Below are positions 1-64,000 of a stretch of DNA of 64,000 nt, one piece after another. The number at the start of each line of letters is the position of its first letter. The stretch's first letter is position 1. The notes under the pieces are model-generated. The model saw only the letters and a program-made list of their open reading frames with translations. It made no database searches and had not been told where the DNA came from. This DNA comes from Mobula birostris (taxonomy: Eukaryota). The stretch is taken from positions 17,075,144 through 17,139,143 of the forward strand of contig NC_092380.1 of assembly GCF_030028105.1 (NCBI RefSeq). The letters run 5' to 3'. The translations under genes and the position numbers were made by a program.

Positions 1-1185
1 GTCATGCCACAGCATCTCAATTGGGTTAAGGTCTGGACTCTGACTCAGCCATTCCAAAACATGAGTTTTCTTCTTTTTAAACTATTCAGCTGTTGGTTTA
101 CTCTTGTGTTTCGTATCATTGTCTTGTTGCATTGTCCAACTTCTATTCAGTTCCAGGTGACGGACCGCTAGCCTGACATTTTCTTTTAAAATGTATTGAT
201 ACAATTTTGAATTCATTGTTCCTTCAACGATTGCAAGCTGTCCAGTTCCTGAGGCACCATGATGCTCCTTCCACCATGCTTCACAGTTAGGGATGAGATT
301 TTGTGTTGATGTGCAATGCCCTTTATCCTCCAAACATAGTGGTGTGCATTTCTGCCCAAAAGTTTAGCTTTTGTCTCATCTGTTCGCATAACATTGTCCC
401 AGAAGCGTTGTGGAACCACCAGGTGGTCCTTTGCAAACTTGAAATGTGTAGCAATGTTTTTTTTTGAAGAGTAATGCTTTCCTCTGTAGTGTCCTTCCAT
501 GAACAGTATCATTCTTATAGTCGACACATGAACAGAGACTTCGGTAAATTCTAGAGATTTCTAGAGGGTTCTCTTTCACCTCCTTCAGCATTGCACATTG
601 CACCCTTGGTGTGATCTTTGCAGGATGCCCGTTCCTAGGGAGAGTGGCAACAATACTGACTTTCCTCCGTTTGTGGACTATCTCTCGTACTGTGGACTGA
701 TGAACAGTCAGGTCTTTGGAAATGCTTTTGTACCCTTTTTCAGCTTCATGCATCTCCACAATTCTTCTTCACGGGTCTTCTGAAAATTGTTTTGATTGAG
801 GCATAGCGCACATAAACAGATCTTTCTTGAGAAGAGCAGGCTTTGTCAGTAACCTGACTTTGTGTCTTTTTTTATAGGGCAGGGCACCTCTACAACCCAC
901 ACATCCAGTCTCATCTCATTGATTGGATCACTTGACTCCAAATAGCTCTTGTAGAAGACATTACCCCAGAGGTTCACATACTTTTTTTGAACTTGGACTG
1001 TGATTGTTTAGATGCCGTTCTCCGTATTGATGAAAAGAAGTACAATTGTTTGTGTGTTATTAGTTTAGGCAGATTGTGTTTGTCTATTATTGTGGCTTCA
1101 ATAAAGATCAGATCACATTTTATGAGTAATTAACACAGAAAACTAGGCAATTGCAAAGCGTTCACATCTTTTTCTTGCAGCTGTA
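1..1185 (-). mobile_element. Tc1/mariner DNA transposon remnant (5' part of transposase plus left TIR), in an MCM5 intron
   Basis: Broken minus-strand ORFs give Tc1 motifs: paired-like HTH (GYKSISKDLTVHQSTVREIV), first catalytic region (TDETK), VKHGG and QQDND. Element ends ...CAGCTG|TA at 1183-1185, with a GTTCACAT direct repeat at ~972 and ~1160 (IR/DR type). Confidence 0.9.
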
Positions 1186-1470
1186 TATCTGCCATATCTT
1201 CATCTTTTGACAAACTTCACTGCCAATTTTTGTGTTATCTACAAATTTACTAATATGCCCATCTACATTTTTATTAGTCATTTGTATCACAGAAGTCCCA
1301 GCACTGATCCCTGGGATCACAGGGTTCTGCAAGTATTGGGTCTCACAGTGAGTTAGTGGATTAAACTGTAGCTCTATGGTTCGGAAGGGGTTGAGGGACA
1401 GTTTGGTGCTTGGGAGGTGAGGTGTCAGTGGTGTGTCGGACTCTGCCCCAACATGGCCTGTTGTTCACAG

Positions 1471-1598
1471 GAGTGGAGGGCTTCACCACGGCTGAGGACC
1501 AGGAGATGCTGTCCCGTATCGAGAAGCAACTGAAGCGTCGCTTTGCCATCGGGTCGCAGGTGTCTGAGCACAGCATCGTCCAGGATTTCCTGAAGCAG
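1471..1598 (+). CDS. MCM5: MCM5 penultimate coding exon
   Basis: ttcacag|G acceptor and CAG|gtggg donor. Translation [43 protein letters not shown] matches the MCM5 C-terminal winged-helix region. Confidence 0.97.
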
Positions 1599-2386
1599 GT
1601 GGGTTCCTCTGTGCGGAGCCACATCGCTGGGTTGTGGGGCTGAATGACCTCCCTCTTTCTGCTGGTCGTGCTGGGAGCAATGGAAGATGGTGGTGCCAGC
1701 GCTGGCGGGCCATTGACCGAGGAGGCCAGGGGCTGTTGTTGCCGAGGGCTGGTGGGGTGCAGTTCAACTGGCAGTGTTGACTGACCCCCTTTCCCAGGAG
1801 TTTGAGGTTGGGCTGAGATCTCACCGGAGCCAGGACAGCAGGGTGCCGAGTGGTGGGGAGCCCATGGATGCCACAGGGATGTGCTGGGGTCATTCATCTG
1901 TCATGGTGGTGTATCTGTCGGCAAGCCCTGGATGAGGCGAGGGAAGTCCTAGTTGAGCAGGAGAGCTGGCAGATCCGTCCGACCCGAGTCACCTGCTGCT
2001 CAGCTGATGTTCCAGGCTCTGTTGGTGGTGAGATCTCTGTCTGGACTAGGGTGTTCATTGGGTCATGGTGCTGGTGGTATCTAACTTCTTGTTAGAGCAG
2101 GATGCCCAGCCCAGACGGTAAATGCAAGCCCAGGCTTGTGAAGTGGGTATTCCCTCCATGCGTGCTGTGTTAAGTGGTGAGGCGTGCACCATCACAGAAA
2201 CCCTGCCCCATCACACACCCATTGTTCATTGACAGGAAAAGGGTGGCTGCACTCATTGAAGGACTTGGCCTTATCTGGGCCCCAGGAAAGAGGGCAAAGG
2301 ACCTCGCGATGCGGAGCGCTTTCCCGCCCAGTGCTCGCTCTCGTGCCCCCACATTGAGTGTCATCTGTTCTTTTTACTCCTCGCAG

Positions 2387-2488
2387 AAATACCCAGAGCA
2401 CGCCATCTACAAGGTCCTTCAGCTGATGATGCGTCGGGGGGAGATCCAGCATCGCATGCAGCGCAAGGTGCTTTACCGTATCAAGTGA
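2387..2488 (+). CDS. MCM5: MCM5 last coding exon
   Basis: Pyrimidine tract plus cgcag| acceptor, phase 0. [33 protein letters not shown] is the MCM5 C-terminus. Confidence 0.97.
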
Positions 2489-2625
2489 TGGCTGCCGCCT
2501 GGCCCAAGAGAGAGAGGAGGTGACTCCTGCATGACTGGCAGATACAGGTGCCCCTGTCTGATGGTGCTCATCCCTTGCCTTTCTGGTCTCCCATCCTAGC
2601 CAGGTCACTGGGAGTCAAACCGGAC

Positions 2626-2744
2626 AATAAACCATGTCCCAGCTCTGAACACACTTCATCCGGGCTGTATTTTTACCTACCTTGATTTTGATAAAGAAAG
2701 AAGTTTGTTACACAACACAGCTGCCTTTGTTATTCCCCAATAAA
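2626..2744 (+). terminator. MCM5 candidate polyadenylation signals (AATAAA at 2626 and 2739)
   Basis: Two AATAAA hexamers about 140 and 250 nt after the stop codon. Confidence 0.65.
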
Positions 2745-3049
2745 GTTGCTTGTCAGAATGAATTGTGTTCCTATGTTCTCAATAGGTTTCAATGGGTACA
2801 TTTCATGTCAGACAAATGTATACAATATACATCCTGAAATTCTTTTTCTTCGCAAACATCCACGAAAACTGAGTGCCCGAACGAATAAATGACAGTTAAA
2901 TGTTAGAACCCCAAAGCCCCCCTCCCACGCATAAGCAGTAGCAAATTGATGACCCATCATGGGTATATATTCCCAGCTCCCACTGATGCCCTCCCTTCCC
3001 CTGGACTGTCGCACCCAGATCCCTTCAGATTCGTCACACTGACTTCCAT

Positions 3050-6000
3050 TTTCTTCAGAGGCATCGCAGCTCGTGATTGTGAGTGTCTGCTGGTGTGTGG
3101 GAAGGGTACAAGCTTCAGATAGTAGATGAGTGACCACCAGGAGTAGTAAGGGGAGTAATCATTTGGTGTAGGCTTCCCATCAGTGGATACTGCTGGGGAG
3201 AGGGGTGACCTGTCAGGGCTGTGAGGCTCAACAGGGAAGGGTAAAGTCAGGTAGAACGCTAGGGAAAGGAGGTTCTGTGGCTGGGAAAGAGACCGGGATG
3301 ATGTGTTCCCTCCTAGATGATAGGATCAAGAATGGCTGCAGAATGTTCTCAAGAGGGATGGTGAGTAGCCAGAGTTTGTGGTGCACATTGACACTGGTGA
3401 TGTGGACGGAAAGGGGGAAAAGGTTCTGTGCAGTGAGTATAAGGAGTTAGAGAAGAGGCTGAAGTACAGGAATGTGAAGGTAGTAGTCCTGGATTACTCT
3501 CAGTATCATGTGCTAGTCAGGGCAGGAACAGAATGATAGCACAGGTGAAGGAGTAGCTGAGGAACTGGTGCAGGGGGCAAGGTTTCAGATTTCTGGATCA
3601 TTGGGATCTCCTCTGGGGGAGATGTGACCTGTACAAAAAAGGACGGGTTACACCTGAACCCGAGGAGGACCCATATCTTTGTGGGCAGTTTTGCTAGCGA
3701 TGTTGGGGAAGGCTTAAACTAACTTGTGCAGTGGGGCGGGAACCAGAGAGAGGGCAGTTTATATACAAATCAATGCATTGTGTAGTGAGACTGTGAGGAA
3801 GGATGGGCATTGGGGCAAAATAGAAAACGGTGATGAATACAGGACTGGAGGTGCTGTACTTGAACGCGTGCAGTATCTGGAATAAAGTAGATGGTCTTGT
3901 AGCGTAGTTAGAGACCGGCAGGTATGATGTGGGCATCTCTGAGTTGTGGCTGAAAGATCGTAACTGATAGCTTAACATCAAATCCTTAGGAAGTGGTGAC
4001 ATAAGAACGGAAGGTGTAGAATTCCTCTGGGTAAGAGTTAAGAAACTGCAAGGGTAAGAAAACCGATGGAAGTTGTATATTCTGAACACTAACCAGGATG
4101 TAGGCTATAAATCACAACAGGAGATTGAAGAGGTAATATTATGAGTCACGAGAGATTTCAATATGCAGGTAGATCTGGCAAATTAGATTGGTGCTGGATC
4201 TCAAAAGAATTTGTAGAAGGCCTATTATACAACTTTTTAGAGCAGTTTGTGGTTGAGCCCACTAGGGGAAAGGCAATTCTGGATTTGATGTAGTGTAATG
4301 AACTATATTTGATTAGGGAGCTTAAGGTAAAGGAACCCTTAAGGACGCAATAGATAGGATTTACTGTGCAGTTTGAGAGAGGGAAGCTAATGTATTAAAG
4401 TGATGTAAAGGAATTACAGAGGCATGAAAGAGAAGCTGGCCAAAGTTGATTTGAAGGGGACGCTATTAGGGATGATGGCAGAACAGCAATGGCTGAAGTT
4501 TCTGGGGGCAATTCAGAAGGCGCAGGATAGATACATCTCAAACGTGAAGTATTCTAAAGGGAGGATGAGATAACAGTGGCTTGACAAGGGAAGTCAAAGC
4601 ATAAAAGCAAAAGAGAGCATATAATATAGAAAAATTAGTGGGAAGATGGATGATTGGGAAGCTTCTTAAAAATCAACAGAATGCAACTAGCCATGTGAGA
4701 AAAGGTGAAATATGAAAGTAAGCTTGCCAATAATTTTAAAAGATACATAATTTTTTCCAGATACATAGTATAAAAGAGAGGTAAGTGGATATTATGACAC
4801 TGGAGAGGTAGTAATGGGGCACAAAGAAAGGGCAGACAAACTTTATAAGTATTTTGAGCTGGTTTACACTGAGTGTAGTTGCTATTACTAGGGAGAAGGT
4901 GCTTGGAAGCTGAAAGGTCTGAAGACAGATAGGTCAGATGGACTGCAACTCAAGGTTCTAAAAGAGGTAGCTGATAATATTGTGGAGGCATTAGTAATTT
5001 TCCAAGAATCTAGATTCTGGAATGGTTCTGGAGAATTGGAAAATTGAAACTGGCACTCCAATCTTTAAGAAGAAAGGAAATAATATATCAATTAGCCTGA
5101 CTTCAGTAGTTGGGAAGATATTGGGGACCATTATTAAGGAGGGGGTTTTGGGGTACTTTGAGACTTGTGTTAAAATAGGTCAAAGTTAGCATGACAAACA
5201 TGAGAAAATCTGCAGGTGCTGGAAATCTAAGCAACACATAAAATGCTGGAGGAACGCTGGAGGTCAGGCAGCATCGATGGAAAAGAGTAAACAGTTGGCA
5301 TTTTGGGCTGAGGCTTTTTATCAGGACACAGCATAGTTTCCTTGGGGAAAATCTGTTGAAATTCTTTGAGGAAATATTAGGCAGGATAGAGAAAGAGTCA
5401 GTGGATGTCATTTATTTGGATTTCCAGAAGACCTTTGACAAGGTGCCGCACATGAGGTTGCTTAAAAAGATCAGAGCCCATGGTATTACAGGAAAGATAC
5501 TAGCATGAATCAAAGATTGTCTCCTGCCAGTCAGCCAACGTGGTCTTTTCTGGTTGACTGTGGGTAACAAGTAGCGTTCTGGGTTGGTATTGGGATCGCT
5601 TCTTTTCATGTTATATGTCAATTATAAATAAAAAAAAATTAATGATTAGGATGATGGAATTTATGACCGTGGATGACACAAAGATGGAGGGGCAGGCAGT
5701 AAGGAGTCTGCTGAAGGTTTTGGATAGACTGGGAGAATAGGCAAAAATGTGGCAGATGGAATATAGTGTAGGGAAGTGGAATGGTCATGTTCTTCGGTAG
5801 AAGGGATAAAAATGTAGACTTTTTTTAAATCGGGAGTAATTTCAAAAATCAAAGGTACAAAAGGACTTGGGAGTCTTCGTGTGGGATTCTTTAAAAGGTT
5901 AACTTGTAGGTTGAGTCGGTGGTAAAGGAGGCAAATGCAATGTTAGCATTCAATTCGAAGGGTTAGAATACAAGACCAAGGGTGTAGTGCTGAGGCTTTA

Positions 6001-6520
6001 TAAGGCATTGGTCAGACCACACTTGGAGTATTGTGAGCTGTTTACCTGAGAAAACTGCTGGCATTGGAGAGGGTCCAGAGCAGATTCTGGGAATGATAGG
6101 GTAAATGTATGCAGAGCATTTGATGGCTCTGGGCCTGCACTTGCTGGAATTTAAGAAGAATGGCGTGTTAGGAATTCTTATTGAAACCCGTTGAATATTG
6201 AAAGGCCAAGATAGAGTGGATCTGCAGAGAATGTTTCCTTTAGTGGGTGAGTCTATGGACCAGAGGGACACAGCCTCAGAATAGAGAGATGTCTATTTAG
6301 AACAGAGATGAGAAATATCTTTAGCCAGAGAGCAATGAATCAGGAATTCATTGCCACAGACTGTTGTAGGGGCCAAGTCATTGAGTATATTTCAAGTGGA
6401 GGTTGATAGGTTCTTGATTAGTCAGGACATCAAAGGTTATGGGAGAAGACAAGAGAATGGAGTTGAGAGGAATGATGGAATGGCAGAGCAGACCCAATCA
6501 CTTAATTCTCCTGTGTTTTG
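3050..6520 (+). mobile_element. Degenerate CR1 LINE (ORF1 esterase remnant plus ORF2 endonuclease/RT remnants)
   Basis: ORF1-like DLYK..DGLHLNPR near 3625-3665. ORF2 motifs YLDFQKTFDKVPH (~5412-5450) and LYKALVRPHLEYC (~6000-6035). Many stops and frameshifts; boundaries approximate. Confidence 0.85.
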
Positions 6521-7735
6521 TATTCTGGAAAGGGTTAATTAGTCTGCGTGAAAATGGAGATACCTCGCTCTCCCTTATTACGGAGAGAGAGAGCCTGTGT
6601 TATGTCGAATGCCGGGTGAACACTGTAGTCTCTGGGGTGACTGCAAGTCTGTGTCTTTGCTGTTCCCTTGCTCGCGCCTGAGTGCTCGGTGGCGGTACAG
6701 AAGCTTTTTTTTGCCGGTGGGGGGAGGGGGGATTGTTGCTCACTGCCGCTTACGCGCGGGAGGGGACCTTGGGGTTCTAACATTTAACTGTTGCCTATTC
6801 TTGGGGCACTCTGTTTTCGTGGATGGTTGGGAAGAAAAAGCATTTCGAGATGTATATTGTATACATTACTCTGACATTAAATTGTACCTTTTGTGAGGTA
6901 CTGTGCTGCTACTGAAATATATTTCTTTGCCCACGTACTGTTCCCATTAACCCTTCCTGCTCCACATTGGCATTGGTTTATTATTGTTACATGTGCTGAG
7001 ATAGTGAAAAGCTTATCTTGTGGACTATTCGTACAGATCACGATGCAGTGGGGTAGAAGAAGGTAAAACAATAACAATCAAGTGTACAGGCCACAGTGAA
7101 AGTGCAGTGCAGTAAAGCAAGTGCAAGATTATAACGAGGTTGATTGTGAGGTCGAGAGCCCATCTTATTGTACAAGAGATCCATTCAATTGAGAGTCTGA
7201 TAACAGCAGCATAGAATCTGTCCTTGATCCTGGTGTTACGTGCTTTCGGGCATTTGTATCTTCTGCTGGATGGGAGAAGAGAGAATGTCCAGGTTGGTTG
7301 GTTTCTCAATTATGCTGACTGCTTTACTGAGGCGGAAAGAAACATAGACAGAGTCCATGAAGGTTTCTATGATGTATACTAAGCAGGTGATGGCCATTCT
7401 GGTATTGAACCCTCTATCTCCTGCTGTTCTTGCAGCCCTTGGAAGAACTGCCAGGTGCCCATGCACAGTCTGCCCCTTTCAGTTCTGGAGTACCACTCTG
7501 CTTCTCTAGAATCTCTGCTTTCTATATTTGTACCATTCCATTCTAGAATCTTCTGTTTTGAAAGCAAACAGTGTGTACTGACTTGGATGAAGGCAGCTGT
7601 GAGTGCCAGCTGGCTCCCATTGGCACCTTTGGGTGGTGTGTACAGCGGCTGAGTGTGGGCACAAGGGGAAGGGGGCAGGCGGGACTCGGTGGAACCAGAG
7701 CAGAGGCTGCCCCCGGCGTGGTGGGATGGGGCAAG

Positions 7736-8022
7736 ATGCTGGAGCAGCTTCAGAAGATCGACCAGCTAGGCCTAGCAGTGGAGGAGGCGTTTTATTCATG
7801 GACTGTCAGGAGCTGTGAGAGGCTGAGGGCCATTCCCTCTGTCCGGCTGCTGTTGAAGTGTGGCTGCGGCTTGTTGGCCTTCCTGGGGAGGGTGCTGTGC
7901 TTCAGGACGCTGGTGGCTTACTGGGGCTGGGCAACCAACTGGCTCAACGAATGGGTGGCAGAGTTTGAAGCCATAGCACAACTGGATCTGAAAATGCCGC
8001 TGGGAGTCCTGGAGGTGAACAG
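7736..8022 (+). CDS. Uncharacterised 3-exon gene, exon 1 (start codon provisional)
   Basis: aagATG at 7736, open GC-rich frame MLEQLQKIDQLG...VLEVN, ending AG|gtaac (phase 2). Confidence 0.7.
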
Positions 8023-8849
8023 GTAACGGACAAAAGGGCAGGGCGAGGTTTTATGGGTCAAAGAGCCGATTGCCCAGACCAAGGCAGAGGTGCCTTCTTT
8101 CACGCAAAGTTCCTGCAGCGCTACTTGTGAGAAGGCCGGGAGTCCCAGACCCTCGACCCACAGCACCAAAACAAGCTGGCTTCTTTTTATAACCCCACTG
8201 TTGGTAGGAAGTTTGCTCTCTTTCCCTCTAACTGAGAGGAACTTTAAAAAAAGTCATTTTTTAATGTAGTCAAAAATGCCAACTGAAAAATGGCAGCGAC
8301 ACAGAGATTACTATAAGCTTGGTCGGGGGAAGAGGGAGGGAGATTCCTCACAAGGTGGAACTGGGGCCTTATAAGGGTCGAGGGATAGCTCAGTGAGGCG
8401 AGAAATAGAGAAGAGTTACTGGGGAGGATTGTTGACTGACCCGGTTACAGAGAAGTGGAAAAGGGTATCAAAGAGTCACAGGGTGAATGGAAAGATAAGG
8501 AAAAATAAATCAGCCATGATTGAATGGTCATGCATACTCGTTGGACTGAATGGCCTAATTCTGCTCCTAAGAGCAGTGGGCTGTTGGTAAGTTAGTGGGG
8601 TGACGTTGGAGAAGGGCCAGGTGATGCTACAAGGCCAGTGTTGTATTAGGGAGAGTGGGTGGGATGCTGGAGGTGCTTGGATTAGAGCCAAAATGTTATG
8701 AGGATATATCTACCACCCCCTCTTCCCCAAGCCCTTCGCCCCTCCTGCTGTCCCCACTCCTCTGTAGCTCCTCTCCTCCCCAATCCAACCCCCTCCTTCC
8801 TCACCGTCCTCTGTGCCTCCCACCGCTCAGCCCTCCGCTCTGTGTTTAG

Positions 8850-9017
8850 GAAAAGGTATAGCTACTATCAGAACCTGCAGAATCAGATGCTGCCACTTAA
8901 CTGGGACCCGAGCACCCACCTGAGGCAGGATCTAGCCGCCGCCATGACCCTCAGGAAGTACCGCAATCATCTCCTCGACGTGCTGGAGTGGGCCAACCAG
9001 TCTGCAGACAAACAGAG
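8850..9017 (+). CDS. Uncharacterised 3-exon gene, exon 2
   Basis: Long pyrimidine tract, tttag|G acceptor, AG|gtac donor, phase 2-2, 168 nt: KRYSYYQNLQNQMLPLNWD...WANQSADKQR. Confidence 0.75.
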
Positions 9018-9304
9018 GTACACAGTGTCTGGCTCGCTGCTGGGGCAGTTATAAAGCGATCATCCTTGCTATTGTGGTGAGGCATTCATCACAAACCACC
9101 ACCCCACCCCACCCCCTGTCACCTACTGCCACAGCAGGATACAGGAGCGGAGACCCTCACGTCCAGCTGGTGGGCAAAGACAAAGCACTCCCAGCTCTGT
9201 GTGGGGGTCAGTGAAACCCAGGATGAGCTGGGGCTGTCTGAGTCCTCTCAGTGACCCAAGGCTCTTGTCCCCTAACCCTTGACCCAGGCTCATGTTATAC
9301 CTAA

Positions 9305-9815
9305 GCAACACACACACACAATGCTGGAGGAACTCAGCAGGCCGGGCAGCGTCGATGGAAAAGGGTAAATGGTTGACGTTTCGGGCCGAGACCTTTCATC
9401 AGGACTGGGGGAGCAAAAGATGAGAGGTCAGAGCAAGAAGGTGGGGGGAGGGGAGGAAGAAGCACAAGGTAGTAGGTGACAGGTGAAACCATGGGAGGAG
9501 GAAGGGTGAAGTAAAGAGCTGGGAAGTTGATTGGTGAGAGAGATACAGGGCTGGAGAAGGGGGAATCTGATAGGAGAGGACTGAAGGCCATGGAAGAAGG
9601 AAAAGTGGGGGAGGAGCACCAGAGGGAGACAATGGACAGGCAAGGAGATAAGGTGAGAGAGGGAAAGGGGAATGGGAACAGTGAAGTGGGGGAGGGGGGG
9701 GATTTACCAGAAATTTGAGAAATCGATGTTCATGCCATCGGGTTTGAGGCTACCCAGACAGAATATAAGGTGGTGTTCCTCCAACCTGAGTGTGGACTCA
9801 TTGCGACAATAGAGA
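9305..9815 (-). mobile_element. Penelope-like element 3' fragment with hammerhead-like motif
   Basis: Reverse complement gives the end of the GIY-YIG ORF (..RLEEHHLIFCLGSLKPDGMNIDFSNF), a pyrimidine-rich UTR and CTGATGA..GAAACGTC at 9371-9406. Confidence 0.8.
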
Positions 9816-9893
9816 CACGATCAGATTAAACACTATTCTGACTCCTACCCATATGCTGTTAATAGCTGTGTATGTTGACCTCTGAGTGTGAGT

Positions 9894-10199
9894 GGGCACG
9901 TGGCCAAGTGGTTAAGGCATTGGACTAGCTACCTGAAGGTCGTGAGTTCGAACCCCAGCCGGGGGAACGTGTCATGTCCTTGAGCAAGACACTTAACCAC
10001 ACATTGCTCTGCGATGACACTGGTGCCAAGCTGTATGGGTCCTAATGCCCTTCCCTTGGACAACATTGGTGTCATGGAGAGGGGAGACTTGCAACTGCTG
10101 GTCTTCCAAACAACCTTGCCCAGGCCTGTGCCCTGGAGAGCGAAGACTTTCCAGGCGCAGATCCATGGTCTCGCAAGACTAACGGATGCCTTTACTTTA
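9894..10199 (+). mobile_element. tRNA-derived SINE
   Basis: Pol III A box TGGCCAAGTGG and B box GAGTTCGAACC followed by a non-tRNA body. A related head occurs at 46727-46954. Confidence 0.8.
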
Positions 10200-10432
10200 T
10201 GTCCCAGACTGGGATGTATATGGATGGCTGAGAGTAGGAGTAGGTTTGGGTTTGGCCGAATATCCCTCTGCTGATGTAAACTCGACCTGGTCAATCAATC
10301 CCCGCTGGTCCTAATGCTGCATTTCTATGGAGGGACATTGGGGAGTGTTTTGGGGGCTTTACTGGTGTGATTGGGGAGAGGAGAGTGGCTGCTTTTACAG
10401 CCAAGACTATCAGGGACTGCTGTTTATTGCAG

Positions 10433-10604
10433 GATCATAATTCAGGAGGGAGAGCTGGCCAAAAACCTCCAAGCACTGGACGATCTGAAGAAGATCTGGA
10501 GACTCCTCGTCGAGGAAGAGAAGCGACTGAATGAGGAGCTGAAGAATCACCCAATGCAGAGTTTTACACAGGAAACCTCCAGCACAGGCTCTCTGCTCGA
10601 TTAG
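10433..10604 (+). CDS. Uncharacterised 3-exon gene, exon 3 (coiled-coil-like C-terminus)
   Basis: ttgcag|G acceptor in matching phase 2. IIIQEGELAKNLQALDDLKKIWRLLVEEEKRLNEELK...LLD*, followed by AATAAA at 10641. Confidence 0.75.
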
Positions 10605-10902
10605 CCTTTTGTCGCACCTCCAAGATTCTTATAAATAATAAATAAAAGCATTCAAAGAAAGATAAGTTGACAATTTGTTTCAATAGCCCAGTGGTTTCTT
10701 AGGCTGCAGACAAAACGGGTTTTGGGGAGTTATCCCTGTGCAGGCCTTGTTGGAAATGGTATTTCAGTCAAAAAGATAAATAAAAATGTCACACGGCGAC
10801 AATTGTTAAAAGTTATGTTTGCGGAATGAAGGTTTCATATAACATTCAGATGTGGCACCAAATAGATGCACTGCCCTGGGAAGAGATGTTCACATTATCT
10901 GC

Positions 10903-11284
10903 AACACTCACAACATGCTGGAGGAACATGCCGTGGAAACGATCAGTTGACGTTTCGGGCCGGAACCCTGCGTCAGGACTGTAGGGGGAAGGGGCAGAGG
11001 CCCTATAAAGAAGGTGGGGGGAGGGTGGGAAGGAGAAGGCTGGTAGGTTCCAGGTGAAAAACCAGTAAGGGGAAAGATAAAGGGGTTGGGGAGGGGAAGC
11101 AGGGAGGGGATAGGCAGGAAAGGTGAAGAAGGAATAGGAGAAAACACAATGGGTAGTAGAAGGAGGTGGAACCATGAGGGAAGTGATAGGCAGCTGGGGG
11201 AGGGGGCAGAGTGAAATAGAGATAGGGGAAGGGAGGGGGAGGGAATTACCGGAAGTTGGAGAATTCAATGTTCATACAAAGGGG
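10903..11284 (-). mobile_element. Penelope-like element 3' fragment with hammerhead-like motif
   Basis: Minus strand reads MNIEFSNFR*, then the UTR and CTGACGC..GAAACGTC. Flanked by cacattatctgc/cacatcatctgc (12-bp TSD, 1 mismatch). Confidence 0.8.
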
Positions 11285-11429
11285 CACATCATCTGCTTTC
11301 TCAGACAGAGTTGACAGTCCAGCGACAGAGTTTGTAAGTTGGGTGGGAGGGTAGGGTCTGTGTGTGTGTGTGTGTGTGTATGTTTTGGGGATTTGTGCTC
11401 TCACTGCTTCCCAATCTGACAACTCAACT

Positions 11430-11830
11430 CTCAACTGGCACCAGTAACAGCAGGTTATCTGGTCACGACCCACCCAGCCAACACACTTTTTGTCCCTCTT
11501 CCCTCCGGGAGAAGGCTCAGGAGCTTGAAGACTCATATGGCCAGATTTGGGAACAGCTTCCTTCCAACTGTGATAAGACTGCTGAATGGATCCTGAGCCG
11601 GATCTGGGCCGCACCCTCCAAATATCCGGACCTGCCTCTCGGTTTTTTTTTTGTACTACCTTACTTTCCATTTTTCTATTTTCTATTTATGATTTATAAT
11701 TTAAATGTTTAATATTTACTAATTTTTACTATTTTTAATATTTGTAATCCAGGGAGTGGGAAGTGCAGAATCAAATATCGCTGCGATGATTGTACGTTCT
11801 AGTATCAATTGTTTGGCGACAATAAAGTAT
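11430..11830 (+). mobile_element. Rex1/Babar-type LINE 3' fragment
   Basis: Encodes HPANTLFVPLPSGRRLRSLKTHMARFGNSFLPTVIRLLN, the typical C-terminal motif, followed by an AT-rich tail. Confidence 0.7.
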
Positions 11831-12388
11831 CTACTGTGTTGCAGTGGGTGGGATCTTCCTGTGCCTGGAGTGATTGTCACTTTTCCGACAGAGTTCTGTT
11901 GAGGTGAAAGGGGCTTTGAAATGGCAAGTGCTGTTCCGCAGTTAAGCTGCTCCATAATCCCTGGCCCAGAGGTAACAGGTACAGTGTACCTGGTTGTCTT
12001 TTATAGGCCATGTTTTTAGACTGCTTTTGCACTGCTCTGCACAGAAGTTCAAAGTACGCTTACAGTGTACAACCTTGAGATTCGTCTTCTTGCAGGCAGT
12101 CACGAAACAAAGAAGCACGATAGAGCCCATTCAGAGAAAAACCCCACACAACAAGAGCATCAAATAGCCAGTGCGTGTGGGGAAAAAACTGAACACATCA
12201 CGCGAACAATAACAAGTCAACAAGTGGCATTGACCGTAGAGTTTCCAAAAGTGAGTCCTCAGCACTGTGCCGATGGCCACAGGCCACAACTGCACGGTCA
12301 GTTCAGACCAACTCACGCAAATGGTGAAGGAAGAAATAGTTAACAAAAAGCACAAGGAACATGAACTGCAGAGACCCCAGAGTGAGTC

Positions 12389-13410
12389 CACAATCGCGGA
12401 GTGCGTTCTGTGCTGAGGTGAGCCAGTCCTGAAGCCCAATGGTTGCATAAGAACGTGAGAAATAGGAGCAGGAGTCAGCCATCTGGCCCATTGAGCCTCC
12501 TTCAATAAGATCATGGCTGATCTGACCATCTACCTGCCTCTTCCTCATAACCCTCAATTCCCCTACTATGCAAAAATCTATCCAACCTTGTCTTAAATAT
12601 ATTTACTGAGGTAGCCTCCACTGCTTCACTGGGCAGAGAATTCCACAGGCATCAGCTGTTTCTGAACTTGACGGCTTGGGACCCAAGATTTCTGCATCTT
12701 CTGCCTGCCGGTAGAAGCAAGAGAGACCGGTCAAACCCAGGCAGACGGTGCTGAACGCCTGTTTGTTTACCGCTCGTCCTCAACAATTTCAATCTTGCCT
12801 GATACTTTAATTGGCTCGGAGCAATGCAGCCGACCGTAGGTTCATGTTCCACCATTAGGGATCGATAGAGAATCTCAACCATGCCTCATCCCCCGGGAGA
12901 TCGCAGCAGTGCCAGATTGTTCAATCGGCCCAAAAATATTTTAAGACCATAAGACATAGGAGCAGAATTAGACCATTCAGCCCATTGAATCTGCTCCACC
13001 ATTCCATCATGGATGACCCTGGATCCCACTCAACCTCATACACCTGCCTTCTCGCCATACCCTTTGAAGCCCTGACTGATCAGGAAATGATCAACTTCTA
13101 CCCTAAATATACCCGCAATCTGCGGCAGAGCATTCCACAGGTTTACTATTCTCTGGCTAAAAAATTTCCTCACCTCTGTTCTAAAGGGTCACCCCACAAT
13201 TCTGAGGCTGAGCCCCCTGGTTCTGGATAACCCCACCACAGGAAACGTCCTCTCCACATCCACCCTATCTAGTCCTTCCAATGTTCGGTAGGTTTCAATG
13301 AGATCCCCCCCACACCCACATTCTTCTAAATTCCAGTGAGTACAGGCCCAAAGCTGCCAAACACTCCTCATATGTTAACCCCTTCATTCCCGGAATCATC
13401 CTCGTGAATA
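12389..13410 (-). mobile_element. Two CR1 3'-end fragments (12389-12650, 12945-13410)
   Basis: Minus strand gives GDLIETYRTLEGLDRVDVERTFPVVGLSRTRG and a CR1 3'UTR with short tandem tail. Confidence 0.75.
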
Positions 13411-14599
13411 TTCTTAAAAGGGAAATTATAGACTGCATTCAATCGCATTTCAGAACAAGTATATTTAGAGGAGGGTATCTAGTAGTTTTGTAAGCTGTCT
13501 GCAAGATGTCGCCATTGGTTTATCCAATAAATTTGACAGCAAATGATGGCCTTGGTATTTTTAATACTGAACAACCATATTTGTAAAGTTGCTGGCTAGC
13601 TGCTTATGAATATTTTAAGTACCGGGGGAGGGATGTGGAATGAATTTCCAATTCCAAGGGCTATGTGGGAGAGAATGCTTACATTGATCTTGGAATAAGT
13701 TAAAAGGAAGGCACAATATCTGGGCTGAAGGGCCTGTACTGTGTCATATTTTTCTATACAAATCTGCAGTCTTGCATCCTCTAAAAAGCCAGAGGAAATC
13801 TGGCTCCGTAATGTCTTTGTGCTCCTGTCTTCGATCAGGATCACTTTATGTAGGGTAGGTTTGTATTTAATTTAAGCTTTTCTTGCGAATGTGGTGTCTC
13901 TGATGCCATGTGTCTGTGATGCTGCTGCAAGTCAGCTTTCCATTGCACCTGTGCACACAAGGATTTATGCAGATGACGGTAAACTTGACTTTGACTTGGA
14001 CTCTGAGGGCACGAGGGCACTGGGGCACGGGATGTGTCCAGTTGACCAGCTCACTGGGTGCAGATCAGAAATCAGGAGCCTGGCTTTAAGATCTCTTAGA
14101 AGAGAAAAGATAGCTTTATTTGTCACATGTACAAATAGTGACACACGGAAACTGAACTCCTTTCAGACTCAGGCTGAACTACAGAGGACGGGGAGGAGGT
14201 CTGGCCCTGCACATGTAGCATGCAGGCCCACCGGTGTGTGGACACGCCCTGGTGCTCATGAACCAGATCCCCAGCTATGGGTAATTAGCCCCTCCGCCTT
14301 GAAGGCAGCCTCGGAGAGATGAAGGCTACGGGCGTAAACCGGAGTGGAGCCCCGAACACCCGTCCAGCAGCTCCTGCGCCAAGCTGGTGCCAAATGAATT
14401 GCTTCATAAGCTTTCCTTTGGACTACAGTGGTGAGGCCGAGAGGGGGATCTTGACGACTGGGCATCTCAGGATCTCCATACCTTCCGCCTAGGCTTGTGT
14501 CGATGATGGTCATCACCCATTGTACTTTGAGACAGACAGATACCAACCACATATGTTGTTTATGTCAGTGACCAAAACAGTAAGAGGATGAGCTGAGGG

Positions 14600-14790
14600 C
14601 AGTCCACAAGTCTCATCTTGCCTCTGGTGCCAATACAGCATGCCCTCAACTTCCCAACCCGTGCTTCTTTGGAATATGGAAGGAGAGTGGAGCACCCAGA
14701 GGAAACTCATATGGTCACGGAGAGACGTCACAGACGTCCCAAAGCTAGCACTGTAAAGCGTTACGCTAGCCCCTACGCCACTGTACCGCC
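14600..14790 (-). mobile_element. V-SINE-like element
   Basis: Reverse complement resembles the V-domain core (GTGACC...TTTCCTCTGGGTGCTCC) also seen at 38172-38340. Confidence 0.6.
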
Positions 14791-15339
14791 TGGATATTTG
14801 GGCTGGCGGAAGGTTTGGAGAGTACTTCAGTTTGTCGCCAATTACTTTGATGGTCCAGATTGGGGTGCAGTTTCAATAACTTTGTAACTTGGGGAGAATT
14901 AGTGTTGAGGAACCAATTGTGAGTGTCCAGGACAGGCAGCACATCATCTGCAAATTAATATCAGTGTGGGTGGGGCCCAGTCCTATAGGAGGGGGAGGTG
15001 AGTGAGCCTGATCTCTGGGCAGGTGGGATATGGGTTCCATACCTGCTCTGCTCTCTCATGTTCTGGATATGTTGTGTGTGTGGGGGGTGGGGGAGAAGCT
15101 GGAGTGGGAAGTGGGTGATCAGACTGGGAGTTCCTCTCTGATCACAGCACCCACAGACCTTTGTACAGAGTCGGCTGTGTTGCTGGTAATCCTGACTGTC
15201 CCAAGGCATGTGGCAATCGAGGCAACAGACAGAACATTTCAACTGACTCAAAGTCAGCATTTCTTTATCAAAAAGAAATCTTTTCAAGATCATTTTAAAC
15301 AGTTGAAGAGACTTGTAGGAGGAGTCTCTGAGATTTGAG

Positions 15340-15924
15340 CCCTGGAGGAAAACCCGATGCATTCTTCAAGAGGACTGCAACTTGGAAGATTTGTTTTCCA
15401 GCAAGACAATGACCCAAGCATAAAGCTAAAGCTATACAAGAATGGCTTAAAAACAACTAAGTTAATGTCCTGGAGAGGCCAAGTCAGAGTCCAGACCTGA
15501 AGCTAATTGAGAATTTGTGGCTGGACTTGAAAAGAGCAGATCACTCATGATCCCCATGCAATTTCACAGAGTTTGAGCAGCTTTGTAAAGAAGAATGGGG
15601 AAAAATTGCAGTGTCCAGATGTGCAAAGCTGATAGAGACCTATCCACACAGACTAAAGGCTGTAATTGCTGCCAAAGGTGCATCTACTAAGTAGTGACTT
15701 GAAGGGGGTGAATACTTATGTAATCAATTGTTTTGTGTTTTATATTTGTGATGAATTTAGATCACTTTGTAGAGATCTGTTTTCACTTTGACACAAAAGA
15801 GTCTTTTTCCATTGATCAGTGTCAAAAATACCAAATTAAATCCACTGTGATTCAAAATTGTCAAACAATAAAACATGAAAACTTCTGGGGGGGGAGGGAG
15901 TGAATACTCTTTATAGGCACTGTA
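15340..15924 (+). mobile_element. Tc1 transposon 3' remnant with right TIR
   Basis: FQQDND..., PSQSPDLKLIENLW (DD34E region). Ends CACTG|TA, with a GGGGTGAATACT-like direct repeat at ~15705 and ~15898. Confidence 0.88.
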
Positions 15925-16459
15925 ATCACAGGCATCTTTAAGTACCCTTGGATATATGTTGTCTGGCCCTGGAGACTTATTAACTTTCAGCCTTTTCACC
16001 TGAAGCAGGACCTCACTTTCTAAGATCTCTAAGTCACTTAAAGCAACCTAATTTTTCTCTACACTTCCTAGCACATTGCTAACATATTCACAGGTGAATA
16101 CTTAAGCAAAATATGAGCTAGGAGTGTCCATTATGTCCTTCTCTGCATAATGTAACATCCCACTATTATTCCTAATACACTTAACCTCCTTCCTGACTTT
16201 TCTTTTACTACTAAGGTATTGAAAAGACTCTCTTGGGGTCAATCTTAGCATTATCAGCAATATTCTTCTCAACCTGCCTTCTGGCAATGTGAATTTTCCT
16301 CTTGATTACAGTTCTCATATTTTCATATGCTCTATGGCTAACGTCATTACTATATTTTCTGTATTCTTAAATATATCTTTTCTTCAATAAATTATATGTA
16401 CATATTTATTCATCCATGTAGTTTAGTCTATTTTTATGACCCCAGTTAACGCCGGCGCT

Positions 16460-16705
16460 TGTGATTGATGTAAATATTAACCAATAAATGAAGGGGAAAT
16501 GACAATTTCTGCAGCGGCTGAACTCGAGATCAAATATTCACCAATTAGTGCAAAGAAGGGTGCTGATGATGACTGATTGATGTGAATATTCACCAATCAG
16601 TACAAAGATGAGAAAACGTCACGGTGTTGTCACCTCATTGTCATAAGGTACGCACCAATAACCTCCCAGTGGCCTCCCGCCGGAGGCGGGCATTGCGATT
16701 GAGTG
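16460..16705 (+). promoter_or_regulatory. NDUFA6 promoter with four CCAAT boxes
   Basis: CCAAT at 16481, 16541, 16593 and 16655, immediately upstream of the CpG-rich first exon. GC box GAGGCGGG near 16683. Confidence 0.65.
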
Positions 16706-16708
16706 GAG

Positions 16709-16844
16709 ATGATGGCGGCGGCCGGGCGCGCCGTTGCGGCGTCGGGGAAGGTGGTGAAGCCGCTCCTGTCCCGGGAGCAGAGCGAAGCCAAGCGGCGGGT
16801 GCGGGAGTTGTACCGGGCATGGTACCGAGAGGTGCCCAACACCG
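16709..16844 (+). CDS. NDUFA6: NDUFA6 (complex I B14, LYRM6) exon 1
   Basis: [45 protein letters not shown] with the LYR motif; G|gtaag donor (phase 1). Confidence 0.96.
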
Positions 16845-17224
16845 GTAAGGAGCGGCGGTGCAGTTTGCACGGGGGTCGGGTCAAGGTCGGCGAGCGGCCG
16901 GTTGCCTGGCTGCGAGTCCAGGGAACCTCGGCCTAGACTGCCTGGCTCCATCGCCGGGATCTGGGAGAGATTGTGGGCGAGAATGAGATTCCGAGCCCCA
17001 GTGTGGTCACTGACCACCCGGTCTTTTGGTAGGAGATGCCCCGGGGCAGGTTAACACTGGCTATGGTCCTGGGATCTGAGCATAAAAATATAAGCGGGAA
17101 GCAAGTCTATGGCACAGCGAGTAATAGGGAAAGAATATTAACAGAGTATTAACACTTCTTTTAGCTTTTACTCTCTGGGCCTGTACTCGACGAAGTTCAG
17201 AAAAATGAAGGGGATTTAATTGAA

Positions 17225-18132
17225 CGCAAATACGAGGAAATTTGCAGATGCTGGAATTTCAAGCAACACACATAAAAGTTGCATTCGTCCCCCCCATCCC
17301 TCCCCATCGACCTCCCTCCTGGCACTTACCCTTGTAAGCAGAACAAGTGCTACACATGCCCTTACACTTCCACCACCACCATTCAGGGCCCCAGACAGTC
17401 CTTCCAGGTGAGGCGACACTTCACCTGTGAGTCGGCTGGGGTGATATACTGCGTCCAGTGCTCCCGATGCAGCCTTCTATATATTGGCGAGACCCGACGC
17501 AGACTGGGAGACCGCTTTGCTGACATCTACGCTCTGTCTGCCAGAGAAAGCAGGATCTCCCAGTGGCCACACATTTTAATTCCACATCCCATTCCCATTC
17601 CCATTCTGACATGTCCATCCACGGCCTCCTCGACTGTAAAGATGAAGCCACACTCAGGTTGGAGGAACAACACCTTATATTCCGTCTGGGTAGCCTCCAG
17701 CCTGATGGCATGAACATCGACTTCTCTAACTTCCGTTAATGCCCCACCTCCCCCTTGTACCCCATCCGTTATTTATTTATATACACACATTCTTTCTCTC
17801 ACTCTCCTTTTTCTCCCTCTGTCCCTCTCACTATACTCCTTGCCCATCCTCTGGTTCCCCCCCCCCCTTGTCTTTCTCCCTAGGCCTCCTGACCCATGAT
17901 CCTCTCATATCCCTTCTGCCAATCACCTGTCCAGCTCTTGGCTCCATCCCTCCCCCTCCTGTCTTCTCCTATCATTTTGGATCTCTCCCTCCCCCTCCCA
18001 CTTTCAAATCCCTTACTCACTGTTCCTTCAGTTAGTCCTGACGAAGGGTTTTGGCCTGAAATGTCGACTGTACCTCTTCCTAGAGATGCTGTCTGGCCTG
18101 CTGTGTTCACCAGCAACTTTTATGTGTATTAT
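17225..18132 (+). mobile_element. Penelope-like element, 5'-truncated with inverted 5' segment
   Basis: GIY-YIG remnant VIYCVQCSRCSLLYIGETRRRLGDRF. 17225-17282 is an inverted copy of the terminal repeat. 15-bp TSD ggggatttaattgaa at 17210-17224 and 18133-18147. Confidence 0.92.
18034..18069 (+). ncRNA. Minimal type-I hammerhead ribozyme motif in PLE terminal repeat
   Basis: AGTC-CTGACGA-agggttttggcct-GAAA-T-GTC-GACT: intact core, stem I AGTC/GACT, GUC cleavage triplet. Confidence 0.65.
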
Positions 18133-18639
18133 GGGGATTTAATTGAATACTGGTTAAGTAGAATGGACTTGGAGAGAGGCAACCGGATAAAACTGAATGA
18201 GGATGAATTTCTTTAGCCAGAAGGTGGAGAAGCTTTGTAGGCAAAATCGTTGGTTGCACTTAAGGTAGAAATTAGATAGGTTTATGATTGGTAAGGGGGT
18301 TAAGGTGAGAGAATGGACTTTTAAAATAAGCAAACATGACCAAATGGTGGAACAGACTCAATAGATAGGACAACCTAAAACTGCTCCCATATCTTATGGT
18401 GTGATTCAGTGCAAAACCAGAGAGGTTATGCAGACACAGGAGACTGTGGATACTGGAATTTGGAGCAATGAACAATCTGTTGGGGGCATTGAATGGGCAG
18501 AGAGGAATTTAATTCCTTCTGCAGGATTTAGACCCAAATCACTGACAATTCCTTTCCTCCCTCAGATACTGCTGGACTCACTGACTTCTTCCAGCAAACT
18601 GTTTGTCAATCAGGAGGTTATGCTACTGTTATATAGGGT

Positions 18640-21600
18640 AACACACATCAAAGTTGCTGCCTGGCCTGTTGCGTTCACCAGCAACTTTGATGTGTGTTGC
18701 TTGAATTTCCAGCATCTGCAGAATTCCTGTTGTTTGCGTTTAAAATCACTACTGCGAAGCCTCTTCCGGTGATGCCTACACCGAAGAAGTTTAGATCCTC
18801 TCTTCGACGGGAGTTCAGTGAAACCATCTCTCACTGCTCCCCATCTGTAATTTCTTCGGCTCTTCAACTTTTCGACCACACTTTGACTCAGACTCGCTAT
18901 CACAGCCATATATCCTTTCTTGGAACGTGCCTCCGTCGCCAACTTACTCCAGTTGGCTTTAGGATTCGTTTCCAAACCTCTCAATTTGGACCTTCTGAGG
19001 ATCCCAGGTACTCACATTTTATTGACTCTGCCTCTCGCCGCTTCTCCCGTCAAGCTCTGAAGGCGACTCTCTCCGCCATGAGGAGGTACTTGGTGTCCCT
19101 TTCCCAGACCCTTCCACACCTTCGGGACACTTTCTTCGCTGTCTGTAATGGTCCTACCCGTTATTTCATCCTCCCTCAGATTCACGCCTGCAATCGCCGT
19201 TTTTTTGATTTTGCCATGTTAGGCAAAGATCGCAAGATCCTACATCTACGGACTCCAGAGCCTGCCGGCCCCGACGCTAGCAGGCATGAACTTCAGATTG
19301 CGGCCACTGCCATTGATCTCGGCGGCTCCAACACCTCAGGGCACATTCAAAACCCGGACTCCAGCAACGACCATGGACACCTTCACAGCGATTGCGCAAC
19401 CACCAACTGCAACGCCAGCCTTGAACTCCAGGCCGGGTCTTTATGTGCTGCTATTGTGACTCCTGTCTCCCCTTCCCCCACCACCACTCTGCAACCCCGT
19501 CTCCCTCAGATCCCACGGTCAGCTCTTGGGTTCTCAGAGGCTCCATCTTCCTCTCACCCCAACCCTCCCCTCTCCATTGACACCCCCAGCCTCCCCCCTC
19601 CCCCCCCTCTGATCCCAGCTCTCATCCGTGCCGGGTCTTTACCATCCCCTCCGACCTTCAACTGTCGGAGGCAGAACGCTGTGTTCTCAGTATGGGCCTC
19701 ACCTTTGTCCCCCTTCGCCCACACCTCAGCGAGTTCCGTGTTTGCCATGATGCGGAACTTTTCTTTCTCCGTCTCCGAGCCTACTTCTTCGGCAAGGACT
19801 CTTCCACCCCCACCGATGACCCCTTCTCCCGTTTTCAACCCTCCTCTTCTTCATGGACACTCCGCTCTGGTCTTCTACCTGCTCTGGATCTCTTTATCGC
19901 TAATTGCCGAAGGGACATCAACCGTCTCGACTTCACCGCACCTTGTCCCCATTCCAACCTCACTCCTTCGGAACGCTCTGCTCTCCACTCCCTCCGCACT
20001 AATCCTAACCTTATTATTAAACCCATCGATAAGGGGGTGCTGTTGTAGTCTGGCGTACTGACCCCTACCTTGCCGAGGCACAGCGACAACTCGCGGATAC
20101 CTCCTCTTATTTACCCTTCGATCGTGACCCCACTAAGGAGCACCAGGCCATTGTCTCCCACACCATCACCGACTTAATCCGCTTAGGGGATCTCCCATCC
20201 ACTGCTACCAACCTTATAGTTCCCACACCCCGCACTTCCCGTTTCTACCTCCTACCCAAGATCCACAAACCTGCCTGTCCTGGCCGACCTATTGTCTCAG
20301 CTTCCTCCTGCCCCACCGAACTCATTTCTGCATACCTCGACACTGTTTTATCACCCCTTGTTCAATCCCTTCCGACCTATGTTCGTGACACTTCTCACGC
20401 TCTTAAACTTTTTGATGATTTTAAGTTCCCTGGCCCCCCACCGCTTTATTTTCACCATGGATGTCCAGTCCTTATATACTTCCATCCCCCATCAGGAAGG
20501 TCTCAAAGCCCTACGCTTCTTTTTGGATTCCAGACCTAATCAGTTCCCCTCTACCACCACTCTGCTCCGTCTAGCGGAATTAGTCCTTACTCTTAATAAT
20601 TTCTCCTTTGGCTCCTCCCACTTCCTCCAAACTAAAGGTGTAGCTATGGGCACCCGTATGGGTCCTAGCTATGCCTGCCTTTTTGTTGGGTTTGTGGAAC
20701 AATCTATGTTCCGTGCCTATTCTGGTATCTGTCCCCCACTTTTCCTTCGCTACATCGATGACTGCATTGGCGCTGCTTCCTGCACGCATGCAGAACTCGT
20801 TGACTTTATTAACTTTGCCTCTAACTTTCACCCTGCCCTCAAGTTTACCTGGTCCATTTCCGACACCTCCCTCCCCTTTCTAGATCTTTCTGTCTCTGTC
20901 TCTGGAGACAGCTTATCCACTGATGTCTACTATAAGCCTACTGACTCTCACAGCTATCTGGACTCTTCTCACCCTGTCTCTTGCAAAAATGCCATCCCCT
21001 TCTCGCAATTCCTCCGTCTCCGCCGCATCTGCTCTCAGGATGAGGCTTTTCATTCTAGGACGAGGGAGATGTCTTCCTTTTTTAAAGAAAGGGGCTTCCC
21101 TTCCTCCACTATCAACTCTGCTCTTAAACGCATCTCCCCCATTTCACGTACATCTGCTCTCACTCCATCCTCTCGCCACCCCACTAGGAATAGGGTTCCC
21201 CTGGTCCTCACCTACCACCCCACCAGCCTCCGGGTCCAACATATTATTCTCCGTAACTTCCGCCACCTCCAACGGGATCCCACCACTAAGCACATCTTTC
21301 CCTCCCCCCCTCTCTCTGCATTCCGCAGGGATTGCTCCCTACACAACTCCCTTGTCCATTCATCCCCCCATCCCTCCCCACTGATCTCCCTCCTGGCACT
21401 TATCCGTGTAAGCGGAACAAGTGCCACACATGCCCTTACACTTCCTCCCTTACCACCATTCAGGGCCCCAAACAGTCCTTCCAGGTGAGGCAACACTTCA
21501 CCTGTGAGTCGACTGGGGTGATATACTGCGTCCGGTGCTCCCGATGTGGCCTTTTATATATTGGCGAGACCCGACGCAGACTGGGAGACCGCTTTGCTGA

Positions 21601-22234
21601 ACATCTACGCTCTGTCCGCCAGAGAAAGCAGGATCTCCCAGTGGCCACACATTTTAATTCCACATCCCATTCCCATTCTGACATGTCCATCCACGGCCTC
21701 CTCTACTGTAAAGATGAAGCCACACTCAAGTTGGAGGAACAACACCTTATATTCCATCTGGGTAGCCTCCAACCTGATGGCATGAACATTGACTTCTCTA
21801 ACTTCCGCTAAGGCCCCACCTCCCCCTCGTACCCCATCTGTTACTCATTTTTATGCACACATTCTTTCTCTCAGTCTCCTTTTTCTCCCCTTGTCCCTCT
21901 GAATATACCTCTTGCCCATCCTCTGGGTACCCCCCCCCCCGTCTTTCTTCCCGGACCTCCTGTCCCATGATCCTCTCGTATCCCCTTTTGCCTATCACCT
22001 GTCCAGCTCTTGGCTCTATCCCTCCCCCTCCTGTCTTCTCCTATCATTTTGGATCTCCCCCTCCCCCTCCAACTTTCAAATCCCTTACTCACTCTTCCTT
22101 CAGTTAGTCCTGATGAAGGGTCTCGGCCTGTAACGTCGACTGCACCTCTTCCTACAGATGCTGCCTGGCCTGCTGCGTTCACCAGCAACTTCGATGTGTG
22201 TTGCTTGAATTTCCAGCATCTGCAGAATTCCTGT
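18640..22234 (+). mobile_element. Near full-length Penelope-like retroelement (RT + GIY-YIG, probably Neptune-like), frameshifted, in NDUFA6 intron 1
   Basis: ORF from ATG 18772 (MPTPKK) to stop at 21811, split by several frameshifts. RT motifs MDVQSLYTSI, GVAMGTRMGPSYA and RYIDD; Cys-rich linker CKRNKCHTC..HFTC; GIY-YIG VIYCVRCSRCGLLYIGET. Terminal repeat at both ends and 13-bp TSD tgttatatagggt (18627-18639, 22235-22247). Confidence 0.95.
22106..22141 (+). ncRNA. Hammerhead ribozyme motif of the full-length PLE (core mutated GAAA>GTAA)
   Basis: AGTC-CTGATGA-agggtctcggcct-GTAA-C-GTC-GACT. Confidence 0.55.
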
Positions 22235-23901
22235 TGTTATATAGGGTGTTGGTGATATCTTAATTCCAATAATCTCTTTGTAAAACAAAGTCTGTATTGA
22301 ATGTACGATCACTGAGTTTTCTTGGGCAGAGATTTCAGAAGATTGCTAGATGCTGGGGAAGAAATTTCCTCTCATCCCAGTCCTGAAAGGCTAACCTCTG
22401 GTTTAGAGTCTGGTTCTAGACAGCTCAGCTAGCAGAAACTCTATCCCCTGTCAGGCCTTAAGGGTTTAGTATCTGTGGGTTCATTCTCATTGTATAACAA
22501 ACCTGTTACTCCTGTGTCTTATGGTCATTGTAAGAATTGATCCTGAGGGTTATTGTACTCCTGTGCAGTATAGGAGTGTACAGGCCCTCTCCAGGATTTT
22601 GCAGGATCCCTCTTCTGCAGGATTTTGTTCATTTGAACTGTTCATAACCTAACCGGTTCACAAATTGGGAGTGCTGCATGAGCGGAGAGTTCCCACGTGG
22701 TTTCCTGTAACAGCTGTTGTCTGATTGTTTATCAGTATAGGCTGTACAATAGATGGGTGTTTGTAAGCTGGGTCAGGATGTTCCAGATGTGATTGCTGGA
22801 GTACCCCATAAAGTTGGAGCAAGATATCTCTACTGTGTTAAATCCTCTTCAGACTCAAGTTCAAGATCAGTTTATTGTCATTCATCCATTTACACGTATA
22901 CCACCAAATGAAACAACGTTCCTCTAGGCCGAGGTGTACAACACAGTGCATATCATTCACACATAAGTAATAATGCCTCAAATAAAGTAACAGATGATGT
23001 GTATGTACTATGCAAGTTATAAAGTGAACAGTATAATGCTCGCCTACCCATCACCTCCCTCTGGTGCTCCTCCTCCTTTTCTTTCTTCCATGGCCTTCTA
23101 TCCACTTCTATCAGACTTCCCCCTTCTCCATCCTTGTATCTCTTCCACCAGTCAACTTCCCGGCTCTTTACTTCATCCCTCCCTGTTCAGGTTTCACCTA
23201 CCACCTTGTGGTTCTCTCTCCCCTCCCACCACCTCTTCAATCTACTCCTCAGACAAGAGGAACCCCATCCCTGGAGCTGGGAAGCTGGCAGCTGGAGAAG
23301 CATGCGAATTCACCACAGACAGAACCGGAGGTTGGGACTGAATCCAAGCGGCTGGAGCGGTGAGGCAGTTGCTGTGCTGCCTGTTTGGGGTGAGGAGAGG
23401 TGTGCGGCCAAACAGAGCAGGGAGCACCTGGCTTCCGCCGTGTCTGACGGAAAGGCTGTAGGCTCCGGGTAACCTATCCACCTGTGGAGCAAGTGCTGTT
23501 GGTCCCCTGCAACGGCCTGCACTGATTGTCCACGTGCACCCCTGACTTCCACCCTCACGGGCAGCCTCTCCTCAGAGCTGTGTGCGTGGTTCATTGCTAC
23601 AAGAGCACAGACAGACAGTGGGGATTTGCTAGAGCTCTGCCACTCAGAATACCACCACAAAGTACTGTCCAAAACGCATCTCCCTCTCTGTGCGACAGCA
23701 TTGCCGTCAAAATGCACCTTCCCCTCGGGACATAAATTGTTAGACCGACCATTTACAGCATTGATCTCATTCTTGGGGGCACATCCCGAGCACTGAGGGG
23801 TGCACACATACACATTTTTAAATACTTAACATCTAGCTGTAGTAGCTAATTGTACAACCCATCCAGCCTACTCTGCCATTCAACTGAATCATGATCTATC
23901 T

Positions 23902-24699
23902 CAATGGTCCCCAACCACCGGGCCACAAAGCGTGTGCTACTGGGCTGTGAGGAAACGATATGAGTCAGCTGCACCTTTCCTCATTCCCTGTCACGCACTG
24001 TTGAACTTGAACATAGGGTTGCCAACTGTCCCGTATTAGCCGGGACATCCTGTATATTGGGCTAAATTGGTTTGTCCCATATGGGACCGCCCTTGTCCTG
24101 TATTTTCCCCCACTGAGGTAGAGCGTTCCTATGAAACTGTTGGTAAGCTAGAATGGTGTGAAGCGAAGAAGCAATTACCATTAATTTATATGGGAAAATT
24201 TTTTGAGCGTTCCCAGACCGAAAAAATAACCTAAGAAATCATACCAAATAACACATAAAACTGAAAATAAATAACACTAACATAGTAAAAGCAGGAATGA
24301 TATGATAAATACACAGCCTATATAAAGTAGAAATAATGTATGTACAGTATAGTCGGGAAGATGAAGGCAAAATCGATTTGTGGGGGGAAAAATCGGCACA
24401 TACGCGCATGTGCACATCAAAAGCACATGCCACACATGCGCACACAGGTGCCCGCACAAAGCTTCATGGTCATGGTAGTCTTTCCGGGGGTAAAGTGTCC
24501 CGGGATTTGACGGCTACTTTTGTCCCTTATTTGAGAGTGAGAAAATTGGCAACCCGAACTGTAAAAGACATGTTGAGGTGAGTTTAACCCTACTTGAACA
24601 GCCCCCCCCCCCCCCCCCCCCCCCCGGTTGGCTGGTCCACAAGAATATTGTCAATATTAAACCGGCGGTCCACAGTGCAAAAAAGGTTGGGGACCCCTG
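23902..24699. mobile_element. Non-autonomous hAT element (outer)
   Basis: TIRs CAATGGTCCCCAACC / GGTTGGGGACCCCTG. Perfect 8-bp TSD atctatct at 23894-23901 and 24700-24707. Confidence 0.9.
24014..24592. mobile_element. Non-autonomous hAT element nested in the outer one
   Basis: Ends TAGGGTT...AACCCTA. Perfect 8-bp TSD cttgaaca at 24006-24013 and 24593-24600. Subterminal TGTCCC repeats. Confidence 0.88.
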
Positions 24700-25514
24700 A
24701 TCTATCTGACTTCCCTGCCTGATAACCTTGGGGTTTTCTGCACTATCGTGGAACAAATTACCACTAACCTTTTTCTTAGCATTTTATTCTCTATCTTCAG
24801 TCATTCCAGAGCTAAGGCGCTGGAAACGTCGATGCAGCTCCCTATGCTACGTACTTGGCACGCTATTTGGCGCCCAAAGCGGCTGCCCAGGACAATTCTC
24901 ACTGATTCAATTTGACACAAACAACACATTTCACTGTATGTTTTAATGTACCTGGGACATATAAAACTAATTTTATCTTATCTACCTCAGCCCCCTGCAG
25001 GAGGTTATTCTGCCCCTCAGAACAGCTGAGCTTCCACTGTTTAATACTTGAAGCACAATATATTTTGATTCCAGTGTCTGGCCAGATCCCCCTCCCAGTC
25101 GAGTGTATTTGTGCTTCCATTTCCTTTTCCACTTTATGTCAGGTAATATCATTGTTTCCATTAAGTTTCCTGCTTTGTTGCCCAGGATTAGATCCAGAGG
25201 TTTCCTTTCTTGGGCTGCAGGCACACAGATAGATTACATTTTCATGAAATCTTCTTCCCCAGCTTCTCGTATCACACTTACACATTTCCATTTGTATTGC
25301 ATCTTAACGAAGAAAATGTAGAGGCCAGTTTTTGCACAGCAAGATCTCAAACAGCAATTATATAATCACCAAATAATCTGGTGCAAGATGTTGCCTGAGG
25401 AACCAGGACTTTGTTTGAACTCATCTGTTCTTCGACCCGGTGTATCTTGCATTCACTTGGAAAGGATTGTTGGTTTAACATGTGGCTCTCTCACTTCCTC
25501 ATTAATTTACTGAT

Positions 25515-26300
25515 GGGTCAGTTTGACCAAGACCAAGGAGGTGATTATGGACTTCAGGAGGAGGGAACTGGAGGTCCATGAACCGGTCCTCATTGGAGTA
25601 TCAGAGGTGGAGGGGGTCGGTGTCCTATAATTCCTCAGTGTCATTATTTTACAGGACCTGTCCTGCGTCCAGCATGTAAGTGCAATTATGAAGAAAGCAT
25701 GCTGCACCTCTACTATGTTTGGAATTTGCAAAGATTTGGCATGACACCTAAAACTTTGATAAACTTCTGTAGATGTATGGTGGAGAGTATATTGACTGTT
25801 TTCATCACAGCCTGGTATGGAAACACTAATGCTCTTAAAAGGAAAATACTACAAAAAGTAGTGGATACGGCCCAGTCCATCACAGGTAAAAACCCTCTCC
25901 ACCATTGTGGACATCTACATGGAGTGTTGTTGCAGGAAAGCAGCATCCATCAACAGGGACTCCACTACCCGGGCTATGCTCTCTCTTTGCTGCCATCAGG
26001 AAGAAGGTGCAGGAGCCTCAGGACTCACCACCAGGTTCAGGAACTGTTATGACCTCTCAACCATCAGACTCTTAAAGATTCTTCTCCCCCTCCCCCTCCC
26101 CCTCCCCCTCCCCCTCCTTTTCGCATTGGCACAGTTTGTTGTCTTTTGCAGTCTGGTAGAATGCCGAAGTTGGTGTGGTCTTTCATTGATTCTATTATGG
26201 GTATCGTTTTATGGATTTATTGAGTATGCCTGCAAGAAAATGAATCTCAGGGTTGCATATGGTGAAATATGTACTTGAATAATAAATTTACCTTGAACTT
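25515..26300 (+). mobile_element. Rex1/Babar-type LINE 3' fragment
   Basis: KTKEVIMDFRR..., FCRCMVESILTVFITAWYGN and LLPSGRRCRSLRT motifs. Confidence 0.75.
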
Positions 26301-26904
26301 TGAATTGTGTGCCTCAGTCCCTGGGATAGATCCTAAACTTAACGGTACGAAGATGGTTGGCAATGCTGCCTGCCGAGCCTTGGCTGATGTTAATTGGGGT
26401 TTCTGTTGCAGTTTTCAGAGCTTTACAATGTCTCAGATCATCTTGCATCCAGTGACATATTCTTGCAGAATTGTAATACAGTGGAACTGCAGTCCTAGCA
26501 CGCTTTTTCTCGAGGCAGCCTGTGCTTGACGTCTGAAAGCAAGATCTGTGTAGAGCTTCTGTGGGGAGAGAGAGCCAGATACTCTTTGTAAGTGTGAGGA
26601 CAGCCTGGTACTGACACATTTGAACCATGGGATGACATTTTTTCTCTACAGTTGTCATGAGCTGATTGACCAATAACCAAGCCAGAACTGTCGCTCAATA
26701 TGCTGAGTTATGTTAAGCCACAAGTCCCAGAAAAAAGGATAATAGCTGTTCAGGTTGTGTTAGGATAGGAAGAATCTTTTGAAAACTGTATATTCCGACT
26801 TTAATCAGTTGGGCCAAATGACATTTCTGTGCCTTGTGAGAGTGAGGTGGAACCCAGCAACGTTTGATCACTGCTTGATGGTTGGTATTGTGTCTCCTCT
26901 GCAG

Positions 26905-27020
26905 TACAGAAGTTCCATCTCGATATCACAGTCAAACAAGGACGCGATAAAGTGCGGGAGATGTTTATGAGAAACGCCCACGTCACCGACCCCAGGGTTA
27001 TTGACATTCTGGTGATTAAG
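26905..27020 (+). CDS. NDUFA6: NDUFA6 exon 2
   Basis: ctgcag| acceptor, AAG|gtac donor, 116 nt: (V)[38 protein letters not shown]. Not in the ORF track. Confidence 0.96.
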
Positions 27021-27329
27021 GTACAGGAATTTGGGGATTAATAGAAGAGCAACCAATTTCTTTTGAGTCAGATGAAGCTCTGCTGTTTTTAGCTTTTCAC
27101 TCTGAACTATTTCTGTACAGGTTCAGGTCAGACAAATGCTCACTCGCCTTTAGTTTTGCCTACTACTTTACTCCTCATTTTATGCTTAAGGTTAAAATAG
27201 TTAACAATGCCCACAGGGATCAGTGCTGAGGTTAACACGATCTAATTACATATAGTGACTTGGATTTGGCATAAGAATACAAATTTCAATTGGGGTGTAT
27301 GTTGATATTGAGGAACACTTAGACAATAC

Positions 27330-30300
27330 AAGACCATAAGACATAGCCTTAGGGGTAGAAATAGGCCATTCTGCCCTTCGAGTATTCTCTGGCGTTCAGT
27401 CATGGCTGATTTATTTTTCCCTCAGCCCCATTCTCCTGCTTTCTGTCTGTAACCTTTAGCACCTTTACTAATCAAGGATCTATTAACCTCTGCTTTAAAT
27501 ATCTCCAATGGCTTGGCCTCCACGGCTGTCTGCCATCCTCTAGCTAAAGAAATTGCTCCTCATTTGTTGTAAAGACACATGCCTTTTTTCTGAGGCTGTG
27601 CTATCTTGTCCTTTACCTTTCTGCTACTGGAAATATCCTCTCCATGTCCATTATATTCATGCCTTTCAATATTCAGTAGGTTTCAATGAGATTCCACCCC
27701 CGTCCATCACACCCCACCAGCCATCCTTCTAAACTACATTCAGTACAGGCCCAGAGACAGCAAAAGCTCCTTTCATCCCCAGGATCATTCTCAAAAACAT
27801 CCTTTGGATTGGGGTCCGTGGACCCTTCGGTTAATGGTAGGGGTCCATGGGATAGAAAAGGTTGGGGACCCTTTCCTTCCATCCTTCCTTAGATATGGGG
27901 CCCAGAACTGCTCATTATATCCCAGTGTGGTCTGACCAACCATTATCAATCCACAACATTACCATATTACTTTAATTTCAAGAGAACTAGAGTATAAATG
28001 CTAACATTGCACTTGACTTCCTTGCTACTCACTTGGCTTGCAAGTTGACCTTTAGTCCTGCACCTCAGATTTCTGAATTCTCTCCTCATTTCAAAAATCG
28101 TCTGTAATTTCCTGGCTTTTGCCTCCCTCCCTTTTTAAAGTATGGAGTACATTTGTAATTTTCCTGACTCAGATAATTATTGAAAGATCACTACTGATGT
28201 CTCCACAATCTCTTCAGAACCCTGACGTGTAGTCTATCCAGTCCTGGTGGCTTATTCACCTTCAGACCTTAACTTCCAAAGCACCTTCCACTTAGTGATA
28301 GTGACTACGCTCACTTTTGCCCCTGATATTCTCAAATTTATGGCATGTTGCTGGTGTCTTTCTCAGTGAAGACTGATGCAAAATGCTTATTCAGTTTAAC
28401 TGCCATTTCTTTATTCTCCGTTACTACTTTTCCAGTGGTCTGATGTCCACTTGTCTCTCTTTTACTCTTTATATACCTGAGAAAGTTTTTGTATCCTCGT
28501 TACTAGCTGATCTTCATTTTTCATCTTTTTTCCCTTTATTGCTTTTTTAGTCACCTTCTTTGGTTTTTAAAAGCTTCCCAATCCTCAAGCTTCCTACTAA
28601 CTTTTGCAATATCGTATGCACTCTTTTTTCAGGCTGTCTTTGACTTTCCTTGTCAGCCATGGTTGCCTCATCCTCCCTTTAGAACACTGCTGTTTCTTTG
28701 TGATGAAATGATCTTGTGTCTTCCAAATTACTCCCAGAATCTCTACCATGCATTGCTGCTGTACCATCATTCTTGCTAGGATCTTCTTTGGCCAACTCCT
28801 CTCTCATGCCTTTGTAGTTCATTTTACTCAACTGTAATACCAATTTTAGCTTCTCCCTCTCAAACTGCAGGGGGAAATTCATCCTGCTATGATCACTGCC
28901 TCTTAAAGATTCCTTTACCTTGAGTTCCCTAATCAATTTGGTTCATTGCATAATATTAAACCCAGAATTGCCTTTCTGTTCATGGGATCCACCACATGCT
29001 GCTCCAAAAAGCATTCTGATAGACCTTCTGCAAGTGATTTCTCTTGAACTTCCCAGTCTACCTGTATATTGAAGTGCCCCCATGACCACTGCAGCAATAC
29101 CTTTCTTACATGCCTGTTCTACCTCTTGTTACTCTTGCGATTTCTAACTCTACCTACAAGGATTCTAGCTCTTTGGGTCCTATGACACTTCTTGCTATGA
29201 ATTTGTTTTGATTTAATTCTTTAACCAACAAGGCTACCCCACCCCATCCCATTGGCCCCCGTCTGTCTTGTTGTTAGGATACGTATCCTTGGATGTTTAG
29301 CTCCCAACTGTGATCTTCTTTCAGCTGTGACTGTGATGCCCACAATGTTGTATCTGCTAATTTCTAACTGTGCTATAAGCTCTTGCATCTTGTTTCATAT
29401 ACAGCGTGCATTCAAATATAACACCTTCTGTGCTGTATTCACCTCCCCTCTTCTCCAAGTTGCCTGATAGTTCTTAACCCTTTCTAAACTATTTTGTACT
29501 TTATTCTGGAGACTTTAATAACCTCTCCTATGCTCTCCTTCCCTTTTAGTTTATCCATAATTTCCAATCTGTTGAATCCACTCCCCTACTATTTAGTTTA
29601 AAACCCTATTCACGGCCCTAGTATTGTGATTCTGCCAGGACCCTGGTTCAGGTGGAGCCCACCTTATCGGAACAGTTCCCTCTCCCAGTAGTGGTGCCAA
29701 TGTCTCATGAGTTCAAATCCACTTCTCCCACACCAGTCTTGAGCCACCACATTTAACTCTCTAATCTAAATGAACCACATGGCTCGGGTAGCAATCTAGA
29801 GATTAGTATCTCTTTGGTTCTGCTTTTTAATATAGTCCATGGCTGTTCAAATTTCATTAGCAGAACCTCTTTGCTTGTTCTTCCCGGTACCCACATAAAC
29901 CATGACAACTGGCTCTTTCTCCTCCCACTGGAAATTCCTCTGTAGGTCAGATTCATGTGAGATCTGCTGCAGATGGACACCAGGCAGACAGCACAGTTGT
30001 CAGGATTCATGATCCTTGCAATAGACAATTACCTTGACGATATGATATCCAAGTACAACTATATTTCTCTTCTCTCTCCCCTTTCAAATGGCTCCCTGAA
30101 TCACAGGCTACCATTAGGTTGCTCATCCTTCCTGTAGCCCCCGCTCTCACCCACACAGGAAGTAAGAATCCTGTTAGTCTAGCTCAAGGGCTGAGGCTCC
30201 TCCAGTACTACCTCTTGAATTCCCCTACCTGCCTCACTCACAGTCACACCCTCTTGATGTTGACCTTAGTCAGAATTTGAAACATACACAGTATGACTGC

Positions 30301-30390
30301 CCCCTGAAACACAGTATCCAGGTAACTCTACCCTTCCATGGTGTGTCACAGTGTTTGAAGCTCAGATTCCAGGTGATCAATTTAGAGCTC
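27330..30390 (-). mobile_element. Degenerate CR1 LINE in NDUFA6 intron 2
   Basis: Minus-strand remnants IRELKVKESLRGSDH (endonuclease) and ORF1-like text; CR1 3' tail near 27335. Boundaries approximate. Confidence 0.8.
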
Positions 30391-31305
30391 GAGTTCCTCA
30401 AGCTGCAGACATTGTAAACAGGAACTACATTGGGGTCCACCAGCTCCCACGTGCAACCTCAACTGCATCCTTACTTTATTTAATTAGTTGTTTTATTGTC
30501 AGCCACGTTTTCAGTAACCGTGCTTAAGTCTCAATTACTCAGCAATTAGTCCATCTGAGTAGTTTAAAAAGGCTTCTTGCCGAAGCCTCTCAAGCCAAAG
30601 CCTTAAAATCCCACCCCTACACTCAGCCACCCCACTTGTACTCTCCTTCCTTTTATTAGCAGCTGCTGTCCAATTAGCTAATCAGCCAATATTTTGCCGA
30701 GATTGTGAATAAATTAATATGGTTTTGTGAGGCTTATTTCTTTTATAAATGTGCATGCCAATAAAGTGGAAAATGAGATGATAATGAAGCAAAATCCCAT
30801 AGAGACCTTTAGGGTAGATTCATATATCATTAAAAGTAAAACTGTAGGTTAATAGTAAACAGAAACCAAGCAGTGGGATTTATAGCTGGAATAACAGAAT
30901 TCTGAAGCAGGTAAGTTAAACTTGTATAGAAATAACAACAAAGTGCAGCTCAGGCAGAATCTGTGGAAAAAGAAACAGCTGATGTTTCAGGTTGAGGGGT
31001 TTCCCATCTGCGCTTGATCACAGACGTTCCCCATATCCTCTCCAAATTTTCTGGAGGTTAAACACGTTTGATTTCTAACTCCTGTCAGTTCTGAAGAGAG
31101 GTTAGCAACCTAAAATGCTGAGTCTGCTTTTTCCTTTGCCTGACCTAAATATTTTCAGAGTTTTCTGCTGTTGTATCAGAACTTGCAAGTGACTTTTGCA
31201 TTGTCCACACTTCTGATTTAGCCACAGTTCCATTTACTTTATCACCCCATCTTTGGTCGTTCATACTCCCCTAATTTCTTGCCCTGTTGGTTTTTCCATT
31301 TCCAG

Positions 31306-31437
31306 GGTAAAATGGATCTTGAAGAAACGATAAAAGTTTGGAAGCAGCGGACACACATCATGCGTTACTTCCATGAGACAGAGACTCCTCGACCTACCGA
31401 TTTCCTATCTAGATTCTACGCGGGCCACGATGTGTAA
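31306..31437 (+). CDS. NDUFA6: NDUFA6 exon 3
   Basis: tttccag| acceptor; [43 protein letters not shown]; AATAAA at 31464 and 31483. Joined CDS is 127 aa. Confidence 0.96.
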
Positions 31438-32862
31438 ATAATGAGGCAGTGTGTCTATTGTAAAATAAAGATATTCAAAAGTAATAAATCTGATGGGTTT
31501 AGTCTCTTTCCCTAGAGGTGTCGCATGTTGTTATTTGGACACAAATTCATTATTTTCCAGCCAGTGAGCTCATGTATCCCCAGGTAATTCCCCATCAATC
31601 TGGGTCTGAGTCTGGCTTCCAAAAGGTTGGTTCACAATTTCGTGGTACTTCACACCAGAGTATCTTGGATCAACTCTTCTCTCCATTCCTAATCTCATTT
31701 TAAACCCTGCTGCATCTGTTGTCCCTCAAACATCTGTTTTTCTCACAAGGACATATTTCATAAGAGCAGGACTCTGCCCTGTTAGGGTGTATTCTGGAGT
31801 AAGGGTATATAGCTGGTATTAATTTCAGTAGCAACCAATCTTCAGATTTGAATGTGGATCATAGATTGAATTTAAAATGCAGCTCTGAACAAGAGCCTCC
31901 CTGGTGCTGCAGATTGGGGTTGATTACAAACTACCCATTCACTTGATGTCGGCATATGTGTGAATCTAGAGTCAGTGGGGATTAACATTCGTTTTGGGTG
32001 TCAGTGTGAGTATGAAGGAGGATGTGTTTGAAAACTGTATGTAGTTCAAAGGAAGCATTGTAGATACATTTTAACAAGAGAATTGTCCTGTTACCTTTGA
32101 TCTTTAGCATATAAAATGTAATTTAATATTGTGTCAAGCAGTCCTCCTCTTCTGAGAGTGTCTCAAATAGCTGCTTGTTGTGCTGAATAAATTTCTATAT
32201 CCACTAGCTTGTCTCTCCAGTGCCTTGTTCACATTACAAATGCACTTAGATAGCCCTGCCTTCAGTAAGCCCACGGCTGATCTGATCTTTAGTGTCAGCT
32301 TCACTCTCCGTTTTCACCACCATTTAGCCCCAAAATCGATCTCTGCCTTCAATATACTCAGTGACTCTATTCCCATGGCTCTCAGGAGTAGAATATTCCA
32401 AGTATTCACAACCCTTCTCACCCCATTCTGAAATGGGAGACCCTTGATCTTGAAATTAAACTCTGGAGGGTAAATGCAGATCATCGAAAGAGAGTTGTAG
32501 ACTCAGGCAGGTCCATCTCAGGCACAAGCCTTCCTATCAGCGAGCACATCTTCAAGAGGCACTGTCTCAGAGAGATGGTATCCATCACAAAGGACCCTCA
32601 CCATTCAGGACATGTCCTTTTTTTTAACCATCATCAGGGAAGAGGTACAGTAGCCTGAAGATGCATACTCAGTACTTTAAAGACAGTTTTTTCCCCTCCA
32701 CCATCAGATTTCTGAATGGTCCATGAACATGATCTCACTATTCCTTCTTTATATTTTATTTCTTGTTGCAACTTACATTAATTTCATTGTCTTGTGCTGT
32801 ACTGCCATCATGAAACAACAAGTTTCACTACATAAACCTAATTCTGATGCTTAAACGACAAT

Positions 32863-34340
32863 ATAGAACATAGAATAGCACAGCACAGTACAGACCCTTC
32901 GGCCCACAATGTTGTGCCGACCCTCAAACCCTGCCTCCCATATAACCCCCACCACCTCAAATTCCTTCATATACCTGTCCAGTAGTCTCTTAAATTTCAC
33001 TAGTGTATCTGCCTCCACCACTGACTCAGGCAGTGCATTCCACATACCAACCACTCTCTTGAGTAAAAAAACCTTCCTTTAATATCCCCCTTGAACTTCC
33101 CACCCTTTACCTTAAAGCCATGTCCGCTTGTATTGAGCAGTGGTGCTGTGAGGAAGAGGCACTGGCTATCCACTCTATTCCTCTGAATATCTTGTGTACC
33201 TCTATCATGCCTCCTCTCATCCTCCTTCTCTCCAAAGAGTAAAGCCCTAGATCCCTTAATCTCTGATCATAATGCATACTCTGTAAACCAGGCAGCATCC
33301 TAGTAAATCTCCTCTGTACCCTTTCCAATGCTTCCACATCCTTCCTATATTGAGGCATTCAGAACTGGACACAGTACTCCAAGTGTGGCCTAACCAGAGT
33401 TTTATAGAGCTGCATCATTACCTTGCGACTCTTAAACTCTATTCCTCGACTTATGAAAGCTAACACCCCATAAGCTTTCTTAACTACCCTATCCACCTGT
33501 GAGGCAACTTTCAGGGATCTGTGGACATGTACCCCCAGCTCCCTCTGCTCCTCCACACTACCAAGTATCCTGCCATTTATTTTGTACTCTGCCTTGGAGT
33601 TTGTCCTTCCAAAATGTACCACCTCACACTTCTTTGGGTTGAACTCCATCTGCCACTTCTTCATCCTATCAATGTCTCTCTATAATCTTCAACAATCCTC
33701 TACAATCCTCAACTTTTGTGTCGTCTGCAAACTTTCCAACCCACCCTTCTACTCCCACATCCAGGTTGTTAATAAAAATCACGAAAAGTAGAGGTCCCAG
33801 AACTGATCCTTGTGGGACACCACTAGTCACAACCCTCCAATCTGAATGTACTCCCTCCACCACGACCCTCTGCCTTCTGCAGGCAAGCCAGTTCTGAATC
33901 CACCTGGCCAAACTTCCCTGGATCCCATGCCTTCTGACTTTCTGAATAAGCCTACCATTTGGAACCTTGTCAAATGCCTTACTAAAATCCATGTAGATCA
34001 CATCCACTGCACTACCTTCGTCTATATGCCTGGTCACCTCCTCAAAGAACTCTATCAGGCTTGTTAGACACGATCTGCCCTTCATAAAGCCATGCTGACT
34101 GTCCCTGATCAGACCATGATTCTCTAAATGCCCATAGATCCTATCTCTAAGAATCTTTTCCAACAGCTTTCCCACCACAGTTGTAAGGCTCACTGGTCTA
34201 TAATTACCCGGACTATCCCTACCACCCTTTTTGAACAAGGGGACAACATTCGCCTCCCTCCAGTCCTCTGGTACCATTCCCATGGACAATGAGGACATAA
34301 AGATCCTAGCCAGAGGCTCAGCAATCTCTTCTCTTTAGTC
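32863..34340 (-). mobile_element. Relatively young 5'-truncated CR1 LINE (RT domain)
   Basis: Long open stretches: PEDWREANVVPLFKKG, YMDFSKAFDKVP, GVPQGSVLGPLLF, FADDTK, LYKTLVRPHLEYC. (TTCTATG)n-like tail. Confidence 0.93.
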
Positions 34341-34949
34341 CTGGAATTAATTTTTATGTCCTTCCACTGACCACATGGGTTTCCTCCCACAGTCCAAAGT
34401 TAGTAGGTATTACAGGTAAATTGTTCTGTGATTAGGCTAGTGTTAAATAGGTGGGCGTTGTGACTCATTGGGCAAGAAGAACCTGTTCTGCAGTGTATCT
34501 CTAAATAAATAAATTCAATGAGTCTCTTTTATTATCTTCATAGCAGTTACATTTATCATTAAATGAGAGACGAAGACATGGAGGCCACAGTGGTGCAGCA
34601 GGTAGATCTGCTACCTCGCAGAACCAGAGGTCCAAACCTCCAACATTGTCTGTGTGAAGTCTGCACGTTCTATGACCTCCCCCAACCACCACCACATGTT
34701 CCAGTTTCTTCCCGCATCCCAAAGACATTTAACTTGGCCCCTGTAAGTTGTCTGTGGTGTGTAACGAATAGCAGAGTTGGGTAGTTGGTGAAAAGATGCA
34801 TTGATGTAGGATTAGTGTAAATGAGTGGTTGACAGTCTGTGGAGACTTGGTGTGTTGAAGAGCCTGTTTCGGTACCATATGGTTCTATGGTGTTAAAGCT
34901 GCTCATCTTATTCTAGCTGTCATCTATCCACTACTCTTGTATCCAACAA

Positions 34950-36070
34950 AGCCATCCTATCCACTCTGCCCACCTGTCTTGTCAACAGGATATACCCTTG
35001 GGTGTTTAGGTCCCAGTGGTGATCTTTTAGCTATGACTGATGCCCACAGTGTTGTACCTGCTAAATTCTAACTGTGCTATAAGCTCTTACATCTTGTTTC
35101 ACATACTGCATGAATTCAAATATAACATCTTCCGTCCTGTATTCAAAATCCCTCTTCTCACATTTTGTCTCCATATTGCCTGAAGTTAAATTCTTAACTC
35201 TTTCTAAACCCTCATTTTATTCTGGAGACTTCAATAACCTCTCCTTCCCTTTTAGTTTATCCACAAGTTTCCAATCTGTTGAATCCACTCCCCTTCTATT
35301 TCGTTTAAAACCCTATTCACAGACCTAGTTTTGTGATTTGTCAGGACCCTGTTCCAAGCATGGTTCAGGTGGACCCCATCTTATCAGAACAGTTCCCTCT
35401 CCCAACAGTGGTGTCAATGTCCTATGAATTCAAATCCACTTCCCCACACCATTCTTTGAGCCACACATTTAACTCTCTAAACTTATTGACCCTGTGCCAA
35501 TTGCACATGGTTAAAGTGGCAATCCAGAGATTATTATCTTTTCCATTCCACTTTTTAATGTTACCCTTAGCTGTTCAAATGTCATTTGCAGAACCTCTTT
35601 GCTTGTTCCACCTGGTACCCACATAAACCATGACAACTGGGTCTCCGACCCCCCCCACTCCAAATTCCTCTGCAGGTCATATTCAATCTGCAGCTGGGCA
35701 CCAGGCAGGCAACACAGTCATCAGGACTCTTGATCCTTGCAATAGACAATTACCCTGACTACATGATATCCAAATATAACTATATTTCTCTTCTCTCCCC
35801 CTTCTCAAATGGTTCCCTGAACCACAGGCCCCCATTAAGTTGCTCATCTTTCCTGCAGCCCCCACTCTCACCCACACGGGGAGTAAGAATCCTGTGAGAC
35901 TATCTCGAGGACTGAGGCTCTCCCAGCACCACCTCTTGAATTCCCCTACCTGCCTCACTCATAGTCACACCCTCTTGATGTTGAGCATGGTCAGAATTTT
36001 TTTAGCAATTAATCTTCTGGGTATGACTGCCACCTGAATCACAGCATCCGGGTAACTCTACCCCTTGATA
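34950..36070 (-). mobile_element. CR1 5'/ORF1 fragment similar to 29250-30340
   Basis: Co-linear sequence similarity with the NDUFA6 intron 2 copy. Confidence 0.7.
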
Positions 36071-36129
36071 TATCAAGGACTGTTTCTTTCATCCACTGCC
36101 TCTGGAATTAACCTTATGGTGCATTTGTC

Positions 36130-37360
36130 CAAATCCGAGAACTTCTGTCAATTCAACATGTTCCCAATGACTCTTACCAACTTTTGTAAATATGCTATAT
36201 AAAGCCTCCTATGTGGATACCTCACAGCTTCTGCTCTGCCCGAAACCACAAGAAATGCAGAGTAGTGGACGCAGGCTAGACCACCATACAAACAAACCTT
36301 CCCTCTTGACTCCGTCTACACTTCCCACTGCCTCGAGAAAACAGCCAGTTGGATCAAGGACCCCCTCTCACCCCGGTCATTCTCTCCTCTCCTCTCTCCT
36401 GTCAGAATCAGAGTCTAATATTACCAGCATATGTCGTGAGATTTGTTAACTTTGCGACAGCAGTATAATGCAAGGCATACTAACAGGGAAAAAAACTGAA
36501 CTATAGTAAGTATATATATTAAATAGTGCAAAAATAGAAATAAAAAAGTAGTGAGGTAGTGTTTATGAGTTTAATGTTCATTCAGAAATCGGATGGCAGA
36601 AGGGAAAAAGCTGAATGATTAATTGTTGGGTTTATGCCTTCGGGCTTCTATACCTCCCTCCTGGTGATAGCAATGAGAAGAATGCATCCCCTAGGTGAAG
36701 GGGGTCCTTAATGATGGATGCCGCCTTTCTGAGGCATCGCTCCTTGAACGCGTCCTGGTTGCTATGTAGGATAGTGCCCATGATGGAGCTTTTTACGTTT
36801 ACAACTCTGCAGCTTAATTTGATCCTGTGCAGTAGCCCCCGCCCCCCCATTCCTGAACCAGATGGTAATACAACCAGTTACAATGCTGTCTACGCTACAT
36901 CTGCAGAAATTTGTGTGTTTCAGGCGACATACCAAATCTGCTCAAGCTCCTGATGAAATATAGCCACTGTTGTGTCTTCTTTGTAGCTGCATCAATATGT
37001 TGGGTCCAGGTTAGATCCTCAGAGATACTGACACCCAGGAACTTGAAGCTGCTCACTCTTTCCTCCTCTGTGTCGGGCAGAAGATACAGAAGCCTGAGAT
37101 CACAAACCATCAGACTCAAGGACAGCTTCTATCCTGCTGTTATGATTCTTGAGTTGTCCTCTCACATGCTAAAGGATGAATTCTTGATCTTCCAATCTAG
37201 CTCACCATCACCTTGCCCGGCTGCACTGCTCTTTCTAACCATACACTATATTCTGCATCGCTTCTCCTTTACTACCTCAGTGTAATGTGTTCCATAAGGA
37301 TGGTACATAAATGAAAGCTTTTCACTCTACCTCAGTACGTGTGACAGTAATAATATTAAA
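36130..37360. mobile_element. Cluster of Rex1/Babar-type LINE fragments in both orientations
   Basis: Minus strand ERVSSFKFLGVSISEDLTW and FKERCLRKAASIIKDP; plus strand SGRRYRSLRSQTIRLKDSFYPAV. Confidence 0.7.
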
Positions 37361-37420
37361 CCAAACCTAAACTGGCCATTACCTAAGTGGCATGTGAGAG
37401 CACTGGTAACTGGCTTCCAT

Positions 37421-37870
37421 GCTACACCCACAACACGCTGGAGTAACTCGGCAGGTCGGGCAGCATCTGTGGAAACGAGCAGTCAACGTTTCGGGCCGGA
37501 ACCCTTCGTCAGGACTGAAGAGGGAAGGGGCAGAGGCCCTATAAAGAAGGTGGAGGGAGGGTGGGAAGGAGAAGGCTGGTAGGTTCCAGGTGAAAAACCA
37601 GTAAGGGGAAAGATAAAGGGGTGGGGGAGGTGATAGGCAGGAAAGGTGAAGAAGGAATAGGGGAAAACACAATGGGTAGTAGAAGGAGGCGGAACCTCCC
37701 CCCACCTTCTTTATAGGGCCTCTGCCCCTTCCCTCTTCAGTCCTGACGAAGGGTTCCGGCCCAAAACGTTGACTGATCATTTCCATGGATGCTGCCCGAC
37801 CTGCTGAGTTCCTCCAGTGTGTTGTGAGTGTTGCTTTGACCCCAGCATCTGCAGAGTATTTTGTGTTTAC
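37421..37870. mobile_element. Penelope-derived insertion made of two inverted terminal repeats
   Basis: Arms ~37424-37561 and ~37695-37832 are reverse complements. 13-bp TSD aactggcttccat at 37408-37420 and 37871-37883. Confidence 0.88.
37480..37517 (-). ncRNA. Minimal type-I hammerhead ribozyme motif (best-preserved copy)
   Basis: Minus strand CAGTC-CTGACGA-A-GGGTTCCGGCCC-GAAA-C-GTT-GACTG: perfect 5-bp stem I, stem II hairpin, palindromic AACGTT stem III. Confidence 0.75.
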
Positions 37871-38171
37871 AACTGGCTTCCATCACTTTAATGATTTTGA
37901 CTGTTTGGGCAGTCATTATTGGATTTGTCCTACAGCTTGTGTCCACGAGATTGTGGGACAATTATCTGACAGAAACCTGTAACTGCACTGGAACACGCAT
38001 GAGTATTTGTGGTGTTCAGGTCTTCAGTGGTACGGATGGGAAGTGGTCTGCTCCTGTAACCATTGCTGTTTCCTGTGTTCTCAGCTACTTCTCGATACGA
38101 GAGGAAACTTCTTCACTAAGACTGTGGTATGGACTGCCAGCACAAGTGGAGGATGCAATTTTGATTTAGTA

Positions 38172-38650
38172 CTGTATAGTGGTTAGCACAACGCTTTACA
38201 GTACAGGTGACCTGGGTTTAATTCCCGCCACTACCTGTAAGGAGTTGGTATGTTCTCCCCGTGACCACGTGGGTTTCCTCTGGGTGCTCCAGTTTCCTCC
38301 CACAGTCCAAAGATGTACTGGTTGGTAGGTTAATTGTCCTGTGGCCATCAAACTTTACAACCCTTCCCTTGGAGGGTCAGACACCCTGAGCCAATAGGCT
38401 GCTCCTGGACTTATTTCCATCTGGCATAATTTATATATTATTATTTAATTATTTATGGTTTTATATTGTTATATTTATACTCTATTCTTGGTTGGTGCAA
38501 CTGTAATGAAACCCAATTTCCCTCAGGATCAATAAAGTATGTCTATCTGTCTATCATTGTAAATTGTCCCGTGGTTAGGCTTGGATTGAATCGGGGGTTT
38601 TGCTGGGTGGCGTGGCTCAAAGAGCTGGAAGGGCCTATAGCACACTGTAT
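38172..38650 (+). mobile_element. V-SINE interrupted by a LINE tail fragment
   Basis: tRNA-like head (TAGTGGTTAGC..GGTTTAATTCC) and V core TTCTCCCCGTGACCACGTGGGTTTCCTCTGGGTGCTCC. Confidence 0.7.
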
Positions 38651-39279
38651 ATAACAAAAAGTAAGTTTGGATAAGTACATGGATGGGAGTGGGATGGGAG
38701 TGGGATGGAAGGCTGTGGTCTGCGTGTAGGTTAGTGGGACTAGGCAGTTTAAGTGGTTCAGCACGGACTGGATGGGATGAAGGGGCTGCTTCTGTGGTGT
38801 AGCTTTCAATGACTCTGTATTATACAAACTCTTCAGTTCCTGAATAAAGCATCTATAGAGGGAAGGTCCACATTTGACAGTATTAAAGGGGGCAGGGGCA
38901 GAGTGGGAAAGAATAAAAAAGCTCTTGGTAACAATGGAAAGGGATGTTTCTGAGCAATTTTGTGGACAAATCTACTGTCCAAGCAAGTTTTCAGAATCAG
39001 CTACCTACTCACACAGATCATAGGACTGGTATTGAGAAAGAAAAATGAGATTTAACAAGATGAATGGAGGAACCTGCACAGGTAAAAAAATACACAAACA
39101 AAAGCCCGCTGTATTGGGGAGAGTGCGCCAACGTTCACAATAAGCATTCATGTTAGCCTGTATTGAGCTCAATGTCCTAGTGTTGGGAGAAATAGAAATT
39201 AAGGCCACACAATATATAAATCTGCTACACCATTTGTCAAAATGAAGCTCACCCAGTAATATGCAGAAAAACACAAGTT

Positions 39280-40332
39280 GTTTGGTCAGATTTAACCAGT
39301 TTTATTGCTGTGGGTGACAGAAACACATTCCATCAAAGACACTGGCAAATCTTTAGACCAGAGGTAATGTGGCTGAAGCATTTAATCCCACACATCATGC
39401 ACAAAATAAAGCAAACAGCAGGCAGCCAGTCACACACCAGATGTGCACACCCACTGGCAGCATATCACACATTCCCAACCAATGCAAAAGTCCAGATGCA
39501 CACAACCAGCCTGAATCTCGTTCCATTTTCCTTTACATTAATTTCTCCGTGTTACTGGTTGCAATGATCTTAGTTCTGGGCCAAATAATTCACTACTGAT
39601 CACGTTTCACTCTGCTCAATGTTTCTAAATTTCAGTTACTTGTTTCAAGGAAGTACCTTTTCTCGTTTGATTAGTTGTGGAAATTATACATCCCTTAACC
39701 AATATAGAGTTCAAGCCCTCTGTTCCAAACCACCAATGGCCCTGTTGCTGATTCCAAACTGCAAATTATAAATTTGAACAACCAGTAAGGAGTGTTTAAT
39801 CCCTGACCCAGTGCTGACAACTGTTGGGTTATTTCAACCAACATATAGCAGGCATTTAGCATGCCTTCCTATTTATGGTGAAACTATAATTCAAAGGCAT
39901 CCACAGAGCACCAACACCATCCAATTCTAGTTCTGAAGCAAAACCAACAGTTTTAGTGCAACAGGACATTTACATATGCTGAAGTCCAGCTTGGGTTTTG
40001 TACTGTTGGAAGTAGAAATACAATTCAAACATAAGAAGTCCTTGTCTAAATAAGTGTTAATCTAACTAAGTTTTCTGAGAGTGATCTGAATTCTAATGAG
40101 TGTTAATTGTCTCCCCCATACCCTCTTGATCCAAACCCCACCCCACACACATACTATGTGCAACACATGCAAAATATGGTCATGTTTGATTGCTCCTCTC
40201 TTCAGCGAAGTTGTCTCTTCAGTCCGAGAGATTTGGGCGATCGATTTAGTTACAGAAACAATATGTACAGCTAATGGCGCCCATGGAAACGAAACCAATC
40301 AAACGAGACCAGCTTGTGCACAGAGCTGAAAC
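39280..40332 (-). other. SMDT1: SMDT1 non-coding terminal exon (3'UTR)
   Basis: Minus-strand acceptor tctcttcttgtctttcag| at 40333; about 1 kb of non-repetitive sequence; minus-strand AATAAA at 39301-39306. Confidence 0.65.
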
Positions 40333-42421
40333 CTGAAAGACAAGAAGAGAGAGAGATGACACCATCTTCACTGCCTCTTTCTGCTGAGTGTTTAATTCCC
40401 CCTGCAGTCTTAGGGGCATGGAGGTTTGGGGGCAGACTAATACTGGAGCATCTGCAGCTGATTGTTATCAGTCACCAAACACAGTGACGTTGTGTTCACA
40501 TCCCTCTATTCACAACCAAGATCATCCCCGGAAGAACCACCCAGAATCAGGAGCAGATTTAGAATTGGAAGGCAGATGGGTTGTAAAATCCAACTTGCTC
40601 ATTAATGCCATTCAGGGAAAAAGACTTATAAACACAAAATACTCTGCAGATGCTGGGGTCAAAGCAACTTTCACAACACACTGGAGGAACTCAGCAGGTC
40701 GGGCAGCATCCGTGGAAACGATCAGTCAACGTTTCGGGCCGGAACCCTTCGTCAGGAAGGGAAGAAGACTTGCTGTTCTTAATCAGTGTGTCCCCTGTGC
40801 AGCTCTATCCCCACCCACCTTCCAAAATGGCAAACAATTTGGTCTTGCACTCTACCTACTAAAGTATGCTCTCAGAATCCAGAGGAACAACAGTTCCAAT
40901 TGGATCTGCATAGCAAACTCCCACAAATCCCAGATAATAAACTTATTTTTAAAATCTAGTGATACTAGATAAATATCAGCTAGTGCTTCAGGGAAAAAAA
41001 TGTTCTTGCTTCTCTTCACATAGGTCATGAAACGTTTTCCATCGCGGTCAGGACGAACCATGGTTTAAAAGTTTTGTGCGTAACTCGTCAGCACTGACAG
41101 GAAATAATGAGTGGGATTTGAATCCACCACCTTCTGATTTAGAGGCAGGAGCACTACCCACTGAGCCGGTAACTTCAATTTGCCAAGATACATGGTAAAA
41201 TTTTGCCTTTCCACATTGATGGCTCCCCCTGGCAGTGACAGGGAACAGTTTTCAAGGACAGCAGTTCTTTCTTTAGATAGCCCTGCAAGTCATCCTAATG
41301 ACAGCTGGATTCCACGTGGACAAGAGATACAAAACTCCCCAGTAGTGAGCTGCCAGTCAGCCTTTATTCTCCAGCATGGGTGCCTGGAGTAACTTTGAGA
41401 TACTATAGTTCACTCCTGTTTCCTGTCAACACCTACAATCAGGAGAGGTCATGGTGTGGATCCTTATACCAGTCACGCACAAGAACATCTCAAGAGGCTT
41501 CACAGAAGCAGCCATTAATTGTCTTCGGATCAGTGGGATCCAGAATACACTACTCAGCTGCAGACCGAACACTTGCCCCACCACCAGGTTCAGGAACAGT
41601 TGCTCCCCCTCAACCATCAGGCTCTTGAAACAAAGAGGGTAACTTCACTCACCCCATCACTCAACTGTTTCCATAACCTATGGACTCACTTTCAAGGTCT
41701 CTTTGTCTAATATGATCGATAATTATTAATTATTATTTTCTTTTTGTATTTGCACATTAGTTGTCTGTCTTGTGTGTGGTTTTTCATTGATTCCATTGTG
41801 TTTCTTTGTATTTACTGTGAATGCCTGCTAGAAAATGAACCTCAGGGACATATATTTAACTCGAACATCAGGAAGTTTTTGACAAGAACAAGCCATTTGG
41901 CCCATCAAAACTTGCAAAGTTCCTACTCACATAGTGTGTTGAAATAACTATTGAGTTAAAAAAATTGGATAGTTATATGGACAGGAAAGGAATGGAGGGT
42001 TATGGGCTGAGTGCAGGTCGGTGGGACTAGGAGAGAGTAAGTGTTCGGCATGGACTAGAAGGGCCAAGATGGTCTGTTTCCATGCTGTAATTGTTATATG
42101 GTTATATGGAGTTTAGATTTAGAAGTCTCTAAGGTACTACTCTTAACTACAAAAATAGGTAGATTGTTCCATGTGTCCACAACTGGCTGCGTAAAGAAAT
42201 GTTTCCTGAAACTGATCTCCACCTATGGCCCTGTGTCCTCATAGATGGATTAATTTTGAAGTAGCAGCTGGCATTCACCTTACTTTAGACCTTAATGATT
42301 TTGAACACTTCTGTCAAGTGTGGTGACACATATGTACTTTGATAAAACATTTACTCTGAGCTTTGAAAAGGCAGGACTGGCATCAGACAGTAAATTTGCA
42401 GGCATGCTCCTTTACCCTGAG

Positions 42422-42559
42422 TCAATCATCATCGTCGTCATCAGCTGGGACAAAGATATCATGTTCCTCCAGCAGCGAGGCAAAGTTCTTGCTGATCAAC
42501 GTGCCCATGTATAGAAAAGGAATAACCACAACGAAGACTTTCAAAAGACCAAAGGAAAT
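42422..42559 (-). CDS. SMDT1: SMDT1/EMRE exon 2 (TM helix and acidic tail)
   Basis: ttcctgcag| acceptor; ISFGLLKVFVVVIPFLYMGTLISKNFASLLEEHDIFVPADDDDDD*; GxxxS motif and poly-Asp tail. Not in the ORF track. Confidence 0.96.
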   Translation of the reverse strand: MSFGLLKVFVVVIPFLYMGTLISKNFASLLEEHDIFVPADDDDDD

Positions 42560-43419
42560 CTGCAGGAAGGAAAGTAAAACTTTATTTTAATATTCATCCA
42601 CTTCTACCAGCGCTGCATGCCAGCATCAGCCCGCGAGGTGATGTTCACGACCCAAACCTGCACAGTCTCCCTCATCTGATGTTCACACAGCCAGCCATAT
42701 CTGGTCTCAGAAAGCCACGGCATCATACCACACCCTCCCAGGAAACACAGCATTCACATCCCATGAAGAAATAAATATCATTAAGTAGATTCAAGATAAA
42801 AGATGGATTTCTGGTCTATAAACGGAGTCAAGGGTAATGGAAAACAGATAAGAAAATAAGACCTGCAGTTGGTGAACATCTCAAGTAAAAATAGAAACTT
42901 CTGGAACCACTCAGCGGGTTAGGCAGCATTTGTTGAAAGGCAAGCTGAGAGTATTGTTGGGAGTTTTTTTAAAAAAAAAGCTTTAAAAGCAGATAGGACA
43001 CGGGAGAAGAAGGGGAGATCGGGTCAGCCCTGATCTCGCTGAATGCACCCAACAGTCCCAGGAAGCGCACAGCCAAATCCTGACTCCATGAAGCCCACAA
43101 CTTAAAATATGGATCAGAACAGGATAATTAAATCGGTCTTCAAAGCCAGCAGTCATTCATTGAAGTACTGAAATAAAATATGAACAGAAAATACTGGAAC
43201 ACTCAGCGGGTCGGACAGCATACTCGGCCCGACACGTTCACACTTTATGCCCCTCCACAGATGCTGGCTGGCCTGTTCAGTTCCTCCAGCATTCCGTGTC
43301 TGCCCTCCTTGTTCGTCAATGGGCAAGACACATGTCAATCATCGCACTCTGCCCGCTGATTGGTGCAGAGCGCCGTCAATAAAATATCCGCCATTCACCG
43401 GACTAAGAGCCGACCTTAC

Positions 43420-43581
43420 CTTTTCAGGTTTGGGTAAAATGGCTCCCGATCTTGTCACCAACATGTTTCGGGCCGAATCGAGCTGCCTCCCAGGTTTGAC
43501 CTGAGGATTCAACAAGCCCCGGGTTACCCCGACCCTTAGGGTGTTTCTGAGACCGAACAGAGACCGCCCAAAAGCCGCCAT
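43420..43581 (-). CDS. SMDT1: SMDT1/EMRE exon 1 (mitochondrial targeting peptide)
   Basis: MAAFGRSLFGLRNTLR...VTRSGAILPKPEK with AAG|gtaag donor. TRSGAILPKP is the EMRE signature. Joined CDS is 99 aa. Confidence 0.95.
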
Positions 43582-43614
43582 ATCTGTGGAAGGAGAGCGG
43601 ACGTTGCTCGCTGC

Positions 43615-43688
43615 TGACGTCACGCATTTTTTAAAGGCCGCTCCCCGCCTTTGACTGGGTTCTCATGGCAACTGGTTGCTATGGCGCC
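43615..43688 (-). promoter_or_regulatory. SMDT1 proximal promoter: CRE and RFX X-box-like sites
   Basis: TGACGTCA at 43615-43622, GTTCTCATGGCAAC at 43659-43672 and GTTGCTATGGCGCC at 43675-43688, in a CpG-rich segment. Confidence 0.6.
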
Positions 43689-44789
43689 GGAATCAACACA
43701 GTAGGGACCTCCAAACCAAACTGCGTTAAAGGGTCGGTAATAGTTGGTGATCGATATTTACTTAAAAAGGCAACTGGAATGTGTAGAACAAAAGTGAACG
43801 ATAGTGTTAAGATCTAAATCGAAGGGCCAAGTGGTTTGCTCCCACAACAGATGGATTGCACACAAACCCTATTGTCACTGATTACACTTTAAAAAAGACT
43901 TAATTAGTTGCAAATTCTTTTGAGATTTATTGGAATAGCTCCGGGACTATTAGGCTGGAAAATCAGACGAAGGGAGGAGGGTGACAGAAAGAGAGGTAAT
44001 CAGAAGGAAAGTGGTCTAATTAACAAATGATTCAAAGGCAAGGAGCACAGATTCAAACTGAAGGGCAAAAGAAGCAGGTGCAATGCAAGAGGAAATCTTT
44101 TGCAACACACACGCACACACACAATGCTGGAGGAACTCTGTAGGCCAGGCAGCATCTATGGAAAGTAGCAAGACATACAAACCTGCTGGATTTCCAGCAT
44201 CTGCAAGTTTTCTCTTGTTTGTCTATGGCAAGGAGTGCATCTGAGGTTTTGGGCCGAGACCCTTCCTCAGGACAAATCTTTTGTTCGGTAATAATCTAAT
44301 ACTTGCTGCCTATAACTTTGCTGAAATCATTGAAGCAATGCTTTCACAGGAGAATTGGAAAGGTACTTGAGGAAATGAACGTGGGATTGGGAATAAATGA
44401 TCTGTATTACAGGGTTTTATATGACATCGCTGGCCAGAATGACTCCTAGCACTTTAATTCGATGATTCTAAGTTATTTCTGATCTGAAATTATTTGAATT
44501 ATGAATGACATTGCATGAGTCAAAACTAAGGATATGGGTAATCGAACGCAGATGCACGACAGTTTTCAATCCTTGCTTTAAAATGATCCATTTTTCTCAT
44601 TATTTGTAAATTAAGTAATTTCCCTTCATAAATGTTCACGTTTCTATTTCGTGCCTACGTATCCATGGGAGATGGGAATCGCAATCACTCGTTAGGTCGG
44701 CACTGCACCTCCTATAATGTAAACGATGAATTTATAAAATATCGAATTTATACTTAAACAAGGGCCGGACTGGGTGTGGGGGCAGTCGA

Positions 44790-45017
44790 TGTGGCACGGA
44801 AGAGGTTACGCCAGAGGTGAACTGCAGGTGGCAGTGTCGCGGGAGCTTTGGCTGCTCTCGCTCTCGACTTCGGCACGAACTACCGGGAGCGGGAGCGCGC
44901 CTGTGACATGGGAGGTGCGAACGAAGGTTGAGGATTGTTGTCAGGTGACACAAGTCAGCTGATCCTGGGGTTTCAACTCTAACTCCTGGGCTGCAACTGA
45001 GCAAGGATCAGTGGTGG
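44790..45017 (+). other. NAGA: Probable non-coding first exon / CpG promoter of NAGA
   Basis: CpG-rich unique sequence with CGGAAG (ETS-like), ending in a consensus donor GG|gtaagt at 45018. The NAGA ATG exon begins with an acceptor and so needs an upstream exon. Confidence 0.55.
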
Positions 45018-46726
45018 GTAAGTAAGTGGCAACGGGGGCAAGAGGGAGGGAGATTGCCAAAAGTGGCAGAGGGAAACAGGAGGGGTGGGGAAAGGGGGTA
45101 GTGGAGGAAGGGATCGTTGGCAGAGGAAGAGAGGATGATGAATGAAGCACTAGCAATGGGAGCGAGGGAGGCAGGGTGGGAAATGGAGAGAATATTGGAA
45201 GGGGGCGGCGATAGAGCGATCATGCACATCGCGATGGAGAGAGAGATAGAGACTAAGCGTTAGTGAATGGTGGCAGAGATGGGCAAACGGGAAGGCAAAG
45301 AAGCGTTACCAAAAATAGCAGAACTTCTTGCCAGTGGCTGTGATGTGTGTTTGGGTTAGAACAGTGTATGAGCTCGTTTGAGCTTCGGAACTCGGTTGCT
45401 TTGGTGGACGGGCTATGGGGGTGTTTGGGAAGAAGGAAAATAAATTTCTCTCAGCTGGGGTGACTGTGAGGCGTGTGTAGCCCATTGTCAGCTATTGTAT
45501 GACCAGCTTGGTAAGTGGGGCGAGGGTCAGGGAGACTGTAGGTATGATATGAAATATAGTCATAGAACATGACAGCACAGAAACAGGCCATTCGGTCCGT
45601 CGAGTCCATGCCGAACCATTAATCTGCCTAGTCCTATCAACTTGCACCTGGACCCCTCCATACCCCTCCCATCCATGTACCTATCCAAACTTCTCTTAAA
45701 TGTTGAAGCTGACCTCACTCCACCACTTGTGATGGCAGCTTCATTCCACACTCTGAGTGAAGACGTTTCCCCTCATGTTCCCCTTAAACATTTCACCTTT
45801 TACCCTTAACCTATGACCTTCTAGTTCTAGTCTCACCCAACCTCAGTGGAAAAAGCCTGCTTGCATTTACCCTGTCTATACCCCTCATAATTTTGTATGT
45901 CTCTATCAAATCTGCCCTCAATCTTCTACTATGTTCTAGGGAATAAAGTACTAACCTATTCAGCCATTCCCTATAACTCAGATCCTCAAGTTCTGGCAGC
46001 ATCCTTGTAAATTTTCTCTGCACTCTTTCAATCTTACTTACATCTTTTCTGTAGGCAGGTGACCAACTTTGACCTCACCAATGTCTTATGCAACTTCGAA
46101 CTCCCAACTCCTGTACTCAGCACATTGATTTATGAAGGTCAATGTTCCAAAAGCTTTCTTTACGATCCTATCTACTTGTGACGCCACTTTCAATGAATTA
46201 TTGGTCTGTATTCCCAGATCCCTCTGCTCTATCACATTCCTCAGTGCCCTACCACTCACTGTGGAAGACCTACCCTGGTTGGTCCTCCCAAAGTGCAAAA
46301 CTTGTCGGCATTAAATTCCATCTGCCCATTTTTTGAGCTGGTCCAGAACCCTCTGCGAGCTTTGACAGTCTTCCTCGCTGTCCACTATACCCCCCAATCT
46401 TGGTATCATGCATCGATTTGCTGATCCAGTTTACCACGTTATTATCCAGATCATTGATATAGATGACAAACAACAACATATCCAGCTCCGATCTCTGCAG
46501 CACACCACTAGTCACAGGCCTCCACTCACAGAGGCAACCAACTACAACCACTTTCTAGCTCTCTTGAAGCCATTGTCTAATCCAATTTACTACCTCATCT
46601 TGAATGTCAAGAGATTGAACCTTTTTGACTAACCTCCCATGTGGGACCTTGTCAAAGTCCTTCCTAAAGTCCATGTAGACAATATCCACTGCTTTGCCTT
46701 CATCAACTTTCCTGGTATCTTCCTTG

Positions 46727-46954
46727 GGGGGGGAGGGGAACGTCGACTCAGACCATGAGAGGCCTGCGTCGGAAATTTTCGTGCCTTACAAGGCGCAGAT
46801 TGGAAGTCTGTGTGGGGCGCCACTCCTCACACACACACTAGAGCAATGTGTGGTTAAGTGCCTTGCTCAAGGACACAAACACGCTGCCACAGCTGAGGCT
46901 CGAACTAGCAACCTTCAGATCACTAGGTGAATGCCTTAACCACTTGGCCACGTT
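46727..46954 (-). mobile_element. tRNA-derived SINE inserted in CR1
   Basis: Minus-strand A box TGGCCAAGTGG and B box TAGTTCGAGCC. 7-bp TSD ttccttg at 46720-46726 and 46955-46961. Confidence 0.82.
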
Positions 46955-47549
46955 TTCCTTGAAAAACTCTATAAGATTGGTTAGACACAAATTACCATGC
47001 ACAAAGCCATGTTTTTCACTATCTCTAATCAGTCCCTGTCTATCCAGATACTTATATATATCCTGTCCCTTAGAATACTTTCTCACTACTGCTGTCAAAT
47101 TCACTGGCCTATAATTTTCTGGCTTATTCTTAGAGCCTCTCTTAAACAATGGAACAACATTATCCATCCTCCAATCCTACGGTGTCTCACCCATGACTAG
47201 TGATGTTTTAAATATCTCTGCCAAAGCCCCTGCAATTTGTGCACTAGCCTTCTCCCCCCCCCCCCCATAAGGCCCGAGGGAGCACCTTGTCAGCTCCTGG
47301 GGATTTATCTATTATAATTTGCCTCAAGACAGCAAACACCTCCTCCTCTGTAATCTGTACAGGGTCCATGTCCCCGCTGCTGCATTGCCTCGCATCTATA
47401 GACAATGTGTCCGTCTCCTGAGTAAATACAGATGCAAAAAAAAAATTAGTTTTAAGATCTCCCCCATCTCTTTTGGCTCCATGCATAGATTACCAATCTG
47501 ATCTTCCGGAGGACCAATTTTGTCCTTTGCAATCCTTTTGTGCTTAATA

Positions 47550-48338
47550 CAGTCGGCCCTCCTTATCCGCGGGGGATTGGTTCTGGGATCCCTCACGGAT
47601 ACCAAAAAACCCGGATGCTCAAGTCCCTTATTCAACCTGCCCAGTGCGGTGGTCTTTAGGACCCAGCAGAACCCCGGACCTTATTTAACCAGTCTCGGTG
47701 CGGTGGATATTAGGACGGGGCGGCGGAGCTCTGAATCGGCAGTGTTTCTGTTCACGAAAATAATCACGATCACAATTGAAAATAAAGTGGAAATAATAAA
47801 GCGATCAGAAAGAGGTGAAACGCCATCGGTCATTGGAAAAGCGTTAGGCTACAGTCGGTCAACGATCGGAACAATTTTAATGGCACATGTGAAAGGCCCT
47901 GCCCGATGAAAGCTACAATTATTACTAAGCAACGCTGTGGTTTAATTATTGAAATACATTCGTGTCTTAAGTGTTTTATATGCATAGAAAGGTAAAATAT
48001 ATACTATATACTTAGGCAAACGTTTGACTAACTGATGCTAAATAATACCGGATGTACCTGTTCTGACTTAAAGACAGACTCAGGAACGGAACTCGTTCAG
48101 AACNNNNNNNNNNNNNNNNNNNNNNNNNNNNNNNNNNNNNNNNNNNNNNNNNNNNNNNNNNNNNNNNNNNNNNNNNNNNNNNNNNNNNNNNNNNNNNNNN
48201 NNNNNNNNNNNNNNNNNNNNNNNNNNNNNNNNNNNNNNGCTCAAACAACGAGTGCTGGAGACAAAACTTCCGGGTTTTCCTGATCCGCGGTTGATTGAAT
48301 CTGCGCATGCGGAACCCGCGGATAAGGAGGGCCAACTG
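47550..48338 (+). mobile_element. Tigger/pogo-derived internally deleted DNA transposon
   Basis: TA|CAGTCGGCCCTCCTTATCCGCGG ... CCGCGGATAAGGAGGGCCAACTG|TA. CENP-B/psq HTH remnant ITIENKVEIIKRSERGETPSVIGKALGYSRSTIGTIL. Confidence 0.9.
48104..48238. other. Assembly gap (135 N)
   Basis: Run of N. Confidence 0.99.
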
Positions 48339-48574
48339 TATATCGGTAGAAGCCTTTGGGATTCTTCTACAGTTTGACTGCTAGAGCAACCTCTTTTAGC
48401 CCTCCTGATTTCCTTCTGATGTGTCCTCTTGCATTTTTGTACTGAAATACCTCTTTTGTTTCTGCCTGCCTCTCACTGCAATGCACCTCCCCTTTCATAA
48501 CCAGGGCCTCAATCTCTCTTGAAAACCAAGGTTTCATAAATCTGTTATTCTTGACTTTTACTTTGACTGTTTGC

Positions 48575-49690
48575 CTAGGTACCGTATCCGATGCGGACTT
48601 TGGTGACCGTGGTTTTCCATACAGATCTATCCTTCGTTTTTTGGATGACGTCCATTTCCTCGATGTGTAGCCACCTGGCTAGGCTTTTGACGTACATAAG
48701 CCGAGGTCTTCCTCTAGGTTTGCTCCCCTCAATCTTTCCAGAGAGTATGAGTTTTTCTAGTTCATCTTTCCGCATGATGTATCCTAGGAACCTGAGTTGT
48801 CTTTCTCTTATTGTTGGTATGAGTGATCGAACTGCTTGGGCTCGTCTGAGAACTTCTTCATTTGATGTGTGTGTGGTCCGTGATATTTTTAACATTCTCC
48901 TGTAGAACCAAAATTCAGCTGCTTCTAGTCTCTTTTCCATTGCTGGAGAAATGGTCCAGTATTCACTTCCTTAAATCAGGATAGAATAAATGTAGCACTG
49001 CAGTATTCTGTTTTTAGTGTACGTGCTCATCTTTCTGTCTGCTAATATGGGCTTCATTTTTTGGAAAGCTTCTCTCACCATTGCTATTCTGTATTTGATA
49101 TCTGTGTTGCACCTGCCATTACTTGTTATTAGGCTGCCAAGATATTTGAATTTGTTGACTTGTTTGATGTTTGTATTTCTGATCTTGATCACACATTGTG
49201 GGATGTTTGTCTTTCTGGAGATGACCATGCTTTCTGTCGTCTTGGTGTTGATTGAGAGGCCTTTGCGATTACTTTCTGCTGCCACTATAGTGAGTAATTC
49301 TTGAAGTTTTGTTTCTGAGTCAGCTATTAGTACAATGTCATCAGCATATCTGATGTTATGTATATTATGGCCTCCAATTGCAAATTCTTTGATATCTTTG
49401 ATACTTCTCAAGATATTTTCACTCTACAGGTTGAATAAGTCTGGCGAAAAGACACAACCTTGCCTGACTCCTCTCATGATATTCACATACTCACTCACTT
49501 CTCCTTCTATTCTGATGGATGCTGTCTGGTCCCAGTATAAGTTTCTTAAGAAACATATATCTTTCCCATCCACGTCAAGATCTTGAAGCATTTCCAGAAG
49601 ATCTTGCTGTCTGACAGTGTCAAAAGCTTTTGTATAGTCAATGAAACATAGGCAGATGTCTTTTTGTACCAGATGGTTCATTCATAGATC
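48575..49690 (-). mobile_element. RTE-clade LINE, 3' part of RT
   Basis: CFIDYTKAFD, RGVRQGCVFSPDLFN, NIRYADD, FKYLGS and GKIEGSKPRGRPR motifs. Confidence 0.9.
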
Positions 49691-51559
49691 ATCTGTAGCA
49701 TGAAATTTACTTTGACCAGAACATATAAGCTCCGTACTCTCAAAATTTCACTTGAAGGCCTCCCACTTACCAAGTATACCTTTGCCAGAACACAGCCTGT
49801 CCCAATTCATACTCACCAGATTCTTTCTGATAACATCAAAATTGGCCTTTCTCCAATTTAGAATGCCAACCCATGGACCAGTCCAATCCTTTTCCAAAAT
49901 TACCTTGGAACTAACGACATTTTGATTACTAGGTGCAAAGTGTTCTCCTACACAAACTTCTACCACCTGCCCCGTCTCATTTCCTAATAGGAGATCTAGT
50001 ATTGCATTCTTTCTAGTTGGGACTTCTATACAGATTAAGGAAATTTTTCTGAATACATTCGACAAATTCTTTCCTATCCAGCTCTTTTACAGATTGGGAG
50101 TCCCAGTCATTATGTGGAAAGTTAAAATCACCTACTAACATAACCTATATTTCTTGCAACAGTCCGCGATCTCTCTACAAATTTGCTCCTCTAAATCCCG
50201 TGGACTGTTGGGTGGTCTATAATATAATCACATTAACGTGGTCATACCTTTCTTATTCCTCAGTTCTGCCCTTAAAGCCTCACTATTCAAGCTCTCTAGT
50301 CTGTCCTGACAGAACCCCGGAATGTTGAGCTGCCAGTCCTGCCCCTTCTGTAACCAAGTCTCACTAACGGCTACAATCGTTGTCATAACTCTACACGCTG
50401 ATCCATGCCCTAAGCTTGTCTGCCTTTCTTACATTGCATTGAAATATACAGAGCTCAGAATATCTGCTCAACTTTAGGTAGGCTTAACAACATCTTTCTC
50501 CACAACCAGTCCACTATCTGTTCTGGCGCTCTGTTCCCATCCTCCTGTAACTCTGATTTAAATGAGCCCCCCCCCCCCCCCCCCCAGTGCAGCAGTAGCA
50601 AACCTTCCAAATAGGATATTAATCCCCCCTCCAGTTCTGGTGCTAGTCATCCTTTCTGCACAGTTATCACCTTCCCTGAAAGAGACCTCAATGATCCAAA
50701 AATCTGAAGCCCTCCCTTCTGCACCAACTCATTATCCATGTGTTCAACTGTATAATCTTCCTATTTCTGGTCCCAGTGGCATGTGGCACAAGTAGCAAAG
50801 CTGAGATCACAACCCTGGTGGTCCTGTCCTTTAACTTAGCACCTAACTCCCTGAACTCACTTTCCAGGACCTACCACCCACCTTATTCAGGTCATTGGCA
50901 CGAGCGTGGACTGTGACCTCTGGCTGCTCTCCCTCCCACTGAAGAATGTTGTGGATCTCGATCCGAGGAATGGGTAAATGTACCTATCTGAGGAGTAGGA
51001 GTAGGGATATAGCCCAGTTTCATCTTCCTTCTTCCAGCAAGTAAGGCTATTTCCTTTTGGGTTGATTTTAGGAACTGGCGATCAGGAAGTACAATGGGCC
51101 GGATGGAAAGGATGGTGTGGGGAGGGGAACTCTGATTGCTTCCCAAAAAGTTTGAAATGCAACCTATAGTTTGGCTTTTTCTACCTGGCATTAGGGTTGA
51201 GGGCCTTTAATTACCTGCATTTATTTGCAGAGAATTCCAAAGTTTTGCTTCTTTTTTTTTGGAGAGGACAAACTCCTCTTCATTATCAATTGACCCCTTA
51301 TGCTCACTTACCAAGGTAGACATCCTCATAGCACCTACCCTGTGGATCACCATCCACTGCCCCTGTCTCCTAAGCCCTCCAGACGCAGGGTCCTGAATAT
51401 TTCGGTGTGATCATCGTCCATTCTTAAACTCTTCAGAGAGTGTACGCTCAATCGTTTCTTGTAACGCAGCTGTTTCATAACAGCAATCCTCCTCTATTTT
51501 GTACCTGAGATTTTGAGTGCTTTATGTGAGGTAAATGAGGAGAAACTATTTCACTAGCA

Positions 51560-52050
51560 GGACACACAAAAAAGCTGGAGCAACTCAGCAGGCCAGGCAG
51601 CATCTGTGGAAAAGAGTAAACAATCGACATTTCTGGCTGAGACCCTTCTTCAGGACTGGGAAAAAAAGAAGAGAAGTCAGAGTAAGAAGGTGGGGGGGGG
51701 GGAAGAGGAAGAAAAAGTCCAAGGTGGGAGGTGAAACTGGGAGAGGGGGAGGGGTGAAGTAAAGAGCTGGGAAGTTGATTGGTGAAAGAGATACAGGGCT
51801 GGAGAAGGGTGAGTCTGATAGGAGAGGACAGAAGACTGTGGAGAAATAAGGAAGGAGGAGGAGTACCAGATGAGGTGAGATAGGGAAACAGGAATGGGGA
51901 ATGGTGAAGTGGGGGATGGGGGCGCATTACCGGAAGATTGAGAAGTCAATGTTCATGCCATCAGGTTGGAGGATACCCAGACGGAATATAAAGAGTTGCT
52001 CCTCCAACCTGAGTGTGGCCTCATCGCGGCAGTAGAGGAGGCCATGGACT
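51560..52050 (-). mobile_element. Penelope-like element 3' fragment with hammerhead motif (51621-51658)
   Basis: End of GIY-YIG ORF plus CAGTC-CTGAAGA-agggtctcagcca-GAAA-T-GTC-GATTG. Confidence 0.78.
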
Positions 52051-52355
52051 GACAGTTAGTAATAAGTAGGGACTTATTTTGGACAGTTGATATATGAACC
52101 AGGGCCGAGCTGAGAAAGGTTTTGTGCAGGGAGGTGCGTTCTGAAGTGGGCTGTCTAAAAGAACATTGGGGGAGGAAAGATGCAATAAAAACTTCCAAAA
52201 GGAAATTGGATAGGGAAGATGGGAGATGAGTTGCAGGGACATAGGACTAGTTTACAAAGGTCCCCATCAGAGTTAGCTGAGGGACAGAGCTCAGTGCCTC
52301 TCTGCTACATCATTCTCTTTCTGTTAACCATACAGGTTGCTGAAGGCTGTGAGTG

Positions 52356-52507
52356 ATGGAGCTGCTGGTTTTCCCTCTTGTGCTGCTTGCCCATTTCGCT
52401 CTATCCCTGGACAATGGCCTCATGAGGACCCCTCCCATGGGCTGGCTGGCATGGGAACGGTTTCGCTGCAACATTGACTGTGCCACGGACCCCAAAGACT
52501 GCATCAG
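52356..52507 (+). CDS. NAGA: Alpha-N-acetylgalactosaminidase, first coding exon
   Basis: Signal peptide [17 protein letters not shown], then [25 protein letters not shown] (GH27 N-terminus). Acceptor tacag| at 52335, donor AG|gtgag, in-frame stops upstream of the ATG. Not in the ORF track. Confidence 0.96.
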
Positions 52508-53069
52508 GTGAGGCCAGTTACTCCCAGGCACTGAGACGTGTCACAGGAAATCTCAGTGAGGAGTTGAGTAGGATTCGCTGGATGAATGTGGAAATTCTTC
52601 ACCACTGAGGTTCATCACAAGGTCTTGTACACAGTCCCACTACCAGGAGAATAGATGCCTGTGGGGTCCTGGTGGATGGACAGTTCACTGAGGGTGCTGA
52701 CTGTAGTCAAGATCCCTTTGTTGGTGATGCCGACTGTTGCCAAACTCCCATCTCCAGGGAGGTGAGTGCTCACCAAGCTCTCCTGGTCTGGAGCACTGGA
52801 GCACTGACAGTCAGCCGCATCCTTACCTGCTGACATTCCCTTTCACAAAGGGACCTTTTTTTTGTGTGTGTGGATATTATCTCTCGCCAGGTTCCCGATG
52901 GTGGGTGGGTCCTTGGCTCTTCTCAGGGTCCTATTCCCAGTGGCATTGACTTGTGTTGGGGAATGGATTTTGTGACCTCAGAGCTTCTGAGGTCATGCTC
53001 TGATGAAACTTGGTAACTTAAGAAGAAAAGAGCTTCTGAAACAGAGGCAGGATTGGGCCATTTGAATCA

Positions 53070-53630
53070 TCATCATCAGGTGCCGTGCCCAGTTTGAGCT
53101 TTGACTGCCATGGCCCACACACTCCTGTTTCGGGTCAAGTAGATGAATTCCTTGGTATTCATTTCCAGTTCTCAGGCTGCTGTCTCCATCATCATTTGTC
53201 TTTGTCTTCCTCTTGCTTTCTTCCCTTCAATCTTTCCCATAATTACTGTGCATTCTAACTCCTCTTTCCTAATCACATGTCCAATGAAGTTACATTGCCT
53301 TTTCATGATCTCATACATTATTTCTCTTTTTGTGTTTGCTCTGTTCATGACATCCTCGTTAGATATTCGTTTCGTCCATGATATTCTTTGCATCCTCCTC
53401 AAAAACCACGTCTCTGCTGCTTCAGTTCGATTCCTCATGTTACTAGATATTGTCCAACATTCTGAGCCATGTAACATAACTGGATAAAGGTAACATTTCA
53501 GTACTCTGAGGCGGGTTGTCATGCCTAGTTTAGTATTGGTCAGTATATTCATTCTCGTAAAGGTGTCTTTTGCCATCTCTATTCTTCTTTTGATGGCCAT
53601 GTCGCACCTGCCATCTGATGTCACCCAGCA
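53070..53630 (-). mobile_element. RTE-clade LINE 3' fragment
   Basis: LRVLKCYLYPVMLHGSECWTI..WFLRRMQRISW..GKIEGKKARGRQR with a (TGA)n tail. Confidence 0.85.
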
Positions 53631-54897
53631 CCACTGTCCTGCACTGATCCTATATGTCTTTATTCCCTTAATACTCAAAAAACTTAGACCTGTGTTTTGA
53701 AAGTATTCAATGACTGAGCCACCGCAGCCCACTTTGTAAAGAATTCCTAAGACTCACCATCCTTACGGTAAGGTGGTTTCTTCCCATCTCAACTAAACCT
53801 TGACCCTGAATCTGACTTTCACACGGTGCCCAGTTGCCTCTTAATTACAGCTTAGATCAGGACAGCACACAAAGGAAATCTCTTATATAACGGCGTTGAG
53901 TTTCTCAAACAAATTTATTCAGACCCGATTACAGTGTATACTGGGGAGCTCTTCTAGTGAGAGTTCAATACTGATTCTTAAAAAAAAATTCCAACAATTT
54001 ATAGTATTTGTGTTACAATAGTTTCATACAGAATTTACAATCTCATCAGTAACCCACTTTAATTTGTGCTATTTGATCTTTGTTTCATTTCGTCAGGGGT
54101 TGTCACTTAACTGTTTGACAAATGGAAGTTCCTTTGCCAAACAGCAACTGTGCCTCCCTCCCTCCCCCCCCCCCACAAGGTGCTGTGATTTATGGTCTTG
54201 CCCTTTTTGCCCTTTTATGGTGTCTTGGCTTGTCTCCTTTAATTAAGATATATTCCAGCCTCCCATTTATTTATCTCTGATCCAGCCAGCTATGCCTTTT
54301 AATCAAAACATTTCCCTGCTCTTAATAGTAGCCTGTTTCTGTTCCACTGCAACACGTACAAAATGCTGGAGGAACTCAACAGGCCAGGCAGCATTTTTGG
54401 ACAATCAGCGTTTTGGGCCAAGACATTTCATTAGAGTTATTGGCCTTTTTTCCCATCAATCCATTCTAATTTGTATGGCATTTAAGTTGACCTTATTTCA
54501 AATGTTCCCAATGTTCTTGATTCCTAGAGATTCCTTGCTAAAACATGAACCTCAATTATAACCATCCAAATGGGGTTGTATCTATCCTATCAAGTTCTAT
54601 AAGAACTGTGCACCTTTCAGAATCAGGTTTATACAGTATATCATGAAATTTGTTGTTTTGCAGCAGCAGGGCAGTGCAATACATTAAAAAAAGATCACCT
54701 ACTATATCAATGATATCACCTTTCATTCTTCATCTCTCCAGAGAATAGGCTTCGTTTGTTTACTCTCTCCTTATGGGACTCATCTCCCTCCCCTCCTCCA
54801 TCCCAGGAATCAATCTGTAGAACCTTTGTTGAACTCCGTCTAAGACCAGATCGGTACACAGTATTCTAAGTTTTAACCCTGTGCCCTCTGTGAACAG

Positions 54898-55072
54898 TGA
54901 GAGCTTGTTCATGGACATGGCCGATCGGTTGGCAGAGGACGGCTGGAAGGAGCTTGGCTACGAGTACGTGAACATCGATGATTGCTGGGCGGCAAAGAAG
55001 AGGGACTCTCAGGGACGGCTGGTTCCTGATCCTGATCGATTCCCCAGTGGAATTAAAGCTTTGGCACAATAC
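54898..55072 (+). CDS. NAGA: NAGA second coding exon
   Basis: aacag| and TAC|gtgag. [58 protein letters not shown] carries the GH27 IDDCW motif. Confidence 0.97.
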
Positions 55073-55989
55073 GTGAGTCTATATGTTAACTCCTTCTTTC
55101 TATCCTGATTCTCCAATGCCGTATGTGGCAATGAGTATACCGGTCAAACCCTGAAGAGGTGAGGGTTTGTGCAGGGGGGTGTTGCAAGAGGGTAAGCATA
55201 GTGTTGCAGTTGTGCTTGTTCGTGTAACTACTGGCCCCATGACTGCTTTGTGTGGTGAATGAGTCAGAATGCGGTGGGAATTGGTCGCAGTGTTGATTAC
55301 CTTCTGCAGTGTCAGGTTCTGGTTTCTGCAGAAGTAGGATTCCTTCTGCATTTGTTGCTGTATTATGGGCAGTACTGGCTAGAACTTCTTTTGTTGCTCT
55401 TAACCAGACAGATAAAAGGCAACCAAATCGGTACTTGGAAGTCACGTAGAGGATAATCTTGAGTAAGTGTGGCAGATTTTTTTCTCCCTGACAATTGTTA
55501 GTGAACCAGAGGAGATTTTGCAACAGTCTGGTGTCTTCAAGACCACTGCTACTGAGACTAGAATATCAAGTTCAAATTGTATATTCGCCACTTTCTGTTA
55601 CGCCCCTGGCATTTAGGGCAGTGATGAAGGTCCTCCATCACTGGTGGTGTTCAGAGCTTCTTTCATCATGTCAGTAGCTTTCTCCTGGTTTTCACTCCTG
55701 GCTGTCATGCAAGTCCCAGTTGTGGACTCAGGAACACTGTAACAGTCAGATGTTGGACTGAGAACATTGCTGTTTCTGTAACAATTTTGTTTGACCAGTC
55801 AGGGCTGTTGGTCCTGAGCTGAACCCCAGAAACTGGAGATCTGGGGGCTACTCTGAGTCTGTCCTCTACCCTTTGACCTGTTTGGCATGGGTGACCCTAC
55901 CAAGAGCCAAAGTGTAAAGCCCTGACTCCAGCCAACATAGCTCTCTGGGTCATTGAGGCACGCAAGCCTCCAAACTACAACAAGGTTGG

Positions 55990-57682
55990 GGAAGCTTTAA
56001 AATACCAACAGAAGGCAATTAAAAAAAGTCATTAAGAAGGTAAAAATGGAATACAGAAGTCAGTTACCCAAAAATATTAAAGAGGATAGCAAATGTTTCT
56101 TTAGATACATGAAGTGTAAAAGGAAGGCAAGAATGGATACTGACTGCTGGAAAATGATGCTGGTGAAGTAGTAATGGGGGACAAGGAAATGGCAGATAAA
56201 CTGAATAAGTATTTTGCGTCAGTCTTCACTGCGGAAGACACTAGCAGTATGGTGGAAGTTCCAGGTGTCAGGGGCATGATGTGTGTGAAGTTACCATTAC
56301 TAGAGAGAAGGTTCTTGGGAAACTGAAGGGTCTGAAGGAGCTTAAGTCACATGGACCAGATGGTGTACACCCCATGGTTCTGGAAGGGGTGGTTGAAGGA
56401 TTGTGGAGGCATTAGTAGTGATCTTTCAAGAATCACTAGATTCTGGAATGGTTCCTGAAGACTGAAAAATTGCAAATGTTACTCCACTTTTCAAGAAGGG
56501 AGAGAGGCAGTAGAAAGAAAATTATAGGTAGTTAGTCTGACCTCAGTGGTTGAGGAGATGTTGGAGTTGATTGTTAAGAGTGTGGTGTCGGTGTACTTGG
56601 GGGCACATGATAAAATAAGCCATAGTTAGCATGGTTTCCTCAGGGGAAAATCGTGCCTGACAATTGGAATTCTTTGAAGAAATAACAACAAGCAGGATAG
56701 ACAAAGGAGAATCGGTTGATGTTGTATATTTGGATTTTCAGAAGGCCTTTGACAAAGTACCACACGTGGGGTTGCTTAACAAGTTACGAGCTCATGGTAT
56801 TACAGAAAAGATTCTAGCATGGATAAAGTAGTGGCTTACTGGCAGGAGGCAAAGAGTGGGAATAAAGGGAGCCTTTTCTGGTTGGCTGCCAGTGACTGCT
56901 GGTGTTCCACAGGGGTCTGTGTTGGGACCGATTCTTTTTATGTTATGTGTCAATGATTTGGATGTTAGAATGGTGGCTTTGTTGTAATGTTTGCAGATGA
57001 TATGAAGATAGGTGGATGGGCAGGTAGTTTTGAGGAAGTAGAGGGGCTACAGAAGGACCTAGATTAGGAGAAGGGGCAAACAAGTGGCAGATGGAATACA
57101 GTGTCAGAAAGTGTATGGTCATGTATATTGGTAGAAGAAATGAATGGGTTGACTATTTTCTAAATGGAGAGAAAATATGAAAATCTGAGGCACGGAGGGA
57201 CTTGGGAGTTCTTGTGCAGGATTCCCTATAGGTTAATGTGCAGGTTGAGTCTGTGGTGAGGATGGCAGATACGATGTTAACATTCCTTTCAAGAGGACTA
57301 GAATATAAAAGCAAGGATGTAATGTTGAGATTTCATAAAGCACTGGTGAGGCCTCACTTAGAGTATTGTGAGCAGTTTTGAGCCCCTTATCTTAGAAAGG
57401 ATGTGCTGAAACTGGAGAGGGTTCAAAGGAGCTTCATGAACATGATTCCAGGATTGAATGATTTGTCATATGAAGAGTGTTTGATGGGACTGGGCTTGTA
57501 TTCACTGGAATTCAGAAGAATGAGGGGTGACCTAATTGAAACCTATCGAATGGTGAAAGGCCTTGATAGAGTGGATGTGGAGAAGATGTTTCCTATGGTG
57601 GCAGAGTCTAAGACCAGAGGGCACAGTCTCAGAATAGAGAGGCGTTCTTTTAGAACGGAGATAAGAAATTTCTTTAGCCAGA
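55990..57682 (+). mobile_element. Degenerate CR1 LINE (RT region) in a NAGA intron
   Basis: YLDFQKAFDKVPH, GVPQGSVLGP, FADD and ALVRPHLEYC motifs, with stops. Confidence 0.88.
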
Positions 57683-58915
57683 CAAATCAAAGGGTAGAGG
57701 ACAGTCTAAAGGTGGCCACTGGTCCTCCAGATTTGGGGGTTCAGCTCAGGGCTAACAACATTGACTGGCAAAACAAAATTGTTACGGAAACGGCAATGAA
57801 GAATCCTTGTAGATTTGAATGTGACGGTATTCCTGAGTTTCCACCCAGGACTTGCATGACCAAGAGTAGTGAAAACTGAGGAAAGTGGAAGCTGCAACTA
57901 CAGTGAAGAAATGGAGATGGAGGACTTCATTGCTGCCCTAAACATCAGTGTCATAATGGACAGTAAGTAAGTCTGAGAGCCAGCACTGAGTTCATGGGCA
58001 ACTGGCTGCCTCCTGTGATGTAAAGAATATGAATCCTGGAATTTGTTGCCTAAAGGTAGTGGAAAGGATAAATCAGAACTTCGAAAGGAAATTGGAAAGA
58101 CGAAGGATAATTTGCAGAGCCATGGAGAAATGAGACTGACAGGATTGCTCTTCCAAGGCATAAACCCAATAGGCCAAGTGACTAATTTGATTCTATGAGA
58201 TTCTCTTCATCTTGTTGTTTTGCTGATTTTATGTTGTCAGTTCAATACAATATACTTAAGTAAGGACCTCCCCCCCCCCCCCGCCTCCACAACATACTCA
58301 ACTATAATAAGGTCATCCCCAACCACTCTAGTCCAGATGCCACTCATCCCTGGTTTCATTTTGAGGTACCCTCTCCAAGTGTTTGACATTCTTCCTGGAG
58401 TCTGTTGCCAGACATTAGTATTAGAAGTTATTCAGAGAGGATTTATTGAATTAATACTTGCTTGAAAAGGGCAGGTGGGCTTATGAGGAGAGGATGGAAC
58501 AGGCTGGGCATGTATCTGCAGGATTTTATAAAGAGTGGACTAGATTGAAATGTGTAAGGGTCCTGAGGGGTGGGACTGGAGAGGATGTTGCATCTTGTGG
58601 ACCATCTGAAATCATGGGTGGTTGTTTGAAAATAAATCAGCAATTTAGAGTCACATAGAGGTGTAGCATGGACACAGGCCTTTTAGCCCACAGAGTCTGC
58701 ACCAACAAAAGACAGGACATTTGGTATTGAGTGTGGAAGGTTGTGATCTGCCTGGTTGGAAGACAAAGTGTGTCTCATGAGCTGCTGTCTAGCCTTATTG
58801 GAATAGCAGAGGAGGTTGAAGACCTGTGAAGTGTTTCCAACATTTTCTGTTTTTAATTTTAGATTTCCGCAGTTTTTAGATGTCTTAAAATAAATCAACA
58901 TTTGTCTTGTTAAAG

Positions 58916-59093
58916 GTCCATTCTAAAGGTCTGAAACTTGGCATTTACGCGGACCTAGGCAAGTACACGTGTGGTGGCTACCCAGGCACCACAGTGGACA
59001 AGGTTGAGTTGGATGCCCGTACCTTTGCCTCCTGGGGAGTGGACATGCTGAAGCTGGACGGCTGCTACTCAAACTCTTCCGACAAGGCTGTGG
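58916..59093 (+). CDS. NAGA: NAGA third coding exon (catalytic nucleophile)
   Basis: aaag| and G|gtaag. [25 protein letters not shown]...[13 protein letters not shown], with the nucleophile Asp in KLDG. Confidence 0.97.
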
Positions 59094-59718
59094 GTAAGGC
59101 TTGGAGCAGCTGGCTGGCTGCTTGCTGCTTCGTTTGGTGAAAAGAATGAATATTCAAAGCTATAGAATTCACTGAATTTCCATCCTGACCTCAAAGAGGC
59201 CATTGATTCAATCAACTGAGGAATTAAAGGTTCAAAGGTTCTTTTTATTAAAGTATGTATACAGAATACAACTCTGAGATGTGTCTTCTCCAGATAGCCA
59301 CAGAATACAGAAAACCACAGACGTAGTTGAAAGAAAGACATCAATCCCCCCCCGCATGAAAAGAAAAAGAAATAAAAACACCTCCAACCCCTCCCTTGCA
59401 CAAGAACTAACAGATCACCCAGACCCCCAGCCAGCCAATTGGCGTCAAGAAGGAATGGGTGAGAACATGAATAAAAAACATTGAACTGAAAGAGGCCAAT
59501 GTGAACTACAGTACCATCCATAAATCTCAGAATTTTGATAACACCTCTGAGAGCATCGGGACCCAACGGCTTCTCTGAGGGAAGTGACATGGCCCAGCAA
59601 GACTGTTTAGTTTGGAAGTTGTATTTCCCAACTGGATGTATGTGATTATAAAACTGGTGATTGACAGTATGACTAGAACTTGTACTGGCTCTTTGGAAAA
59701 CAAAACAATAGAACCCAT

Positions 59719-60531
59719 GCCCTTACACTTCCTCCCTTACCACCATTGAGGGCCCCAGACAGTCCTTCCAGGTAAGGCGACACTTCACCTGTGAGTCGGC
59801 TGGGGTGATATACTGTGTCCGGTGCTCCCGATGTGGCCTTCTATATATTAACGAGACCCAGCGCAGACTGGGAGATCATTTCGCTGAACACCTACGCTCT
59901 GTCTGCCAGAGAAAGCAGGATCTCCCAGTGGCCACACATTTTAATTCCACGTCCCATTCCCATTCTGATATGTCTATCCACGGCCTCTACTGTAAAGATG
60001 AAGCCACACTCAGGTTGGAGGAACAACACCTTATATTCCGTCTGGGTAGCCTCCAGCCTGATGGCATGAACATTGACTTCTCAAACTTTCGCTAGTGCCC
60101 CACCTCCCCCTGGTACCCCATCTGTTATTTATTTATTTATATACACACATTCTTTCTCTCTTTCTTTCCTTTTTCTCCCTCTGTCCCTCTGACTATACCC
60201 CTTGCCCATCCTCTGGGTTTCCCCCCCTCCCCCTTTTCCTTCTCCCTGGGCCTCCTGTCCCATGATCCTCTCATATCCCTTTAGCCAATCACCTGTCCAG
60301 CTCTTGGCTCCATCCCTCCCCCTCCTGTCTTCTCCTATCATTTTGGATCTCTCCCTCCCCCTCCCACTTTCAAATCTCTTACTAGCTCTTCTTTCATTTA
60401 GTCCTGACGAAGGGTCTCGGCCCAAAACGTCGACTGTACCTCTTCCTAGAGATGCTACCTGGCCTGCTGCATTCACCAGGAACTTTGATGTGTGTTGCTT
60501 GAATTTCCAGCATCTGCAGATTTCCTCGAGT
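59719..60531 (+). mobile_element. Penelope-like element 3' fragment (GIY-YIG plus terminal repeat)
   Basis: IYCVRCSRCGLLYINETQRRLGDHF...DGMNIDFSNFR. Hammerhead motif at 60400-60435 with GAAA>AAAA. Flanking gaacccat repeat. Confidence 0.88.
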
Positions 60532-60694
60532 GAACCCATTTTTCTATTCTTTCCCTGCAAATATTTTCCTCTAAGTATTTGCCGATACCGTTTTGAAAGT
60601 TCAAGTCAAGTTCAGTCAAGTTTAATGTCATGTGCACGATGAAGAACTTGCAGTATCATCACTGGCACAAAGGTCCGAACAACACACAATATAA

Positions 60695-61145
60695 CAAACA
60701 CGAGAAAGTCTGCAGATGCTGGAAATCCAGAGCAACACACACAAAATGCTGGAGGAACTCAGCAGGTCAGGCAGCATCTATGGAAAAGAGTAAAGAATCA
60801 ACGTTTCGGGCCGAGACCCTTCTTCAGGACTGAGAAGGGAGGGGGGAAGATGGAAGATGCCTCAGTGAAAAGGTGGGGGGAGGGGAAAGAGGCTAGCTGG
60901 AAGGTGATAGGTGAGGATAGGTGGGTGGGAAAGGTCAAAGGCTGGCGAAGAAAGAATTTGGTAGGAGAGGAGAGTGGATAATAAGAGAAAGGGAAGGAGG
61001 AGGAGACCTGACAGGATGTAATAGACAGGTGAGAAGTGAAAGGTCAGAGTGGGAATTAGAGGAAGGGGGGCTTGAATTTGTTCACCAGAAGGAGAAATTG
61101 ATATTAATACCATCAGATTGGAGGTTACCCAGATGAAGTATAAGG
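60695..61145 (-). mobile_element. Penelope-like element 3' fragment with intact hammerhead core (60796-60831)
   Basis: Minus strand AGTC-CTGAAGA-agggtctcggccc-GAAA-C-GTT-GATT. Confidence 0.78.
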
Positions 61146-62254
61146 TATAAATTGTATACCTTCTAATTGTATACTCCTATAAATTGTACTTCAATGATGT
61201 GATATAAATCTGCAAAGCAAAACATTAGTGCAGAAATAGACATAATCAAAAAACATGTCCAATGTAATACAAGAAGTTGTCGTAGTGTTCTGTTGTGGAG
61301 GTAGATACCCCAGCCTAAAACTATTTAATATTGAAAGGTCCAAATAGAGTGGATGTGGAGAGAATATTTACATTCATAGGAGCGCCTAGGGTCTGAGAGC
61401 ACAGCCTCAGTGAGGAGATATTCCTTCAAATCTGAGATACGGAGCAATTTCTTCAGCCAGAGGGTGGGGAACCTGTGGAATTCTTTGCCACAGAAGGCTG
61501 TGGAGGCCAAGTCACTGGGAGTATTTAAGACAGAAATTGATAGGTTCTTGATGAGTAAGGAGGTAGATGTTACAGAAGGAAGGCAGGAGAATGGGCTTGA
61601 GGGGGGAGAAAAATCAGCCATAATGGAATGGTGGAGCAGACATGATGGCCCAAATAGCTAACTCTGCTCTTAAGATCTTAATAGTACTGGACATTCCAAG
61701 AATCTGATGGCTGGAGGAAAAATGCTGTTCATGAATCTGCTCCTTTCTGTACTGCAAAGTACATTCTTGATCACATTAACTCACAGTATAAAATAATTCC
61801 CATTTCTTCACTTGGGTTTTTACTCATTGCCTGTTTCTTCCCTGGTTATTTTTTTTTTCCATTTTCTCATTACCCTTTTCCCTTTGACTCTCGTATCACT
61901 AGAAACAGTTGCTTTTTCTTTACTACTTCCATCATTATTTATGAATAACCAGTCTGCAACTCATTTATTTTCTTGAGAGTTTCAATGAAATGTTCTCCAA
62001 GCATCAGAAATCTAACTGTCTGACTCGCACTTGATTTGTAAGCCAATGTATGATGGATATTTCAGCCGTTCTTAGGAAAGGTATTGATTGATCAGCTCCA
62101 GCGTGCCAATGTCTGTAGCTCTGTGTTCGGAAGGCAATTGTAGAGTCTTGGAGAGATACAGCACGGAAATAGGTCCTTTGGCTCACTGGGTTTCCAGCAG
62201 CCAACAACTAGCACCACCCATTTCCATTAATCCTGTGTTAGTCCACTTTTTATT

Positions 62255-62905
62255 TTAGATTATGAGGACACTCAGTCCTCGTTTATTGTCATTTAGAAAT
62301 GCATGCATTATAAAATGATACAATGTTCTTCCGGTATGATATCACAGAAACACAAGACAGACCAAGACTAAAACTGACAAAAACCACATAATTATAACCT
62401 ATAGTTACAACAGTGCAAAGCAATACCATAATTTGATAAGAGTAGACCATGGGCACGGTTAAAAAAAAGTCTCAAAGTCCTGATAGCCCCAACATCTCAC
62501 GCAGATGGTAGAAGGAAGAAACTCTCCCTGCCGTGAGCTTCCAGCGCCGCAAACTTGCCGATGCAGCATCCTGGAAGCACCCGACCACAGTCCGACTCTC
62601 AGTCTGACCGAAAACTTCGAGCCTTCGACACCGAGCACCATCTCTGCTGAGCGCTTTGACCCCGTCCCGGCTGCCGAGCAACAGGCAAAGCCGAGGTCTC
62701 AGGGTCTTCCCCTCCGGAGATTTCGGATCACACAGTAACAGCGGTAGCGAAGCAGGCATTTCAGAAATTTCACCAGATATTCCTCTGTGCCCTTACGTCG
62801 GCCTCTATCAAATCAGAATTGTGCACAGCCTCCTACTTGACAGATTAGACATATTCATCACCGGAGAGGCCGTGCGCGCTGTGTCGCGCCGCCGTCTTCT
62901 CCTTC
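62255..62905 (-). repeat. CpG-rich probable non-autonomous retroelement
   Basis: On the minus strand, a GC-rich head (GGAGAAGACGGCGGCGCG) and an AT-rich tail with AATAAA, resembling LINE-like tails elsewhere in the window. Family not identified. Confidence 0.45.
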
Positions 62906-63894
62906 CCCCTGCATCCTCAGCTGCTTCTCCCACATGGTATCACTCACTTACAAGCTAAAGGAAATTTACAGTGGCCAGTGTTTGGATTGTGGGAAGCAAC
63001 AAGATCACCTGGAAGAAATCTATACAGTCACAAAGAATGTGCAAACGCCACACAGAAAGCACAGGAGGTTAGGATTGAATCCAGGTTTCTGACGCAATAA
63101 TAGTAGTGTTGTCTCTGGTGTCCTGTCGTGTTTACCCCTTGGCCAGAATTGCCAAAAATACAATACCTAGTTACTTTCAGAGTTGTGGCTAGTGGGATTG
63201 AATCACTGTTGCACTTCCTTCTTTAACAACAATGACTACATTTCCAAAGTATTCATTGGCTGAGATTGTGAAGGTGCTGCAGTAGTGCTGATTAATAAAC
63301 CCTGATGCGATTCAAGATAAGATCCCTCCACACGCAGAGGCAGGCAGTTAATGAGCTTTTGTGGATTCCCTGTCCAGGCCAAAGTTCAAAGTACATTTAT
63401 TATCAACGTACGCAGTATACGGCCCTGAGTTTCATCTTCCCACAGACAGCCACTAAACAAAGAAACACTGAGAACCTTTTCAAAGGAAACAACAAACACT
63501 CAATGCGCAAAAAAAGAACAAATCGAGCAAACAACAAAAGAAAGAGCGAAAAATAAAATATTAAATGTCAAACACAGAGTCATTGAAACAGCCTAGGAAT
63601 GTTGTTTAGTTCAGTCAATTTCAATTTAGCGCTGTGTTATTCATTGACTGCAGGCTACAGAACCAGTACACCCTAATCAAAATGGCACAAAGTAGCAAAT
63701 AAAAAGGGAGTGACCAGAAACACACATAACATGAACTACACCAAAGACCCAGTTCTCAAAGCGATGGTGATGACAATCTGTGTTCTGCCACTTGTGTCAG
63801 CAATTGGGAATCAGGAGTGTTTAGAGGAGCTAAAGGAATGGAGAAGGATGAGGGATGATTCCTTTTTAAAATTCTGTCTCTCTTCCTTTTCTAG

Positions 63895-63989
63895 GTTACC
63901 CACTGATGTCAAAGGCGCTGAATGCCACGGGGCGTCCGATTGCCTTTTCCTGTAGCTGGCCAGCATATGAAGGAGGTTTACCACCTCGG
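63895..63989 (+). CDS. NAGA: NAGA fourth coding exon (gene continues beyond window)
   Basis: tttctag| and CGG|gtaat. [32 protein letters not shown]; SCSWPAY is NAGA-type, whereas GLA has SCEWPLY. Confidence 0.97.
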
Positions 63990-64000
63990 GTAATGTCACA

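Follow-up and report, generated by a model that had tools for sequence, protein, structure and literature searches.

Minimal hammerhead motifs of a Neptune-like Penelope-like element in Mobula birostris, with rare joined copies that may record cleavage

The motif that recurs in the window, meaning the whole 64-kb stretch of Mobula birostris DNA analysed here, is, judged from its sequence, the minimal type-I hammerhead already published for Penelope-like elements (PLEs), in this case in a Neptune-like family. It is probably a passenger of Neptune-like PLE insertions, most copies being lone decaying relics that likely do not cut. The type of motif has already been described; rare joined copies whose ends fall at the predicted cut may record cutting in living cells. 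This would be an addition to the explanation by relics and uncut templates and not a replacement for it. PLEs without hammerheads spread well, and the literature covered on PLE hammerheads shows no in vivo cleavage. The genome offers several hundred thousand copies in lineages with differing cores, so that the places where RNAs began and ended can be read from insertion ends.

Identity of the motif

The motif is 38 bases long. Its pattern, with up to 3 mismatches, gave nine matches in the window compared with none in 100 shuffles, and a profile made from the window copies gave 21. Inspection of the sequence found 12 of 12 copies listed in an earlier note on this DNA, 11 of them plus a decayed one at 5295-5327 on the minus strand, with positions correct to within 1-2 bases. 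Further remnants, absent from that note, were found by the profile search of the window at 54350-54434, 43223-43298, 42893-42940, 18517-18606, 30945-30995 and 31080-31146.

The CUGANGA and GAAA boxes with a UH cut triplet are present in type-I order, helix III is absent and positions 15.2-16.2 are palindromic, as for dimer pairing. Both stems, I and II, and the palindromic ACGU agree with their description in the earlier note. GAAACGU is the majority form in all subfamilies but the CpG-decayed oldest, and an unpaired A is bulged between positions 9 and 10.1 in 98 of 100 copies. In stems I and II 85% of cells are paired, against 14-45% when the stems are slid. The alignment of the 12 window copies held no stem pair changed on both sides; the differences among these copies are mostly CpG decay, and the subfamilies are too alike for compensatory changes to show. 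An Rfam search of the window returned no hammerhead family at E values up to 5, which is uninformative for such a minimal form.

Self-alignment, domain search and long copies place the motif in the pseudo-LTR of a PLE. Minimal hammerheads are known from pseudo-LTRs of metazoan PLEs, including Neptune, Poseidon and Xena of fish (Cervera and De la Pena 2014, PMC4209133). As far as the text of that paper describes them, they share with the present motif the type-I layout, the lack of loop 3, the palindromic 15.2-16.2, the extra base between 9 and 10.1, a stem I of 4-5 bp, an origin mostly as single copies from truncated elements, and close opposite-strand pairs. They differ in that stem II has only 4 bp here and that the youngest subfamily has G.U at 10.1-11.1. 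The earlier assignment to the dimer-type minimal hammerheads of PLE terminal repeats thus stands, given this architecture and a carrier with reverse transcriptase (RT) and GIY-YIG domains.

Carrier element and copies in the window

A near full-length PLE of subfamily A occupies 18640-22238 (+), with RVT_1 at 20220-21485 and GIY-YIG at 21290-21808. It begins with a 20-nt inverted 5' piece, followed by the 5' region from about +20 past the cut site and the ORF, and ends with the pseudo-LTR, the motif at 22106-22141 (+; predicted cut 22137/22138) and a tail to +101. Its ORF is frameshifted and the long copy is broken, but the order of RT and C-terminal GIY-YIG in one ORF, the hallmark of EN+ PLEs, is recognisable. 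A CX4CxxC linker lies ahead of the GIY-YIG; a CX2-5CxxC linker at this place is a hallmark of Neptune, also found in Nematis. The canonical EN+ Neptune and Nematis elements, as presented in the consulted part of Craig et al. (2021, 10.1101/2021.04.23.441226), share this domain order and linker as well as partial tandems, an inverted 5'-truncated copy and a one-sided tail. Partial tandems, an inverted 5' copy and a tail of 30-40 bp, which are traits of EN+ PLEs, were found here too. The linker and the known vertebrate distribution make the carrier appear Neptune-like rather than Nematis-like.

The element lies in sense orientation in intron 1 of an NDUFA6-like gene, for which exons were located at about 16709-16844 and 26905-27021, and sits between the halves of a 13-bp target duplication at 18627 and 22235. 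Target duplication and self-alignment identify 17225-18132 (+) as a separate 5'-truncated subfamily-A copy with an inverted tail piece. It stops at the short tail end (about +65), has a 15-bp target duplication at 17210 and 18133, and holds the motif 18034-18069 (+), likewise sense in intron 1. The idea that the 18034 and 22106 motifs are the two pseudo-LTRs of one element is ruled out by the separate target duplications.

A single head-to-head insertion of subfamily C at 37421-37870 contains the motifs 37480-37517 (-) and 37738-37775 (+), which are two arms of one insertion because they share one 13-bp target duplication, at 37408 and 37871. Self-alignment further delimited a subfamily-C mini-insert of motif and tail only (40626-40757, -, starting at about -29), a subfamily-C copy with a deleted tail (10902-11173, -, motif 10944-10981), an older-lineage copy (51556-52054, -, motif 51621-51658) and a decayed mini-insert starting at about -30 (5191-5327, -, motif 5295-5327). 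The rearranged, decayed copy at 44114-44275 (-, motif 44243-44273) also starts at about -30. Another older-lineage copy (9304-9814, -, motif 9371-9406) lies between the MCM5-like and NDUFA6-like genes. In one intron of an NAGA-like gene, a truncated subfamily-A copy is sense (59713-60531, +, motif 60400-60435) and an older-lineage copy is antisense (60696-60914, -, motif 60796-60831). Four of the 12 window copies are thus clearly intronic, a figure that covers the window only and to that extent supports the earlier remark that much of the motif load is intronic.

Most window copies carry damage at bases needed for catalysis or pairing, and only 18034, 37480 and 60796 pass a structural descriptor. 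The best preserved, 37480-37517 (-), has every core base and a GUU triplet, and its cut is predicted after 37485, as the earlier note had expected. Its monomer is predicted to fold into a rod in which the core is paired to the cut site. The 60796 copy also has GUU, with an intact core, A7 and a 4-bp stem I; the 18034 copy has an intact core, but G.U at 10.1-11.1 and U15.2. The remaining damage includes G10.1A and a broken stem I (9371), A9C and G1.1A (10944), C11.1A and U15.2 (51621), and G12A (37738, 44243 and 60400), which predicts that the 37738 copy is dead. With A13U (GUAA), the 22106 copy's own catalytic half is predicted to be dead as well. The 40723 copy retains little of the 5' strand in stem I, since its insert begins at about -29. 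The window contains no intact same-strand motif pair.

Abundance in the genome

In 80 samples of 10 kb (800 kb) the profile gave 157 matches, and none in reversed sequence. This corresponds to about one per 5-6 kb genome-wide and confirms the density of about one per 6 kb first estimated from the window. Exact matches to a 32-nt pattern numbered 11,184 (reversed control 0). The descriptor was passed by 13 of the 157 matches, and extrapolation to the genome gives about 790,000 remnants and about 65,000 copies that would pass the descriptor, far above the 2,000-9,000 given in the text of PMC4209133.

From the density, a very large load of self-cleaving RNA had been proposed, which these data show to be overstated. 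That the dispersed copies form a large active load acting on host pre-mRNAs is very improbable, even though the extrapolated 65,000 copies, the intact look of 26 of 47 young copies and the presence of the motif in thousands of contigs from sequencing runs guessed to be RNA (the contigs show no ends and are neutral on expression or cutting) would speak for it. So would 18034 and 22106, which lie sense in one intron at a distance of 4 kb: in a hybrid dimer, the catalytic half of the first might in principle cleave the second. Against such a load, only a small part of the sampled matches passes the descriptor, and the single same-strand pair among the 13 intact ones comes from two separate insertions with 4.5 kb between them. 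According to the text of PMC4209133, monomers show no cleavage in vitro and dimers little, and the anole motif, in the account available of PMC11167929, cuts only with its protein. The predicted rod fold would hide the cut site, inserted cores are without significant protection by selection, and most copies appear to be reverse-transcribed from uncut RNA. As an active ribozyme load on host RNA, the motif matters little.

Copy ends and RNA template

The motif lies 65-101 bases ahead of the 3' end of the copies, which in 36 sampled copies is bimodal, with favoured ends at +65-71 and +95-101 from the cut. Among 99 copies chosen on the tail only, all of which lie in the first 6.3 Mb of a single contig, 33 start at the front edge of the motif (-32 to -19) and one at +1 to +3. 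Of 30 long copies chosen on the ORF start, 22 extend across the cut site, leaving the motif unbroken, and none begins at the cut. Mini-inserts start at -31 and end at the tail ends of the element, each with its own target duplication. The base before -31 is G in 58 copies and A in 42, with 7 of 11 in a further set, so that the cap signal is weak.

These ends suggest the following cycle. The element RNA would start at the front edge of the motif from an internal promoter, with a capped A at -31 or -35. The element protein would bind the tail and begin reverse transcription within it, as it does in vitro for anole Poseidon. Copying up to the RNA 5' end would give the mini-inserts of 100-135 bp, and copying of read-through tandem RNA the long partial tandems; if both are copied from such RNA, the usual template would be uncut RNA. 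The monomer would form an inactive rod and could be cut only with a partner RNA paired via ACGU, or with the protein, and the inserted copies would then decay through CpG loss. Two points weigh against the uncut template: a circular, re-ligated template would likewise leave intact motifs in the long copies, and the head-to-tail repeats whose ends fall at the cut suggest cleavage of part of the RNA. In the parts of Frangieh et al. (2024, PMC11167929) consulted, the Anolis Poseidon element PAc similarly starts RT internally at two sites downstream of the ribozyme, about 30-40 nt from one another, which gives the tail, and has uncut RNA as the main template. Unlike PAc, the present element has a Neptune-type linker, and its ORF begins after the tail and not inside the ribozyme.

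Many copies are just 100-135 bp long and a 38-nt tandem satellite of a core variant, A6C, exists, both of which could point to a separate, non-autonomous retrozyme family that replicates through small circles. Non-LTR retrozymes (Li et al. 2026, 10.64898/2026.07.22.740005) are, by the text available, short non-coding hammerhead pieces related to, and derived from, PLE pseudo-LTRs. They are, however, tandem units bounded by cut sites, whereas the copies here are single truncated insertions from RNA start to tail. The mini-inserts start at -31 and not at the cut, only rare short motif arrays occur, and cut-to-cut tandem arrays of 150-400-nt units were absent from the window and the sampled matches. 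We regard a retrozyme family as the least probable of the readings.

A branch-point-like TACTAAC and an AG lie just upstream of the motif in 13 of 47 copies. A 3' splice site at this place, as in Drosophila, is unsupported: the truncated copies checked adjoin target duplications and have no shared exon.

Joints at the predicted cut site

Head-to-tail motif repeats gave 82 junction matches genome-wide, reduced to 74 events by merging arrays and dropping one mixed locus. In 41 of the 74 the joint falls at position 0 or, with one additional G after it, at -1 (p=2.5e-15 compared with uniformly spread ends). Such joints may be a fossil trace of cleavage in vivo. On this reading the ribozyme would cut some element RNAs in vivo, and an RT leaving a capped 5' end would jump onto the 32-nt 5' product; we consider this a serious possibility, while leaning somewhat against it. 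In thirty loci checked, each insertion is independent and none is trailed by an old copy, and nested insertion as a source of joints was absent from them. Control searches of flanking positions gave scattered ends. Nine events read GT/G/AGT, without microhomology, which fits a cap-derived base against an RNA end at C17.

In the A6C lineage, none of 27 events falls clearly at the cut site and one does so ambiguously, but a canonical-core sister lineage likewise has none in 13, which confounds the A6C contrast. The A6C lineage had looked like a strong natural knock-out (41/74 vs 1/27, p=7e-7; p=0.016-0.08 compared with older canonical copies), a control that the sister lineage undoes. The joint class moreover clusters in the youngest subfamily (36/51 vs 5/23). 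About 22 events with GTC/AGT joints could have arisen without a cut by self-priming, in which GACG is added and then anneals to CGUC; this route requires C7, and C7 marks the lineages that have the cut-site joint class. Among cap-G joints the non-catalytic site +6/+7 is equally used (about 12 vs 9-10). Also, while the joints here are in DNA, the anole RNA-seq, as described in the text of PMC11167929, has no ends at the cut. Because the sister lineage is without joints and the microhomology route covers about half of them, cleavage is suggested rather than demonstrated.

If the joints are cleavage products, they would be in vivo evidence and would pinpoint the RNA to assay. The fuller account, in which the genome records in vivo cleavage through joints in two lineages and another lineage lost cutting, drifted to A6C and still amplified, is one we put forward with greater reserve and rather doubt. 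On that account, cleavage would be real yet dispensable, and a brake on short RNAs would be a likelier role than a replication step. On PLE ribozymes of cartilaginous fish, template jumping and cyclic-phosphate ends, the literature covered, mostly outside subscription papers, reports neither an A6C PLE lineage nor cut-site joints.

Core conservation and core variants

The earlier note had expected core positions to be more conserved than flanks across subfamilies. This holds against the upstream flank (motif 68-97%, upstream 56-80%) but not against the downstream tail, which is similar (69-95%), and in two lineages core changes have become fixed. Excluding CpG sites, young copies have 7 of 430 core and 70 of 2194 flank changes (p=0.086) and a second set 2 of 423 and 28 of 2021 (p=0.15); both tests lean to a more conserved core, at low power.

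The motif might be kept mainly as a promoter and protein-binding signal, with catalysis vestigial in this PLE family, which we consider unlikely but worth weighing. Copies start at the first base of the motif in a YYAGTC context, which we take to be initiator-like. The tail is as conserved as the motif and there are no compensatory pairs. A6C is fixed in one lineage and a C at position 9 in another, and G.U at 10.1-11.1 is found in 38 of 43 young copies of the youngest subfamily, with G-C in older subfamilies. An internal promoter is known in Drosophila Penelope (PMC2377424), and in vitro insertion is unblocked by core mutants in the results available from PMC11167929. The full core is nevertheless kept in most subfamilies here and, by the text of PMC4209133, across phyla, and joints fall at the exact scissile bond.

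Both lineages with a fixed core change amplified nonetheless, and the one with A6C, a natural core mutant, reached tens of thousands of copies. Both are absent from the main text of PMC4209133, supplements aside. A natural A6C hammerhead of phage Bcep176 (PMC3088659, PMC7151607, as far as their text goes) shares the CUGCNGA core; the variant here differs in belonging to a high-copy animal retrotransposon lineage with a predicted minimal dimer-type fold. A tree of the flanks groups the C6 copies (0 of 500 shuffles as low), a single origin not being demonstrated by the tree, and a linked upstream marker splits C6 from A6 (11 of 14 C6 copies, 0 of 7 A6 copies, p=0.001).

Motif copies and their carriers in the window

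The earlier note had identified minimal hammerhead ribozymes of Penelope-like elements (PLEs), and this identification holds. All of its listed motif copies, named here by their start positions, were located, and its pattern with up to 3 mismatches gave 9 matches in the window vs 0 in 100 shuffles. A profile search of the window found 21 motif remnants. The motif has a type-I hammerhead layout lacking helix III and consists of a 5-bp stem I, CUGANGA, a bulged A, a 4-bp stem II, GAAA, CG and UH. Only copies 18034, 37480 and 60796 pass the structural descriptor, and the remaining window copies are damaged by G12A, A13U, A9C, G10.1A or broken stems. The covariation proposed as a check did not appear, with two-sided changes in 0 stem pairs of the aligned window copies. 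The Rfam search of the window returned no matching hammerhead family; a weak mir-2 match at 18639-18699, below threshold, is a fold-back at the 5' end of a PLE insertion. The predicted monomer fold is a rod, in which GACG of the core is paired with the predicted cleavage site (the cut), and its z-scores are not significant.

At 18640-22238 lies a long, broken element with coding sequence for RVT_1 and GIY-YIG; it carries a CX4CxxC linker, a type described as typical of Neptune/Nematis elements in the available text of 10.1101/2021.04.23.441226. Target duplications mark 17225-18132 as a separate insertion and motifs 37480 and 37738 as the two arms of a single insertion. At 22083-22105 (subfamily A), a branch-point-like sequence, a pyrimidine tract and AG lie immediately 5' of the motif. 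Further mobile-element debris, with a Tc1-like transposase HTH, LINE RT fragments and a CENP-B-type HTH, is found at 379-768, 33672-34334, 47502-47906, 48974-49681 and 53172-53753.

Host exons of four genes are present in the window: at 1395-2488 on the + strand (Pfam: MCM5_C), which we take to be an MCM5-like 3' end; three at 16709-31436 on the + strand (Pfam: Complex1_LYR), presumably an NDUFA6-like gene; at 42425-43573 on the - strand (Pfam: DDDD), assumed to be SMDT1-like; and at 52355-63991 on the + strand (Pfam: Melibiase_2), presumably NAGA-like. Copies 18034 and 22106 lie in the same intron, both sense, and 60400 (sense) and 60796 (antisense) lie together in another, so that 4 of 12 window copies are clearly intronic and the expectation that much of the family would be intronic stands only in part. 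If 18034 and 22106 formed a hybrid dimer, 18034 might supply the catalytic half acting at the 22106 cut site, probably weakly.

Genome-wide abundance and decay

In the 4.0-Gb genome of this vertebrate host, exact matching of a tight 32-nt pattern finds 11,184 sites. For the profile, 80 sampled 10-kb stretches drawn from 12 large contigs gave 157 matches (0 in reversed sequence); 109 matches span the motif and 13 pass the structural descriptor, which extrapolates to ~790,000 remnants and ~65,000 intact-looking motifs in the genome. Among these 13 there is one same-strand pair, made of two separate insertions. With 13 of 157 sampled matches and 3 window copies passing, the implied load of active ribozymes is not upheld. 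The motif, its location, its single-copy scatter and weak dimer activity are already published (PMC4209133, available part), as are the tail, the 3' part of the element after the cut, and the uncut template for Poseidon (PMC11167929, in the text at hand). The Mobula birostris family is a very high-copy addition to these Penelope hammerheads.

Two decay tests used young copies chosen without the motif and non-CpG sites only. The core differed at 7/430 vs 70/2194 in the tail (p=0.086) in the first, and at 2/423 vs 28/2021 (p=0.15) in the second. Core protection in inserted young copies is not significant; it leans toward protection, at low power. When the majority sequences of five subfamilies are compared, similarity is 68-97% in the motif and lower, 56-80%, in the upstream flank, as the earlier note anticipated, while the tail, at 69-95%, is about as alike as the motif.

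Lineages with core variants

Non-A bases at position 6 show an excess of C, with 48 of the first 100 matches listed vs 16/100 at position 9 (p=2e-6). In one flank context with 821 matches, the first 100 listed carry 57 C, 32 A, 10 T and 1 G at this position (hand count). C6 is linked to an upstream marker and occurs in 10 of 100 motif-complete sampled matches, so A6C copies would number tens of thousands. By sequence, loci L151-L180 and this flank context point to a PLE lineage with a fixed A6C core, of which literature searches found no report. Colinear endonuclease coding sequence lies upstream in 5/18 C6 loci (E<1e-30). A6C strongly reduces Mg2+ cleavage in the hammerheads assayed, according to the accessible portions of PMC7151607 and PMC3088659. 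A 38-nt-unit tandem satellite is built of the A6C motif (L369-L373; G000:C5, about 153.985 Mb).

An older lineage (L181-L210; window 18517-18606) has C at position 9 in 30/56 matches (hand count), a stem II ending in U-A rather than U.G, and a different tail. The youngest subfamily has G.U at 10.1-11.1.

Copy ends and head-to-tail joints

The 3' ends of 36 copies form two clusters, +65-71 and +95-101 from the cut, resembling the pair of internal RT start sites reported for the anole element (PMC11167929, as far as its text was available). Among long copies chosen on the ORF start (n=30), 22 extend across the cut and keep the whole motif, 8 begin downstream and 0 begin at the cut. Tail-chosen copies (101 minus 2 duplicates) start at -32..-19 in 33/99, with 20 at -32..-29, and at +1..+3 in 1/99. 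Target duplications directly adjoin several of the front-edge-start copies, or have an extra G between, and a hand count of the first 100 matches listed gives 58 G and 42 A for the base preceding -31. The element RNA would have a capped start at the first base of the motif, which agrees with the available part of PMC2377424, where Drosophila Penelope is described as having an internal promoter; the template for copying would be uncut RNA.

Head-to-tail motif repeats (joints) gave 82 matches genome-wide, which we read and classed by hand into 75 events, or 74 with one mixed locus left out. In 41/74 the joint ends at the cut (at 0, or at -1 plus G), the others mostly at +6 to +8 or +3, and the 30 joint loci inspected are independent insertions. 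Flanking control searches are spread out, with 11-12/36 at the cut in one and ends at ~+16 to +22 in the other. The cut-site class is concentrated in the youngest subfamily (36/51 vs 5/23). Among 27 events of the A6C lineage, after dropping 5 inverted-arm matches and 2 private mutants and merging one array, 0 clear and 1 ambiguous joints are at the cut; its canonical sister lineage has 0/13 events there, so that the A6C control does not discriminate. Joints of older canonical copies gave 0/19 matches at the cut.

GTC/AGT joints could also arise by a two-step microhomology route requiring C7, which is a mark of the lineages having such joints, but this route does not cover nine GT/G/AGT events (one array merged and 4 of 14 matches discarded as false). 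At +6/+7, cap-G joints occur as often as GT/G/AGT does at the cut. Ribozyme cleavage in vivo is tentatively suggested, and we regard it as possible, if somewhat on the doubtful side.

Arrays of 3-6 short motif units (-31..+7, -35..-1, -31..0) were also observed within single insertions (L345-L348, L391, L428), consistent with repeated template jumps.

Follow-up and report, generated by a model that had tools for sequence, protein, structure and literature searches.

The window, a stretch of 64,000 nucleotides from Mobula birostris, carries a genuine, spliced, single-copy gene of three coding exons. By sequence homology this gene is a member of the unnamed LOC106706862 orthologous group, named here after its coelacanth representative. 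Its product is tentatively regarded as a helical adaptor protein, with one block of residues that is identical in the window, two sharks and the coelacanth.

Gene structure and transcript evidence

The joined open reading frame has 627 nt, comprising 208 codons and a TAG stop (Table 1). The gene had first been proposed in a sequence-only reading, whose three exons, GT-AG sites, phase-2 introns and 208-aa frame proved exact to the coordinate; both peptide segments that it quoted occur in the joined product, and the AATAAA that it placed 37 nt past the stop is the downstream one of two overlapping copies. Exon 2, exon 3 and the DNA flanking exon 1 have one match each in the 4.0-Gb genome, and the three exons, in collinear order, are the top three matches when the coelacanth protein is searched against that genome. 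No further exon or gene copy was found within the window. The next genome match to the coelacanth protein (E 0.9), considered as a possible paralogue, was rejected because inspection revealed no likeness.

Seven sequencing runs were listed, none of them recorded as RNA, and their RNA status is a guess. Run X2, from another, related species (about 92% identical), yielded one contig of 659 nt at depth 1576 that spans exon 1 to the start of exon 3. This contig aligns with 7582-8020 (33 differences, 3 gaps) and with 8848-9018 (14 differences, 0 gaps), joining exon 1 to exon 2 across a GT..AG intron that is omitted, and its final 27 letters correspond to 10434-10460 with 2 mismatches, the runner-up site in the window having 9. 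Both junctions, 8022^8850 and 9017^10433, are used in the X2 contig. Two unspliced contigs reach into intron 2 at depths of 5.9 and 13.6; the deeper one stops at 10460, the end of the spliced contig, as is expected where assembly-graph paths meet. The body of exon 3 (10478-10591) has no contig cover in the four runs aligned there, and support for this exon therefore consists of the junction and of homology to the coelacanth, not of full RNA cover. The exons are uncovered within 7400-10800 in runs X1, X4 and X5, and runs X3, X6 and X7 have nothing over 8660-9085, which in both cases says nothing on expression. The evidence for splicing comes from a single run within one study, and the depth of a contig reflects expression poorly.

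Other contigs lie outside the coding exons. Run X1, from a close relative (4 differences per 193 nt), has a contig at depth 5.3 over 7400-7592, from the presumed promoter into exon 1, which could be DNA, read-through or the product of an upstream start. The tRNA-like SINE at 9881-10190 in intron 2 is heavily covered in all four runs aligned there, and further repeats lie near 8430-8650 and 9310-9810.

The 5' UTR contains two out-of-frame upstream ATGs, at 7587 (21 codons) and at 7726 (30 codons, extending across the main start). The TATA-like box is weak and may be a chance occurrence; the alignment of the X2 contig is preceded by 23 unaligned letters, and contigs cannot reveal a transcription start. 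No CpG island was found at the gene, while NDUFA6 and SMDT1 have one each in the same window. The missing CpG island, the TATA-like box and the two upstream ORFs are a hint, read from sequence features, of restricted and regulated expression.

Table 1. Features of the three-exon gene and of its product in the window (X2, sequencing run of a related species)
Feature	Position	Strand	Remarks
TATA-like box	7523-7529	+	about 35 nt before the inferred start of the X2 contig
Upstream transcribed portion of exon 1, taken to be 5' UTR	7582-7735	+	X2 contig: 13 listed substitutions, 3 indels, net -1
Coding exon 1	7736-8022	+	287 nt, GC 0.57; residues 1-95 plus 2 nt
Fast-changing patch, residues 41-49	7856-7882	+	7 of the 17 codons changed relative to X2
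Conserved block 1, residues 63-95 (about; to 96)	7922-8020	+	includes the invariant helix break P88-L89-G90
Intron 1	8023-8849	+	GT-AG, phase 2; 827 nt spliced out in the X2 contig
Coding exon 2	8850-9017	+	168 nt, GC 0.55; symmetric, phase 2-2
Invariant block, residues 130-143 (LRKYRNHLLDVLEW)	8950-8991	+	14/14 identical in window, whale shark, bamboo shark and coelacanth
Intron 2	9018-10432	+	GT-AG, phase 2; rich in repeats; loose end of the X2 contig equals exon 3 start
Coding exon 3 including stop	10433-10604	+	172 nt, GC 0.50
Conserved amphipathic helix of exon 3	about residues 157-189	+	from comparison with the coelacanth
Two overlapping AATAAA polyadenylation signals (predicted)	10637-10646	+	copies at 10637 and 10641

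Genomic neighbourhood

From peptide motifs, the neighbouring genes are taken to be MCM5 (plus strand, ending at 2488), NDUFA6 (plus strand, about 16.8-31.4 kb), SMDT1 (minus strand, about 42.4-43.6 kb) and NAGA (plus strand, from about 52.4 kb). Across 2488-16800, MCM5 is directly upstream of the three-exon gene and NDUFA6, in the place of CYP2D/TCF20, the neighbours of NDUFA6 in human; no CYP-like frame occurs among the ORFs of at least 90 aa in this interval. PHETA2, which sits between SMDT1 and NAGA in the human genome, may be absent or diverged in the window, two of its motifs having not been found in 43700-52300. A run of 135 N is present at 48104-48238, between SMDT1 and NAGA. Intron 1 of NDUFA6 contains a LINE-type reverse-transcriptase element (18691-21811, plus strand) whose open frames measure 456 and 422 aa and whose 5' part is rich in CpG; its 3' end is repeated at about 17276-17713 and 59712-60095. 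Myoglobin adjoins Naga in sharks and batoids, and Smdt1b and Ndufa6 in the elephant fish (PMC13023373); the window is therefore the same conserved block, and the passages concerned mention neither the three-exon gene nor MCM5.

Orthologues and evolutionary age

A search with exon 2 led to a whale-shark prediction, Rhincodon typus g38298.t1 (EukProt), whose cluster also contains a hypothetical protein of the bamboo shark Chiloscyllium punctatum, chiPu_0017140 (GCC38625.1, UniRef A0A401T7P1). With the whale-shark protein as query, phmmer returned two matches from 1.84 billion representatives, namely an unnamed Logan protein corresponding to exon 1 and coelacanth LOC106706862 (E 1.1e-24), and a profile search that scored 7999 candidates recovered the 3 clusters already named. 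Identity to the window product is 105/151 for the whale shark, 102/152 for the bamboo shark, 73/96 for the Logan protein and 67/182 (37%) for the coelacanth, with zero gaps in each alignment; for both sharks and the coelacanth, these gapless alignments span 151-182 residues. By exon, the identities are 60-72/95 against elasmobranch-like relatives and 32/88 against the coelacanth in exon 1, 40/55 against the sharks and 18/55 against the coelacanth in exon 2, and 15/37 against the coelacanth in exon 3, a score reached by 0 of 5000 shuffles.

The coelacanth protein (Latimeria chalumnae, XP_014353861.1, 186 aa) is collinear over all three exons and keeps the invariant block, but it starts 7 residues later and ends about 15 earlier, and its segment equivalent to residues 31-62 is not hydrophobic. 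Both shark predictions start with the Met encoded by ATG 7736 but lack exon 3, one of them ending with exon 2 and the other continuing into unrelated sequence; since exon 3 is conserved, these models are probably incomplete. The Logan protein has 11 extra residues. In the window the open frame extends 58 codons upstream of ATG 7736 (about 55 by the earlier estimate), and a longer N-terminus had been suggested. The X2 indels argue against it: all three (7640, 7642 and 7709, net -1) lie 5' of this ATG, so the upstream codons are not a conserved frame, and there are 0 indels in the coding part covered. The shared start Met of the two shark predictions speaks against it as well.

Given an orthologue in the coelacanth, the gene is older than the split between cartilaginous and bony fishes, and the idea of a gene restricted to the cartilaginous lineage is abandoned. 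Neither phmmer over the 1.84 billion representatives nor the profile search turned up a relative among teleosts, tetrapods or invertebrates, one match being unnamed. The collection also returned no RefSeq elasmobranch entry (shark or ray) for the gene; the protein cover or annotation of fishes is consequently incomplete, which makes absence elsewhere weak evidence. On the sequence comparisons, the gene goes back to the ancestor of jawed vertebrates; teleosts and tetrapods have probably lost it or altered it past recognition. An additional search with exon 1 among proteins of at least 168 aa gave none from 609 candidates. Relatives of 151 and 107 aa went unseen in it because they are below its length range, and its failure to pick up the coelacanth protein indicates that such a word-based search misses easily. 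The identifier LOC106706862 has no mention in a literature corpus of about 8.4 million papers, and literature listings for other accessions and topics hold no description of the three-exon gene, subscription journals and supplements being outside both.

Conservation and predicted structure of the protein

In 15-residue windows, identity to the coelacanth is 2-5/15 over residues 8-62, 9/15 over 68-92, 0-1/15 over 98-122, 14/15 over 128-142 and 7-8/15 over 168-192. Residues 31-62, with 4-8/32 identical, are amphipathic and show the lowest conservation within exon 1. The residues kept include W63, W143, W174, P34, G51, P88-L89-G90 and E157-G158. A Cys- and Trp-rich segment had been pointed out in the product; across the protein, the tryptophans W63, W143 and W174 are conserved, but no cysteine position is common to the window, the sharks and the coelacanth. 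Two X2 changes are listed inside the invariant block, and both are synonymous.

AlphaFold models of the coelacanth and whale-shark proteins consist of helices throughout, interrupted at identical conserved Pro/Gly positions, but confidence is poor (pLDDT 57.5 and 56.1, pTM 0.31 and 0.22, from an alignment of 6 rows), the top values of 70-74 being on the C-terminal hairpin. With so shallow an alignment, the impression of a chain that folds on a partner may be an artefact of alignment depth.

Searches by sequence, profile and fold, which the sequence-only reading had called for, gave no significant Pfam, PDB or fold match, and its description of an intact, spliced and poorly annotated coding gene outside any named family stands. 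In Pfam, searched with the exons, the whale-shark protein and the family alignment, the only matches were PF15738 (E 0.05) and PF17560 (E 0.11), both far below the cut-off. PDB sequence searches gave at best COMMD4 (E 0.26-0.62), and the coelacanth model, itself of low confidence, had no significant fold match in the PDB, wide PDB or viral sets. Exon 1 had no usable match in the ESM Atlas. There the bamboo-shark prediction matched first an unnamed cluster (0.91) and also DUF7730 (0.89, sharing few features); neither was accepted.

Possible functions

The protein may be soluble, intracellular and all-helical, serving a helical-bundle complex as subunit or adaptor and binding a conserved partner. 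This reading, favoured by the helical models, the hydrophilic N-terminus and the lack of conserved hydropathy at transmembrane level, is given somewhat less than an even chance. Behind the idea of a partner is the contrast between 14 consecutive invariant residues and the low overall identity to the coelacanth: for a helix that is invariant on all faces, in a protein of long helices, packing onto a partner that is itself conserved is the most likely role. An active site or a folding core would explain the invariant block equally well. As a subunit of this kind, the protein would dock on its partner through the helix of residues 130-143, and the chain, which would fold poorly alone, might complete its folding there. 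Its long helices are predicted to break at the invariant Pro/Gly, and the C-terminal hairpin would turn at E157-G158, while the variable amphipathic helices of residues 31-62 might contact either the surface of a membrane or a second partner that changes fast. Expression would be tissue-restricted, with the germ line as a first guess by analogy with fast-evolving, patchily retained helical proteins.

Alternatively, the product could belong, after strong divergence, to a known family of small helical proteins, such as a SYCE3-like central element, a COMMD-like domain or a leaderless cytokine of the IL-6/IL-11/CNTF type. Size and the all-helical prediction agree with this, and residues about 22-62 repeatedly show a weak match to the N-terminal domain of COMMD4; this reading is considered unlikely.

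The sequence-only reading had favoured a membrane-associated coiled coil. In such a protein, residues 38-65 would cross or enter the bilayer in a tetherin-like layout, which the hydropathy peak (best 19-residue value 1.9 at residues 38-56 in the window, 1.94 in the Logan protein), the hydrophobic moment of 0.5-0.6 at residues 37-54 (window and bamboo shark) and the long helices downstream would suit. Nevertheless, the peak includes 2 charged residues in the window, weakens to 1.5 in the sharks and is absent from the coelacanth, where the best value (1.1) lies at a different place; X2 substitutions put Arg, His and Ser into it, and the C-terminus is not hydrophobic. With the segment poorly conserved besides, a conserved membrane anchor is not upheld, and this layout appears rather improbable. 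The heptad-like character ascribed to the C-terminus is weak, with a best hydrophobic share at a/d positions over the last 50 residues of 0.57 in the window and 0.47 in the coelacanth (the helices being predicted at low confidence), and what survives of that claim is the conserved, amphipathic exon-3 helix. The N-terminus is hydrophilic, as read off the sequence rather than from a signal-peptide predictor.

A further possibility, to which a similarly small probability is given, is that a gene with a function in the ancestor and in sharks came under relaxed selection in the lineage of the window, heading to the loss that seems to have happened elsewhere. Of the 47 differences between the window and X2, 39 are listed; 26 of these affect coding sequence, with 6 synonymous and 20 non-synonymous changes (the latter in 17 codons) over the 120 codons compared. 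The resulting non-synonymous/synonymous ratio of about 1.0 (CI 0.39-3.1, for one species pair and the listed changes) fits weak constraint in this lineage. Moreover, W92, common to the sharks, the Logan protein and the coelacanth, is Leu in the window, and 17 of 120 codons differ from X2, whereas the whale-shark and bamboo-shark proteins are 96% identical. On the other hand, the coding part has no indel or stop whereas the 5' part has 3 indels, both splice junctions are retained, and the confidence interval of the ratio extends well below 1. The changes also spare the invariant block and concentrate in residues 41-49, a clustering reached by 77 of 100000 permutations (p about 0.0008). By these sequence comparisons the patch would be either selected or a sign of relaxed constraint, and one pair cannot distinguish the two.

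It is very unlikely that the product is a small enzyme or a ligand-binding helical domain with the invariant block as its active site: the residue types concerned (R131, Y133, R134, H136, D139, E142 and W143) are frequent in active sites, but invariance all around a single predicted helix suits a buried interface, and a pocket-forming fold was neither predicted nor matched. A chance ORF or non-coding transcript, in whose favour are the unnamed family and the low language-model recognition of exon 1 (1510), is refuted for practical purposes by gapless coelacanth conservation over three exons and by conserved splicing.

Significance

What the databases already hold are unnamed predictions of an existing uncharacterised family, to which the gene in the window adds a member. 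With it, scattered "hypothetical" records become one family, and the three-exon structure that both shark predictions lack is supplied. Additionally, the 14-residue invariant block offers a bait for a partner search. The finding alone does not demonstrate a new mechanism. To our knowledge, vertebrate genes of such age with no recognisable domain and no relative in a model organism are uncommon, and they are invisible to studies of zebrafish, mouse and human.

A bolder interpretation, to which a low probability is given, is an undescribed family present in the first jawed vertebrates that persists in cartilaginous fishes and the coelacanth alone, ray-finned fishes and tetrapods having each lost it independently. 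If true, the family would be the signature of a molecular complex tied to biology that its remaining bearers have in common; its invariant helix would serve for docking, and residues 41-49 would be a fast-evolving patch. Some examples of such shared biology are urea-based osmoregulation and the salt gland, or the reproductive mode.

Comparison with known helical families

The IL-6/IL-11/CNTF-type cytokines gave no Pfam or PDB sequence match for any family member, and no cytokine is among the fold matches listed. Their up-up-down-down bundle has two long loops, and the models, which are unreliable, give short loops only. The product may resemble helix D of the IL-6-type cytokines and the C-terminus of SYCE3.

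The likeness to COMMD proteins is confined to the N-terminal helical domain of COMMD4, with a weak alignment of about 40 residues. The C-terminal beta-stranded COMM domain has no counterpart in the product, for which there is no Pfam match and no strand in the low-confidence models, and the three-exon locus is not among the 10 matches of the COMM_HN profile in the genome.

SYCE3 and other central-element proteins of the synaptonemal complex are small and all-helical, have helix-turn-helix ends and assemble with partners. Orthology to SYCE3 is not supported. The best match to PF15191 (Synaptonemal_3) in the genome is at another locus, on contig C8 (E 6.3e-8), where the interval L008:1501-1611 on the minus strand is an exon of the probable SYCE3 gene. 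The three-exon locus is absent from the 36 PF15191 matches, hhalign gives 0.2% against one SYCE3 exon, and SYCE3 is not among the 50 fold matches listed for the coelacanth model. For the product, a C-terminal hairpin is predicted in a low-confidence model. SYCE3 thus serves as a working analogy for the three-exon product, which has no sequence or profile match to it.
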